A stretch of DNA of 51,543 bases. Origin: an uncultured bacterium (GTDB taxonomy: Bacteria; DYJV01). The stretch lies in assembly GCA_964543655.1 (NCBI GenBank), contig CAZIZE010000026.1:1-51543 (forward strand), in the 5' to 3' direction. The notes beneath the pieces were generated by a model that worked only from the letters and a program-made list of their open reading frames with translations, was not told where the DNA came from and did not search any database. The position numbers and the translations under genes are program-made. This document shows, in pieces, positions 1 to 51,543 of this stretch (position 1 is its first letter; every line of letters starts with the position of its first letter).

Positions 1-3
1 AGC

Positions 4-98
4 ACTTGTAAAAATTGCTGTTGGGTTTTAAATTTACTTTTGTATTATTAAAGTGTCTTTCAACGTTGAACTATGAAAGTTGAACCGTAAATTTGTAT
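4..98. repeat. Dispersed intergenic repeat copy A (heptamer array with palindrome TTCAACGTTGAA at 59-70)
   Basis: Aligns by eye to the reverse complement of 31160-31310 and to 36042-36080. Confidence 0.7.
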
Positions 99-207
99 AA
101 AAAAGTTATTCTGATTCTCAGGAAGGTGAAGAAGAATCAATTTCCTGATGTTTTGAAAAAATTGCTGAAAATTAACATATACACAACTTGAAAACATTAA
201 TTAAAAT

Positions 208-1842
208 TTAATAAGAATTTATAAAAAAATTGTAAAGCTGTAAAGGAAGGTGGCAATTTGTTAATTGAAAGGCTTTATGCTTTGGAAATATGAGAAAAGC
301 ATCATTCTGGTTAAAACCTATGCCACCATGACATGACATCTGGTCTTCAAAATTTATAATATGTTTATTAAAATAATTTGAAAAAATTAAAATATCACCA
401 GATTCCTCATGCTTAACCATGTTTTCAAGATAGATTAACTCATTTTCATTTAATATAATTTTTTTCAATTCACCCTCTACTATTTTCCCATTTTTAATTT
501 TAGAATATGAGTTTTTTTCAAGGATAATCACGCTATTATTTTCATGTTGCATACATAACCATCCAATACCTCTATGTGAAAGGAGTTCTATTAAAATAAA
601 ATTATACTCTCTGGTTATTTCATTGAAATTTATTTTATTTTCAAATTTATTAAAATAAAGATGGCTAACAGGACCAAATGAAACTAAGTTTATCTCTTTT
701 ATGTTGAATTGATATAGATTTTTTCCAAGATAATTGTTCCTATAAATTCTGGAAAAAAATTTTGGTATATCTCCTTTTAAAGAGTGTATTTTGATTTTAT
801 TTAAAATGTGAAATTGAATATTTCTTCTCTTTTTACTAAATCTATCAGAATGTTCTTCAACCTGATATTTTTTTAAAATATCCTTAACATTTTTTTTAAA
901 AAGCTTATAAAATGGGACTGAGTTTGCTGAACCATGATCTGAAAGGATGAAAATATCATATTTTCTTACTTTTGAATATTTGGCAAATTGAAAGATTTTA
1001 AAAACAGATTTATCTATTAGTTTCAATATTTTTAAACTGCTTCTTGAAGTTGCTCCTCTCTGATGTGCAAGCTCATCATAGGCATTTAAAGTTAGGTAAA
1101 TTTTTGATGTTCCACATAAAATTTCAGTGCAGACTCCACTTGTAATATATTCGGTAATTATAACATTATTTAAAATTCTTAAAAAAGGAAAAAACATGGA
1201 ATTTCTCTGAGTAAGATCATTAAAATAGTAGTAAAGATTATCTTTTATTTCATTAATTAACTCTTTTAATGACCAGTAAGCTACTCTAATAATGGTAAAA
1301 ATATTTAAAAAAATTATTAATGCTATTTTTAATCCAGAAAGCCTTTTTCTTAAAGAAGTTTTTAAGATTTTACTCATAGTTAAATAATTTCTACTGGCAT
1401 CACCACTATAAAAGTTAAGATATGAGGCTCCATTTTTTAAAATACCTTTTTTACCACTTTTTTTTATGCAATTTTCCACCTCTTCAGCTGTTTCTGGATT
1501 TAAAAAAGTGTAATATTTTTTTCTTTTTTTATTAAACCATCTAAAACCTGGCAATGCTTCTATATCACCATACATAATCACTTTTTGAAAAAAAGGTGTA
1601 TTGGAAGGTAGTGGTGAATAAATTTTTTTTAAAATAAATTTATCATTTAAGATGTATTTTTTAATATTTTTTAAATAACCTTTTTCAAGGGCAAATTGTA
1701 AGGTATTATATGATAATCCATCAATTTGTATTATTATGAAACCTCTTTTAACTTCTCTATCCTGTGGGAAATTGAGGAAGCTACGAATTAACTTCAGTTT
1801 TAATAGATTAAGATAGTAAAGAAATTTTTTTATAATATCCAT
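208..1842 (-). CDS. Alkaline phosphatase superfamily protein (type I phosphodiesterase/nucleotide pyrophosphatase-like)
   Basis: Metal-site motifs IQIDGLS, PSNTP, DELAH, LSDHG, CHGG; internal hydrophobic segment. Confidence 0.7.
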   Translation of the reverse strand: MDIIKKFLYYLNLLKLKLIRSFLNFPQDREVKRGFIIIQIDGLSYNTLQFALEKGYLKNIKKYILNDKFILKKIYSPLPSNTPFFQKVIMYGDIEALPGFRWFNKKRKKYYTFLNPETAEEVENCIKKSGKKGILKNGASYLNFYSGDASRNYLTMSKILKTSLRKRLSGLKIALIIFLNIFTIIRVAYWSLKELINEIKDNLYYYFNDLTQRNSMFFPFLRILNNVIITEYITSGVCTEILCGTSKIYLTLNAYDELAHQRGATSRSSLKILKLIDKSVFKIFQFAKYSKVRKYDIFILSDHGSANSVPFYKLFKKNVKDILKKYQVEEHSDRFSKKRRNIQFHILNKIKIHSLKGDIPKFFSRIYRNNYLGKNLYQFNIKEINLVSFGPVSHLYFNKFENKINFNEITREYNFILIELLSHRGIGWLCMQHENNSVIILEKNSYSKIKNGKIVEGELKKIILNENELIYLENMVKHEESGDILIFSNYFNKHIINFEDQMSCHGGIGFNQNDAFLIFPKHKAFQLTNCHLPLQLYNFFINSY

Positions 1843-1969
1843 TTTAATCAGTTAAAATTTTTTATTTAAGAAAATTATCATAGATAAAATTTTGTTTCAA
1901 TCAAAAACAATTGAAATTTTACAATGAATATTGTATTAACTTTGAAAATAATATAAAAGGAGGTAAATT

Positions 1970-2323
1970 ATGAGTAATGATTGTATTTTTTGCAAAATTA
2001 TAAATAAAGAAATTCCAGCAGATGTTGTTTATGAAGATGAAGATATTATTGCTTTTAAAGATATTAACCCCAAAGCACCTGTTCATATTCTTGTGGTTCC
2101 TAAAAAGCATATTCCAACTTTTAATGATATTACAGAGGAGGATTTTGCAATTTATAACAAAATAATTAAAGCTGTTCAGAAAATAGCAAAAGATTTTAAT
2201 GTTGCAGATTCTGGATATAGAGTTTTGGTTAATGTTAATAAAGAAGGTGGCCAGGTAATATATCATTTGCATGTTCATCTATTAGGTGGCAAATTATTTA
2301 GATTTGAGCAAAAAGGGGAATAA
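1970..2323 (+). CDS. hinT: Histidine triad (HIT) nucleotide-binding protein
   Basis: DCIFCKI N-terminus, HLHVHLL triad, RBS AGGAGG. Confidence 0.93.
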   Translation: MSNDCIFCKIINKEIPADVVYEDEDIIAFKDINPKAPVHILVVPKKHIPTFNDITEEDFAIYNKIIKAVQKIAKDFNVADSGYRVLVNVNKEGGQVIYHLHVHLLGGKLFRFEQKGE

Positions 2324-2324
2324 T

Positions 2325-3614
2325 ATGGATTTAAAACAAAAATATAAAACAGTTATGGATGATAATTTTCCAGAAAAAATAGAGATTAAGATTGATAATA
2401 CTGTTCTTGTATATAAAAAAAGAACATGGAAGATTTTTGATGAACAACAAGGGATTTTAATTGAAAAAGGACTTAGATATGGAGAAAATCCAGGGCAGGA
2501 AGCAGCTCTTTATGAACTGATTAATGGTAATCTAATATTAGCTGATTGTAAATATATTGAGCCTAAAAAAGGTCTTGTTAGTTCATTAACTGAGAATGAT
2601 TTTTTACAATTTGGCAAACATCCAGGGAAAATTAATCTAACAGACATTGATGCAGGGCTGAATATTTTAAAATTTCTCAGCAGTCAACCTGCTGTTGTAA
2701 TAGTTAAACATAACAATCCTTGTGGTGTTTCATTTGGAGAAACAATATCTGATGCGTATTTTAAAGCAAATATGGCTGACAGGATTGCAGCTTTTGGAGG
2801 ATGCGCTGTTTTTAATAGAGTTATAGATAAAGAAACTGCTAAGTTAATTTCAGAAAATTATCTTGAAGTTGTTGTAGCACCAGAGTTTGCTGAGGGTAGT
2901 GTTGAAATTTTAAAAAAGAGAAAGAATTTGAGAATAATCAAAATGAATAAAATTGATTCACTTGAAAAATATAAATTTTACAGATTTCTTGATTTTAAAT
3001 CATTAATTGATGGTGGATTAATTTTGCAGCAAAGCCAGCTCAATAAAATAGAGAGCAAAGATGATTTTCTACCAGCAAAAACAATTTATAAAGGTAAAGA
3101 ATACAAGATAGAACGTGAACCAACTGATGATGAATACAATGATATGTTGTTTGGATGGTGGGTTGAGCAAGGAGTTACATCAAATTCAGTAATATATGTA
3201 AAAAATGGGACCACTGTTGGTATAGGCACAGGAGAGCAGGATAGGGTAGGTGTTGCTGAAATAGCAGTTTATAAAGCCTACACAAAGTATGCAGATAAAA
3301 TTTGCTGGGAAAAGTATAAAATTCCTTATAAAACTTTAGAGCTTGAAATAAAAAAAGGGATGAAATCAGAAAAATTAAAAGCTGAAATTGATGAGCAGGT
3401 AAAAGCTGAAAAAGGTGGTTTAATTGGCAGCACAATGGTTTCTGATGCATTTTTCCCATTTAGAGATGGAGTTGATGTAGGAATAGCTCAGGGAATTAGA
3501 GCAATTGTTCAACCTGGTGGGTCTGAGAGAGATTTTGAATCAATAGAAGCATGCAATGAAGCAGAGCCCAAAGTTACAATGGTTTTTACAGGAGAAAGGG
3601 CATTTAAACATTAA
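2325..3614 (+). CDS. purH: PurH-like AICAR transformylase lacking the N-terminal MGS-like domain
   Basis: LRYGENPGQ, KHNNPCG, SDAFFPFRDG, QPGGS, RAFKH; ATG at 2325 just after the HIT stop preferred over GTG 2286. Confidence 0.82.
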   Translation: MDLKQKYKTVMDDNFPEKIEIKIDNTVLVYKKRTWKIFDEQQGILIEKGLRYGENPGQEAALYELINGNLILADCKYIEPKKGLVSSLTENDFLQFGKHPGKINLTDIDAGLNILKFLSSQPAVVIVKHNNPCGVSFGETISDAYFKANMADRIAAFGGCAVFNRVIDKETAKLISENYLEVVVAPEFAEGSVEILKKRKNLRIIKMNKIDSLEKYKFYRFLDFKSLIDGGLILQQSQLNKIESKDDFLPAKTIYKGKEYKIEREPTDDEYNDMLFGWWVEQGVTSNSVIYVKNGTTVGIGTGEQDRVGVAEIAVYKAYTKYADKICWEKYKIPYKTLELEIKKGMKSEKLKAEIDEQVKAEKGGLIGSTMVSDAFFPFRDGVDVGIAQGIRAIVQPGGSERDFESIEACNEAEPKVTMVFTGERAFKH

Positions 3615-3629
3615 CAGATAGAGGATATT

Positions 3630-4517
3630 TTGAAAATAATAAATGACCCATCTGAATATTATAAAAAAAGCCCTGACCTTTTTTTTGAGTATACCATATC
3701 TGAATCTCTATCAAATATGGAATCACCATATTTACAGTTACTTGAGGAAAAGAAACTTTACAGTGAGTTTATTTTTAATTTTTTAAAAAAATATTTAAAA
3801 ATAGAAAAATTTAAAACTATTATAGAGATAGGTGGAGGATATGGTAAGTTTATGAAAAATTTTTTGCAATATGTTCAATTTGAAAAGGTTTTTATGGTGG
3901 ATATTAGCAAAAAATTTTTAGAAATTCAGAAACAGGCGTTATCTGAATATAAAAACATAGAATTTATAGAAAGTGATGGTGTCAGATTTATTAAAAATTT
4001 TAATGGAAGTGTTGATTTAATTATTTTAAATGAAGTAATAGGTGATTTTAAAACATTAATAGATGTTTCCACTGATGAATTTGGAAATTTTTATCAGGTT
4101 AATGTAGATTATCTTCCTAAAAGAACCAATATTAATATTGGTGCACTTGACTTTGTGAATCTTGCAGCTGCTAAATGTAATGCTATCTTTTTTGTTGAGC
4201 ATTCTTCCACATACGAAATTCCATCTTATTTTTCAGATATTTTAATTGATGAAAAGGAGAATTTTTCACCAAAAGAAATTAAATTAATGGGACATTCAGA
4301 ATATTCTATCAATTTTAGAATGCTTCAGGAAGTATCAGAATATGCTTGTTTTAAAACAGTTAGAAAGCATTTAATGGATGTTATCCCGGTTAAAAGAAAT
4401 AAAATAGTTGAATTTGTGCTAAAATCAAATACTCATCAAACAGAGTTTCATGAAATTATAGATGAGTTTTACAATCATATAAAAGAGTATGAGGTTCTTC
4501 TCTGTTACAAAGGTTAG
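3630..4517 (+). CDS. Class I SAM-dependent methyltransferase
   Basis: IIEIGGGYG motif I, VDIS, LNEVIGD. Confidence 0.7.
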   Translation: MKIINDPSEYYKKSPDLFFEYTISESLSNMESPYLQLLEEKKLYSEFIFNFLKKYLKIEKFKTIIEIGGGYGKFMKNFLQYVQFEKVFMVDISKKFLEIQKQALSEYKNIEFIESDGVRFIKNFNGSVDLIILNEVIGDFKTLIDVSTDEFGNFYQVNVDYLPKRTNINIGALDFVNLAAAKCNAIFFVEHSSTYEIPSYFSDILIDEKENFSPKEIKLMGHSEYSINFRMLQEVSEYACFKTVRKHLMDVIPVKRNKIVEFVLKSNTHQTEFHEIIDEFYNHIKEYEVLLCYKG

Positions 4518-4519
4518 AT

Positions 4520-5179
4520 ATGGGTGATGCTGAAAAAATAAAAAAAATGTTTTCCAAAATATCCAATGATTATGACTTCCTTAATCATTTTCTTTCTTTT
4601 GGGATAGATAATCTTTGGAGAAAAAAAGTTGCCAATATTATTAAAGATAAAGGATTTGAAAAAGTTCTTGACATTGCCTGTGGCACTGGTGATCTTACAA
4701 TGGAAATCTCTAAAAAGATAAATAGAGATACATGGGGTATTGATTTTTGCTGGGAAATGATTAAAATAGCTAAGAGAAAGTATAGAAATCTTACCTTTGC
4801 AGTTGGTGATGCAACAAATCTTCCTGTTAAAAATAGTAGCTTTGATGCAGTTACTATTGCATTTGGTATAAGGAATATTCCTGAAAGAGTAAAGGCATTA
4901 AAAGAGTTTTATTATATTTTAAAAAAAAATGGATATTTACTTATTCTTGAATTTTCAATGCCAAAAAATTTTATTATGAAATTCTATTTTAAAAAAGTTT
5001 TACCATTTATTGGAGGTTTGATTTCTGATAAAGAGGCATATACATATTTGCCAGATTCAGTTAAAAATTTTCCAGAAACTAATTTTTTTAAAAAAGAAAT
5101 AGAAGCTGTAGGATTTAAAGTAATTAAAATTCATTCAATGAATTTTGGGCTTGTGAAAATTTATATTGCAGAAAAGTAG
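4520..5179 (+). CDS. menG: Demethylmenaquinone methyltransferase (UbiE/MenG)
   Basis: YDFLNHFLSFGID, VLDIACGTGD, IAFGIRN, AYTYLPDS. Confidence 0.9.
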   Translation: MGDAEKIKKMFSKISNDYDFLNHFLSFGIDNLWRKKVANIIKDKGFEKVLDIACGTGDLTMEISKKINRDTWGIDFCWEMIKIAKRKYRNLTFAVGDATNLPVKNSSFDAVTIAFGIRNIPERVKALKEFYYILKKNGYLLILEFSMPKNFIMKFYFKKVLPFIGGLISDKEAYTYLPDSVKNFPETNFFKKEIEAVGFKVIKIHSMNFGLVKIYIAEK

Positions 5180-5254
5180 AATTAACAAAATTTTATTTGA
5201 CAAAGTAAAACAATTTTTGTATTTAGAAATAAAATAAGCGAAAGGAGTTACAAA

Positions 5255-5713
5255 ATGAAAAGAATACTCAGATTGGTATCAATAGCTTTTCTATTAGTGG
5301 TTTTCTGTGTTGCCTGTGCTAAAAAAGAAGTGGTTAAAAAGCAACCTGTTGTACCATAGCAACAGCCAAAACAGGAAACAACCGTTCAGGAAAAAGCCAA
5401 ACCAGCTCCACAAAAACCTCAGCCTATTTCAACAGAGCAGGTGAAGGCAGCACCAGTAATTTCTTTGCCAATGCTGTATAAAGTTAAGAAAGGTGAATGC
5501 TTGTGGAAAATTTCCAGTTACAAGGAGATATATAATGATCCATTTATGTGGCCACTAATTTATAGAGCTAATAAAGATAAAATAAAGGATCCTGATTTAA
5601 TTTATCCTGGTCAAGTGTTTAATATTGACCGTATGTACACAGAATCTCAAAAAAATAGCGCAATTCATTTTGCCAAAACACGAGGAAAATGGTCTCTATT
5701 TGACGGCAAATAA
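5255..5713 (+). pseudogene. LysM-domain lipoprotein interrupted by an in-frame TAG at 5357-5359
   Basis: RBS AAAGGAG and ATG 5255; signal peptide MKRILRLVSIAFLLVVFCVAC; P/Q/K-rich linker; same frame as the LysM ORF 5441-5713 (YKVKKGECLWKIS...PDLIYPGQ). Confidence 0.75.
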
Positions 5714-5717
5714 TCAT

Positions 5718-5744
5718 AAAAAGCCACCAGGAGGTGGCTTTTTT
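5718..5744 (+). terminator. Intrinsic terminator (possibly bidirectional)
   Basis: AAAAAGCCACC-AGGA-GGTGGCTTTTTT. Confidence 0.85.
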
Positions 5745-5758
5745 AATATTTGGTTATT

Positions 5759-7408
5759 ATGAGAAGATTTATAAATTTTTTAATTTTTTTATTAATAGTA
5801 GGAGCTACTGCTGTTTATCTATTTTTTTATAGAATAGATATAGAAAAAAAGCTTTATTCTAATTATTATCTATTATTCCATTCAAATATTTCTATTAATG
5901 ATTTTCAGAAAGACAATATTTTTCCATGGAAATTTGAGATTGAAGGTATTTCAGGAAAAGATTTTTTTATATCAAAGATTAAATGCAATTTAATAACCAA
6001 AACCCTTGAAATATATGGAATGGAGCTTTTGGCTAATAATGATAAATTTAAAAATAGCATTTCTGATTTAAAATATATTAACTTTCCCATTAATAAAATT
6101 AATATTATTTCAGCTAACATAGCAGGAAAAGATTTTTTACTAAAAAAACTTTTCGGCCAAATCATTGTTTCTAAAAGTGGTATTGCTTCTAAAATGTTTG
6201 GGTACTTAAATAATTTTTTTACTTCAATTAATGGAGGAGTTAATAATTTTAAAGATGTTGTTTTAAATATCAACTTTAGTAATGTTTCTTTAAACAACTT
6301 AGTTAAAGTTTTAAATATCCCTGTAAATTTTCCCAAGAATTACAGTAATATCCAATCTGTGATTAGATATTTTGGGCAAATTAATGGGAAATTGCAAAAG
6401 GAGTTTAAATTAGTTTTTGATAATAATACATTTGTAGGTTTTTTAAATAGCAATGAAGTTGCTACTAATATTTATAATGCGAAAATTATTTTACCTGATA
6501 AAAATGAAGTGGGTTTTTCTGGACAATTTATATCTCCTCAAAATTATAAAATATTTTTAAAAAGCAAAGGAAAGGTTTCAGGAAAGTATAAAGATATTAC
6601 ATTTAATAATGTAAATTTTGAACTTCTTTATGAAAGAAACCTTGACAATAAACAGGAAAGTTTTAATATTGTTGGTGATTCTTTTTCAATTCCTGATAGT
6701 TCCATTTTTTTTGATAACTTAAAATATTCGAATATTAGCATTAAATTACAACAGTTGAAAATAGCTGATACAATTCTTAATAATGTTGATATTTCCACTA
6801 CTGTGTTTAATTCAAAAGTTTCATATAATAAAGTTAATTTTGATATAGATGATGGAAGTTTTATTTTTTCACTTATACCAGAAATTGATTCCAATCCACT
6901 TCAAGTTGCAGCAGATGTAAAAAATATTAATTTAAAAAAATTTTTCAAACTTTTCAATTTATATCCAATTTTTAATGGTAATTTTAACTGCTCCTTTATT
7001 GCAGAAGGTGAAAATGGTAAATTCAATAATGGTAAAGGTTATTTTTTTATAGAGAACTTTATAATAAAAGGGATTAATCTTGATAATATTAGCAAAGAAC
7101 TTTCTGAAAACAATATAGTCAATTTTTCATACATTTATGATAATAGTAGTACCAATTTTGACAATAACAGTTATTCAACAAAGTTTGACCTTATTAAAGG
7201 CTTTGTAAAGCCGTATAAAAATTCCTTAAAATTTTACAAATTATCATTAATGTCAAAGAAAGGGTTATTACTTTTAAATGGTGATTTAAATTTAAAAGAT
7301 TATAATAATTTAATTTTACAGGGAATTTTAAAAACAAAAGAAGTTACACAAAATATTATAATTAATTTAAATTTTGACAAAAAAATAGTTCAAATTATCA
7401 AAAAATGA
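5759..7408 (+). CDS. AsmA-like periplasmic beta-rich protein
   Basis: N-terminal TM anchor, beta-rich body, AsmA-like C-terminal pattern (IKGINL...T.FD...G.LNL); family call weak. Confidence 0.5.
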   Translation: MRRFINFLIFLLIVGATAVYLFFYRIDIEKKLYSNYYLLFHSNISINDFQKDNIFPWKFEIEGISGKDFFISKIKCNLITKTLEIYGMELLANNDKFKNSISDLKYINFPINKINIISANIAGKDFLLKKLFGQIIVSKSGIASKMFGYLNNFFTSINGGVNNFKDVVLNINFSNVSLNNLVKVLNIPVNFPKNYSNIQSVIRYFGQINGKLQKEFKLVFDNNTFVGFLNSNEVATNIYNAKIILPDKNEVGFSGQFISPQNYKIFLKSKGKVSGKYKDITFNNVNFELLYERNLDNKQESFNIVGDSFSIPDSSIFFDNLKYSNISIKLQQLKIADTILNNVDISTTVFNSKVSYNKVNFDIDDGSFIFSLIPEIDSNPLQVAADVKNINLKKFFKLFNLYPIFNGNFNCSFIAEGENGKFNNGKGYFFIENFIIKGINLDNISKELSENNIVNFSYIYDNSSTNFDNNSYSTKFDLIKGFVKPYKNSLKFYKLSLMSKKGLLLLNGDLNLKDYNNLILQGILKTKEVTQNIIINLNFDKKIVQIIKK

Positions 7409-7869
7409 TTAATGGTCTGGATATAATAATTTTACTTGTTTATGTTTTTTTTATAATTAGAGGATTCAACAATGGTTTTATAAGCACCTTTATAACACTT
7501 ATAATAATTCTTGCATCAATTTATGTAGCAATAAATTCCCCTTTGTTGTTGAAAAATATCCCCTATTTTCATACTGAGCAAGATACAATGATTATTGTAA
7601 TAATTTCTTTTTTTATCTGCTTATTTTTAGGTCTATATCTAAAATACAAATTGTTAAAGCCACTTGATTCTATAAAAATTTTTTATTTTCTTGATAAGTT
7701 TTTAGGAGCTCTTTTGGGCATGTTAAAAGCAACTTTAATAGTATTTGGAATTTGTTACATTTTGATGTTTTTTTCTAATACAGTTTTTGTGAAAAATTCA
7801 AAACTTTTTCCCTATGTTGAAAAATATAGCTCTATAGCAATGAAATATGTACAAAAAAATCGTATATAG
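7405..7869 (+). CDS. cvpA: CvpA family (colicin V production) membrane protein
   Basis: LDIIIL...RGF.NGF, LDKFLGALLGMLK, NSKL.PY. Confidence 0.8.
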   Translation: MINGLDIIILLVYVFFIIRGFNNGFISTFITLIIILASIYVAINSPLLLKNIPYFHTEQDTMIIVIISFFICLFLGLYLKYKLLKPLDSIKIFYFLDKFLGALLGMLKATLIVFGICYILMFFSNTVFVKNSKLFPYVEKYSSIAMKYVQKNRI

Positions 7870-8869
7870 TATTATTTTTTTTCTTTTAGTCAATACTCTC
7901 CTATTCGCATCACAAAACATTACTGTTGAATCTACAGGAATAAGTGTTATAAAAGATGAAGTTACTTCAACAAGAGAAAATGCCTTAAATGATGCTTTTA
8001 GAAAAGCTATTAAAAAAGTTTTAAAAAATATCTTAAACTTATCTGATAATAGCTCTTATGAAAACATTTTATCCAATGCAAACAGGTTTATTAATGGTTA
8101 TGAAATTATAGAAGAAAAACAGATAGGTAATATTTTAAATGAAAAAATTAAAGTTAGCATAAATTTACCTCTACTTGAAAAAGCTGTTGATAAAACATCT
8201 TCAACTCAATTAGTTTATGTTGCAATTTTTTGCTCTAATGACAATAGTAGTACAACAATTGATGAAAAATGTAGTGACTTTATAAAAAGAGCTATTAGAG
8301 ACATTCCAAATACTATTTTTTTACCTTATCAGCAAAGTTTAGATTCAACTTTTTCAGAGGTTAAAGATCTGCTTATAGTTGTTAATTACAAGCTTACTCA
8401 AGAAAAGAAAATATACAGTATAGAAAGAGAATTTGATAATGTTTCAATGACACTTTCATGTTATAATAGTAGAAATGAGCAGATTGTTTCTGAAACTTTC
8501 AATACTAAAATTTTAAGAGGTTTTAACGAAAGCATATTTGATAAGTTTGATGCGAATTTTGTTATGAAAATAGAGATTCTAATCAGAAACATTATTGAGA
8601 AAATACAAAATGAACAGGCAAAAAGTATTAACAAAAATATTGAATATTTACTTTTCGTTAACTCACCTAAAAATTATTTACAGGTAAAGTCTGTTACTGA
8701 ATTACTTGATAAATTTAATGTACAATATAGGCTCTATGAAATTAAAAACAACTCTTTTATTTTTAAAATAAAAGGTAAAAATGTAAATGAGATTTTAAAA
8801 ATTTTTAGATTTGCAAATTTCAAATTTAAATATATTAGAGCAGATGGAAATATTACAATTGGATTCTAA
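7847..8869 (+). CDS. Secreted hypothetical protein with an FlgT/LPP20-like N-terminal domain
   Basis: Signal peptide, then VESTG...RENALNDAFRKAI pattern. Confidence 0.45.
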   Translation: MYKKIVYSIIFFLLVNTLLFASQNITVESTGISVIKDEVTSTRENALNDAFRKAIKKVLKNILNLSDNSSYENILSNANRFINGYEIIEEKQIGNILNEKIKVSINLPLLEKAVDKTSSTQLVYVAIFCSNDNSSTTIDEKCSDFIKRAIRDIPNTIFLPYQQSLDSTFSEVKDLLIVVNYKLTQEKKIYSIEREFDNVSMTLSCYNSRNEQIVSETFNTKILRGFNESIFDKFDANFVMKIEILIRNIIEKIQNEQAKSINKNIEYLLFVNSPKNYLQVKSVTELLDKFNVQYRLYEIKNNSFIFKIKGKNVNEILKIFRFANFKFKYIRADGNITIGF

Positions 8870-10527
8870 ATTTTTCCAGATTTTATAATACCATAGATTA
8901 GCCATAAACCAAGCAAAAATGCAAATATGAATCCAGATATTCCTATAATGGAGAAGCCATTAATAGATGGTCCAATATCCGATTTTATAAAGATAGATGA
9001 AGCAATAATTGTAGAAGATATTATAAAACTGAGCACAAGTCTGTTTGTAGCTCTATCCATTTCTCTTATAAAATCTTCAAGCCCTTTATGATAAAATTTT
9101 ATTTCAAGTTTATTTCTTTTAAGAAGCTTAAGGATATCTGCAAGAGAAAATGGTATCTCTTCAGTAACTTCTTTGATTTCCTGCAATTTTTTTAAAGCTT
9201 TTTTCCGTAATGAATATATATTATTTTCTTTAGCAAGAACTGATTTAACTATTTTTTTTGCATTTTCAAAAATATCAAAATTTGGGTCAAGGTTTTTTAA
9301 AATTGATTCCATTGTAATCATTGTTTTATCAAGTAAAACATAATCCACTATTATTTTTATCTGATATTTTCTGAGTAATCTCAGTAGTTCTTTTAATACC
9401 TTGCCAATGTAGAAATTTTTTAAAGAAACATTGTAATATGTATCAAGAAAATCTAATAAATTTTTTTTAAATTTTGTAAGATTGTCAACATAAAACTCAT
9501 CACTCATATTTGTTAGCACTTTTACTATTTTATCCACATCTTTATTTGCTATTGCAAGGATTAATTCTCCAATATTAATCTTCATATCATCTGTAAATCT
9601 GCCCATCATACCAAAATCAAGGTATGCTATTTTTCCATCATCAAGAACAAAGATATTTCCAGGATGAGGGTCAGCGTGAAAAAAACCGTAAATGAGAACT
9701 TGCTCTATAACCTTTTTGCTCCATATATTTGCAATTTTTTTCAAATCAAAACTACTTTTCTTTAATTTAGAAAAATTATTTATTTTTATCCCTTCAATAT
9801 ATTCAATTACAAGATAATACTCATTACACAGATCTTCATAAATTTTAGGTATATAGATAAAATCATCATTTTCATAAATCTTACGAAAATTTTTTATATT
9901 TTGAAGTTCATGAAAAAAATCAAGCTCTTTAGTAATAATCTCTTCAAATTCTTCCACAAGGTCATAAGGCCTGAGAAGTTTCATTTCTGGAATGTATGTT
10001 TCAAGAAGAGTGGCAAACTGCTTGAGAAGCATAATATCTGTTGTAACAGTTTCATCAATATTTGGGCGTTTGATCTTTATAACAACATCTTCTCCTGTTT
10101 TTAATTTTGCTTTATGTACTTGTGCTATTGAAGCTGAGGCAATAGGTTCTGGCTCTATGTATAGAAAATCATCTGAAATATATTTTTTTAAAACTTTGTA
10201 TGGAAGCGGTGCAACTTTATCCTGAAGTTTTTCAAGTTCTTTAATCCAAGATTCTGGCAAAATATCTTCTCTGATACTCAATACCTGTCCAAGTTTTATA
10301 AAGGTAGGGCCTAATTCCTGAAGTGCCAACCTAAATCTTCTTTCATTACTAAGTGATTCAAAATCTTTACTTTTTTTTAATTTGAAAATATTTTTACTGA
10401 GGTAGAAGTAGTAATCTAACTTTAATTCACTAAGAATACCACCAAAACCGTATTTTACTAATACTGGTATAATTTGATTTAATCTTTTTAATTTTTTATA
10501 AGTTTTTGCTAATTTGAATATATTCAT
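8866..10527 (-). CDS. ubiB: UbiB/AarF (ABC1) family atypical kinase
   Basis: LGPTFIKLGQ, ASASIAQVH, FHADPHPGN, LDFGM, two C-terminal TM helices. Confidence 0.9.
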   Translation of the reverse strand: MNIFKLAKTYKKLKRLNQIIPVLVKYGFGGILSELKLDYYFYLSKNIFKLKKSKDFESLSNERRFRLALQELGPTFIKLGQVLSIREDILPESWIKELEKLQDKVAPLPYKVLKKYISDDFLYIEPEPIASASIAQVHKAKLKTGEDVVIKIKRPNIDETVTTDIMLLKQFATLLETYIPEMKLLRPYDLVEEFEEIITKELDFFHELQNIKNFRKIYENDDFIYIPKIYEDLCNEYYLVIEYIEGIKINNFSKLKKSSFDLKKIANIWSKKVIEQVLIYGFFHADPHPGNIFVLDDGKIAYLDFGMMGRFTDDMKINIGELILAIANKDVDKIVKVLTNMSDEFYVDNLTKFKKNLLDFLDTYYNVSLKNFYIGKVLKELLRLLRKYQIKIIVDYVLLDKTMITMESILKNLDPNFDIFENAKKIVKSVLAKENNIYSLRKKALKKLQEIKEVTEEIPFSLADILKLLKRNKLEIKFYHKGLEDFIREMDRATNRLVLSFIISSTIIASSIFIKSDIGPSINGFSIIGISGFIFAFLLGLWLIYGIIKSGKI

Positions 10528-10535
10528 AGGAGAAA

Positions 10536-10832
10536 TTAGTTTGAAATTTTTGATTCAATTTCTTCAAGCCTTTTCTCAATTTTTGCAAGGTCACTTTTTT
10601 TAACTAATCCTGCTTTTTCAATACATTTATTAATTTGAATATCAATTTTCTTTTCAAGGTCTTTTAAAAAATCTTGATATCTATCTTTAAATTTACCAAG
10701 CATTTCTTTACCTTCTTTTTCTGTAATTTCTCCTTTTTTTATAAAACTTTCTATATTTTTCCTAAATTTTTCCTCTGTTAATGCAAGAAAGCCAATTCCT
10801 GCAAGAAATGATTTTTTTAAAAAATCTTCCAT
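10536..10832 (-). CDS. Phasin-like coiled-coil protein (usual UbiB neighbour)
   Basis: MEDFLKKSFLAGIG...KKGEITEKEGK...IEKRLEEIE; ATG 10832 after GGAGG. Confidence 0.7.
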   Translation of the reverse strand: MEDFLKKSFLAGIGFLALTEEKFRKNIESFIKKGEITEKEGKEMLGKFKDRYQDFLKDLEKKIDIQINKCIEKAGLVKKSDLAKIEKRLEEIESKISN

Positions 10833-10833
10833 T

Positions 10834-11913
10834 TTACCCCTCCTTTTTGATATTAATTGGTTGCTCTTCCAGGTAGATTGAAGTTGATGGAAATGCAAAT
10901 TCAAGTCCTGCTTCTTCAACAATTTTTTTTATTTTTAAATTCACATCTTCTCGAACCTCAAGATATTTTTTCCAGTTAGTTGTAAATGTAAAAAAGTATA
11001 AAAAAATTTCAAGTGCACTATCAGTAAAATCATTGAAATAAACAAAAATAGTATCTTTATGAATATCAGGATGATTATTAAGCATTTCTCTAATATTTGA
11101 TAAACACTCTTTTATTTTTGAAGCAGGGCTATTATATTTTAGCCCAAGTTTATATGTAATTCTTCTTTTTCCCATTTTTGACCAGTTTATAATTACATCA
11201 TTAGCAAGCTGCGAATTTGGAACAGAAACCAGAGCCTGTGCAAAGGTTCTAACTTTAGTACTTCTAAAGCCTATATCTTCAACTACTCCTTCAAGTTTAG
11301 GAGTTTGAATCCAGTCTCCAATTTTAAATGGTGTATCTAATAGTATCATAATACTTCCAAAAAAATTAGCAATAGTATCTTTTGCTGCAAGAGCAACTGC
11401 AACACCGCCAATACCAAGACCAGTAATTAAAGCACCAATGTTGATACCCCATTCCTGAATAATAAGAAGAAAACCAAGTATAAAGATGGTAACTTTTATA
11501 AATTTATTAAAAACAGGTAGAAAATTTAAAGCTGTTTCTAATCTTTTTTTCTGAAAGATTTTTTTTAAAGCTTTATTAAATAAAATTTCACTTCTGTAAA
11601 GAATCCAGCAGAATTCAAAAATAATAAAGCTTTTTAAAACTCTAAAAAGAAATAATTCAATTTTTTTATTGGATATTAATACTTCTGCTATTAGAAAAAA
11701 ACCTACAAAAAGAATCAATGCATTGATAGGTGGCTCAAAAATATCAATAATATCGTTGTCTATTTTGGTTTTTGTTCTATTAGCAAGCTTTCTAATAATT
11801 GGTACCAGAAGAAATGAAAATATATAACGTAAAAAAATTGAAGCAATAAATATTATACCAACTAAAATTAATTTATTAAAATCTATTTCATTTATAAGAT
11901 ATTTTTCAATCAA
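10834..11913 (-). CDS. mscS: MscS family mechanosensitive channel
   Basis: GLGIGGVAVALAAKDTIANFFG, PFKIGDWI, EDIGFRST, FAFPS. Confidence 0.92.
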   Translation of the reverse strand: MIEKYLINEIDFNKLILVGIIFIASIFLRYIFSFLLVPIIRKLANRTKTKIDNDIIDIFEPPINALILFVGFFLIAEVLISNKKIELFLFRVLKSFIIFEFCWILYRSEILFNKALKKIFQKKRLETALNFLPVFNKFIKVTIFILGFLLIIQEWGINIGALITGLGIGGVAVALAAKDTIANFFGSIMILLDTPFKIGDWIQTPKLEGVVEDIGFRSTKVRTFAQALVSVPNSQLANDVIINWSKMGKRRITYKLGLKYNSPASKIKECLSNIREMLNNHPDIHKDTIFVYFNDFTDSALEIFLYFFTFTTNWKKYLEVREDVNLKIKKIVEEAGLEFAFPSTSIYLEEQPINIKKEG

Positions 11914-13114
11914 TTTTTTTCCTTAAAATTGAATTTGGATAAATAGAATTATCAAAACTATCTATATAAAATATACTCATTGGTTGCACAAAATCAAGAG
12001 GTTCTCCATTAATATTGTAAATTTTATCAAGAATAATAGGGGTATTTTTAAAATCTTTTGAAATTATTTCAAGAGATTCTCCTTTGAAAATTTTGTTCCT
12101 TGCTTCAATAAAAAGCTTTCCATTTTCATTTTTTACAACCACTCCCATAAATTGATATTTTCTAATGTATCCTGAGGAGTCAAAATTTTCCATTAAATTA
12201 TTTCTCTTTTCAAAAAAACCTTTTGTGTATCCTCTGTTGCTCACTGACGATAGCTCGTTTAGCCACTCTTGCTTAACTTTGAATCTCTCTGGATTTTCAT
12301 AAAAAGAGTCAATTGCTTTTCTATAAACTCTTAATACATTTGAGAGATAATATATACTTTTCATTCTTCCTTCAATTTTAAGAGAATTAATGCCAATTGC
12401 TATTAATTTAGGAAGATAATAGATTCCACATAAATCTTTAGAGTTAAACAGGTATGTTCCCCTACTGTCTTCAAATATTTCAAAAAATTCACCTTTACGT
12501 GTCTCTTCCATAATATAATATTTCCATCTGCACGGATGTGTGCATTCTCCTTTATTTGAAGGCCTTGATGTAAGATAATTACTAAAAAGGCACCTGCCTG
12601 AAAGAGACATACACATAGCACCATGAATAAAAACTTCTAATTCAATACTTTTATTTTTATTTCTAATTAATTCAATATCTTCTATAGATAGTTCCCTTGC
12701 CAAGTTGATTCTTTTGATTCCTATACTGTGCCAAAAATTAACAGACAAAGAGTTTGTGGTATTTGCTTGAGTGCTAAGATGTAAATTTACTTCAGGTAAA
12801 ATTTCTTTAGCAAGGTTTATAATTCCAGGGTCAGAAACTATTAGAGCATCAGGAAGAATATTTTTTAATGAATTTAAAAATCCAATAATTTCGTCAATAT
12901 CATCTTCATAAGGGTAAATGTTTAAGGTTATATAGATTTTTTTATTAAGTTTTTCTGCAAGTTCCTTTGCTCTTTCTATTTCTTCAAGGGTGAAATTACC
13001 TGAAAGGTTCCTTAAACTAAACTTTTTCCAACCAAGGTATGCTGCATCAGCACCATATTCAAAAGCAAATTTTAATTTTTCAAAATTTCCTGCTGGTGCA
13101 AGTAGTTCTACCAT
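11906..13114 (-). CDS. U32 family peptidase-like protein (TrhP/YegQ-like)
   Basis: ELLAPAG, HLSTQAN, HGAMCMSLSGRC, CTHPCR, LKIEGR. Confidence 0.88.
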   Translation of the reverse strand: MVELLAPAGNFEKLKFAFEYGADAAYLGWKKFSLRNLSGNFTLEEIERAKELAEKLNKKIYITLNIYPYEDDIDEIIGFLNSLKNILPDALIVSDPGIINLAKEILPEVNLHLSTQANTTNSLSVNFWHSIGIKRINLARELSIEDIELIRNKNKSIELEVFIHGAMCMSLSGRCLFSNYLTSRPSNKGECTHPCRWKYYIMEETRKGEFFEIFEDSRGTYLFNSKDLCGIYYLPKLIAIGINSLKIEGRMKSIYYLSNVLRVYRKAIDSFYENPERFKVKQEWLNELSSVSNRGYTKGFFEKRNNLMENFDSSGYIRKYQFMGVVVKNENGKLFIEARNKIFKGESLEIISKDFKNTPIILDKIYNINGEPLDFVQPMSIFYIDSFDNSIYPNSILRKKID

Positions 13115-13773
13115 GTCATTTTTTCACACATCTTTTGGCCAATTTCAAAAATATATTTTTCATATATTGTTCGTAATTTGTGAAACTCACCATTATTTAA
13201 TAATGTTATAATCTCACTCTGGTAAGGGATAATGTTATTGAGAATTTCTGGGAATTTATAACAAAAATATCTGTACCTAACTATATGGTTGTTCATTTTT
13301 AAATTAATGTCAAGGAGATATTGATTGGTACAATTTTTAATTAATGTATTGTTGAATTTATCAAATTCTTTAAAAAATTTTGTAATATCTCCTTTTTGAA
13401 GATGTTTTTTTTCATTTTCAATATAATTTGAAAGTTTTTCTATCTCTTTTGGAGAAAGTTTCTGTGCAGCCTTATATACACCAAAAGCCTCAATAACTCC
13501 TTTTAATTCAAAAGTATTAATAATATCTTTTTTGGAAAAAGATTTGACTACAGAGCCTTTTCTTGGAATTAATTCTATAAATCCTTCACATTCAAGTAAC
13601 CTTATAGCTTCTCTAATAGGGGTTCTGCTAATTTTAAGCTCATCAGCAAGTGTAGCTTCAGAAACTTTTTCTCCAGCTTTTAACTCACCATTAATTATTT
13701 TGTCTCTAATATAATTAACTATTTTATCTGGTAAAACTTTATGATCAATAGGTGAAGAAATAGAATTTTTCAT
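13108..13773 (-). CDS. GntR/FCD family transcriptional regulator (paralogue 2)
   Basis: wHTH SEATLADELKISRTPIREA, PRKG wing, FCD-length C-terminus. Confidence 0.88.
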   Translation of the reverse strand: MKNSISSPIDHKVLPDKIVNYIRDKIINGELKAGEKVSEATLADELKISRTPIREAIRLLECEGFIELIPRKGSVVKSFSKKDIINTFELKGVIEAFGVYKAAQKLSPKEIEKLSNYIENEKKHLQKGDITKFFKEFDKFNNTLIKNCTNQYLLDINLKMNNHIVRYRYFCYKFPEILNNIIPYQSEIITLLNNGEFHKLRTIYEKYIFEIGQKMCEKMTW

Positions 13774-13776
13774 TTA

Positions 13777-14442
13777 TTACTCCTTGTTAATATAATATTT
13801 TCTTATAAGTTCTGAACCTAATTCTGCATTTTTTTTAATACATTTTGAAACAAGCTCTTCGTCATTTTTTTTAAATGCATCTATGATTTCTTCATGCTGG
13901 GCAATAACTTCATCGATAAAGTCAGTATGCTCTACCATTAATCTGAATCTTAAATATCTTTTGGTAAGGTTGTCAAGAATTTCAATTAATAGCTTATTCT
14001 TACTAAGAACAATAAATTTCCTATGAAATTGATTGTGAATTTTATTGAAATCTTCAAGGCTGGTATTGTCTTCTTTTTCAAAACTTTTTAATTTATTGTT
14101 CAGCTCTTCTAATTCTTTAATATCTTCTTCAGTGAAATTTTTCAATGCTAATCTACCTGCAAGAGCCTCAAGCGCACCTTTTATTTGATAAAATTCCAGA
14201 ACAGTTTGCTCATTTAGGTCAGTTACAATTGCGCCTTTTCTTGGAACAATGGTTAAAAAACCTTCACTTTCAAGCTTACGAAATGCCTCTCTAATAGGAG
14301 TCCTGCTAATACCATATTTATTGGAAATTTCCATTTCTGTAAGTCTCTTGCCAGGTTTTAACTCTCTTTCAAGAATAGCTTTTCTAATAATGTGATAAAC
14401 TTTGTCTCTTAATGGTAAATGATTTTCTAATATATTAGCCAA
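13777..14442 (-). CDS. GntR/FCD family transcriptional regulator (paralogue 1)
   Basis: ISRTPIREA, PRKG, FCD motifs NQFH and QHEEII; TTG at 14442 lies 7 nt after AAGGAG (ORF track start 14448). Confidence 0.9.
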   Translation of the reverse strand: MANILENHLPLRDKVYHIIRKAILERELKPGKRLTEMEISNKYGISRTPIREAFRKLESEGFLTIVPRKGAIVTDLNEQTVLEFYQIKGALEALAGRLALKNFTEEDIKELEELNNKLKSFEKEDNTSLEDFNKIHNQFHRKFIVLSKNKLLIEILDNLTKRYLRFRLMVEHTDFIDEVIAQHEEIIDAFKKNDEELVSKCIKKNAELGSELIRKYYINKE

Positions 14443-14472
14443 TGGCAAACTCCTTTTATAAATTCTTTTTTA

Positions 14473-14486
14473 TTTTGTATACAAAA
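14473..14486. promoter_or_regulatory. Palindromic operator TTTTGTATACAAAA upstream of the gntR pair
   Basis: Perfect 14-bp palindrome; on the minus strand its TATACA lies 17 bp from TTGTAA (14504-14499). Confidence 0.7.
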
Positions 14487-14586
14487 AACCAAAAAAAATT
14501 ACAAGATTTTTTTTATAAATATATTGTAAAATTTCTGATATTATACTATAAAACAATATTTAATTAAAGTATATGGGGTTTTAAAT

Positions 14587-15729
14587 ATGATTGCTCAAAA
14601 AGCAGCTGAAATATCACCATTTTATGCAATGGAAATTTTAGAAGAAGCTAATAAGCTTGAACAAGAGGGAATTGATATAATTCACCTTGAAATTGGAGAG
14701 CCTGATTTTGACACACCAGAACCAGTAAAAATAAGTGCAAAAAATGAGCTTGATATGGGCAATACTCATTATACACACAGCCTTGGAGTTAATGAATTAA
14801 GGGAAGAAATTGCCAAATTTTATAAAAATAGATACAATGTGAAAATTAAGATAGATAATATATTAGTTACAAATGGTACTTCACCATGTTTATTTCTTGC
14901 TTTTGCTGGATTGTTAGAAACAGGAGATGAGGTTTTACTTTCAAACCCATCTTATCCCTGTTATAAAAATATTATAAAATTTTTAGGTGGAAATTTAAAA
15001 TATGTTAATATCTATGAAGATGAAAATTTTCAGTTTCCTGTAGAAAAATTAAAAAAACTTATTTCAAAAAAAACAAAAGCAATTTTAATTAACTCTCCTG
15101 CCAATCCTACAGGCACTATTTTAGATAAAGAAAATTTAGAAGAAATAGCTTCACTTGGAAAATTAATAGTTTCTGATGAAATTTACCATGGATTAACATA
15201 TGAAGGAGAGGAGCATTCTATTCTTGAATTTACAGATAATGCAATAGTTTTAAATGGATTTTCAAAGCTTTATGCAATGACAGGATGGCGACTTGGTTAT
15301 ATAATATGTCCTGATTGGTTAATCAGGCCGTTACAGAAAATTCAGCAAAACTTTTTTATATCAGCAAATTCTTTTGTTCAAAAAGCTGGAATTGCTGCTC
15401 TTCGTGAGTGTAAAACCCATGTTGAAAGGATGAGGGAAATATATAATAAAAGGAGATTGTTGATAATTAGTAAACTAAAAGATATGGGGTTTACCATAAA
15501 ATCTCATCCAAATGGTGCTTTTTATGTATTTCTGAATGTTAAAAAATATACTGATAATTCACTTGAATTTGCTAAAAAAATTTTGCATAATGCTCATGTA
15601 GGAGTTACGCCAGGTATAGATTTTGGCTCCAATGGAGAAGGATTTATAAGATTTTCATATGCTAACTCAATAGATAATATTAATATAGCAATGGAGCGGT
15701 TGGAATCGTTTTTTGATAAGTTACAGTAA
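14587..15729 (+). CDS. PLP-dependent class I/II aminotransferase
   Basis: IGEPDF, NSPANPTG, SDEIY, FSKLYAMTGWRLG. Confidence 0.92.
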   Translation: MIAQKAAEISPFYAMEILEEANKLEQEGIDIIHLEIGEPDFDTPEPVKISAKNELDMGNTHYTHSLGVNELREEIAKFYKNRYNVKIKIDNILVTNGTSPCLFLAFAGLLETGDEVLLSNPSYPCYKNIIKFLGGNLKYVNIYEDENFQFPVEKLKKLISKKTKAILINSPANPTGTILDKENLEEIASLGKLIVSDEIYHGLTYEGEEHSILEFTDNAIVLNGFSKLYAMTGWRLGYIICPDWLIRPLQKIQQNFFISANSFVQKAGIAALRECKTHVERMREIYNKRRLLIISKLKDMGFTIKSHPNGAFYVFLNVKKYTDNSLEFAKKILHNAHVGVTPGIDFGSNGEGFIRFSYANSIDNINIAMERLESFFDKLQ

Positions 15730-16094
15730 TGTATTTGAAAATAGGCGATTATGTAATAATTATATTTTTTTTAACAGCTATTGTTTTTAGTTTTCAAAAA
15801 GTAAAGAAATTATCATTTGATTCTGTTGAAATAGTTACTCCATATAAAAAGATTGTTTTACCACTAGGTAAAAATAGGATAATTAAAATAAAGGGGAAGT
15901 TAGGATATATGACTGTTGAGATATACAATAAAATGGTGAGGGTAAAAGAATCAAATTGTCCTAATAAAATATGTGTTAAAACTGGATGGATTTCACATAA
16001 TGGTGAATATATTGCATGTGTTCCAAATGGGGTATTAATAAAATTAATTTATAGGAAAAAAGAGAATAAAAATGTTGATTTTATAACAAAATAG
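15729..16094 (+). CDS. NusG domain II-containing protein
   Basis: N-terminal [22 protein letters not shown]. Confidence 0.85.
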
Positions 16095-16107
16095 ATTGGA
16101 GATAAAG

Positions 16108-16410
16108 ATGTTTGGTATAGGATTTAATGAAGTTTTAATAATTTTAATATTAGCACTTATAATAATCGGACCTAAAAAGTTACCGGATATTGCAAAAGCT
16201 TTAGGTAAAGGCTATAGAGAATTTAGAAAAGCCTTTGATGAGGTTAAAGAAGAGATGGATTTGAACTTTGATGATGAAAAATCATACGAAGAAATTAGAA
16301 AAATAGGCACAACTGAGCCAAAAGATAGTAAAGAAGAAAAAGAAGATAAGGAGAAAAAGGAAAATATAAATGGAGAAAGAGAAACAGAGTCAGAATCAAG
16401 AAAATCCTGA
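16108..16410 (+). CDS. tatB: Twin-arginine translocase TatB (TatA/B family)
   Basis: MFGIGFNE...IGPKKLP; directly upstream of tatC; ATG 16108 after GGAG. Confidence 0.8.
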
Positions 16411-17158
16411 GCATTATAAAATGTCGTTCACTGAGCATCTTGAAGAGTTAAGAGCAAGGCTTGTAAAAGTTTTAATAGCTGTTGGTGTGGGGTTTATTAT
16501 TTCATATTTTTTTTCAAAACAGCTATTTTATTATCTAACATTACCTTTGTTGAATGTTTTACCAAAAAATAATACACTTATTTTTACAGCACTGCCAGAA
16601 GCTTTTTTTACATATTTGAAAATATCTTTTTTTGCAGGGATTTTTCTTGCATCACCTTATATTTTCTACCAAATATGGAAATTTATTTCTCCTGGATTAT
16701 ACCCTGAGGAAAAGAGATATGTTGTTCCTTTTGTGATAGTTTCATCTATTTTTTTTGTTGCAGGAGTAAGTTTTGGATATTTTGTTGTTTTTCCATTTGG
16801 ATTTAAATTTTTTATAAGCTTTCAAAATGATTATATTAAAGCTTTGCCAACTTTGAAGCAATACCTTGGTTTTTCAATGAAACTTCTTTTTGCTTTTGGA
16901 ATTATTTTTGAAATGCCAGTGATTATGTATTTTCTTGCAAAAATAAAAGTGGTTAATTCAAAATTATTAACAAAAAATAGAAAATATACTATATTGATAA
17001 TATTTGTAGTTGCTGCTATTTTGACACCGCCTGATGTTTTTACTCAAATTTTAATGGCATGTCCATTGATTGTGCTTTATGAAATAAGCATTCTTGTAGT
17101 TAAATATGTTGAAAAAAGAAGAAAGAGCAAAGAAAATTCTTTATCAAAAGTTGATTAG
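16370..17158 (+). CDS. tatC: Twin-arginine translocase TatC
   Basis: [26 protein letters not shown]. Confidence 0.95.
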
Positions 17159-17166
17159 GAGGTTTT

Positions 17167-18045
17167 ATGGGCTACGATTTTCCACCATATAGGCCACCAA
17201 GTGAGGCTTATAGCTGTTTGATTAGATTTACAAGAGGTTGTCCATGGAATAAATGTGAATTTTGTAAAATGTATAAAAAAATAAAATTTGAAATAAGAGA
17301 TATTGAAGAAATTGAGAAAGATATAGAAGAGGCTCCTAATATTTTTGGTAAAAATATAAGAACAGTTTTTATTGGGGATTCTGATTCTCTTATTATGAAA
17401 GTAGAAGACCTTGAATTTCTAATAAATAAAATATGTGAAGTATTTCCAGACCTTGAAAGGATTACAAGTTATGCAAGAATACGGACACTTAAAGCTAAAA
17501 AGCTGAATAATCTGAAAAGACTTTACAATGCTGGCTTAACAAGGGTTCATATTGGTCTTGAATCTGGAAGTGAAAATGTATTGAATTTAATTAGAAAAGG
17601 TTCCAAACCAAAAGATTTTATTGAAACAGCTCCTATAATCAGAGATTCAGGTATTGAATTTTGCTTTTATGTTCTATTAGGTATTGGTGGTGTGGAGTAT
17701 AGTGCAGAACATGCAGAGGAAACAGCACGAGTAATTAATGAAGCTAAACCAGATTTTGTACGATTTAGGACTATTATACCTCTGCCAGGAAGTGGAATAA
17801 AAGCTAAGTTTTCTTCAGGTGAATTAACATACTTATCAGATGCTGAAATAGTTAGAGAGCAGTATAATATTATTAAAAATATCAATGTGAATACTTATAT
17901 AGCCAATGATCATGTATCAAATTTAGTTGCAATAGAAGGATTTTTATTAGACAATAAAGAGAATTTTTTAAAAATTTTAGATGAGGCAATGAAGTTTTAT
18001 AGTGGCAGTAGAAGAAATTATGAAGAGTTAATTAATTACTTATAA
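17167..18045 (+). CDS. Radical SAM protein (YRPPSEA family)
   Basis: YRPPSEA, CPWNKCEFC cluster motif, GLESG. Confidence 0.85.
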   Translation: MGYDFPPYRPPSEAYSCLIRFTRGCPWNKCEFCKMYKKIKFEIRDIEEIEKDIEEAPNIFGKNIRTVFIGDSDSLIMKVEDLEFLINKICEVFPDLERITSYARIRTLKAKKLNNLKRLYNAGLTRVHIGLESGSENVLNLIRKGSKPKDFIETAPIIRDSGIEFCFYVLLGIGGVEYSAEHAEETARVINEAKPDFVRFRTIIPLPGSGIKAKFSSGELTYLSDAEIVREQYNIIKNINVNTYIANDHVSNLVAIEGFLLDNKENFLKILDEAMKFYSGSRRNYEELINYL

Positions 18046-18059
18046 ATATTGGAGAGAAA

Positions 18060-18275
18060 ATGAAGACTATTTCAAAAAAAGAGCTTGAAACACTTATTTC
18101 AAATATAGATAACGAGCCTGTTAAGGCGAAACTTCAGGAATTTTTAAATTATGATGAAGTAGATGTTAATGTTTTTTTTAAAAAAATTAAAGAGTTAGAA
18201 TTGGTTGACGATGTGGATTATAAATTGTTGTTACTTCTTGAAGAGTTTTATTTACGATTTAATGAAGATAATTAA
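18060..18275 (+). CDS. Hypothetical acidic protein
   Basis: RBS GGAG, fills the operon gap; no motif recognised. Confidence 0.6.
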   Translation: MKTISKKELETLISNIDNEPVKAKLQEFLNYDEVDVNVFFKKIKELELVDDVDYKLLLLLEEFYLRFNEDN

Positions 18276-18287
18276 ACTGGAGGTTAT

Positions 18288-18737
18288 ATGTTATCAATTT
18301 TAGAAAAGGAGCTTCTTAAAATAATACAAACAGAGTTTCCTATTGAGGAAAGACCATATAAAAAGATAGCTGAGAGATTAAATATTTCTGAAAATGAAGC
18401 TTTTTCTATAACTAAAAATCTTATTGCAAAGGGTATAATTAGAAGATTAGGTGCAACTTTTGCATCAGACAAGTTAAATTATGCAAGCACATTATGTGCT
18501 GCTCATGTGCCAGATGATAAAATAGATTTATTTGTTCAGGTGGTTAATAGTTATCCAGGGGTTACTCATAATTATTTAAGAAAAGGATATTACAATATTT
18601 GGTTTACATTTATTGGAAGAAACAAAGAATTTATTAGTGAGAAATTAAAAGAAATTTCTGAAAAAACTGGAGTGAATGAAATAGTAAATTTTCCTGCAAA
18701 AAAACTTTTCAAAGTGAAAGTTGATTTAAATGTTTAG
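18288..18737 (+). CDS. ahbA: Siroheme decarboxylase subunit alpha (Lrp/AsnC-like)
   Basis: IQTEFP..ERPY, IIRRLGA.F, STLCAA, GVTHNYLR, NIWFT. Confidence 0.8.
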   Translation: MLSILEKELLKIIQTEFPIEERPYKKIAERLNISENEAFSITKNLIAKGIIRRLGATFASDKLNYASTLCAAHVPDDKIDLFVQVVNSYPGVTHNYLRKGYYNIWFTFIGRNKEFISEKLKEISEKTGVNEIVNFPAKKLFKVKVDLNV

Positions 18738-18975
18738 AATATTAATTTTTTTTCTTATTTTTTATTTAATCTATAAATTTATAAAAAAATTTTTTTCTGC
18801 TGATAATAAAAATAAAAGTAGAGAAAGAGTTAACACCAAAATTAATGGAGAAAAAATAATTCCTTGTGAATTTTGCAAAGTTTATTTTCCCCAGTCACAG
18901 GCTATATTAATGGATGGCAAAAAATTTTGTAGTAAAAATTGCGTTGAAAAATATCTTACAGAAAATCGTAAATGA
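18730..18975 (+). CDS. PP0621-like small membrane zinc-binding protein
   Basis: N-terminal TM, CEFC..Y.P and FCS..C. Confidence 0.65.
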   Translation: MFRILIFFLIFYLIYKFIKKFFSADNKNKSRERVNTKINGEKIIPCEFCKVYFPQSQAILMDGKKFCSKNCVEKYLTENRK

Positions 18976-19526
18976 AGAAAAAAATAGTATTATTTTTGAT
19001 TTTATTTTTATTTTTTAATAGTATAATTTTTTCAAAAAATATAGAGCTTCTGTTAAATAAAGAATATACTTATAAAATTTTAAAATATTTAAAAAGAGCA
19101 AAGCATGAAGTTATTATAAGCTCTTTTATGTGGTGTTGCTCTCCAGAGAAATATGGTTCATTTCCATGTAAAATTCTTGATGAGGTTATACATCTTGTTA
19201 AAAGAGGAGTGAAGGTTGAAATTATTCTTGAAACAGATATTAATTCAGATAATAGATGTAATAAAGTAATACCTCTTATTTTTAAACATACTTTACTGAA
19301 ACATTATAAAAATTTAAAAATTTTTTTCGATGACCCTTTAAAAAGGTCGCATCAAAAGATTGTATTAATAGATGGTTATATTGTATTTCTTGGTTCACAT
19401 AATATTACTCAAAGTGCCTTAAAATATAATAATGAAGTATCGGTTTTAATTAAATCAAAGGATATTTATAAAAAGCTTAAGAATTATCTTGAAAATCTAC
19501 TTGTAACAGCCACAGAAGTTTATTAA
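18972..19526 (+). CDS. Secreted single-HKD phospholipase D/Nuc-like protein
   Basis: HQKIVLID, GSHN, NNE; signal peptide. Confidence 0.82.
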   Translation: MKKKIVLFLILFLFFNSIIFSKNIELLLNKEYTYKILKYLKRAKHEVIISSFMWCCSPEKYGSFPCKILDEVIHLVKRGVKVEIILETDINSDNRCNKVIPLIFKHTLLKHYKNLKIFFDDPLKRSHQKIVLIDGYIVFLGSHNITQSALKYNNEVSVLIKSKDIYKKLKNYLENLLVTATEVY

Positions 19527-19527
19527 A

Positions 19528-21003
19528 ATGAAAAAGTTAATAGCGATTGTTTTATTGATATTTTTTGCCTCTCCAATTTCTGCTTCCATGAATGTTCAGT
19601 ATAAAAAATATAAGGTATTAATGAATCTTTGCAAATCTATGGCAGATATTCCTTGTGAACTTAAAAATTATTCATATATGTATGAATATGCTAATAAGGA
19701 ACAGAAAAAAGAGATTATATCTAAAGTTGAGAAAGTTTTAGACATGGTAAATGATTCTAATTATTATGATATAAATTTTAAACAATTTAAAAAGAATTAT
19801 ATTTATCTTATAGTAAAGTTATCAAAATTAAACTTTTCTTATGATAAAAAACTGATTAATGATGTGTTGAAAGAAGCAAAATTTTTAAATCTTGAAGAAG
19901 AGGTAAGGAGCTATATAGAAAAACATTACAGAAAAGAAGAAAAAGTTACTGAATTTCAAGAAAATTATGTAATGGGAGAAAATTTAATAATAGGTCTTAT
20001 AGTGCCACTTTCAGGTGAATTAAAAAAAATTGGAGATAAATGTTTGGAAGGAATTTTAACAGGAATTAATTTTTTTTATGGAGATAATGGAGCAGATATA
20101 TTTTTTTTTGATGAAAACAGGTTAAATGATAACTTTCCAAAAGCTAAAGAATTTTTTTATAAAAATAGAGTGAATATTTTAATTGGACCTATTAATAGAA
20201 AAGACCAGGATAATGCAGTAAAAATAGCAAAGGAGTTGGGAATCCCCATAATTTCATTAGCTATTAGCAATAAAATTTATCCTTATAAGAACTATTTTAA
20301 TCATTCATTAAACTTTAAAGATGAAATGGAGCAACTTGCTGCATATATAAAAAGAGAGAATTTAAAACTTGGAATGCTCTACCCTAATTCAGAATTTGGA
20401 AAAACATTAAAATTGGATTTTATTAATTTTTATGGTTTACCTGAAATTATTCTTTCATATTCGCCTGATGCTGTGGATTTTAAGTCTCAAATTATTGCAC
20501 TTGGTAATTTAAAAAAAGTAAACCCAAAGTTCAATGAATATGAACAGCGAAGAGATATTAATTCAGTATTTATTGCAGATGATATTGATAAAGCTCTTTT
20601 AATTATTCCTCAGTTGTATTTTTATGATTTAAATCAAATTCGTATCTTTGGAACAAACTTCTGGAATAGTAAAAATATTTTTTCTTTAGAGAAAAAGTAT
20701 TTAAAAGATATAACATTTCTTGATATAATAGATTACAATTCTAAAAATGAAACTTTTTTAAAATTTAAAAGATATTTAAAGAAATTTTTTAATGATGAAA
20801 TAGGTTATATGAATTTAATGGCTTATGATACAATAAAAATTGTTGAAAAGTGTAAAGGAGAAAATATTGAATTTTCTCAATGCATGAAAAATATAGAAGG
20901 TTTTTCTCTTTTAACAGGAAAGACAATTTTTGATGCAAATGGTATTAGTCACAAAAAATTTAAAATATTTAGAATAATTGACGGGAAATTAATGTCATAT
21001 TAA
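19528..21003 (+). CDS. LpoA/LppC-like periplasmic binding-fold protein
   Basis: Signal peptide; IGLIVPLSG, LIGP, YPNSEFG, AYD. Confidence 0.65.
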   Translation: MKKLIAIVLLIFFASPISASMNVQYKKYKVLMNLCKSMADIPCELKNYSYMYEYANKEQKKEIISKVEKVLDMVNDSNYYDINFKQFKKNYIYLIVKLSKLNFSYDKKLINDVLKEAKFLNLEEEVRSYIEKHYRKEEKVTEFQENYVMGENLIIGLIVPLSGELKKIGDKCLEGILTGINFFYGDNGADIFFFDENRLNDNFPKAKEFFYKNRVNILIGPINRKDQDNAVKIAKELGIPIISLAISNKIYPYKNYFNHSLNFKDEMEQLAAYIKRENLKLGMLYPNSEFGKTLKLDFINFYGLPEIILSYSPDAVDFKSQIIALGNLKKVNPKFNEYEQRRDINSVFIADDIDKALLIIPQLYFYDLNQIRIFGTNFWNSKNIFSLEKKYLKDITFLDIIDYNSKNETFLKFKRYLKKFFNDEIGYMNLMAYDTIKIVEKCKGENIEFSQCMKNIEGFSLLTGKTIFDANGISHKKFKIFRIIDGKLMSY

Positions 21004-21019
21004 ATTAAAGGAGTTCGAA

Positions 21020-21418
21020 ATGTTTAAAAAAGGTGAAGACAAAGGTTGTATAAAAGCTTTTTTATCCTCTGATGTTATGTTTGAAGGTAAATTTGTTTTT
21101 AAAGGCACTGTTAATCTTGACTGTAAAATTATAGGAGAGATTTTTTCTGAAGATGGCACTCTTATTGTTGGAGAAGATGGAGAAATAAATGGGATGGTTG
21201 AGGTTAAGCATCTTATGTTAAAAGGAAAAGTTGAAGGGGATATTAAAACTGAAAAACTTGAAGTTTTTTCCACAGGTAAAATAATTGGAAAGGTTTTCAC
21301 AAATTCAATTTTTATTCAAGCTGGAGCAATTTTTGAAGGAGAATGTTCTATGTTAAAAAATAATGTTGAACATAATGATGTACAATCTCCAAAAGTTGTA
21401 AAAAAAATTAATCAGTAA
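21020..21418 (+). CDS. Bactofilin (polymer-forming cytoskeletal protein)
   Basis: FEGK..F.G, G.VEGDI, I.AGAIFEG.C.M. Confidence 0.88.
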   Translation: MFKKGEDKGCIKAFLSSDVMFEGKFVFKGTVNLDCKIIGEIFSEDGTLIVGEDGEINGMVEVKHLMLKGKVEGDIKTEKLEVFSTGKIIGKVFTNSIFIQAGAIFEGECSMLKNNVEHNDVQSPKVVKKINQ

Positions 21419-21447
21419 TTTTTTATATGGCATAATCAATAATAACG

Positions 21448-21730
21448 TAGAAGTTACGCTATAGAGAGTTTTTATGTATTTAATGAAAAATTACAATTTT
21501 AACAATATTTGAAAATTTAATAATATTGGGACTGGAATGGATATAATAGTAAAAGAACTTGCAAATTTAGTAAAAAATATAGTAGATAGCTCTGCTTTCA
21601 TAGAGTTTGACCAAACAAAACTTGATGGAACCCTTAAAAAATAGTTCAACATTACTAAATTAGAAAAGTTTGATGGATGGAAATTTAACACTTCATTAAA
21701 ATGAGGGAAAAACTATATATGTGGTATATT
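21448..21730 (+). pseudogene. fcl: Decayed C-terminal fragment of GDP-L-fucose synthase (Fcl/WcaG)
   Basis: From 21522: NIGTGMDIIVKELANLVKNIV...FDQTKLDGTLKK*FNITKLEKFDGWKFNTSLK*G; stops at 21642 and 21702. Confidence 0.75.
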
Positions 21731-21747
21731 GGGAGCTGTAACGTTTA

Positions 21748-22476
21748 ATGTATATAGAAACTAAAAGAAGATCATTGTTAAAAGCTATATCTTGGCGAAT
21801 TTTTGCAACAGCAACAACAACAATAATTGTTTTTATTTTATTTAAAAGAATAGATCTTGCTATTGCTGCTGGTGTTATTGAAAGTGTTTCTAAAATTATT
21901 ATATATTTTTTTCATGAAAGGATATGGGATAAGATAAATTTTGGTAAGAAAAAGGTGGAACCATTTGTATTATGGTTTACTGGCTTACCACTTTCTGGAA
22001 AGACTACAATTGCTGATCTTGTGTTTGAGAAATTGAAATCAAAAAACAATATCCTGTTACAACGATTAGATAGTAAAGATATTAGAACTTTAATCCCAGA
22101 AATAGGCTATACGAAACCGGAAAGAATTTTACATTTAAAGAGAGTTGGATATTTAATAAAAATATTGCAAGAGAATTCCATTTCTGTTATTGCATCTTTT
22201 GTTTCACCGTACAAAGAAATTAGAGATTTTTTAAGGATGAATAATAAAAATTTTGTAGAAATATATGTTAAAGCATCTATAGAATCTTGCAAAAAGAGAG
22301 ATTTTAAAGGTTTGTATGAGAAAGCAGAGCTTGGAGAGATTAGCAATTTTACAGGTATACATGAACCATTTGAAGAACCTGAATGTGCAGATTTAATATT
22401 GGACACAGAAAAATACTCGCCTGAAGAGCTTGCTAAAGTTGTATACGATTATGTAATAAAAACATTTTTAAAATAA
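21748..22476 (+). CDS. cysC: DUF2061 membrane domain fused to an adenylyl-sulfate kinase domain
   Basis: [10 protein letters not shown]...HERIW, then [28 protein letters not shown]. Confidence 0.8.
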
Positions 22477-22498
22477 GTTCTTGTTTTATGGAGTTATT

Positions 22499-23398
22499 AT
22501 GTTTTTAACACATTTAAAACTTTTAGAATATGAAAGTATTCATATTATTCGTGAGGCTGTAGCAGAAGCAGAGAATCCAGTAATGTTATATTCAATAGGC
22601 AAAGATTCTTCAGTTATGCTTCATCTTGCAATGAAAGCCTTTTATCCTGGTAAGCCACCTTTCCCATTAATGCATGTGGATACAACATGGAAATTTAAAG
22701 AAATGATTGAATTTAGAGATAAAAGAGTTAAGGAGCTTGGTCTTAATCTCATAGTTTATGTAAATGAGGAAGGCTTAGAAATGAATATAAATCCATTTAT
22801 TCATGGAAGTAAAGTTCATACTGATATTATGAAGACAGAAGCTTTAAAAAAAGCTTTAAATTATTATAAATTTGATGTTATTTTTGGTGGTGCAAGAAGA
22901 GATGAGGAAAAATCAAGAGCTAAAGAGAGAGTTTTTTCTTTTAGAGATAACAAGCATAGGTGGGAGCCTAAAAAACAGAGACCAGAGCTCTGGAATAATT
23001 TTAATTGCAAAAAAAATAAAGGGGAAAGTGTTAGGGTCTTTCCTTTATCAAACTGGACAGAGCTTGATATTTGGCTTTACATTTATCTTGAGCAAATACC
23101 AATAGTTCCTCTCTATTTTTCAAAGGAAAGGCTTGTTACTGAATATGAGGGAGCTTTAATTCTTGTAGATGATGATAGAATTCCTGAAGAATTAAGAAAA
23201 AAAGCAGAAAAAAAATGGGTACGATTTAGAACTCTTGGCTGCTATCCATTAACAGGTGCTATAGAGTCAAGGGCAACAACGTTACCAGATATTATTCAGG
23301 AGATGTTGCTAACCAAATATTCAGAACGTCAGGGACGACTTATAGATTTTGATCAGGTTGGAAGTATGGAAAGAAAGAAAATAGAAGGTTATTTTTAA
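22499..23398 (+). CDS. cysD: Sulfate adenylyltransferase subunit 2
   Basis: [33 protein letters not shown] end; ATG 22499 after GGAG. Confidence 0.96.
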
Positions 23399-23421
23399 AA
23401 AATTAGATAAAGAGTAAAAAA

Positions 23422-24981
23422 ATGAAAACCGAAAATAATAAAGAGAATAAAGAATTATCTTCAGCAACAGCTAATTTAGAATCAAAGATTCAAAATCAAA
23501 AATCATTAATAAAGAATGATATACTACAATATCTTAAACAGCACGAACAAAAGGAGCTTTTACGTTTTATTACTTGTGGTAGTGTTGATGATGGCAAAAG
23601 CACATTAATAGGGAGATTACTTTATGAGAGCAAAATGGTTTTTGAAGATCATCTTAAAGCTTTAGAAGCTGAAGCAAAATATAAAAGGACAGATGAGAAA
23701 ATAGATTTCTCTCTTTTAGTTGATGGTTTGCAAGCTGAAAGGGAGCAGGGAATAACAATAGATGTTGCTTATAGATACTTTTCTACAGAGAAAAGAAAAT
23801 TTATTATAGCTGATACACCAGGTCATGAACAGTACACAAGAAATATGGCAACCGGTGCTTCTAATGCTGACCTTGCTGTGCTTTTAGTTGATGCAAGAAA
23901 TGGAGTGTTAACACAGACTCGCAGGCATTCTTTTATTGTTACTTTATTAGGAATTAAAAATATAGTTGTTACTGTGAACAAGATGGATTTAGTTAATTAT
24001 GATGAAAATAGATTTAATAAAATTGTAAATGATTATAAAATAATGTTTGAGCAGTTAAGATATTCTCTTCCTTATAAAAATTTTAATGCTGAACTATATT
24101 TTATACCAATAAGTGCTTTAAAAGGTGATAATGTAGTTCAAAAATCAGAAAATATGCCATGGTTTTCTGGTAAAACTCTTCTTGAGTATTTAAATACAAT
24201 TAAAATTCAAAATTTTAAATCCAAAATTCAAAATTTCAGATTTCCTGTACAATATGTTAATCGCCCCAATCTTTTCTTTAGAGGGTACTGTGGTACAATT
24301 GCTGAAGGAGGAATTAAAGAAGGTGATGAAATGATAGTTTATCCATCTAAAAAAATATCAAAAGTAAAACATATTATCCCGCCATTATATAGAGAAGAGC
24401 AGAGCTCAATTTCTTTTCAAAATGGATATAAAACTTTGAAAAGTGAACACTTAAATTCAGCATATCATCCTATGGCTGTAACTTTAACCATAGAGGATGA
24501 ACTGGATATTAGTAGGGGAGATTTAATTGTTAAATCAGAAGAGAAACAGCCTAAATTTAATGATAGTTTTGAAGCATTTTTAGTATGGATGGATGAAGAA
24601 CCTTTAAAAAATAGAGAATATGTACTTAAAATCTATTCAAAAGAAGTAAATGCATTGGTAAGCAGAATTTTATTTAAGAAAGATGTAAATACTTGGGAGA
24701 AAATTGAAACAAAGACCCTTAATTTAAATGATATAGCAAGGGTTCAAATAGATCTTACAGAAAAGTTAGCTTTTGATATATATGAAGACAATAGATATAC
24801 AGGTGCTTTTATTTTAATAGATAAAATAAGCAATTTTACCTCTGCTGCTGGAATGATTGTTGGTGAGTCAACAAAGAGGAAGAAAAAGAAAATATACACT
24901 AAAGCAGAAATTGCTCTTAATAGATTTATTAGAGAGCAATTTCCTGAATGGGAATGTAAAGCAATTGAGGAAATTGAGTAA
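23422..24981 (+). CDS. cysN: Sulfate adenylyltransferase subunit 1 (GTPase)
   Basis: [37 protein letters not shown]. Confidence 0.96.
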
Positions 24982-24982
24982 A

Positions 24983-25576
24983 ATGGATAATATTACAATA
25001 CATCCTCATATAATTACAAAAGAAGATAGAGAACGTATTAAAAAACATAAAGGCTGCATAATATGGTTAACTGGGTTAAGTGGCTCAGGAAAATCAACAA
25101 TTGCAAATGCTCTTGAAGAAAAATTAAATAAACTGAATATACATACCTATTTACTTGATGGTGATAACATTAGAAGTGGTTTAAATAAAGATTTAGGTTT
25201 TTCAAAAGAGGATAGGAATGAAAATATTCGAAGAATTGGAGAAGTTGCAAAATTGTTTGTAGATGCAGGTATTATTATTATTACAGCTTTTATTTCTCCT
25301 TTTAGAAAGGATAGAGAGTTTGTCAGAAGTCTTGTTAGTAAAAATGAATTTATAGAAGTATTTGTTGATGCTCCACTATATGTTTGTGAAAAAAGAGATC
25401 CAAAAGGGCTTTATAAAAAAGCAAGAAAAGGGGAGATTAGAGAATTTACTGGTATTGATTCCCCTTTTGAAGTGCCACTTAATCCTGAACTTCATATAAA
25501 AACTAATGAGTTATCAATCGAAGAGAGCGTTGAAAAAATAATATTATTTTTGAAAAATTTAAAATTAATTATATAA
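24983..25576 (+). CDS. cysC: Adenylyl-sulfate kinase
   Basis: [33 protein letters not shown] 24983 just after the cysN stop. Confidence 0.95.
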
Positions 25577-25679
25577 TTTTACTTGTCTTAAAAATTATTT
25601 TTGTGATTTAATAATCCCTTAAGCTTTTTACAAAAATTTTGTTTGATTTTTTCTCTTATATCTAATAACAGATATTTTA

Positions 25680-26453
25680 ATGTTGAAAATCGGCAAAATA
25701 AGCTATCTAAATGTTTATCCCCTTTATAACTTTGTGGAAAATTGTAAATTAATAAAAGGAGAACCATCTTATTTAAATAAATTACTTAGATATGGTGAAA
25801 TTGATGTATCCCCTTCATCATCATTTGAGTATATAAAAAATCCTAACCATTATTTAATTTTAAAAAATTTTTCAATAAGCTCCAGAAGTCGAGTATTGTC
25901 AGTAGTTGCTATTCTAAAATCTCCAATAGAGGAGTTAGAATCTCAGGATCTATTTCTCTCACCTGCATCAGCTACAACCAACGTGTTATTCCAAATTATT
26001 TTAAAGGAGTTTTATAAGTTTTCAAATGTGAGATTTAAGTATTTGAGTGAAAACAGATTTAACCAAAATGTGAATCATATTTTAATAGGTGACGAAGCTC
26101 TTAAAATTTATTTTAAAAAAAATAAAAATTATTTTATTTATGATATAGGAGAGCTTTGGTTTAAATTCACATCGCTTCCATTTGTGTTTGCTCTCTGGCT
26201 AATTAATAAAAATAGCATAAAAAATAAAGAAAAAGAATTTAATAGATTTGTTTGCAACTTAAATTATAATAAAAATCATATAGTTATCCCAGAAAAATAT
26301 GAAAATTTTACTGAGAAACAGATTAAAGAATATTTTGAGTTTTTAGATTATAATTTAACTGATTTACATTTAAAATCACTTAATATTTTTGCAGAATTAT
26401 GTTTAAAATACCATTTTATAAATAGAAAACCAGAATTTAATTTCTACAAATAG
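25680..26453 (+). CDS. mqnA: Chorismate dehydratase (futalosine pathway)
   Basis: IGKISYLN..P, V.SV, SATT, LIGD.AL, DIGELW...LPFVFALW. Confidence 0.85.
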   Translation: MLKIGKISYLNVYPLYNFVENCKLIKGEPSYLNKLLRYGEIDVSPSSSFEYIKNPNHYLILKNFSISSRSRVLSVVAILKSPIEELESQDLFLSPASATTNVLFQIILKEFYKFSNVRFKYLSENRFNQNVNHILIGDEALKIYFKKNKNYFIYDIGELWFKFTSLPFVFALWLINKNSIKNKEKEFNRFVCNLNYNKNHIVIPEKYENFTEKQIKEYFEFLDYNLTDLHLKSLNIFAELCLKYHFINRKPEFNFYK

Positions 26454-27189
26454 CTATATTTATCAAATGTGCATAAACACCTGCACCAAACCCATTATCA
26501 ATGTTGACCACAGCTATCCCAGGTGCACAGCTATTTAACATAGATAAGAGAGGAGTTACTCCATTAAAATTTGTACCATACCCTACACTTGTAGGAACTG
26601 CCACAATAGGCTTTCCAAAAATACCTGCAATTACAGATGGCAAAGCTCCTTCCATTCCAGCAACAGCTACTATTATATTAGCTCTATAAATAGAATCTTT
26701 ATATTCAAGTAATCTGTGGAGCCCTGCAATACCTACATCTGAAATAATTTCACTTTTTGACCCAAAAAATTTTAAAGTTAAGTAAGCTTCTTCAGCTACA
26801 CTTATATCAGAGGTCCCTGCTGAAATAACAGCAACATCTCCAATAAGATTTTTCTCCTTTTCATTTATAATGAGAACTTTAGATTTTGGATAATATTTCG
26901 CACTATTATATATTTTTTTTATCTTTTCTGCTTTATATTTTTGTAGTTTTGTTACAAGAACCTGTTCATCTTTTTTTAAAAAATTTTCTATTATACTTCT
27001 TATTTCCTCAAAGCTTTTATTTTTTCCAAAAATAACCTCTGGAAGCTCAGTCCTTATACTTCTGTGTGTATCAATTTTAGTATGAATAATATTTTGAAAT
27101 GGTAAAAACTTAAACTCTTCCAATGCATCTTCTGGAGAAATGTTATTTTGATACACATCTTCTAAAAGTTTTAAAATTTTCTGTTTCAT
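26437..27189 (-). CDS. larB: Nickel-pincer cofactor biosynthesis protein LarB (PurE-like)
   Basis: AGTSD..VAEEA, DVGIAGLHR, AGMEGALPS, PTSVGYG, NIDNGFGA. Confidence 0.9.
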   Translation of the reverse strand: MKQKILKLLEDVYQNNISPEDALEEFKFLPFQNIIHTKIDTHRSIRTELPEVIFGKNKSFEEIRSIIENFLKKDEQVLVTKLQKYKAEKIKKIYNSAKYYPKSKVLIINEKEKNLIGDVAVISAGTSDISVAEEAYLTLKFFGSKSEIISDVGIAGLHRLLEYKDSIYRANIIVAVAGMEGALPSVIAGIFGKPIVAVPTSVGYGTNFNGVTPLLSMLNSCAPGIAVVNIDNGFGAGVYAHLINIAICRN

Positions 27190-27255
27190 AAAAATCTCCT
27201 AAATTTTCTTTATAATTTTATAGATAATAGCTTTAATTAGAGAAAAAATCAACAA

Positions 27256-27384
27256 TGTATACTGTATACCTAAAATTGAATGCAATTATAATTGTATACA
27301 ATAATTTTATTATTTGGTAAAGTTTTTTATTGATAAAAGCATTAATTAATGATATATTAAAAAATCGTTGTTCTTTGTATACAA
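27256..27384 (+). promoter_or_regulatory. Oxidoreductase promoter (TTGATA-17-TATATT, extended -10) flanked by TTGTATACAA operators
   Basis: -35 at 27330-27335, -10 at 27353-27358; ATTGTATACAAT 27291-27302, TTGTATACAA 27375-27384, tandem TGTATAC x2 27256-27269. Confidence 0.72.
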
Positions 27385-27410
27385 TAAACATTACGAATTA
27401 GGAGATTGCA

Positions 27411-30400
27411 ATGAAAAGAGAAATTGATTTTAACTATGAATTTAATGAAAGGTTTAATGGGAAGTATCTATTTAATATAGATAGCTTTCTTGAAAACTTG
27501 AAAAAAGAGATTGGCGATGAAAATTTTCAAAAAATGAAAAAAACAGAAGAATTTATTAATGATGGCAATGCTGCTGTTGTTAATGTTCTTAAAAGGTTGG
27601 TTACTGGTCTTGTAGGTTATCCAATTACACCATCAACACCTGTTGCAGAAGGTATGGCTAAAGCTTATTCTGATGGTACCATTAATGTTTTTGGAGAAAA
27701 AATGTTTTATTTTCAGCCAGAAAGTGAGCTTGGGGCAATGGCTTTTCTTGAAGGTGCGGCATGTCAGGGTGGTAGGTTTGCTGATAATACTTCATCTCAG
27801 GGATTAACCTATAAAATAAAAAATATGTTTTCAGTAGCTGGGAAAAGATTACCTGTTTTAATGACAGTCCAGACAAGGGAGGTGAACAAAGGAAGCCTAA
27901 GTATCCACAATAGCCACACAGATCTTTATGCAGCAAGGGGCACAGGCTGGATATTGTTAATGAGTTCCAACAATCAAGAAATGCACAATTTGATACCTCT
28001 CACCTTTAAAACAATTGAGCAGAGACAGATTATGCTTCCTGCAATAGTAGCTGGTGAAGGTTTTTTGAAAAGCCATAGTATTGAAAATATAAAGGTTTTA
28101 TCAGACGAATTTTTAAGGTACTTTGTTGGGCCACCTAACAGGTTATTTCAGCCTGATTTTGAGAATCCTGTTTTGATGGGTACTTTTACTGATATTAATG
28201 TTACCATGCCCACTCAGATAAAACAGGATATTGCTATTAGAAATGTTAAAAAATATTTTAAGGCCACTATGGCAATTATGAATGAAATTTTAGGAACCAA
28301 TCTTGATGTTGTTGAAAATTATAGAACCGAGGATGCTGAGTTTACCATAGTTATGATGGGCGCTGGTTCTGAGACAATGAAAGATGTGGTGGATTATTAC
28401 AGGGATAAAGGTGTTGCTGTTGGACTTGTTAGACCTGTGCTTTTTTATCCACCTTGTATTGAAGAGATTGCTTATGGTATTCAAAATAGCAAGGTTATTA
28501 CAGTAATAGAAAAGGTTGCAGAGGCAAATGAAAGGTATCTTTATAGAGATGTAAATGAAGCATGCAAAATTTTAAACAGTAATCCTAAAATATTATCTGG
28601 TATTTATGGACTTGGTAATCAAAACCTAAGTATTGATGATTGCTGTGGATTAATTGAAAATATGATTTCAGAAAAGAAACTTGATAAATTTTTTGTTGGA
28701 ATTACTGGAACCAACTGTATAGAGCCAGTTAGAAAAGATGATTTTATATCAAAAGAAGTTGGTATGACATTTATTGGAATTGGTGCTGAAGGTGTTAAAA
28801 CTTCTCAGGAAACTCTTGCAAAAATAATTGCAAAATCTGGAAAATATGTTCAAACAAGTGCCAAGTATGGGGCTTCAAGGAAAGGTGGCATGGTTGTTAT
28901 GAATGCAAGGGTTTCAGATGAACCTATTAGAAATTGCTCCAATCTAACAGAAGTTGAAATATTATCAATATTTAATGACAAATATTTTGTTGACAACTCT
29001 TTGTTACCATTTATCAAGTCATTAAAGCCAGGTGGCTACTTAATTATTAACACAGTAAAAACTTTTAAAGAGATTTTCAATACAACAACTGAAGAGATTC
29101 AAAATATTTTTAATGAGTTTAAATTTAACATAGTTTTACTTGATGCAACAACCCATGTGTTAAAAGTGTTAAAAAGAAATTTACCTGGTACTCCTATTCT
29201 TGGGGTGATAAATAAATTAACTAAAATTTTACCAGAAGATGAATTTATTTCAATTTTTGAAAAAGAGCTCAAATCAAAATTTAAAGAGAAAAAATCTCAC
29301 CTTGTAGCAAAAAACTTAACTCTGCTAAATATTCCTTTTGATATGATCAGTGCAAATATGGAGAAAGAACCTATAAAAAAAGAGAAAAAAGATGAAATTA
29401 TAATAAAAGAAAAGTCCAGAATTACCACAGAGCTTATATTTAAACTCCCAGATTATTCATATTCAGAGCAAGATGAATTAGCAACAGTTGATTTTCCGAA
29501 TTTATATAAAGAGAAATATTATGATAAGTTTGTTAATGATGTATTAAAACCATTTCAAAGAGGTGAAAGCATTAAATGGGAAAAGTTTTTAAATATAGTT
29601 CCTGCTGCAACTTCAAAATTTAATAATGCCAGTCTTATAGGCACGCATTTACCATTATTTAGAGCAGAAAAATGTATTAACTGCGGTTTGTGTATAACAA
29701 GTTGTCCTGATAGTGCTCTTAGGTTTACAATAATAGATGAGCAAGATTATTCTAATCTTTCAGAATCACATAAAAAATTATTTAAGGAGGTAAATGAAAA
29801 AAGACTTTTAGGAGTAAATGGTAAATTAAATGAAAAATATTATTTTAATATAAATGTTGTTGACAATTATTGTAAAGGTTGCGGTTTATGTGTGAAGTCT
29901 TGTAAATTTGATGCTCTTTACCTTGAAGATAAAAATAAAATAAACAGAGAAGAATCTTGTGTGCCTTCAACTGTTTTTGAACTTGATAAATCAGATGAAG
30001 TTTTCAAATTTATATCAAATAGCAAGATTTTGCAAAAAATAATGTTAAAATATTCAGGTCAGAAATTTCTGCCAGGTGGTCATTCTCTTTGTCCAGGTTG
30101 TGGCGAGGGAATTATAGAGAGTCTTGTTTTTACAGCCACTGAAATGGTAAGGCAATCTCCTGATATTATAGAGAACACTTACAGCTCAGTACCGCAATTA
30201 CTTAAACGTTTTCAAAGTGAAAGTGTAAAACATATGATTGAAAATGGTTTTTATGTTTACACTATTAATGCAACAGGATGTGCAGAAGTATCCTGTTTGT
30301 CAAACCCATTTAATGCCAGAATTTACAATGCCGGGCATTATGGTTTTGGTACGGCAAGTGCAGCTGCCCTTGGGGCAAGAGTATCTTTGTTTAGTGCATT

Positions 30401-31160
30401 TATTAATGAATATGTTGATAAACTTACTAAAGTTTTGGTTTTTGGTGGTGATGGTGCATTTTATGACATTGGTAATCAGGGATTAAATTTTGCTCTTGGT
30501 GAAAATCAGGATATTACATGGATAGTTTATAATAATGAAGCTTATATGAATACAGGTTTTCAAAAATCTGGTGCCAGTAGATTTGGTTCCAATAGAACAA
30601 CCTCACCTTATGGAATAGAAATTAAAGGAAAAGATGATTTTCATAGAGAACTTGTTTCCCAGGCAATGGCAATACCTAAAGTATATGTTGCAAGATTATC
30701 TCTCTCAAATCCTCTATACTGTTTAAAAATATTGAAAGAAGCTATTGCTTATGAAGGGCCGTCATTGGTTGAGTTTTTCTCACCATGTCCAACAGGACAG
30801 GGGCTTGCTACTGATGATCTTGCAATTGAAGTTTCAAAAATGATGGTTGAGTCAAGAGCCTGGCCAATTGTGGTTAGAAAACCTTATCACACTATAGATA
30901 TTACAGCTAATCCTGATTATGACAAGATTTATCCTGAGCCAAAGAAAATAAAAGATAAGATTATTAAACCTGCTACCTTTAAAGATATAGTAAATTTAAT
31001 GGCTCAGTTTGTTGGTGATGAAGAGACAATTAAAGAGATAGTTAAGAATAATGAAAAGCAGAATATTTACAGATGGAACTGGCTGCAATATCTTGCTGGA
31101 GTTACTGATAGGTTATTAACAGAAGATGAAATAGAGGAAATTATTGCAGATAGGGTGTAA
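27411..31160 (+). CDS. por: Single-chain 2-oxoacid (probably pyruvate):ferredoxin oxidoreductase, alpha-gamma-delta-beta fusion
   Basis: YPITP, SSQGL, CINCGLC...CP and CKGCGLC...C ferredoxin motifs, CPGCGE, NATGC, GGDG, YMNTG, SPCP. Confidence 0.88.
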   Translation: MKREIDFNYEFNERFNGKYLFNIDSFLENLKKEIGDENFQKMKKTEEFINDGNAAVVNVLKRLVTGLVGYPITPSTPVAEGMAKAYSDGTINVFGEKMFYFQPESELGAMAFLEGAACQGGRFADNTSSQGLTYKIKNMFSVAGKRLPVLMTVQTREVNKGSLSIHNSHTDLYAARGTGWILLMSSNNQEMHNLIPLTFKTIEQRQIMLPAIVAGEGFLKSHSIENIKVLSDEFLRYFVGPPNRLFQPDFENPVLMGTFTDINVTMPTQIKQDIAIRNVKKYFKATMAIMNEILGTNLDVVENYRTEDAEFTIVMMGAGSETMKDVVDYYRDKGVAVGLVRPVLFYPPCIEEIAYGIQNSKVITVIEKVAEANERYLYRDVNEACKILNSNPKILSGIYGLGNQNLSIDDCCGLIENMISEKKLDKFFVGITGTNCIEPVRKDDFISKEVGMTFIGIGAEGVKTSQETLAKIIAKSGKYVQTSAKYGASRKGGMVVMNARVSDEPIRNCSNLTEVEILSIFNDKYFVDNSLLPFIKSLKPGGYLIINTVKTFKEIFNTTTEEIQNIFNEFKFNIVLLDATTHVLKVLKRNLPGTPILGVINKLTKILPEDEFISIFEKELKSKFKEKKSHLVAKNLTLLNIPFDMISANMEKEPIKKEKKDEIIIKEKSRITTELIFKLPDYSYSEQDELATVDFPNLYKEKYYDKFVNDVLKPFQRGESIKWEKFLNIVPAATSKFNNASLIGTHLPLFRAEKCINCGLCITSCPDSALRFTIIDEQDYSNLSESHKKLFKEVNEKRLLGVNGKLNEKYYFNINVVDNYCKGCGLCVKSCKFDALYLEDKNKINREESCVPSTVFELDKSDEVFKFISNSKILQKIMLKYSGQKFLPGGHSLCPGCGEGIIESLVFTATEMVRQSPDIIENTYSSVPQLLKRFQSESVKHMIENGFYVYTINATGCAEVSCLSNPFNARIYNAGHYGFGTASAAALGARVSLFSAFINEYVDKLTKVLVFGGDGAFYDIGNQGLNFALGENQDITWIVYNNEAYMNTGFQKSGASRFGSNRTTSPYGIEIKGKDDFHRELVSQAMAIPKVYVARLSLSNPLYCLKILKEAIAYEGPSLVEFFSPCPTGQGLATDDLAIEVSKMMVESRAWPIVVRKPYHTIDITANPDYDKIYPEPKKIKDKIIKPATFKDIVNLMAQFVGDEETIKEIVKNNEKQNIYRWNWLQYLAGVTDRLLTEDEIEEIIADRV

Positions 31161-31480
31161 TAGAAATTCATGGTTGTGCGTTTATAGTTTAACGTTGAAA
31201 AAGATACCTTTTCCAGTAGAAAATAATTTAAAGAAGGGATTTAGGAAGTGACCTAAATCCCTTTTTATACAAAATCAAATATAAAATCCAACAGCAATTT
31301 TTTTACAAGTATTCTTTCAATTTTCTGTTTGAAATGATAATTACAATATTGAGCCACGAACTTTGAAGCGTAAACTTGTTTTACTAAATCCATATTTAAC
31401 TTTGAACTGATAACTAATAACTAATAACTGATAACTGATAACTATTTAAGGGCGTTAGCCCGAAAAATCTCTTGCTTCAA
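31160..31480. repeat. Mosaic of dispersed repeats and heptamer arrays between converging por and PMM genes
   Basis: Segments match 4-98 (inverted), 36011-36031 and 38083-38111 (inverted); AACT(G/A)AT x5-6 at 31405-31446. Confidence 0.7.
31234..31266 (+). terminator. Intrinsic terminator downstream of por
   Basis: AAGGGATTTAGG-AAGTGA-CCTAAATCCCTT followed by Ts. Confidence 0.82.
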
Positions 31481-31493
31481 GATGGGTTTTGTA

Positions 31494-32894
31494 TTATACA
31501 ATATTTTTTAAAATATTTTCAATTTTATTCCTGTAAAAATCTCTTTTTTCAGGTGATGTTGCTTCAAATCGCAACACAAGCACAGGTTGTGTGTTACTTG
31601 CTCTAACAAGTCCCCAGCCATCATTAAAAATTATTCTTATACCATCTATGGTAATAATATCTTCAATACTATTTTTAAGCTCATTATCTTTTAAAACATT
31701 TTCTTTTAAAATTTCTGGAATTTTAAATTTTTTATCCTCAGGACAATCAATTCTTATCTCTTCAGTAATGTAAGTTTTTGGTAGGTCAGCAAGTAAAGAT
31801 GATAAAGTGGTTTTCTCTTTACATAAAATCTCAACAAGCCTTAAAGTAGCATAAATTGCATCATCATATCCAAAATATCTATGTGCAAAAAATATATGGC
31901 CGCTCATTTCACCAGCAATAGCAGCTTTTTCTTCTTTAAGTTTACTTTTTATTAATGAATGGCCTGTTTTCCACATAATTGGAATACCGCCATGTTTTTT
32001 TATATCGTCGTATAAAACCTGAGAGCACTTTACTTCTCCAATTATTTTAGCACCTTGCTCTTCTTTTAAAATATCTCTTGCAAAAATTATTAACAACTGG
32101 TCTCCCCAAATAACATTGCCATTTTCATCAAGAGCACCAATTCTATCTGCATCACCATCATAGCCAATTCCAAGGATAGCTTTTTCTCTGATTATTGCTT
32201 TTTTAAGCTCAATTAAATTTTCTTCAACTGTGGGATCAGGATGATGATTGGGAAAAGTTCCATCAGGCTCTGAATATAGCTCAATAACATTAAATCCTAA
32301 TTCTTTTAAAATTTTTGGAGCAACAAGCCCGGCAACACCATTGCCTGCATCAAGGATAATAGGCTGTTTAAAGCATGATTTTATATGAGAGAAATTTTTT
32401 ACCATATGTTTAATATAACTTGTTCTAATATCGTAACTGCTAATATTTCCTTTTATTAAAGAATCAGGAATGATTTCATTATTTGTAATAATTTCATAAA
32501 GTTTGTAAATTTCTCTATCATGTATGGTTTCTTTACCAACACAAAGTTTAAAACCATTATACTCTGGTGGATTATGGCTGCCTGTAATCATTATTCCGCC
32601 ATTAATATTTTCAATATGAAAAAGAGAAAAGTAGAGCAGAGGTGTTGGGCACATATCAATATCAATTACGTTAATTCCTTTATCTGATATAGATTTCGCA
32701 AGAATTTCTGAAAATTTTTTTGAGGAAACCCTTGCATCTCTTCCTATTGTAATTGTTAGTTTTTTTTGCTCAGGAAAGGTTTTTTTTAAATATGTTGCAT
32801 AAGCATAACCAATTAACTTAACACACTCCTCTGTTAATGTTTCACCTACTATACCACGAATGTCGTATTTTCTAAAAATATCCTTTGCAATCAC
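31494..32894 (-). CDS. Phosphomannomutase/phosphoglucomutase
   Basis: IFRKYDIRG, TGSHNP, DGDADR, GEMSGH, RASNT; GTG 32894 after AAGGAG. Confidence 0.93.
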   Translation of the reverse strand: MIAKDIFRKYDIRGIVGETLTEECVKLIGYAYATYLKKTFPEQKKLTITIGRDARVSSKKFSEILAKSISDKGINVIDIDMCPTPLLYFSLFHIENINGGIMITGSHNPPEYNGFKLCVGKETIHDREIYKLYEIITNNEIIPDSLIKGNISSYDIRTSYIKHMVKNFSHIKSCFKQPIILDAGNGVAGLVAPKILKELGFNVIELYSEPDGTFPNHHPDPTVEENLIELKKAIIREKAILGIGYDGDADRIGALDENGNVIWGDQLLIIFARDILKEEQGAKIIGEVKCSQVLYDDIKKHGGIPIMWKTGHSLIKSKLKEEKAAIAGEMSGHIFFAHRYFGYDDAIYATLRLVEILCKEKTTLSSLLADLPKTYITEEIRIDCPEDKKFKIPEILKENVLKDNELKNSIEDIITIDGIRIIFNDGWGLVRASNTQPVLVLRFEATSPEKRDFYRNKIENILKNIV

Positions 32895-32945
32895 TTCCCA
32901 CTCCTTTTCACAGTTTGTAATATTAAATGATTTTTTAAAAGAACG

Positions 32946-32972
32946 GAAAAGCCCTGATATTTTTTCAGGGCT
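32946..32972 (-). terminator. Intrinsic terminator after the STAS gene
   Basis: AGCCCTGA/TCAGGGCT stem followed by a T-run on the minus strand. Confidence 0.65.
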
Positions 32973-33315
32973 ATATATTAGCTTTTGCTTCTGATAAAGT
33001 ATCAAAGCATTGAATAATATTGTCAAGAGTGGTTATTTCAAAAAGGTTGGATATATTTTCATTTATATTAATTGCAAAGAATTTTCCCTGTTTTCTCCTA
33101 ATGTTTTCATAAATTCTAATAAGATTGCCCAAACCTGTTGAATCAATGAAATCACAATTTTCCAGATCTAAAATTATTACAGGATTTTCATGGCTTCTTA
33201 CCCATGAAAGAACTTCTTCCTTCATTTTGTTAACAATATCAAGCTTCTCAAGTTCAATATTAAACTCAGGCTTGACTAAAATAACATTTTCTTGAATTTC
33301 TTCAATTTTGTACAT
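32971..33315 (-). CDS. STAS-domain anti-sigma factor antagonist
   Basis: ILDLENCDFIDSTGLG.L, LFEIT.L; ATG 33315 after GAGGTG. Confidence 0.85.
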   Translation of the reverse strand: MYKIEEIQENVILVKPEFNIELEKLDIVNKMKEEVLSWVRSHENPVIILDLENCDFIDSTGLGNLIRIYENIRRKQGKFFAININENISNLFEITTLDNIIQCFDTLSEAKANI

Positions 33316-33387
33316 GCTACACCTCATCTTATTTAGATTAATAATTATTTAATACAATAACTTTTTTTAAATGTCTATAAAAAAATA

Positions 33388-35901
33388 TTATTCAAGCAAA
33401 CCTTTTTCATATAAAAACTCTTGTAATTTTATCTCAATATGCTTAATATCAACTTTAATTTTTGAAATATTTGTATCCATTGCTTTTTGTGCAACTGCTG
33501 TTGCTACTTTAATTGGCACTCTTAAGTCAAGCCCATCAGGAATAATATGCTCCTCTGATAAATTTTCCATTGCAAGAGAAGCTATTGCCTCAGATGCTGC
33601 AATTTTCATTTCATCTGTGATTTTTTTAGCCCTAACATCAAGAGCACCTCTGAAAATTCCAGGAAAGGCAAGACAATTGTTAACCTGGTTAGGAAAGTCA
33701 GATCTTCCTGTGGCTATTATTCTTGCTCCACCAACTTTTGCTTCATCAGGCATAATTTCAGGGGTTGGATTTGCAAGTGCAAAAATAATGGCATCTTTGT
33801 TCATTCTTTTTACATCGTTTGATTTTAATAAATTACCTTTGGATAAACCAATAAACACATCAGCACCTTTTAAAACATCCTTAATATTTCCCTTTTCTTT
33901 AAATGGATTGGTTATCTCTGCCATTTTATTTTTAATTTCATTCATGCCAACTTCTCTTCCTGCATAGATGGCACCTTTTGTATCACACATAATAAGATTT
34001 TTAGCTCCTGCTTTTAAAATAAGCCTGGAAACAGCTGTGGCACCTGCACCTGCTCCATTAACAACTATTTTAATATTTTCAATTTTTTTATTAACTATTT
34101 TAAGGGCATTTTTAAGAGCAGCAAGAACAATTACTGCGGTTCCATGTTGATCATCATGGAATACAGGAATATCCAGAGCTTTTTTTAATTCTTCTTCTAC
34201 GTAAAAGCATCGGGGAGCAGAAATATCTTCTAAATTAATCCCACCAAAATTTACAGAAATGCTTTTAACTATTTCAATTATCTTATCTGGCTCCTGAGTG
34301 GATAAGCATATTGGAAAAGCTTCTACACCACCAAAGGTTTTAAAAAGAAGGGCTTTACCCTCCATTACAGGCATTGCCGCTTCAGCACCAATATTGCCAA
34401 GCCCAAGAACTGCTGAACCATCTGAAACAACAGCCACAAGATTACTTTTGCATGTAAAATCGTAAATAGCATCTTTTTTCCCATAAATTAATTTGCAAGG
34501 TTCAGAAGCATGCTTGGGAGAATAAACAACATTAAAGAGGAATCTATCTTTAATTGGAACTTTATTTTTTATTTCAATTACACCAGTATGTTTTTTGTGC
34601 AACAGTATTGATTCTTCATAAACCCTTTTTTTATCATCAAATTTTATATGTATTTTAGTAGAAAGCTCATCTTCATAAAAACCCTCATATAGTAGATTTA
34701 AAAGTCTTAAAGTTATTTTTTCTGGATTAATATCTATTTTATTAATTTTGCATTTTATAGCTTCTTTTGCAACAGCTCCAGCAATGTTAGGTGCAACTCT
34801 AAAATCAAAAAGGTCAGGTAAAATATTGGTCTCATTCAAATTATCTTTTACCATATTGGCAAGTGCTTTAGCAGCAGCTATTTTAAGATTAGGATTTATC
34901 TGAGTTGCTCCTACATCAAGAACACCTCTTACAAATCCAGGAATTACAATTGCTGAGGTGAAATAGTTGGGATATTCAAATGAGCTTGTAGCAACTACTT
35001 TTGCTCCTGCTCTTTTGGCTTCAAGATAATTTATCTCTGGTTCTGGAGATGAAAGTGCGAATATAATGGGATTTTTATTCATCAATTTTATCATATCAGG
35101 AGTGAAAATATTCCCAACAGAAACTCCTATGAAAACATCAGCATCTTTAAGAGCATCTGTTAAATTCCCTTTTAAGTTTTTTTGATTAACATATTTAGCT
35201 ATTTCACTTTTTGCCCAATTCATATGAAAAGGTCTGTTTTTATAAATAATACCTTTGCTATCGCAAATAATTACATTTTTAAGCTCATAATTGGTTAGTA
35301 GTTTAGCTATGCCTATGCCAGCTGCTCCTGCTCCATTAATCACAACTTTTACATTTTTATTTTTCCCCACAACTTTAAGAGCATTAATTAAAGCAGCAAG
35401 AACAACCATGGCAGTTGCATGTTGGTCACCGTGAATAACAGGAACAGAGAGGGAACGTCTTAACATATTTTCAATTGCAAAGCATTTTGGAGAAGCTATA
35501 TCCTCAAGGTAAAATCCACCAAAAGTTGGCTCAAGATTTCTCACAGATTCTATAATGTATTCTTCGTCATAAGAATCTATTGCTATAGGAAGGGCATCTA
35601 TATTTGCAAAAGTTTTAAAAAATACAGAGTAGCCTTCAAGCATTGGCACTGAAGCAAATGGCCCTACATTGCCAAGACCATATACAGAGCTTCCATCAGA
35701 TATTATACCAATGGTATTCCCACGACAGGTAAGGTGAAAAGATTTTACAATGTCATCTTTTATTTCTTCACAACACGCAGCAACACCAGGGGTGTAAACA
35801 AGACTTAAAATTGATGCATCCCTAATATCAAGTTTGCTTTTTATGCCAATAAGTCCTTTGAATTTTTTTCTAATATCCACTGAGGTTTTTTTGAATTCCA
35901 T
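33388..35901 (-). CDS. NAD(P)-dependent malic enzyme, tandem duplication of two small-type units
   Basis: Two sets of Y.P, DGS...LGN.G, LEDI, H.DQH.TA and GAGA.. motifs (about aa 1-405 and 425-837). Confidence 0.9.
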   Translation of the reverse strand: MEFKKTSVDIRKKFKGLIGIKSKLDIRDASILSLVYTPGVAACCEEIKDDIVKSFHLTCRGNTIGIISDGSSVYGLGNVGPFASVPMLEGYSVFFKTFANIDALPIAIDSYDEEYIIESVRNLEPTFGGFYLEDIASPKCFAIENMLRRSLSVPVIHGDQHATAMVVLAALINALKVVGKNKNVKVVINGAGAAGIGIAKLLTNYELKNVIICDSKGIIYKNRPFHMNWAKSEIAKYVNQKNLKGNLTDALKDADVFIGVSVGNIFTPDMIKLMNKNPIIFALSSPEPEINYLEAKRAGAKVVATSSFEYPNYFTSAIVIPGFVRGVLDVGATQINPNLKIAAAKALANMVKDNLNETNILPDLFDFRVAPNIAGAVAKEAIKCKINKIDINPEKITLRLLNLLYEGFYEDELSTKIHIKFDDKKRVYEESILLHKKHTGVIEIKNKVPIKDRFLFNVVYSPKHASEPCKLIYGKKDAIYDFTCKSNLVAVVSDGSAVLGLGNIGAEAAMPVMEGKALLFKTFGGVEAFPICLSTQEPDKIIEIVKSISVNFGGINLEDISAPRCFYVEEELKKALDIPVFHDDQHGTAVIVLAALKNALKIVNKKIENIKIVVNGAGAGATAVSRLILKAGAKNLIMCDTKGAIYAGREVGMNEIKNKMAEITNPFKEKGNIKDVLKGADVFIGLSKGNLLKSNDVKRMNKDAIIFALANPTPEIMPDEAKVGGARIIATGRSDFPNQVNNCLAFPGIFRGALDVRAKKITDEMKIAASEAIASLAMENLSEEHIIPDGLDLRVPIKVATAVAQKAMDTNISKIKVDIKHIEIKLQEFLYEKGLLE

Positions 35902-36010
35902 TTTTTACTCCTGTTTTTTTATTAAAAAATATAAGATTTTTGCACAATGTTTTTAATTATTGCTAAAATTTTTTAAATATTAATAAGTTATGTGTTATAC
36001 AATATTCTAC

Positions 36011-36146
36011 TTGAAATGGCATTTACAATATCCTTAAGTTGTTATTAAATATCTTTCAACGTTGAACAATGAACTTGTATTATGTTAGTGGCTACGCTTT
36101 TTGAGAATGACCTTAAAAAGTCATTCTAAACAAAGCGAAGAATTCC
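36011..36146. repeat. Dispersed repeat copy plus REP-like inverted repeat AGAATGAC/GTCATTCT
   Basis: TTCAACGTTGAA 36055-36066 shared with 59-70; hairpin about 36104-36127. Confidence 0.6.
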
Positions 36147-36168
36147 TTATATCTACTATTTTTAAAAT

Positions 36169-36197
36169 ATTGTATACAATTTTAAGATAAAAGTAAA
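36169..36197 (-). promoter_or_regulatory. Malic enzyme promoter candidate TTTACT-17-TACAAT with overlapping ATTGTATACAAT operator
   Basis: Palindrome 36169-36180; -35 at 36197-36192, -10 at 36174-36169. Confidence 0.62.
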
Positions 36198-36234
36198 GAG
36201 AAAATTTAAGAACTTTAGATTTATTTAATATGAA

Positions 36235-38052
36235 TTATAAGAAATTGTTTTGAATATATTCTAAATCAAACGGAATAATTCCACTTTTTTTTAATTTAAT
36301 TAAAACGTTTCTATCACATTCAACATCATCAGGCCAAACCCTTTTGAAATTGTCAAATTGATTTTTGTTTGTAGCATCAATAAATATTCTGTTATTTTTA
36401 AATATAATATCTCTTTTTGCATCTATATTATTTACAACTCTCCATAAAATCATATAAAGGTTATTTATATTATTTTTTTCATCATCAAGGACAACTACAA
36501 TTTTAATATGTTTTAAAATTGGATATAGTTTTTTGAAAAAATTTTTTATATTGTAACTTTTTTTAATTTTCACAATAGTTATAGGGTTTTTCGTATTAAT
36601 AAAGTATTGCTTTAATGAGGTTACATTATTTTCAATATTTTTAAAAATTTTAAAAAGCTCATCATCAGGTAATCTATCAATGTTTTCATTAACCACTTCT
36701 TTGCCAGTACAATCAATCCCAAGTTTGCCACCAAACGCAAAGTTATCTGAGCTGTGGTCAAGAGCATCTAAAATGCCACTTGTGATTAAAATATTCTCAA
36801 CTGTAACTCTGTTTAAAATATATTTTGTTATTTCTTTATAATTTGTTAGCTCTGGAGCATCTTCATTAACAAATATTGCGTGCTTTATAAAACTCATCTG
36901 TCCAATTCCCCAGAATGCATGCATTATTTGCTGGGCATGTGCTGGATAAAGGGTGCGAATTTTGGCAATTATAAGATTATGGAAAACTCCATTTTCAGGC
37001 ATATGATAATCTATTAAATCAGGAGTTGTAGTTTTCAACAATGGTAGAAAAATCTTTTCAGTAGCATAACCCATAAATTTATCTTCTACAGGTGGTTTGC
37101 CAACCACAGTAGCATGATAAATAGGATTTTTTCTACTTGTAATTGCAGTGATTGTTAGATAAGGATACTTCTCTTCTAAAGTATAATAACCAGTGTGGTC
37201 TCCAAATGGGCCCTCTACTTTAAATTTATCAGGTTCAACAAAGCCTTCAATAACAAAATCAACATCTTCTGGTATATAGATATTATTGGTAATGGACTTA
37301 ACGAGCTTTGCTCTTTTTCCTTTTATAAAACCATATAGTAGTAATTCAAAAATTCCGTGAGGTAAAGGAGCTTGAGCACACCAGATATAAAGAGGATCTC
37401 CACCAATAGCTATTGATACAGGCATTTTCTTTTTTGCTTTTATATATTCTTGAAAAATATGGTTGCTATCTTTATGTATTTGCCAGTGCATGCCAAGAGT
37501 ATTGTCATTGTATACCTGCAATCTGTACATACCAAGATTGTTAATTTTTCCATCAAGACTTTGGGTATACACCTGTCCCATTGTAATAAATGGTCCTCCA
37601 TCTTTAGGCCAACAGGTTAATATAGGTAAATCTTTTAAATTTGCACTATCACCCAATTTAATTATTTCTTGACATTTTCCCTCTGTTTTTAATCTTTTAG
37701 GGAAAATGGACTTTAATGATAAAAGATTTTTTAAGATTGTTAACCTATCAGAAAAGGATGAAGGAGGTTTTATTTTAAGAAGATTTTCTATTTTTTGAGC
37801 AATTTGTTCTACATTTCCTATAAAGATTTCTAATGACTTATAATTGCAGAAGATATTCATTAAAACAGGAATAGAAAATTTTCTGTTATTTTTTTTATCA
37901 ACAGGATGAGTAAATAGTAAGGCTTTTGAATTATCACTCTTTATTTCAAGGTAAGCTATATGTGGTATTTCAAGGTTAATATCTAATTCATTATCTATAA
38001 TTTTTAACAAATTTTCTTTTTTTAAAATTTTTATTAATTTTTCTGAGTCCAT
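36235..38052 (-). CDS. ubiD: UbiD family menaquinone-biosynthesis decarboxylase (long form)
   Basis: WPKDGGPFIT, NLGMYRLQ, EGPFGDHTGYY, GKPPVED, DALDHS. Confidence 0.88.
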   Translation of the reverse strand: MDSEKLIKILKKENLLKIIDNELDINLEIPHIAYLEIKSDNSKALLFTHPVDKKNNRKFSIPVLMNIFCNYKSLEIFIGNVEQIAQKIENLLKIKPPSSFSDRLTILKNLLSLKSIFPKRLKTEGKCQEIIKLGDSANLKDLPILTCWPKDGGPFITMGQVYTQSLDGKINNLGMYRLQVYNDNTLGMHWQIHKDSNHIFQEYIKAKKKMPVSIAIGGDPLYIWCAQAPLPHGIFELLLYGFIKGKRAKLVKSITNNIYIPEDVDFVIEGFVEPDKFKVEGPFGDHTGYYTLEEKYPYLTITAITSRKNPIYHATVVGKPPVEDKFMGYATEKIFLPLLKTTTPDLIDYHMPENGVFHNLIIAKIRTLYPAHAQQIMHAFWGIGQMSFIKHAIFVNEDAPELTNYKEITKYILNRVTVENILITSGILDALDHSSDNFAFGGKLGIDCTGKEVVNENIDRLPDDELFKIFKNIENNVTSLKQYFINTKNPITIVKIKKSYNIKNFFKKLYPILKHIKIVVVLDDEKNNINNLYMILWRVVNNIDAKRDIIFKNNRIFIDATNKNQFDNFKRVWPDDVECDRNVLIKLKKSGIIPFDLEYIQNNFL

Positions 38053-38082
38053 GGCAATTTTTTAATTAATACAAAAAATATA

Positions 38083-38111
38083 TTGAAGCAAGAGATTTTT
38101 CCGGTTAATGC
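38083..38111. repeat. 29-bp inverted copy of 31452-31480
   Basis: Reverse complement gcattaaccggaaaaatctcttgcttcaa vs gcgttagcccgaaaaatctcttgcttcaa, 26/29 identical. Confidence 0.75.
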
Positions 38112-38222
38112 TGACAACTCTTTATATTTTTTCTGACCTTAAATATAAGCTATGTGATTTTTGTTTTTTATGATATAATACAAAAACAAAACAATAAAGG
38201 AATGAGTCAATAAAAGAAGAAA

Positions 38223-38295
38223 TGGAGCTGAGGGGACTTGAACCCCTGACCCCTTGAATGCCATTCAAGTGCTCTCCCATCTGAGCTACAGCCCC
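38223..38295 (-). tRNA. tRNA-Ala(GGC), CCA not encoded
   Basis: GGGGCTGTAGCTCAGATGGGAGAGC...CTTGA-ATGGCAT-TCAAG...GGTTCAAGTCC...CAGCTCCA; G3:U70 pair. Confidence 0.96.
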
Positions 38296-38347
38296 AATTT
38301 TTGAGGATAATTAAAATAAAAATTGGTAAATGTCAAATATAAAAATT

Positions 38348-39625
38348 TTATTTTTGTAACAGGGTTTTTATATAATTGATTGTTGTTTTAAGTGCTCCTT
38401 TATTATTTTCCAAAATTTTATAACCGTTATTAGCAATGATTTCTCTATACTTTTGGTCTGTTATTAATTTTTCTAATTCTCTTTTTAAAGAATTTTCATC
38501 ATCAACCAATATTACACCATTAATTTCATAAAGTTGTGAATATATTTCTTTGAAGTTAAAAATATTTTTACCTGACACAACAGGCTTTTTAAAATAAATT
38601 GCTTCAATTGGATTGTGACCACCACGTAAAATTAAACTACCGCCTATAAAGCATATTTTTGATATAGCATACGCTTTAATTAATACTCCAAGCTTATCAA
38701 TTAATAAAATTTTGGAGCTTTTATTAACTGAATTTTCAGAAAATAGATTAAAGTTAATTTTTTTGTTTTTTACTAATTTAACAATTTCATCTATTCTATC
38801 AATGTGACGTGGTGCAATAATTAGGAATAAATTTTTATATTTATCTGATAATTTCTGAAAAATATCTAAAATAATTTCCTCTTCATTATTATGAGTTGAA
38901 CCAGCAGTAATAATAAAACAATCCCTTTTATTTTCCATTGAAAAGTCTTTAAAAATAGTATCATAATTAGAAATATTAATTTGGAAGTCAAATTTTATAT
39001 TTTTTGAAATTTTTATTTTTTTTCTATCAACCCCAATTAAAAGCAGTCTTTCAGCTGTATCATCATCTTGACATAGAAAAAAATTAGCTTTATTCAAAAC
39101 ATTTTTGAAAAAGAACTTAAATTTTAAATAATTTTTAATTGAATTATCTGAGATTCTACAATTAAAAACAAGAATAGGAATATTTTTTTTATTGGTAAAG
39201 TAGAATAGATTTGGCCAGAATTCTGTTTCTGCTATTAAAACTATTTTGGGTTTTACAACTTTTAAGAATCTTTTTATTAATATAGAAAAATCGAAAGGCA
39301 TGAAAGTCACATAATCATAAATAGTTGAGTTATATGCTGTTTCATAACCAGTATGTGTCATAACTGTTATTAAAAATTTATAATCTGGAAGATATTTTTT
39401 TAAAGGTTTCACAAGAATCGAAGAAACATTTACTTCTCCAACAGAAGAAGCATGTATCCATATAATATTATTGTTTTTTAATGATTTTACAAAAGATTTG
39501 TCAAATAAGGTGAATCTTTCTTTTAGACCAAATTTTAAATTTTTATGTGTAAAAATTTTAAAAAAAATAATAGGGAGAAATAATATGGTTGCTACAAAAA
39601 TTAAAATATTGTATAAAATTATCAT
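38348..39625 (-). CDS. waaA: 3-deoxy-D-manno-octulosonic acid transferase
   Basis: WIHASSVGE, ETEFWPN, NIKFD, GSTH..EE, APRH, GGHNPIE; start 39625 or 39637 (the ORF track extension overlaps mreB). Confidence 0.92.
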   Translation of the reverse strand: MIILYNILIFVATILFLPIIFFKIFTHKNLKFGLKERFTLFDKSFVKSLKNNNIIWIHASSVGEVNVSSILVKPLKKYLPDYKFLITVMTHTGYETAYNSTIYDYVTFMPFDFSILIKRFLKVVKPKIVLIAETEFWPNLFYFTNKKNIPILVFNCRISDNSIKNYLKFKFFFKNVLNKANFFLCQDDDTAERLLLIGVDRKKIKISKNIKFDFQINISNYDTIFKDFSMENKRDCFIITAGSTHNNEEEIILDIFQKLSDKYKNLFLIIAPRHIDRIDEIVKLVKNKKINFNLFSENSVNKSSKILLIDKLGVLIKAYAISKICFIGGSLILRGGHNPIEAIYFKKPVVSGKNIFNFKEIYSQLYEINGVILVDDENSLKRELEKLITDQKYREIIANNGYKILENNKGALKTTINYIKTLLQK

Positions 39626-39704
39626 ACTCAAAATCATATACAATAAAATTAAAAAATTTTCAAATTTTAATAATTGCTTAAATAAGAAATTTAATATATA
39701 GTAA

Positions 39705-40768
<1,064 letters not shown>

Positions 40769-40769
<1 letters not shown>

Positions 40770-41554
40770 TGAATAAAAACAAGTTATTGGTAGTTTTATT
40801 CTCATTGAATTTTTTTATTTTTTTTTATGGATTATACAATGAAGTTAGAATAAATTTTGGAGAGCAATTTCTTTACTCAATTAGTAAGCCATTTCTGCTG
40901 TTCAATTATTATGTAACATCTCTTTCAACTTCTTTTAAAAATAAATTAAAAACTAATATTGAAATAAGAGAGGAACTTGACAAATTAAAAAAGGAAAATC
41001 TGAAATTAAAAGAAAAATTAATTCAATTCAAAAGTTTAGAAAAAGATAGTTTAAATCTTAAAAAGATCTTAAGTGTAGATAATTTTTTTGAATTTAAAAA
41101 AATTAATGCAAAAGTAATAGGGGGCAGTAATGCTCTATATCAATCTTTTGTTATAGTTGATAAAGGGGAAAACTTTAATTTGCAAAATGGAATAGGAGTT
41201 ATTAATAGTGATGGAGTTGTTGGTTTAATTGTAGAAACTTTTGTCACTTCTTCAAAGATTTTATTGCTCACAGATCCGTTATTCCAAATAGATGTTGTAT
41301 TACCTTCTTCAATGCAACATGGGATATTAACTGGAAATAATGAAGATTGTATAGTAAAGTTTCTGCCAAACAATAAAATATATAGAAAAGGAGAGCTTGT
41401 AGTTACATCAGGATTAAACTACATTTTCCCATATGGTATTCCAGTTGGCTTTGTATATAAAATAGTAAAAAAGCCACTCTACACTGAAGCTATTGTGAAG
41501 CCATTTATTAAAAAATATTCTTTGGATTATGTTGTTTTGTTAAGGAAAAAGTAA
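40769..41554 (+). CDS. mreC: Rod shape-determining protein MreC
   Basis: TM plus coiled coil, VDKG, GVVG, VTSG...FP.GIPVG; position after mreB. Confidence 0.9.
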
Positions 41555-41556
41555 CA

Positions 41557-42063
41557 ATGCAGAATATTAGGATTTTTTTATATTTATTATTTGTTTCTTT
41601 CATAATTTTGGTTCTGCAAAATACAATTTTTAGCTTAAAATTTTTTGCCAATATAAAACCAGAGCTTTTTACTTTATTAATAGTTAATTATGCATTTTAT
41701 GAAAAAAACAAATTAAGGGGTTATGCATATTCATCTTTTGTGGGCTTTTTGGAAGATATTTTAACTAATCAGATATTTGGGTTAAATATTTTCCTAAAAT
41801 CACTTATTTTCTTAATAGTTTTTGTATTAAAAGAAAAGTTGTTTTCAAATAGTTTTATTTTTAAATGCTTTACTGGCATAATTTTTAACCAGTTGGAATT
41901 CTGGTTTATATATGGATTAACTTCCATTTTTTCAATATCTATATTCTTACCATTTAATGATAATTTCGTTAATTATTCCCTTTTCTACATATTAATCACT
42001 CCAATTTTTTTATACTTTATTAATAAAATAGAAAAAAGATTTTTAACAAAAAATGAAAGTTAA
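41557..42063 (+). CDS. mreD: Rod shape-determining protein MreD
   Basis: Hydrophobic, KPEL, GFLED...G; between mreC and mrdA. Confidence 0.8.
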   Translation: MQNIRIFLYLLFVSFIILVLQNTIFSLKFFANIKPELFTLLIVNYAFYEKNKLRGYAYSSFVGFLEDILTNQIFGLNIFLKSLIFLIVFVLKEKLFSNSFIFKCFTGIIFNQLEFWFIYGLTSIFSISIFLPFNDNFVNYSLFYILITPIFLYFINKIEKRFLTKNES

Positions 42064-43876
42064 AACAGATAATATATTTAGAGGTAGTAAAAAATATAGT
42101 GTATTAATATTTGTTATACTATTTTTTTCATTGTGCCTTATTTTAAGAATGACTTATCTTCAAATAATAAAAGGGAACTATTTCTACTCTTTATCAGAAA
42201 AAAATAGGATTAGAAGCAAGAGAATTCCCCCATTGAGAGGGAATATTTATGATACAAATATGAATATATTAGCTACAAATAGGCCTGGATTTAGCCTCTA
42301 TTTAAATAGAAATGATATTAAAAATAATGGTTATAAGGTTAGTGATATTGTCAATATTCTCTCAAAATTAATAAATATAAAGAAAAGCAATGTTGAAAAT
42401 ATTTTGAAAAAATTTAGAAACTATCCAAAGTTTATTCCTGTAAAAATTAAATCAAATATTGATTATAAAACTTTATCTAAAATAAAGAGCTTTTCATATT
42501 TTTTAGTAGGTGTAAATGTTAATTTTGATCCAATTCGATATTATCCTTATAAAAATTTCTTTTCCCATGTTGTAGGTTATGTTTTAGAAGCAGATAAAAA
42601 TGATATAAAAAGGTATAAAAATTTAATGCCAGGTGATTATGTTGGAAAAACAGGTATTGAAAAAGAATATAATAAAATTTTAATAGGCAAAAGTGGTAAA
42701 AAACTTGTGGAAATAGATGCAAGAGGAAAGGAGTTAAAAGTATTATCTGTTGAGCAGCCTCAAAATGGCTACAGTCTTGTTTTGAGTTTAAGAAAAGATT
42801 TACAGGAGTATGCTTATAATTTATTAAAAGGGAAATCAGGTGCTATAATAGCAGTTAATCCAAACAATGGAAAAGTATTATGTATGGCGTCTTCTCCATC
42901 TTTTGACCCCAATATGTTTGCAAAAGGTATTAGCCAGAAGGAATGGCTAAGTCTAATTAAAAATCCAAAACATCCTTTATCTAACAAAGGTATTTCAGGG
43001 TTGTATCCACCTGGTTCTACTTTTAAAGTTGTAACAGCACTTGCAGCATTGCTCAATCATGTAATTAAAGTTGATGATATAGTTAAGTGTTATGGCAGTT
43101 ATAGAGTTGGCAATACTGTTTATAGATGCTGGAAAAAGTATGGTCATGGAGATGTTAATATAATTAGAGCAATTAAAGAGTCATGTGATGTGTTTTTTTA
43201 TGATGTTGGAATGAGAGTTGGTATAGATAATATTCATAAAGTTGCTTCTATGTTTGGGCTGGGATATAGAACTGGTATTGATCTACCAGGGGAGCAAAGT
43301 GGACTTATACCATCAAAAGAATGGAAACTTAGAACGTATAAAATGCCATGGTATCCAGGGGAAACTCCGCCAGTTGCAATTGGACAGGGGTATACACTTG
43401 TAACACCACTCCAGATTTTAATGCTTTATAGCACAATTGCTAATGGAGGCACTTTATATCAACCAGAAATTGTAGATAAAATTATAGATGATAATGGAAA
43501 AATTATAGAATCTATTAAACCATTGGTGATTAGAAAATTGAATATTCCTAAAAAAATTTTAAATGTTATTAAATTGGGTTTAAAAAAGGTTGTTAATGAG
43601 CCACATGGTACAGCATATTCAAAGAGAATTGAAGGGTTTGAATATTCGGGTAAAACAGGGACAGCTCAAGTAAGGAAACTGGGTGCCAAAAGAATTAAAG
43701 ATATTGAAAAAATTCCTTATAGTGAAAGAGATCATGCATGGTTTGTTGCATATGCTCCTTCTGATAAACCTCAGTTTGCTGTGGTAGTTTTAATAGAACA
43801 TGGTGGTCATGGAGGCAGTGCAGCAGCCCCGCTTGCAAGGGATATGATAAAATTTTATTTTAAAATTAAAAATTAA
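42053..43876 (+). CDS. mrdA: Penicillin-binding protein 2
   Basis: RGNIYD, PGSTFK (SxxK), SCD, KTGTAQ, DHAWF. Confidence 0.95.
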   Translation: MKVKTDNIFRGSKKYSVLIFVILFFSLCLILRMTYLQIIKGNYFYSLSEKNRIRSKRIPPLRGNIYDTNMNILATNRPGFSLYLNRNDIKNNGYKVSDIVNILSKLINIKKSNVENILKKFRNYPKFIPVKIKSNIDYKTLSKIKSFSYFLVGVNVNFDPIRYYPYKNFFSHVVGYVLEADKNDIKRYKNLMPGDYVGKTGIEKEYNKILIGKSGKKLVEIDARGKELKVLSVEQPQNGYSLVLSLRKDLQEYAYNLLKGKSGAIIAVNPNNGKVLCMASSPSFDPNMFAKGISQKEWLSLIKNPKHPLSNKGISGLYPPGSTFKVVTALAALLNHVIKVDDIVKCYGSYRVGNTVYRCWKKYGHGDVNIIRAIKESCDVFFYDVGMRVGIDNIHKVASMFGLGYRTGIDLPGEQSGLIPSKEWKLRTYKMPWYPGETPPVAIGQGYTLVTPLQILMLYSTIANGGTLYQPEIVDKIIDDNGKIIESIKPLVIRKLNIPKKILNVIKLGLKKVVNEPHGTAYSKRIEGFEYSGKTGTAQVRKLGAKRIKDIEKIPYSERDHAWFVAYAPSDKPQFAVVVLIEHGGHGGSAAAPLARDMIKFYFKIKN

Positions 43877-43956
43877 AGTTTACGGAAACTGTTGACATAT
43901 TTTTTTTTTAATAGTAATAAATTTTAAGTTAATAATCTTAAATATGGAGGTATTGT

Positions 43957-45636
43957 ATGTTTGATTCTGAAAAGCTCAATAAAATAAAAGAGGAAAAAGA
44001 ACGTTGGGAGCAAACAACTTACAAAAAATCAGTAGAAAAGGTGCCTGAAAGGTTAAAAAGCTTTACTACAGTTTCAGATCAACCTATTAACAAATTATAC
44101 ACCCCAGATGATATTAAAGATTTTGATTATTTTAAGGATTTAGGTTTTCCTGGTGAGTTCCCTTATACAAGAGGTGTGCAGCCTACAATGTATAGGGGTA
44201 GATTATGGACAATGAGACAATTTGCAGGATTAGGCACAGCTGAAGACACCAACCAAAGATTTAAATATTTAATTGAGCATGGTGAGACAGGATTAAGCAC
44301 AGCATTTGATATGCCTACTCTAATGGGATATGATTCAGATAGCCCAATGAGTAGAGGAGAGGTTGGCAAATGTGGTGTTGCAATTGATACATTAAAAGAT
44401 ATGGAAATTTTATTTGATGGTATTGATCTCTCAAAAGTTACAACATCTATGACAATTAATCCACCAGCTTCTATTTTATTAGCAATGTATATTTGTGTTG
44501 CTGAAAAGCAAGGTGTTGGAATGGATAAAATTGGCGGTACAATTCAGAATGATATGTTAAAAGAGTTCATTGCACAAAAAACTTTTATGTTACCTCCTGA
44601 GCCTTCTATTAAATTAATTGTTGATACAGTAGAATTTTGTACTAATCATGTTCCAAGATGGAATACAATTAGTATTAGTGGTTACCATATTAGAGAAGCT
44701 GGTTCTACTGCTGTGCAGGAATTAGCTTTTACATTAGCTGATGGGATAGGGTATGTTCAAGCATGTATTGATAGAGGTATGGATGTTGATAGTTTTGCTC
44801 CAAGATTGTCTTTCTTCTTCAATTCACATATTGACTTTTTTGAAGAAATAGCAAAATTCAGAGCAGCAAGGAGAATCTGGGCAAGAGTTATGAAAGAAAG
44901 GTTTAAAGCTAAGAATCCAAAATCATGGATGTTAAGGTTTCATACTCAGACTGCTGGTTGCTCATTAACAGCACAGCAACCTTACAATAATGTTGTGAGA
45001 ACAGCGTTTGAAGGTTTGGCTGCTGTTTTAGGTGGTACACAGTCTCTCCATACTAATTCTCTTGATGAAGTTCTTGCATTACCAACAGAACATTCAGTTA
45101 CAATTGCTTTAAGGACTCAGCAAATTATAGCAGAAGAGATAGGAGTTACCAATACAATAGATCCCCTTGCAGGTTCATATTTTGTTGAAGCTCTTACCAA
45201 CAAAATGGAGCAAGCTGCTATGGATTACATTAATAAAATAGATGAGCTTGGTGGTATTTTAAAAGCTATTGAGCTTGGTTTCCCACAGCAAGAGATTGCT
45301 GATGCAGCTTATAGATACCAGCAGCAAATAGATTCACAGGAGAAAATAGTAGTTGGTGTTAATAAATATGTTAGAGGTGCTGAACCACCAATTGAAATTT
45401 TGAGAATAGACCCAGAAGTTGAAAAAAGACAGATGGAGCGGCTTAAAAAAGTTAAAGAGGAAAGAGACAATGTTAAAGTAAAGGATAGATTGGGCAAATT
45501 AAAAGATGCAGCAAAGAGAGACGAGAATTTAATGCCTTATATTATTGATGCTGTGAGAGAATATGCTACTTTACAAGAGATTTGTGATGTTTTTAGAGAT
45601 GTGTATGGTGTTTTCAGAGATCCTGCGATGTTTTAA
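43957..45636 (+). CDS. icmA: B12-dependent acyl-CoA mutase large subunit with isobutyryl-CoA mutase signature
   Basis: WTMRQFAG (F89), [11 protein letters not shown] (Q207), [16 protein letters not shown]; no DxHxxG B12 domain. Confidence 0.8.
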
Positions 45637-45653
45637 TCCAAATTTAATTAATC

Positions 45654-45680
45654 AGGTATCAGGATTTTCCTGATGCCTTT
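45654..45680 (+). terminator. Intrinsic terminator after the mutase gene
   Basis: AGGTATCAGGA-TTT-TCCTGATGCCT then TT. Confidence 0.7.
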
Positions 45681-45714
45681 ATCTTTAAAAATTCAGATAT
45701 AGGTTAATTTTTTT

Positions 45715-46434
45715 ATGATTCCATTAAAAGATACCATTCCACATAGGCATACACCTTTTATAACATATCTGCTGATTATTGTTAATGTTTTGATTTTTTT
45801 TTATGAGTTATCACTTCCTCCTCATTCATTAAATATATTATTGTATACTTTTGGGCTTGTCCCGGCGAGGTATTCTCATCCTCAATGGGCAACATTTTTG
45901 GGGTTGCATTTTGATAATTATTGGCCATTTTTTACCTGTATGTTTTTGCATGGTGGGTGGTTTCATATTATCAGTAATATGTGGTGTTTGTGGTTGTTTG
46001 GAGATAATGTAGAGGATAAGTTTGGCCATTTTGGTTTTTTAATTTTCTATATTATTTGTGGACTTATTGCAAGTTTTACTCACTACTATTTTAATTCTAA
46101 TTCAACAGTTCCAGTAATTGGAGCATCAGGGGCAATTGCTGGTGTAATGGGAGCATATTTTGTAATGTTTCCACGGTCACGTATCCTTACACTTATACCT
46201 ATATTTTTTCTACCATTTTTTATAGAAATACCTGCTGTAATTTTTTTAGGATTCTGGTTTTTATCACAGCTTTTTTCAGGTACTTATATGCTTTTTGCTT
46301 CTTCTCATGTAGCAAGTATTGCATGGTGGGCACATATTGGTGGTTTTGTTGCAGGTATGATTTTGCAAAAGTTGTTTAAAAATGAGCATAGAGATTATTT
46401 CGCTGATGAATATTATTATTACAATTTTCATTAA
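45715..46434 (+). CDS. Rhomboid intramembrane serine protease
   Basis: MIPLKD, FLHGGWFHIISNM, GASG, AHIGG. Confidence 0.92.
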   Translation: MIPLKDTIPHRHTPFITYLLIIVNVLIFFYELSLPPHSLNILLYTFGLVPARYSHPQWATFLGLHFDNYWPFFTCMFLHGGWFHIISNMWCLWLFGDNVEDKFGHFGFLIFYIICGLIASFTHYYFNSNSTVPVIGASGAIAGVMGAYFVMFPRSRILTLIPIFFLPFFIEIPAVIFLGFWFLSQLFSGTYMLFASSHVASIAWWAHIGGFVAGMILQKLFKNEHRDYFADEYYYYNFH

Positions 46435-46523
46435 TAAATTCATTTGACAATTTTTGTTTTTATATGTACATTGAGAAAGATAATGAAATGTTATAATTTT
46501 AAAAAGTTTTGAAGGAGGCATAA

Positions 46524-47351
46524 ATGAATGGTGGAGGATATGGATATGAAATGTTCTGGTTTTTTCTAATGATTATTGCCCTTCAGCCTGTAATTAAGCA
46601 GAGGATGATAGAATCATCAAGACAGAGATTAATAGCAAAAATAGAGAAAAAAAGAGGCTCAAGATTAATATTGCTTGTTCATAGACAAGAGACAATGAGT
46701 TTTTTAGGATTTCCATTTTATAAATATATTAACATTCAAGATTCAGAGGAAGTTTTGAGAGCTATTCAACTTACAGATGATGACGTGCCTATTGATTTAG
46801 TTTTACATACTCCAGGTGGTCTTGTTCTTGCATCTTTACAGATTGCACGTGCTTTAAAGAAGCATAAAGGTAAGGTTACAGTTTTTGTTCCTCATTATGC
46901 AATGAGTGGAGGTACTCTAATATCACTTGCTGCAGATGAGATTGTTATGAGTGAAAATGCAGTTCTTGGTCCAGTTGATCCCCAGCTTGGTGAATATCCA
47001 GCAGCGTCCTTAATTAAATTAAAGGATATAAAATCAATTGATAAGATAGATGATAAAACTTTAATTTTGTCTGATGTAGCAGAAAAGGCTATAAAACAGG
47101 TAGAAAAAGCTGTTTATGAACTTTTAGAGGGTAATTATGATAATGAAAAAGCCAAAGAGCTTTCCAAGCTTTTATCTACTGGTAAATGGACTCATGATTA
47201 TCCAATTACTTTTGATGAAGCTAAAGCACTTGGCTTTAAAGTTTCTGATAAAATGCCAGTTGAGATTATGCAGCTTATGAGTCTTTATCCTCAACCTGTT
47301 AGAAGGATGCCATCTGTTGAATATTTACCTATACCAAAGCATAAATCTTAG
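46524..47351 (+). CDS. SDH-family Clp-fold serine protease
   Basis: N-terminal TM, HTPGG, AMSGGT, GPVDPQ, WTHDYPI. Confidence 0.88.
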   Translation: MNGGGYGYEMFWFFLMIIALQPVIKQRMIESSRQRLIAKIEKKRGSRLILLVHRQETMSFLGFPFYKYINIQDSEEVLRAIQLTDDDVPIDLVLHTPGGLVLASLQIARALKKHKGKVTVFVPHYAMSGGTLISLAADEIVMSENAVLGPVDPQLGEYPAASLIKLKDIKSIDKIDDKTLILSDVAEKAIKQVEKAVYELLEGNYDNEKAKELSKLLSTGKWTHDYPITFDEAKALGFKVSDKMPVEIMQLMSLYPQPVRRMPSVEYLPIPKHKS

Positions 47352-48259
47352 AAAAATATTTTCATCCCAACCATAATAGATGGCAGTGACAAAGAAAGTG
47401 CTTTGGAAAGCTCAACATGAGCTGCAAAGCCGCAATATTTGCAATTAATTGTGCCTCGGTTTTTTATATAACAACCATGATTTATTGTACCATTTGGTTC
47501 TGCATTTATAAGCCCTTCAGGTTTACACTTCCAGGTATTATGTTTTAAGTTGTCAAGAGTAGAATATGAGTTTAATATTTTGTATCCATTTCTTTTCAAC
47601 TCTTTAAGTTTATTTAAGATTTTGATCCTTTTTTCCAATGGTAAGAAAAATTTAAAGTTATTCTCATAAGGATAATAAAATTGTATTGTAAAGCCATCTA
47701 CAAGGTTGTTCAATAATATTATTAACAGAGGTATTTCTCTGTAATTTTCAGTTGAAATGCATATATTTGCAAAGATTTTAGGTTTATTTCTAAAAAAACT
47801 TGAAAATTTTTTAAATTCTTTTAAATTGTTAACAACAGTTTTAAAGATACCTTTTCCTCTAATTTTGTCATGAGTTTTTTCAAGTCCATCAATGCTAACC
47901 CATATAGCATCAGCGTCAAAATCAAATCCATTAATGCCATTTGTTGTGAAATTTACACTTAAAAATTTTCTTTTAGCATATTTTAGAATATCATTAAAAG
48001 TATATTTTCCATCATTCCAAGAAGTTGGTTCACCACCTTCAAAAATAATTAGCTTTGCTCCACTACTACTCAATTGATTTAAAACTCTTTTTATTTCAGA
48101 AAATTTTGGGTTTTTATGGTTATTTATTTTCCAGAAGGGACAATGTTTACATTTAAGGTTACAATTATACGTAATTTTATAACCAGCAAGGAGAGGAGTT
48201 TTTTTTATATTAAAATTTATATAACTTAAAAATAATTTGGGAATGAATACTATTTTCAT
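47348..48259 (-). CDS. Radical SAM protein with C-terminal Cys cluster (HpnH/DUF3463-like)
   Basis: CNLKCKHC, GGEP, TNG, SIDG, C...GC...CKYCG. Confidence 0.8.
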   Translation of the reverse strand: MKIVFIPKLFLSYINFNIKKTPLLAGYKITYNCNLKCKHCPFWKINNHKNPKFSEIKRVLNQLSSSGAKLIIFEGGEPTSWNDGKYTFNDILKYAKRKFLSVNFTTNGINGFDFDADAIWVSIDGLEKTHDKIRGKGIFKTVVNNLKEFKKFSSFFRNKPKIFANICISTENYREIPLLIILLNNLVDGFTIQFYYPYENNFKFFLPLEKRIKILNKLKELKRNGYKILNSYSTLDNLKHNTWKCKPEGLINAEPNGTINHGCYIKNRGTINCKYCGFAAHVELSKALSLSLPSIMVGMKIFF

Positions 48260-48474
48260 TTAATCTCTGCTTAAAATATGTTCAATTTGAAAAAAATTAA
48301 AAGATATATACTTAAAAAAGATATTACTCACAGGTGAATTAACAGGTTATTAACAGTTTTTGTGAAATATCTATGAAAGTTGTTAAAATTAAAAGCAAAA
48401 ACATAACATATTGTAATTACAATATAAATCTCATTCAATAAAAATAATGATGCTGAAAAATTCACAGTTTTTAC

Positions 48475-49236
48475 CTAATTTTTACATTTTTCCCAATATT
48501 TGTCCATTTCCTCAAGATTGCTATTATAAATATCAATATTTTTTTCTATAAAATTGAATCGTTTTATAAATTTGTAATTGGTTTTTCTAAGAGCTTCCTC
48601 TGGATTTATTTTTAAAAATCTACAGAGATTAACTAACATAAAGAATAGATCTCCAATTTCTTCCTCAATGTTTTTCAAGTTGTTTTCTATTAATGCTTCT
48701 TCAAGCTCAGAAAATTCTTCATTTAGCTTTTCCAATATATTTGCAAGATTTGGCCAGTCAAACCCCACCTTTGCAGCTTTTTTGGTAAGCTTATAAGCTT
48801 TTGAAAGTTCAGGAAGGTGCTTTGGAACTCCATCAAGAATAGACCTGTTTTCCTTACCTTTTTCTAATTTTTTTATTTGTTCCCAATTTTTATTAATAAT
48901 ATCAATATCATCTGTTTTCAAATTACCAAACACATGGGGATGTCTTCTAATAATTTTTTCAATTATTTCTTTAAAAACATCTTCCTGTTTAAATAGATTA
49001 TCTTCTTCAGCTATAATTATTTGAAATAAAATATGAAGTAGAACATCTCCTAATTCTTCTTTGATTTTTTCAGAAGAGTTCTCATATATAGCATCAACTA
49101 ATTCATAAACCTCTTCTATAAATTGAGGAATTAGTGATTGAGAGGTTTGTGCTTTATCCCATGGGCAACCATCTGGTGCTCTTAATTTTTTTAAAATATT
49201 TTTTAATTCATTAAAATTGTAATTGTTTTTATCCAT
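48475..49236 (-). CDS. mazG: Nucleoside triphosphate pyrophosphohydrolase MazG
   Basis: GCPWD, EELGD, RRHPHVF, AAKVGFDW, EIGD. Confidence 0.95.
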   Translation of the reverse strand: MDKNNYNFNELKNILKKLRAPDGCPWDKAQTSQSLIPQFIEEVYELVDAIYENSSEKIKEELGDVLLHILFQIIIAEEDNLFKQEDVFKEIIEKIIRRHPHVFGNLKTDDIDIINKNWEQIKKLEKGKENRSILDGVPKHLPELSKAYKLTKKAAKVGFDWPNLANILEKLNEEFSELEEALIENNLKNIEEEIGDLFFMLVNLCRFLKINPEEALRKTNYKFIKRFNFIEKNIDIYNSNLEEMDKYWEKCKN

Positions 49237-49277
49237 AATTGCTCTTTATAGGAAAATAAAAATATTTTCAAGAATTA

Positions 49278-49307
49278 TTGACTAATATTGTTAAATATTG
49301 TATACAA
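49278..49307 (+). promoter_or_regulatory. sucCD promoter TTGACT-17-TATACA with overlapping TTGTATACAA operator
   Basis: -35 at 49278-49283; palindrome 49298-49307 covers the -10 position. Confidence 0.7.
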
Positions 49308-49344
49308 GATTTTAAAATAAAATATTTTATTTTGAGGAGGAAAT

Positions 49345-50505
49345 ATGAAAATTCATGAATATCAGGCAAAAGAAATTATTAAAAAATATGGTGCAGCAGT
49401 TCCTGAAAGTAGAGTTGTTTTTAGTCTTGATGAAGTGAAAAAAGCAGTTCGAGAATTAGGTGGTGGCACAGTTGTTGTAAAAGCACAGATTCATGCAGGT
49501 GGTAGAGGGAAAGCAGGTGGAGTTAAAGTGGTTAATGGAGAGGATGAAGCTTATGAAGCTGCAAAATCAATGCTTGGTAAAAAGTTAGTAACCCACCAGA
49601 CTGGAATAGAAGGTAAAGAAGTAAAGAGATTGCTTATTGAGCAAGGTGTTGAAATTAAAAAGGAGCTATATTTAGGTATGGTTGTTGATAGAAGTAAAAA
49701 TGCTATTGTAATTATGGCAAGTGAAGAGGGGGGTGTTGAAATAGAAGAAGTTGCTGCTAAAAGCCCTGAAAAAATTTTAAAAGAGTATGTAGATCTATGT
49801 GTTGGGCTAAGACCTTTTCAAGTAACAAAACTTGGATATAAATTAAATTTTGATAAAGCTTTGGTAAGAGATTTTAATAAATTTGTAACAGCACTTTATA
49901 ATGCTTTTGTTGACAATGATTGTTCTCTTGCAGAAATAAATCCATTGATTATTACAGGTGAAAATAAAATTATGGCTCTTGATGCAAAGATAAATTTTGA
50001 TGATAATGCGCTATTTAGACATAAAGATATTCAGGAGCTTAGAGATTTAAGTGAAGAAGAGCCTATGGAAATAGAAGCAAGCAAATTTAATTTAAGTTAT
50101 ATAAAACTTGATGGAAATGTTGGTTGCATGGTAAATGGTGCAGGGCTTGCAATGGCTACAATGGATATTATAAAATATGCTGGTGGAGAGCCTGCTAACT
50201 TCCTTGATGTTGGTGGAGGAGCTAATGTTGAAGCTGTGGCAAACGCATTTAGAATAATTTTAAATGATAAAAATGTTAAGGCTGTTTTAGTTAATATATT
50301 TGGTGGGATTGTTAGATGTGATAGAATAGCAAATGGGATTTTGGAAGCAACAAAAATGGTTGATATAAATGTTCCTGTTGTTATTAGATTAAAAGGGACA
50401 AATTCAGAAGAAGCAAGAAAAATAATAGATGATTCAGGGCTAAACTTTTACACTGCAGATAGTTTGAAAGAGGCTGCTGAAAAAGCAGTTGAACTTGCAA
50501 AATAA
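49345..50505 (+). CDS. sucC: Succinyl-CoA synthetase beta subunit
   Basis: [42 protein letters not shown]. Confidence 0.97.
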
Positions 50506-50529
50506 ATTTTTTAATAAAGGAGGAAATAT

Positions 50530-51402
50530 ATGAGTATTCTTGTTGATAAAAATACCAGACTTGTTGTTCAAGGTATAACAGGTAATGAAGGTTCTTTTCA
50601 TGCTAAAGCGTGTTTGGAGTATGGTACAAATATAGTAGCAGGAGTAACTCCAGGTAAAGGTGGATTAAAATTTGAAAATAGTGTTCCAATATTTAACACA
50701 GTAGAAGATGCTGTTAAAAATACAGGTGCAAATACTTCTATGATTTTTGTTCCACCACCATTTGCTGCTGATGCAATTATGGAAGCTGCTGATGCAGGAG
50801 TTGATTTGATAGTATGTATTACAGAAGGTATACCAGTATTAGATATGATGAAAGCTAAAAATTATGTAGATAGAAGAGGTGTTAAACTAATTGGTCCTAA
50901 CTGCCCAGGTGTTATTTCTCCAGGTAAAGCAAAAGTTGGAATTATGCCTGGATTTATACATAGGGAAGGTACTATTGGAGTAATTTCTCGTAGTGGTACT
51001 CTCACTTATGAAGCTGTTTCTCAAATTTGTGATGTTGGCTATGGCCAGTCCACTTGTGTTGGAATTGGTGGTGACCCAATAATAGGCTCATCTTTTGTGG
51101 ATATTTTAAAATTATTCAAAGATGATAACGATACAGAAGCTGTTGTATTGATAGGTGAAATTGGTGGTACAGCAGAAGAGGAAGCAGCAGAATTTATTAA
51201 AAATAATTTTAATAAACCAGTTGTTGCTTTTATTGCAGGTCAAACAGCACCTCCTGGAAGAAGAATGGGACATGCTGGGGCTATTATTTCAGGAGGGAAA
51301 GGCACAGCAGCAGAGAAAATAAAAACACTTGAAGAGTGTGGAATTATGGTAGCTAAAACACCAGCAGAAATAGGTATTACATTAAAAAAGAGGTTAAGTT
51401 AA
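50530..51402 (+). CDS. sucD: Succinyl-CoA synthetase alpha subunit
   Basis: [26 protein letters not shown]. Confidence 0.97.
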
Positions 51403-51421
51403 AAAAAGGGTAAAAAAAGTA

Positions 51422-51483
51422 TTGACAAGAGTGTAAAAAGGTGATAATCGTCGTCTCCCGTTAAGGAGAGGGTTCATTGAAAA
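51422..51483 (+). promoter_or_regulatory. rRNA operon promoter and antitermination boxB/boxA-like elements
   Basis: TTGACA 51422-51427, GATAAT 51443-51448 (spacer only 15 bp), A-tract upstream, hairpin TCTCC/GGAGA, boxA-like GTTCATTGAAAA 51472-51483. Confidence 0.65.
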
Positions 51484-51526
51484 GAGATAGGTGGTGCAGC
51501 TAAAAGAGATAAAGTTAAAAGATAAA

Positions 51527-51543
51527 AAGATGGAGAGTTTGAT
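51527..51543 (+). rRNA. rrs: 5' end of 16S rRNA (truncated by the window edge)
   Basis: Window ends in AGAGTTTGAT, the conserved 16S 5' (27F) sequence, downstream of a promoter and boxA. Confidence 0.75.

Follow-up and report, generated by a model that had tools for sequence, protein, structure and literature searches.

A conserved palindrome marks a predicted organic-acid regulon, probably under a FadR-subfamily GntR repressor, in an uncultured vent bacterium

Several described regulators bind GTATAC-type DNA. Atu1419, an FCD-domain GntR protein that acts as a local regulator of hydroxycinnamate degradation in Agrobacterium fabrum, has a crystal structure in complex with ATGTATACAT; its operators overlap -10 boxes, as a tetramer it joins two of them, 109-190 bp apart, in a loop, and its effector is N5,N10-methylenetetrahydrofolate (PMC7797058). 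The FadR-subfamily consensus is quoted in PMC4494728 as GT-M-N0-1-K-AC. The operator of Bacillus subtilis GntR is ATACTTGTATACAAGTAT, as cited in the PMC11472048 Discussion, and that paper describes the GTATAC-box GntRs Atu1419, DipR and others as negative regulators. In Geobacter, the repressor HgtR is a 62-aa non-GntR protein predicted to adopt a ribbon-helix-helix fold. Its footprint on TTGTATACAGTATACTAA spans +11 to +23 of gltA, and HgtR-like sites precede acnB, icd, oorD (oorDABC), ato, frdC, atpG, nuoA, sfrB and a gntR gene; the gltA promoter was bound as well by GSU3370, whose DNA-binding domain is of the GntR type (PMC2817479). Finally, the GntR-family protein AkgR of Rhodobacter sphaeroides activates sucCDAB and sdh, with GTGATCAC-N13-GTGATCAC as its site and about two functional targets (PMC4323418), and PmiR is a Zn-FCD sensor of the tricarboxylate 2-methylisocitrate (PMC9728974).

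Here we analysed a palindrome that fits the FadR-subfamily consensus, TTGTATACAA, in an uncultured vent bacterium from a small phylum (genome G000; 2,261,978 bp, 29.7% GC). The window, that is, the whole stretch of 51,543 nucleotides analysed, carries five perfect copies (starts 14475, 27292, 27375, 36170 and 49298), compared to 0.16 expected from dinucleotide shuffles, none of which (0/100) reached five. As stated in the original prediction, all are intergenic: none lies in an ORF of at least 100 aa, or even of at least 60 aa. Pfam confirmed the proposed identities of the neighbouring genes (the gntR pair, por, the tandem malic enzyme and sucCD).

Genome-wide, G000 contains 13 copies. Twelve are non-coding, against 0.86 expected (order-3 Markov model; 268 kb including start zones), and one is coding, against 4.69 (same model; 1.99 Mb). 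The 160 palindromic 10-mers of the same composition average 1.16 non-coding and 6.9 coding copies in this genome and, measured against them, the probability of finding at least 12 of 13 copies in non-coding DNA is about 1e-9, so the intergenic enrichment that had been predicted is non-random. Among all 1024 palindromic 10-mers the word ranks second in enrichment, the top one being a mobile repeat. Note that the reversed-word control occurs nine times; since 13 is little excess over this, the signal is one of placement, not of number. Note also that the gene map comes from a crude ORF caller, which missed at least one real gene. On a stricter map, eight of the 13 copies lie outside any ORF of at least 60 aa, three fall within the first 12-25 nt of ORFs called with too early a start, the RBS coming after the site, one is inside an 82-aa ORF without family and one lies within the last 13 nt of iorB. 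In the genomes of relatives, 5 of 43 perfect copies are deep within genes.

G000 was compared with five other genomes of the phylum (G001-G005; G004 and G005 form a second family). Phylogenetic footprinting supported the original prediction, with sites conserved before the orthologues of por, sucCD, korDAB, the malic enzyme gene and the gntR pair. For ten of the 13 sites in G000, G001 has a perfect counterpart at the same gene; those of por, sucC and gntR-A are perfect in both G002 and G003, and that of korD in G003. The second family has one-mismatch copies at gntR-A, korD and sucC. Moreover, the one-mismatch sites of G000 at ACS, methylmalonyl-CoA carboxyltransferase, dctQM, porG and fumarase are perfect in relatives (the fumarase site in G002 and G005). 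With 50-90% protein identity between the genomes, the dyad stays symmetric over all 10 bp, whereas adjoining spacer bases differ, and in the orthologous footprints of por, sucC and gntR-A the only invariant islands are the operators and the -35/-10 elements. Fumarase and three TRAP dicarboxylate-type transporters, which had been predicted as further members, carry sites; the frdA-like operon on contig C93, a candidate of the same kind, was inspected and has no operator site.

Judged from its sequence signature (non-coding enrichment, phylum-wide conservation, the layout of the promoters and the agreement of protein family with motif, all computed), the palindrome-marked gene set is a real regulon. 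It would comprise an organic-acid core: the pyruvate and 2-oxoglutarate:ferredoxin oxidoreductases, succinyl-CoA synthetase, malic enzyme, fumarase, a transcarboxylase 5S/pycB-like subunit, methylmalonyl-CoA carboxyltransferase and mutase, AMP-forming and ADP-forming acetyl-CoA synthetases, an aldehyde:ferredoxin oxidoreductase operon, an HdrD/TfrB-like oxidoreductase with a CoA-transferase, the three TRAP transporters, a porin and the gntR regulator pair itself. The idea that one repressor system coordinates unlinked carbon loci is supported by a motif that is non-random and kept before orthologues.

The first copy in the window lies upstream of the gntR pair:

13108..13773, minus strand: gntR-B, tandem paralogue of gntR-A (Pfam GntR 9.8e-17, FCD 1.3e-9)
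13777..14448, minus strand: gntR-A, GntR wHTH plus FCD, proposed repressor (Pfam GntR 1.7e-18, FCD 7.3e-22)
14475..14484, no strand: gntR-A operator, perfect TTGTATACAA, 26 nt 5' of the gntR-A start
14499..14504, minus strand: gntR-A -35-like hexamer TTGTAA, 14 nt upstream of the operator

All six genomes of the phylum have this tandem, and in every one an operator precedes gntR-A: four are perfect (G000-G003) and two have one mismatch (TGGTATACAA in G004 and G005). A GntR-A homologue with 42% identity is also found in G015, from another small phylum (46% GC), where its operator reads TTGTATACAT within the same arrangement of -35, 14 nt and operator. In these seven sequences from two phyla, the TTG of the -35 is invariant and the 14-nt gap is ungapped. 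G015 contains 11 copies of TTGTATACAA against two of the control word, and its sites precede citrate synthase, aconitase and a PPDK-like gene.

The same geometry recurs at sucCD:

49278..49283, plus strand: sucCD -35 hexamer TTGACT (TTGAC invariant in five genomes)
49298..49307, no strand: sucCD operator, perfect TTGTATACAA, 14 nt after the -35
49345..51402, plus strand: sucC and sucD, succinyl-CoA synthetase (Pfam ATP-grasp_2, Ligase_CoA, CoA_binding)

The sucCD operator, 37 nt 5' of the sucC ATG, is perfect in G001-G003 and has one mismatch in G005; four of five sequences show the -35, the 14-nt gap and then the operator. Since the operator begins 14 nt past a conserved -35 at both gntR-A and sucC, it covers the -10, and TATACA is found at that position in each (14481-14476 on the minus strand, operator positions 4-9; 49301-49306). 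The original prediction had three copies overlapping a -10 box. Conservation bears this out at gntR-A (7/7) and sucC (4/5), and promoter scanning confirmed it in part: TATACA, the inferred -10, does not end in the usual T, a consensus scan made no promoter call using it at gntR-A or sucCD, a minus-strand promoter-like match ends within the malic-enzyme operator, and promoter-like matches in this AT-rich DNA are about as frequent as in shuffles.

The por locus has a different layout:

27255..27269, no strand: por O3, imperfect tandem TGTATAC-TGTATAC (GTATAC-N1-GTATAC)
27292..27301, no strand: por O2, perfect operator, about 64-73 nt 5' of the inferred start of transcription
27330..27358, plus strand: por core promoter, TTGATA, 17 nt, TATATT with TG before it; best promoter-like match (10/12)
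27375..27384, no strand: por O1, perfect operator, 17 nt after the -10 (about +10 to +20)
27411..31160, plus strand: por, single-chain pyruvate:ferredoxin oxidoreductase (Pfam POR_N, POR, PFOR_II, TPP_enzyme_C, Fer4)

As predicted, one copy (O1) lies just downstream of the por -10, 26 nt 5' of the ATG, and direct reading confirmed the two TGTATAC units of O3, at 27256-27262 and 27263-27269. The promoter columns TTG..A and TG..AT are invariant in four genomes. Across G000-G003, TTGTATACAA(T/A)AAACA at O1 and the whole of O2 are likewise invariant, and the two are spaced 83, 82, 83 and 84 bp apart. O3 reads TTGTATAC-T/A-GTATAC in G001 and G002, and G003 has two full palindromes at this position.

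At the malic-enzyme locus the operator is separated from its gene:

33388..35901, minus strand: malic enzyme, duplicated (tandem-fused; Pfam malic and Malic_M, two stretches each)
35975..36150, no strand: dispersed intergenic repeat copy between operator and malic-enzyme start, bounds approximate
36170..36179, no strand: malic-enzyme operator, perfect TTGTATACAA, now 268 nt from the start codon

The core of the repeat, TCAACGTTGA, lies at 36056-36065, and G000 has 19 copies with alignable flanks, all non-coding; in contrast to this family, the flanks of the TTGTATACAA copies share no likeness except A/T richness. The orthologous G001 spacer is without the insert, and there the operator, with the same flanks and a different upstream neighbour, stands 40 nt before the ATG. 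In G000, the repeat insertion separates the malic-enzyme operator from its gene, and this operator may be inactive.

Regarding the switch, we infer the binding protein, the sign of regulation, looping and the effector. TTGTATACAA is probably the operator of a FadR-subfamily (FCD) GntR repressor, most likely GntR-A, possibly together with GntR-B. By sequence, the solved structures closest to GntR-A are PmiR (7xp0, E 2.9e-21), TM0439 and Atu1419 (6z74, E 2.5e-11). In the alignment, the Atu1419 contact residues Glu34, Arg45, Thr46 and Arg49 correspond to E38, R49, T50 and R53 of GntR-A, which are invariant in GntR-A and GntR-B (28% identical to each other). A dimer would contact the 10-bp palindrome through this conserved Arg-Thr-x-x-Arg recognition helix. 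When bound at gntR-A and sucCD, the protein would exclude RNA polymerase from the -10. The covered -10 at these promoters, together with the por copy just past the -10, indicates repression. At por, protein would bind O1 just past the start and two operators in helical phase with it, 83 and about 115 bp upstream, a layout that suggests a roadblock strengthened by an inter-operator DNA loop. Alignment to PmiR gives H138, H142, H185, N207 and K90 as candidate metal/ligand residues of GntR-A (the G015 homologue has the same H/H/H/N set), and the metal positions of the GntR-B FCD are substituted (F, N, Q, Y). A small carboxylate-type metabolite at the GntR-A metal site would free the protein and switch the genes on.

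It is also conceivable, if unlikely, that the operators are real and that their binder is a small HgtR-like ribbon-helix-helix protein or a third FCD GntR, encoded on contig C30, the gntR pair being a mere target. HgtR, a non-GntR protein, footprints the near-identical TTGTATACAGTATACTAA before TCA genes, oorDABC and a gntR gene (PMC2817479); therefore, a site before gntR is no proof of autoregulation. Its tandem form, GTATAC-N1-GTATAC, occurs at por O3 (G000-G002) and before the G003 malic-enzyme gene. However, most sites here are single 10-bp palindromes with all ten positions invariant and no tandem array, and in the Atu1419 crystal a GntR dimer contacts just such a unit. The gntR-A operator keeps the same promoter register in 7/7 sequences of two phyla, which argues against this reading, and in Geobacter itself the GntR-type GSU3370 shares the gltA promoter with HgtR. 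No Pfam RHH_1 match was found at E <= 0.1 in G000, G001 or G002, which is weak evidence because HgtR is reported to resemble no known family (PMC2817479). As for the C30 protein, it shares the SRTP(I/V)REA recognition helix and could, from its sequence, also read GTATAC-type sites; it ends a gene row headed by two copies of ATGTATACA(T/C), but this is a variant of its own, with AT...AT and not TT...AA. A further GntR, LldR-like and encoded on C78, differs in its recognition helix and has a box of its own, TGGTCAGACCA.

That GntR-A or GntR-B binds but mainly activates, or plays a dual role, as AkgR does at sucCDAB and sdh (PMC4323418) or FadR at fabA, appears very unlikely. The sites of the HdrD-like gene and dctP, 93-114 nt before their start codons, and por O2 and O3, upstream of the -35, would suit an activator. 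Against this, the -10 position is covered at gntR-A and sucCD, a por copy lies past the start site, the korD and pycB operators end 16-17 nt before the ATG, and the characterised GTATAC-box GntRs are described as negative regulators in PMC11472048. Finally, we give hardly any credence to the view that TTGTATACAA is no protein site but a by-product of promoter composition (TATAC-type -10), a mobile repeat or restriction-site avoidance in genes: it does include the -10-like hexamers TATACA and TACAAT, GTATAC is rarer in G000 coding DNA (115 against 209 expected) and the end of the TCAACGTTGA repeat looks like a half-site, but the dyad is held at every position next to variable spacer bases, the copies occupy several promoter registers (on the -10, past the start site, far upstream) with unrelated flanks, and their target genes are functionally coherent.

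A GntR-A repressor reading TTGTATACAA would resemble known systems in kind. The palindrome marks promoters of this bacterium's principal organic-acid and 2-oxoacid enzymes, and the proposed gene switch is of a solid kind, if not a radically new one. The original prediction's link between GntR proteins and this motif type is backed by papers on Atu1419 (PMC7797058) and B. subtilis GntR (PMC11472048). Its statement that no such regulon had been described needs qualifying, as the Geobacter HgtR regulon has very similar sites (PMC2817479).

GntR-A is closest by sequence to PmiR of Pseudomonas aeruginosa, whose D143, H147, H192 and H214 align with H138, H142, H185 and N207, and R95 with K90; R184 falls in an alignment gap and has no counterpart. 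However, PmiR is reported to recognise very different DNA, and it controls the methylcitrate cycle and quorum sensing rather than an organic-acid core. PdhR of E. coli and AkgR are GntR-family proteins that tie TCA or pyruvate-node genes to a metabolite signal, as proposed here, and AkgR directly targets sucCDAB as the operator here marks sucCD; yet AkgR activates, through GTGATCAC-N13-GTGATCAC, and here repression through TTGTATACAA is proposed. GntR-A scores 36.8 bits against NCBIfam PdhR (cut-off 330). PdhR-type boxes read TGGT..ACCA.

B. subtilis GntR, the founding member, has an operator that includes the exact 10-mer TTGTATACAA; with UxuR and DipR, it belongs to the FadR-subfamily GTA-TAC box repressors released by carboxylates, each of which controls one local catabolic operon (PMC11472048), compared to many loci here. 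Atu1419, a VanR-type repressor, has the same domain pair as GntR-A and a 10-bp palindrome whose 8-bp core TGTATACA is identical to that of TTGTATACAA, the outer bases being AT..AT there and TT..AA here. Its -10-overlapping operators are laid out as here, and those that it bridges, 109-190 bp apart, compare with 82-84 bp for por O1-O2. However, Atu1419 is local and is not in tandem with a paralogue lacking the metal site, whereas GntR-A is paired with GntR-B and the sites form a genome-wide central-carbon set. The HgtR regulon shares several features with the present one: near-identical GTATAC-based dyads at or just past promoters (its +11 to +23 site resembles por O1), repressed central carbon and energy genes including a 2-oxoglutarate:ferredoxin oxidoreductase operon, and a gntR-family gene among the targets, as the gntR pair is here. 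It differs in its tandem GTATAC-N1-GTATAC site, compared to mostly single palindromes here, and in members such as gltA, acnB, icd, nuo and atp, G000 having no match to the citrate-synthase family.

The copies of the palindrome TTGTATACAA are very probably the sites of a real transcription-factor regulon. In support of this, a word search of the window returned exactly the five perfect copies (all ten bases, starting at 14475, 27292, 27375, 36170 and 49298) of the original prediction, where dinucleotide-preserving shuffles give 0.16 expected and 0 of 100 shuffles reached five; the 8-mer core TGTATACA returned the same five positions. These copies had been called intergenic, and none lies inside an ORF of at least 100 aa, or of at least 60 aa. 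The two adjacent TGTATAC words listed with them at 27256-27269 were read directly in the sequence, and the names given to the neighbouring genes agreed with Pfam:

Genes of the window behind the sites (Pfam)
13777-14448 and 13108-13773, minus strand: GntR-A and GntR-B, tandem GntR+FCD regulators
27411-31160: single-chain pyruvate:ferredoxin oxidoreductase (por)
33388-35901, minus strand: malic enzyme, duplicated
49345-51402: sucC and sucD

The source genome (G000; 2.26 Mb in 102 contigs, 29.7% G+C, 94% complete, with the window as contig C26) carries 13 perfect copies, compared to 9 of the reversed control word. The genome-wide total is not striking; the placement of the copies is. Note that the ORF map is crude, a greedy choice of the longest ORFs, and that non-coding here means DNA outside ORFs of at least 100 aa plus each ORF's first 45 nt. 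Thus defined, non-coding DNA (268 kb) contains 12 copies, compared to 0.86 expected from an order-3 Markov model, and the 1.99 Mb of coding DNA contain 1, compared to 4.69 expected. Palindromes of the same composition (n=160) average 1.16 non-coding and 6.9 coding copies; at their background fraction, the probability of at least 12 of 13 copies being non-coding is about 1e-9. The intergenic enrichment foreseen by the prediction was thus found genome-wide. A stricter look divided the 13 copies as follows:

Placement of the perfect copies in the source genome
8 of 13: outside every ORF of at least 60 aa
3 of 13: 12-25 nt inside the most upstream possible start of the downstream gene, with a ribosome-binding site after the motif in each
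1 of 13: within an 82-aa ORF without a family match
1 of 13: in the last 13 nt of iorB, 114 nt before dctP

As a separate observation, the GTATAC hexamer is rarer than expected in the coding DNA of this genome (115 compared to 209, order-3 Markov), which could reflect restriction-site avoidance, and is not depleted in its non-coding DNA (39 compared to 28.7 expected).

The neighbours of the eight perfect copies beyond the window were named with NCBIfam and Pfam, and further genes are preceded by copies that have one mismatch and keep the GTATAC core.

Genes at sites beyond the window
Perfect: before a TAXI-TRAP transporter and acyl-CoA ligase operon
Perfect: before an HdrD/TfrB-like membrane iron-sulfur oxidoreductase with a family-III CoA-transferase
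Perfect: before an aldehyde:ferredoxin oxidoreductase operon
Perfect: before korDAB (2-oxoglutarate:ferredoxin oxidoreductase)
Perfect: between ADP-forming acetyl-CoA synthetase and a BKACE-USP-TAXI-TRAP row
Perfect: before dctPQM
Perfect: between a Desulfovibrio-type porin and rplM
Perfect: before an oadA/pycB/transcarboxylase-5S-like gene
One mismatch: before AMP-forming acetyl-CoA synthetase
One mismatch: before methylmalonyl-CoA carboxyltransferase with methylmalonyl-CoA mutase
One mismatch: before dctQM
One mismatch: before a four-subunit 2-oxoacid oxidoreductase
One mismatch: before class-I fumarase
One mismatch: at an acyl-CoA ligase/ApbA-enoyl-CoA hydratase divergon

The target set comprises pyruvate and 2-oxoglutarate oxidoreductases, the C4 branch, succinate-propionate enzymes, acetate activation or formation, and uptake systems. 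Fumarase and dicarboxylate transporters had been expected as extra members and are among them, but the expectation failed for the frdA-like operon (C93): no convincing site was found in G000 there, at the second FAD_binding_2 gene (C42) or at the aconitase-family genes. The only aconitase-family genes of this genome adjoin an HMGL-like (isopropylmalate/homocitrate-type) gene. Since the citrate-synthase family (PF00285) has no match in the 94%-complete assembly, the target set looks like a branched organic-acid network and not a full cycle, and the organism probably lacks a closed TCA cycle.

The conservation of the sites was analysed in the six genomes of the phylum present in the collection searched: G000, G001 of the same genus, G002 and G003 of the same family, and G004 and G005 of a second family. 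The five relatives carry 13, 8, 11, 5 and 6 perfect copies, respectively, compared to 2-6 of the control word. All 43 of these sites were fetched and their neighbours mapped onto G000 by BLASTP; 5 of the 43 lie deep within genes and 2 at 3' ends. Of the 13 G000 sites, ten have a perfect counterpart at the same genes in G001 (por twice, gntR-A, sucC, the malic enzyme gene, korD, porin/rplM, TAXI-TRAP, ACS/BKACE and iorB/dctP). The por, sucC and gntR-A sites are perfect in G002 and G003 too, and the korD site in G003. Moreover, genes with one-mismatch sites in G000 have perfect ones elsewhere: ACS (G003, G004), the carboxyltransferase (G002), fumarase (G002, G005), porG (G005) and dctQ (G003). 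In the second family, targeted fetches found the one-mismatch TGGTATACAA about 40 nt before gntR-A and the one-mismatch TTGTATACCA before korD in both genomes; G005 has a one-mismatch copy 30 nt before sucC, and the G004 sucC is cut by the contig end. Single-chain por was not found in G004 and G005 with the query used, korA was not found in G002, and the G002 malic-enzyme spacer has no GTATAC-core site within 760 bp. Phylogenetic footprinting was thus in line with the original prediction, the sites being kept before orthologues of por, sucC, gntR-A, korD and the malic enzyme gene. All six genomes have the GntR-A/GntR-B tandem itself, each time preceded by the operator. A contig search of genomes with GntR-A alone gave no match; with an alignment it gave three loci, all from relatives already in the set.

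Some genes near the sites need separate comment. A class I/II aminotransferase (14587-15729) is divergent from gntR-A, 102 nt from the operator. This arrangement occurs in G000 and G001 only, and its membership of the regulon is doubtful because the neighbour differs in G002 and G003. At 8866-14448 of the window, all genes are on the minus strand and overlap or abut at their ends; downstream of gntR-A and gntR-B they comprise a U32 peptidase-family gene, an MscS channel, a phasin-like ORF and an ABC1/UbiB-like kinase. At 36235-38052 there is a UbiD-family gene, and the regulator operon may be linked to quinone biosynthesis. An apparent 1-kb gene-less gap with near-sites on contig C85 matched no Rfam family; it holds a 391-aa ORF (C85:57522-58697, L053:2023-3198) that overlaps its neighbour by 95 nt and had been dropped by the crude caller. 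Because of this ORF, the two C85 near-sites and a perfect G001 site (L014) are genic and were left off the regulon list.

Upstream of por, whose proteins are 70-84% identical in four genomes, the alignment is invariant in five blocks only:

Invariant blocks upstream of por
O3 (27255-27269): distal tandem TTGTATAC-N-GTATAC; two full palindromes in G003
O2 (27292-27301): perfect operator
-35: TTGATA in G000
-10: TG-extended TATATT, also the best promoter-like match of the scan
O1 (27375-27384): perfect operator, beginning 17 nt after the -10, at about +10 to +20

The O1-O2 distance is 83, 82, 83 and 84 bp in the four genomes, which is eight helical turns. In the sucC alignment (five genomes), TTGAC is invariant and the operator lies 14 nt after the hexamer in four, 12 nt in G005. 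In the gntR-A alignment, all seven sequences, one of them from G015, a genome of another phylum, have the operator 14 nt after a TTG-hexamer, without gaps in between. If the spacer has the usual 17 nt, operator positions 4-9 (TATACA) would be the -10 at gntR-A and sucC. The start codons of korD and the pycB-like gene follow the end of the operator by 16-17 nt. Thus placed, the sites at gntR-A, sucC, por, korD and the pycB-like gene have the layout predicted for a repressor. An overlap of operator and -10 had been part of the original prediction. The conserved register of -35, 14 nt and operator speaks for this, but the consensus promoter scan, to which TATACA is short of the final T, called nothing at sucCD, nor any promoter at gntR-A that uses the operator. 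Note that the scan matches this AT-rich DNA no more often than its shuffles, so that the promoter reading rests on cross-genome conservation.

As to the protein that reads these sites, GntR-A and/or GntR-B is the likely binder and would act as repressor. Both have the GntR domain (PF00392; 1.7e-18 for GntR-A and 9.8e-17 for GntR-B, past the cut-off) and the FCD domain (PF07729; 7.3e-22 and 1.3e-9, past the 24.3-bit cut-off). The operator, TT-GT-A-T-AC-AA, agrees with the FadR-subfamily consensus Ny-GT-M-N0-1-K-AC-Ny as given in PMC4494728. A GTA-TAC class of GntR/FadR operators is described in PMC11472048, with Atu1419 (ATGTATACAT), B. subtilis GntR (ATACTTGTATACAAGTAT), UxuR and DipR; the B. 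subtilis operator includes the exact 10-mer. Atu1419 (6z74), a sequence relative of GntR-A, was crystallised on its own 10-mer, where Arg45 reads the G at position 3; its operators are reported to overlap -10 boxes, and its tetramer to loop two operators 109-190 bp apart (PMC7797058). In an ungapped match (query 21-75 to Atu1419 chain 17-71), Glu34, Arg45, Thr46 and Arg49 correspond to E38, R49, T50 and R53, which are invariant in GntR-A, GntR-B and all their orthologues. Both proteins would be able to read the same operator. None of the NCBIfam equivalogs (PdhR, LldR, GlcC, CsiR, NanR, FadR, PhnR, PRK11414) reached its cut-off for GntR-A, the top one being phnR_burk with 97.8 bits, compared to a cut-off of 271.5.

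G000 has four clear FadR-type GntRs. The FCD GntR on C78 (C78:2255-4784, L059) is LldR/NanR-like, with the helix SRASIREA and its own TGGTCAGACCA box, which lies in the spacer between it and a divergent acyl-CoA ligase. The same spacer in G001 (L009) also has a perfect GTTATTGTATACAATAAC, and the C78-type GntR and the GTTATTGTATACAATAAC binder may overlap there. The FCD GntR on C30 (C30:6856-7512, L089) has the helix SRTPVREA, as in GntR-A, and ends a gene row with a family-III CoA-transferase, a branched-chain-type ABC transporter and an acyl-CoA dehydrogenase. Two ATGTATACA(T/C) palindromes, 156 bp apart (C30:773 and C30:929), head this row, and the C30 protein is probably a local regulator of a separate regulon, with an Atu1419-type flank variant.

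We consider it unlikely that the sites are bound by this C30 GntR or by a small protein like HgtR of Geobacter instead of GntR-A and GntR-B. HgtR, 62 aa long and predicted to fold as a ribbon-helix-helix, footprinted the gltA sequence TTGTATACAGTATACTAA at +11 to +23, and similar sites precede acnB, icd, oorD, ato, frdC, atpG, nuoA, sfrB and a gntR-family gene (PMC2817479). As reported there, Geobacter has nearly the same word, a similar regulon and a gntR target, with a demonstrated binder that is not a GntR, and por O3 has the exact GTATAC-N1-GTATAC tandem form of the HgtR site. However, all 13 perfect G000 sites are single 10-bp palindromes, and the tandem occurs only at por O3 (G000-G002) and at the G003 malic-enzyme site. 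Moreover, PF01402 (RHH_1) found nothing at E <= 0.1 in G000, G001 and G002, a weak negative because HgtR reportedly matches no known family (PMC2817479) and the search was by the family model, outside a set of 397 small ORFs. According to PMC2817479, the gltA promoter was also bound by GSU3370, whose DNA-binding domain is of the GntR type, and the HgtR site there includes a TTGTATACA half. Among the literature matches listed for HgtR and Geobacter, none appears to re-examine the binder.

A mobile, MITE-like intergenic repeat as the source of TTGTATACAA was rejected, since the flanks of 55 sites from the six genomes share a mild A/T preference and no other likeness, without extended alignable flanks, and the palindrome is thus not part of a larger repeat. 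A weight matrix from the perfect sites likewise has an invariant core and weak flanks. Among the 1024 palindromic 10-mers, TTGTATACAA ranks second in non-coding enrichment and TCAACGTTGA first. The latter forms the core of a MITE-like repeat dispersed through intergenic DNA, whose flanks can be aligned over about 100 nt; G000 has 19 non-coding and 0 coding copies (0.14 expected), among them 36056-36065 and 60-69 of the window and, for example, C9:37605, C9:87009 and C96:20879. A piece related to this repeat is also present in the G001 por leader.

One copy bears on the malic-enzyme operator. In G000 this site is 268 nt from the ATG and 55 nt past the ubiD stop. G001 has this operator, with identical immediate flanks, 40 nt from the ATG of the orthologue, and there the upstream neighbour is different. 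The extra ~230 nt of the G000 spacer are a copy of the TCAACGTTGA repeat family. Because G001 keeps the site at 40 nt and the G000 spacer holds the repeat copy, the G000 site would be the gene's ancestral operator, displaced by an insertion. In G003, a tandem TTGTATACTGTATACAT lies 19-26 nt before the malic-enzyme orthologue.

GntR-A and GntR-B appear to differ in what they sense. The closest solved relative of GntR-A is PmiR (7xp0; E 2.9e-21), a Zn-FCD sensor of 2-methylisocitrate, and the alignment to it gave the following correspondence:

PmiR positions in GntR-A, its G015 homologue and GntR-B
D143 (Zn ligand): H138 in GntR-A, H in G015, F in GntR-B
H147 (Zn ligand): H142 in GntR-A, H in G015, N in GntR-B
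H192 (Zn ligand): H185 in GntR-A, H in G015, Q in GntR-B
H214 (Zn ligand): N207 in GntR-A, N in G015, Y in GntR-B
R95 (carboxylate partner): K90 in GntR-A, K in GntR-B

The FCD metal set is Asp/Asn plus three His; GntR-A has three His in a shifted pattern. With F, N, Q and Y at the ligand positions, the metal site of GntR-B is predicted to be lost. By inference, a bound metal would let GntR-A sense a carboxylate, and GntR-B would sense something else or nothing.

The GntR-A/operator pairing is independently supported by G015, a genome of 46% GC from another small phylum (13 genomes), with 11 perfect copies compared to 2 for the control. Its GntR-A homologue (42% identity) has the same arrangement of -35, 14 nt and operator and the same H/H/H/N set. 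The G015 sites, often extended to TATATTGTATACAATATA (L077-L088), precede citrate synthase, aconitase, a PPDK-like gene, a dsrAB-like pair that is divergent from a ROK-GntR-GntR row, an MFS transporter, TauE and a thiolase operon. A further genome, G014, was set aside as a non-enriched AT-rich genome (10 copies compared to 8 for the control; best GntR match 28% identical).

A more extended reading is tentative and, taken as a whole, rather unlikely: the tandem would predate the phylum and serve as a two-input master switch for anaerobic central carbon metabolism. In it, GntR-A would sense through a metal-FCD domain whose His/His/His/Asn site is unusual, and GntR-B would have the same DNA-reading head and no metal site, the two acting on the same operators as mixed or competing oligomers that could loop the por promoter. 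The GntR-A clade and its operator would also control TCA genes in the second, unrelated phylum (G015), and the Geobacter HgtR sites before TCA genes would be, at least partly, operators of an orthologous GntR (GSU3370), on which HgtR was layered later.

To our knowledge, global regulators of the pyruvate/2-oxoglutarate/C4-dicarboxylate node are known in few model aerobes (PdhR, AkgR, CcpC, ArcA) and hardly in strict anaerobes that use ferredoxin-dependent 2-oxoacid oxidoreductases, and we know of none in uncultured phyla. The analysis provides a compact in silico regulon (one 10-bp word, about 20 operons and a candidate regulator pair), the gene set that this organism treats as one metabolic unit, and a promoter architecture for a lineage without experimental genetics. 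The link across phyla to G015, and perhaps to Geobacter, suggests a recurrent role of GTATAC-box GntRs in controlling central carbon flow. As a pair, protein and operator are small enough for a test by gene synthesis without culture.

Among the matches listed, our literature search found no such GntR regulon described, and the literal 10-mer returned cloning-vector, primer or unrelated texts, none on GntR regulation. By family and mechanism, the regulator would be a FadR-type GntR repressor of the ordinary kind, acting on a GTATAC-box operator. New features are how large the regulon is and what it contains (about 20 operons from the anaerobic organic-acid core, with por, kor and sucCD among them), that it is conserved over a whole uncultured phylum, that the sensors come as a tandem pair, and that a second phylum, and possibly Geobacter, shows an echo of it. 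Its nearest functional analogues, as far as these are described in the two sources, are AkgR (PMC4323418) and the HgtR regulon (PMC2817479).
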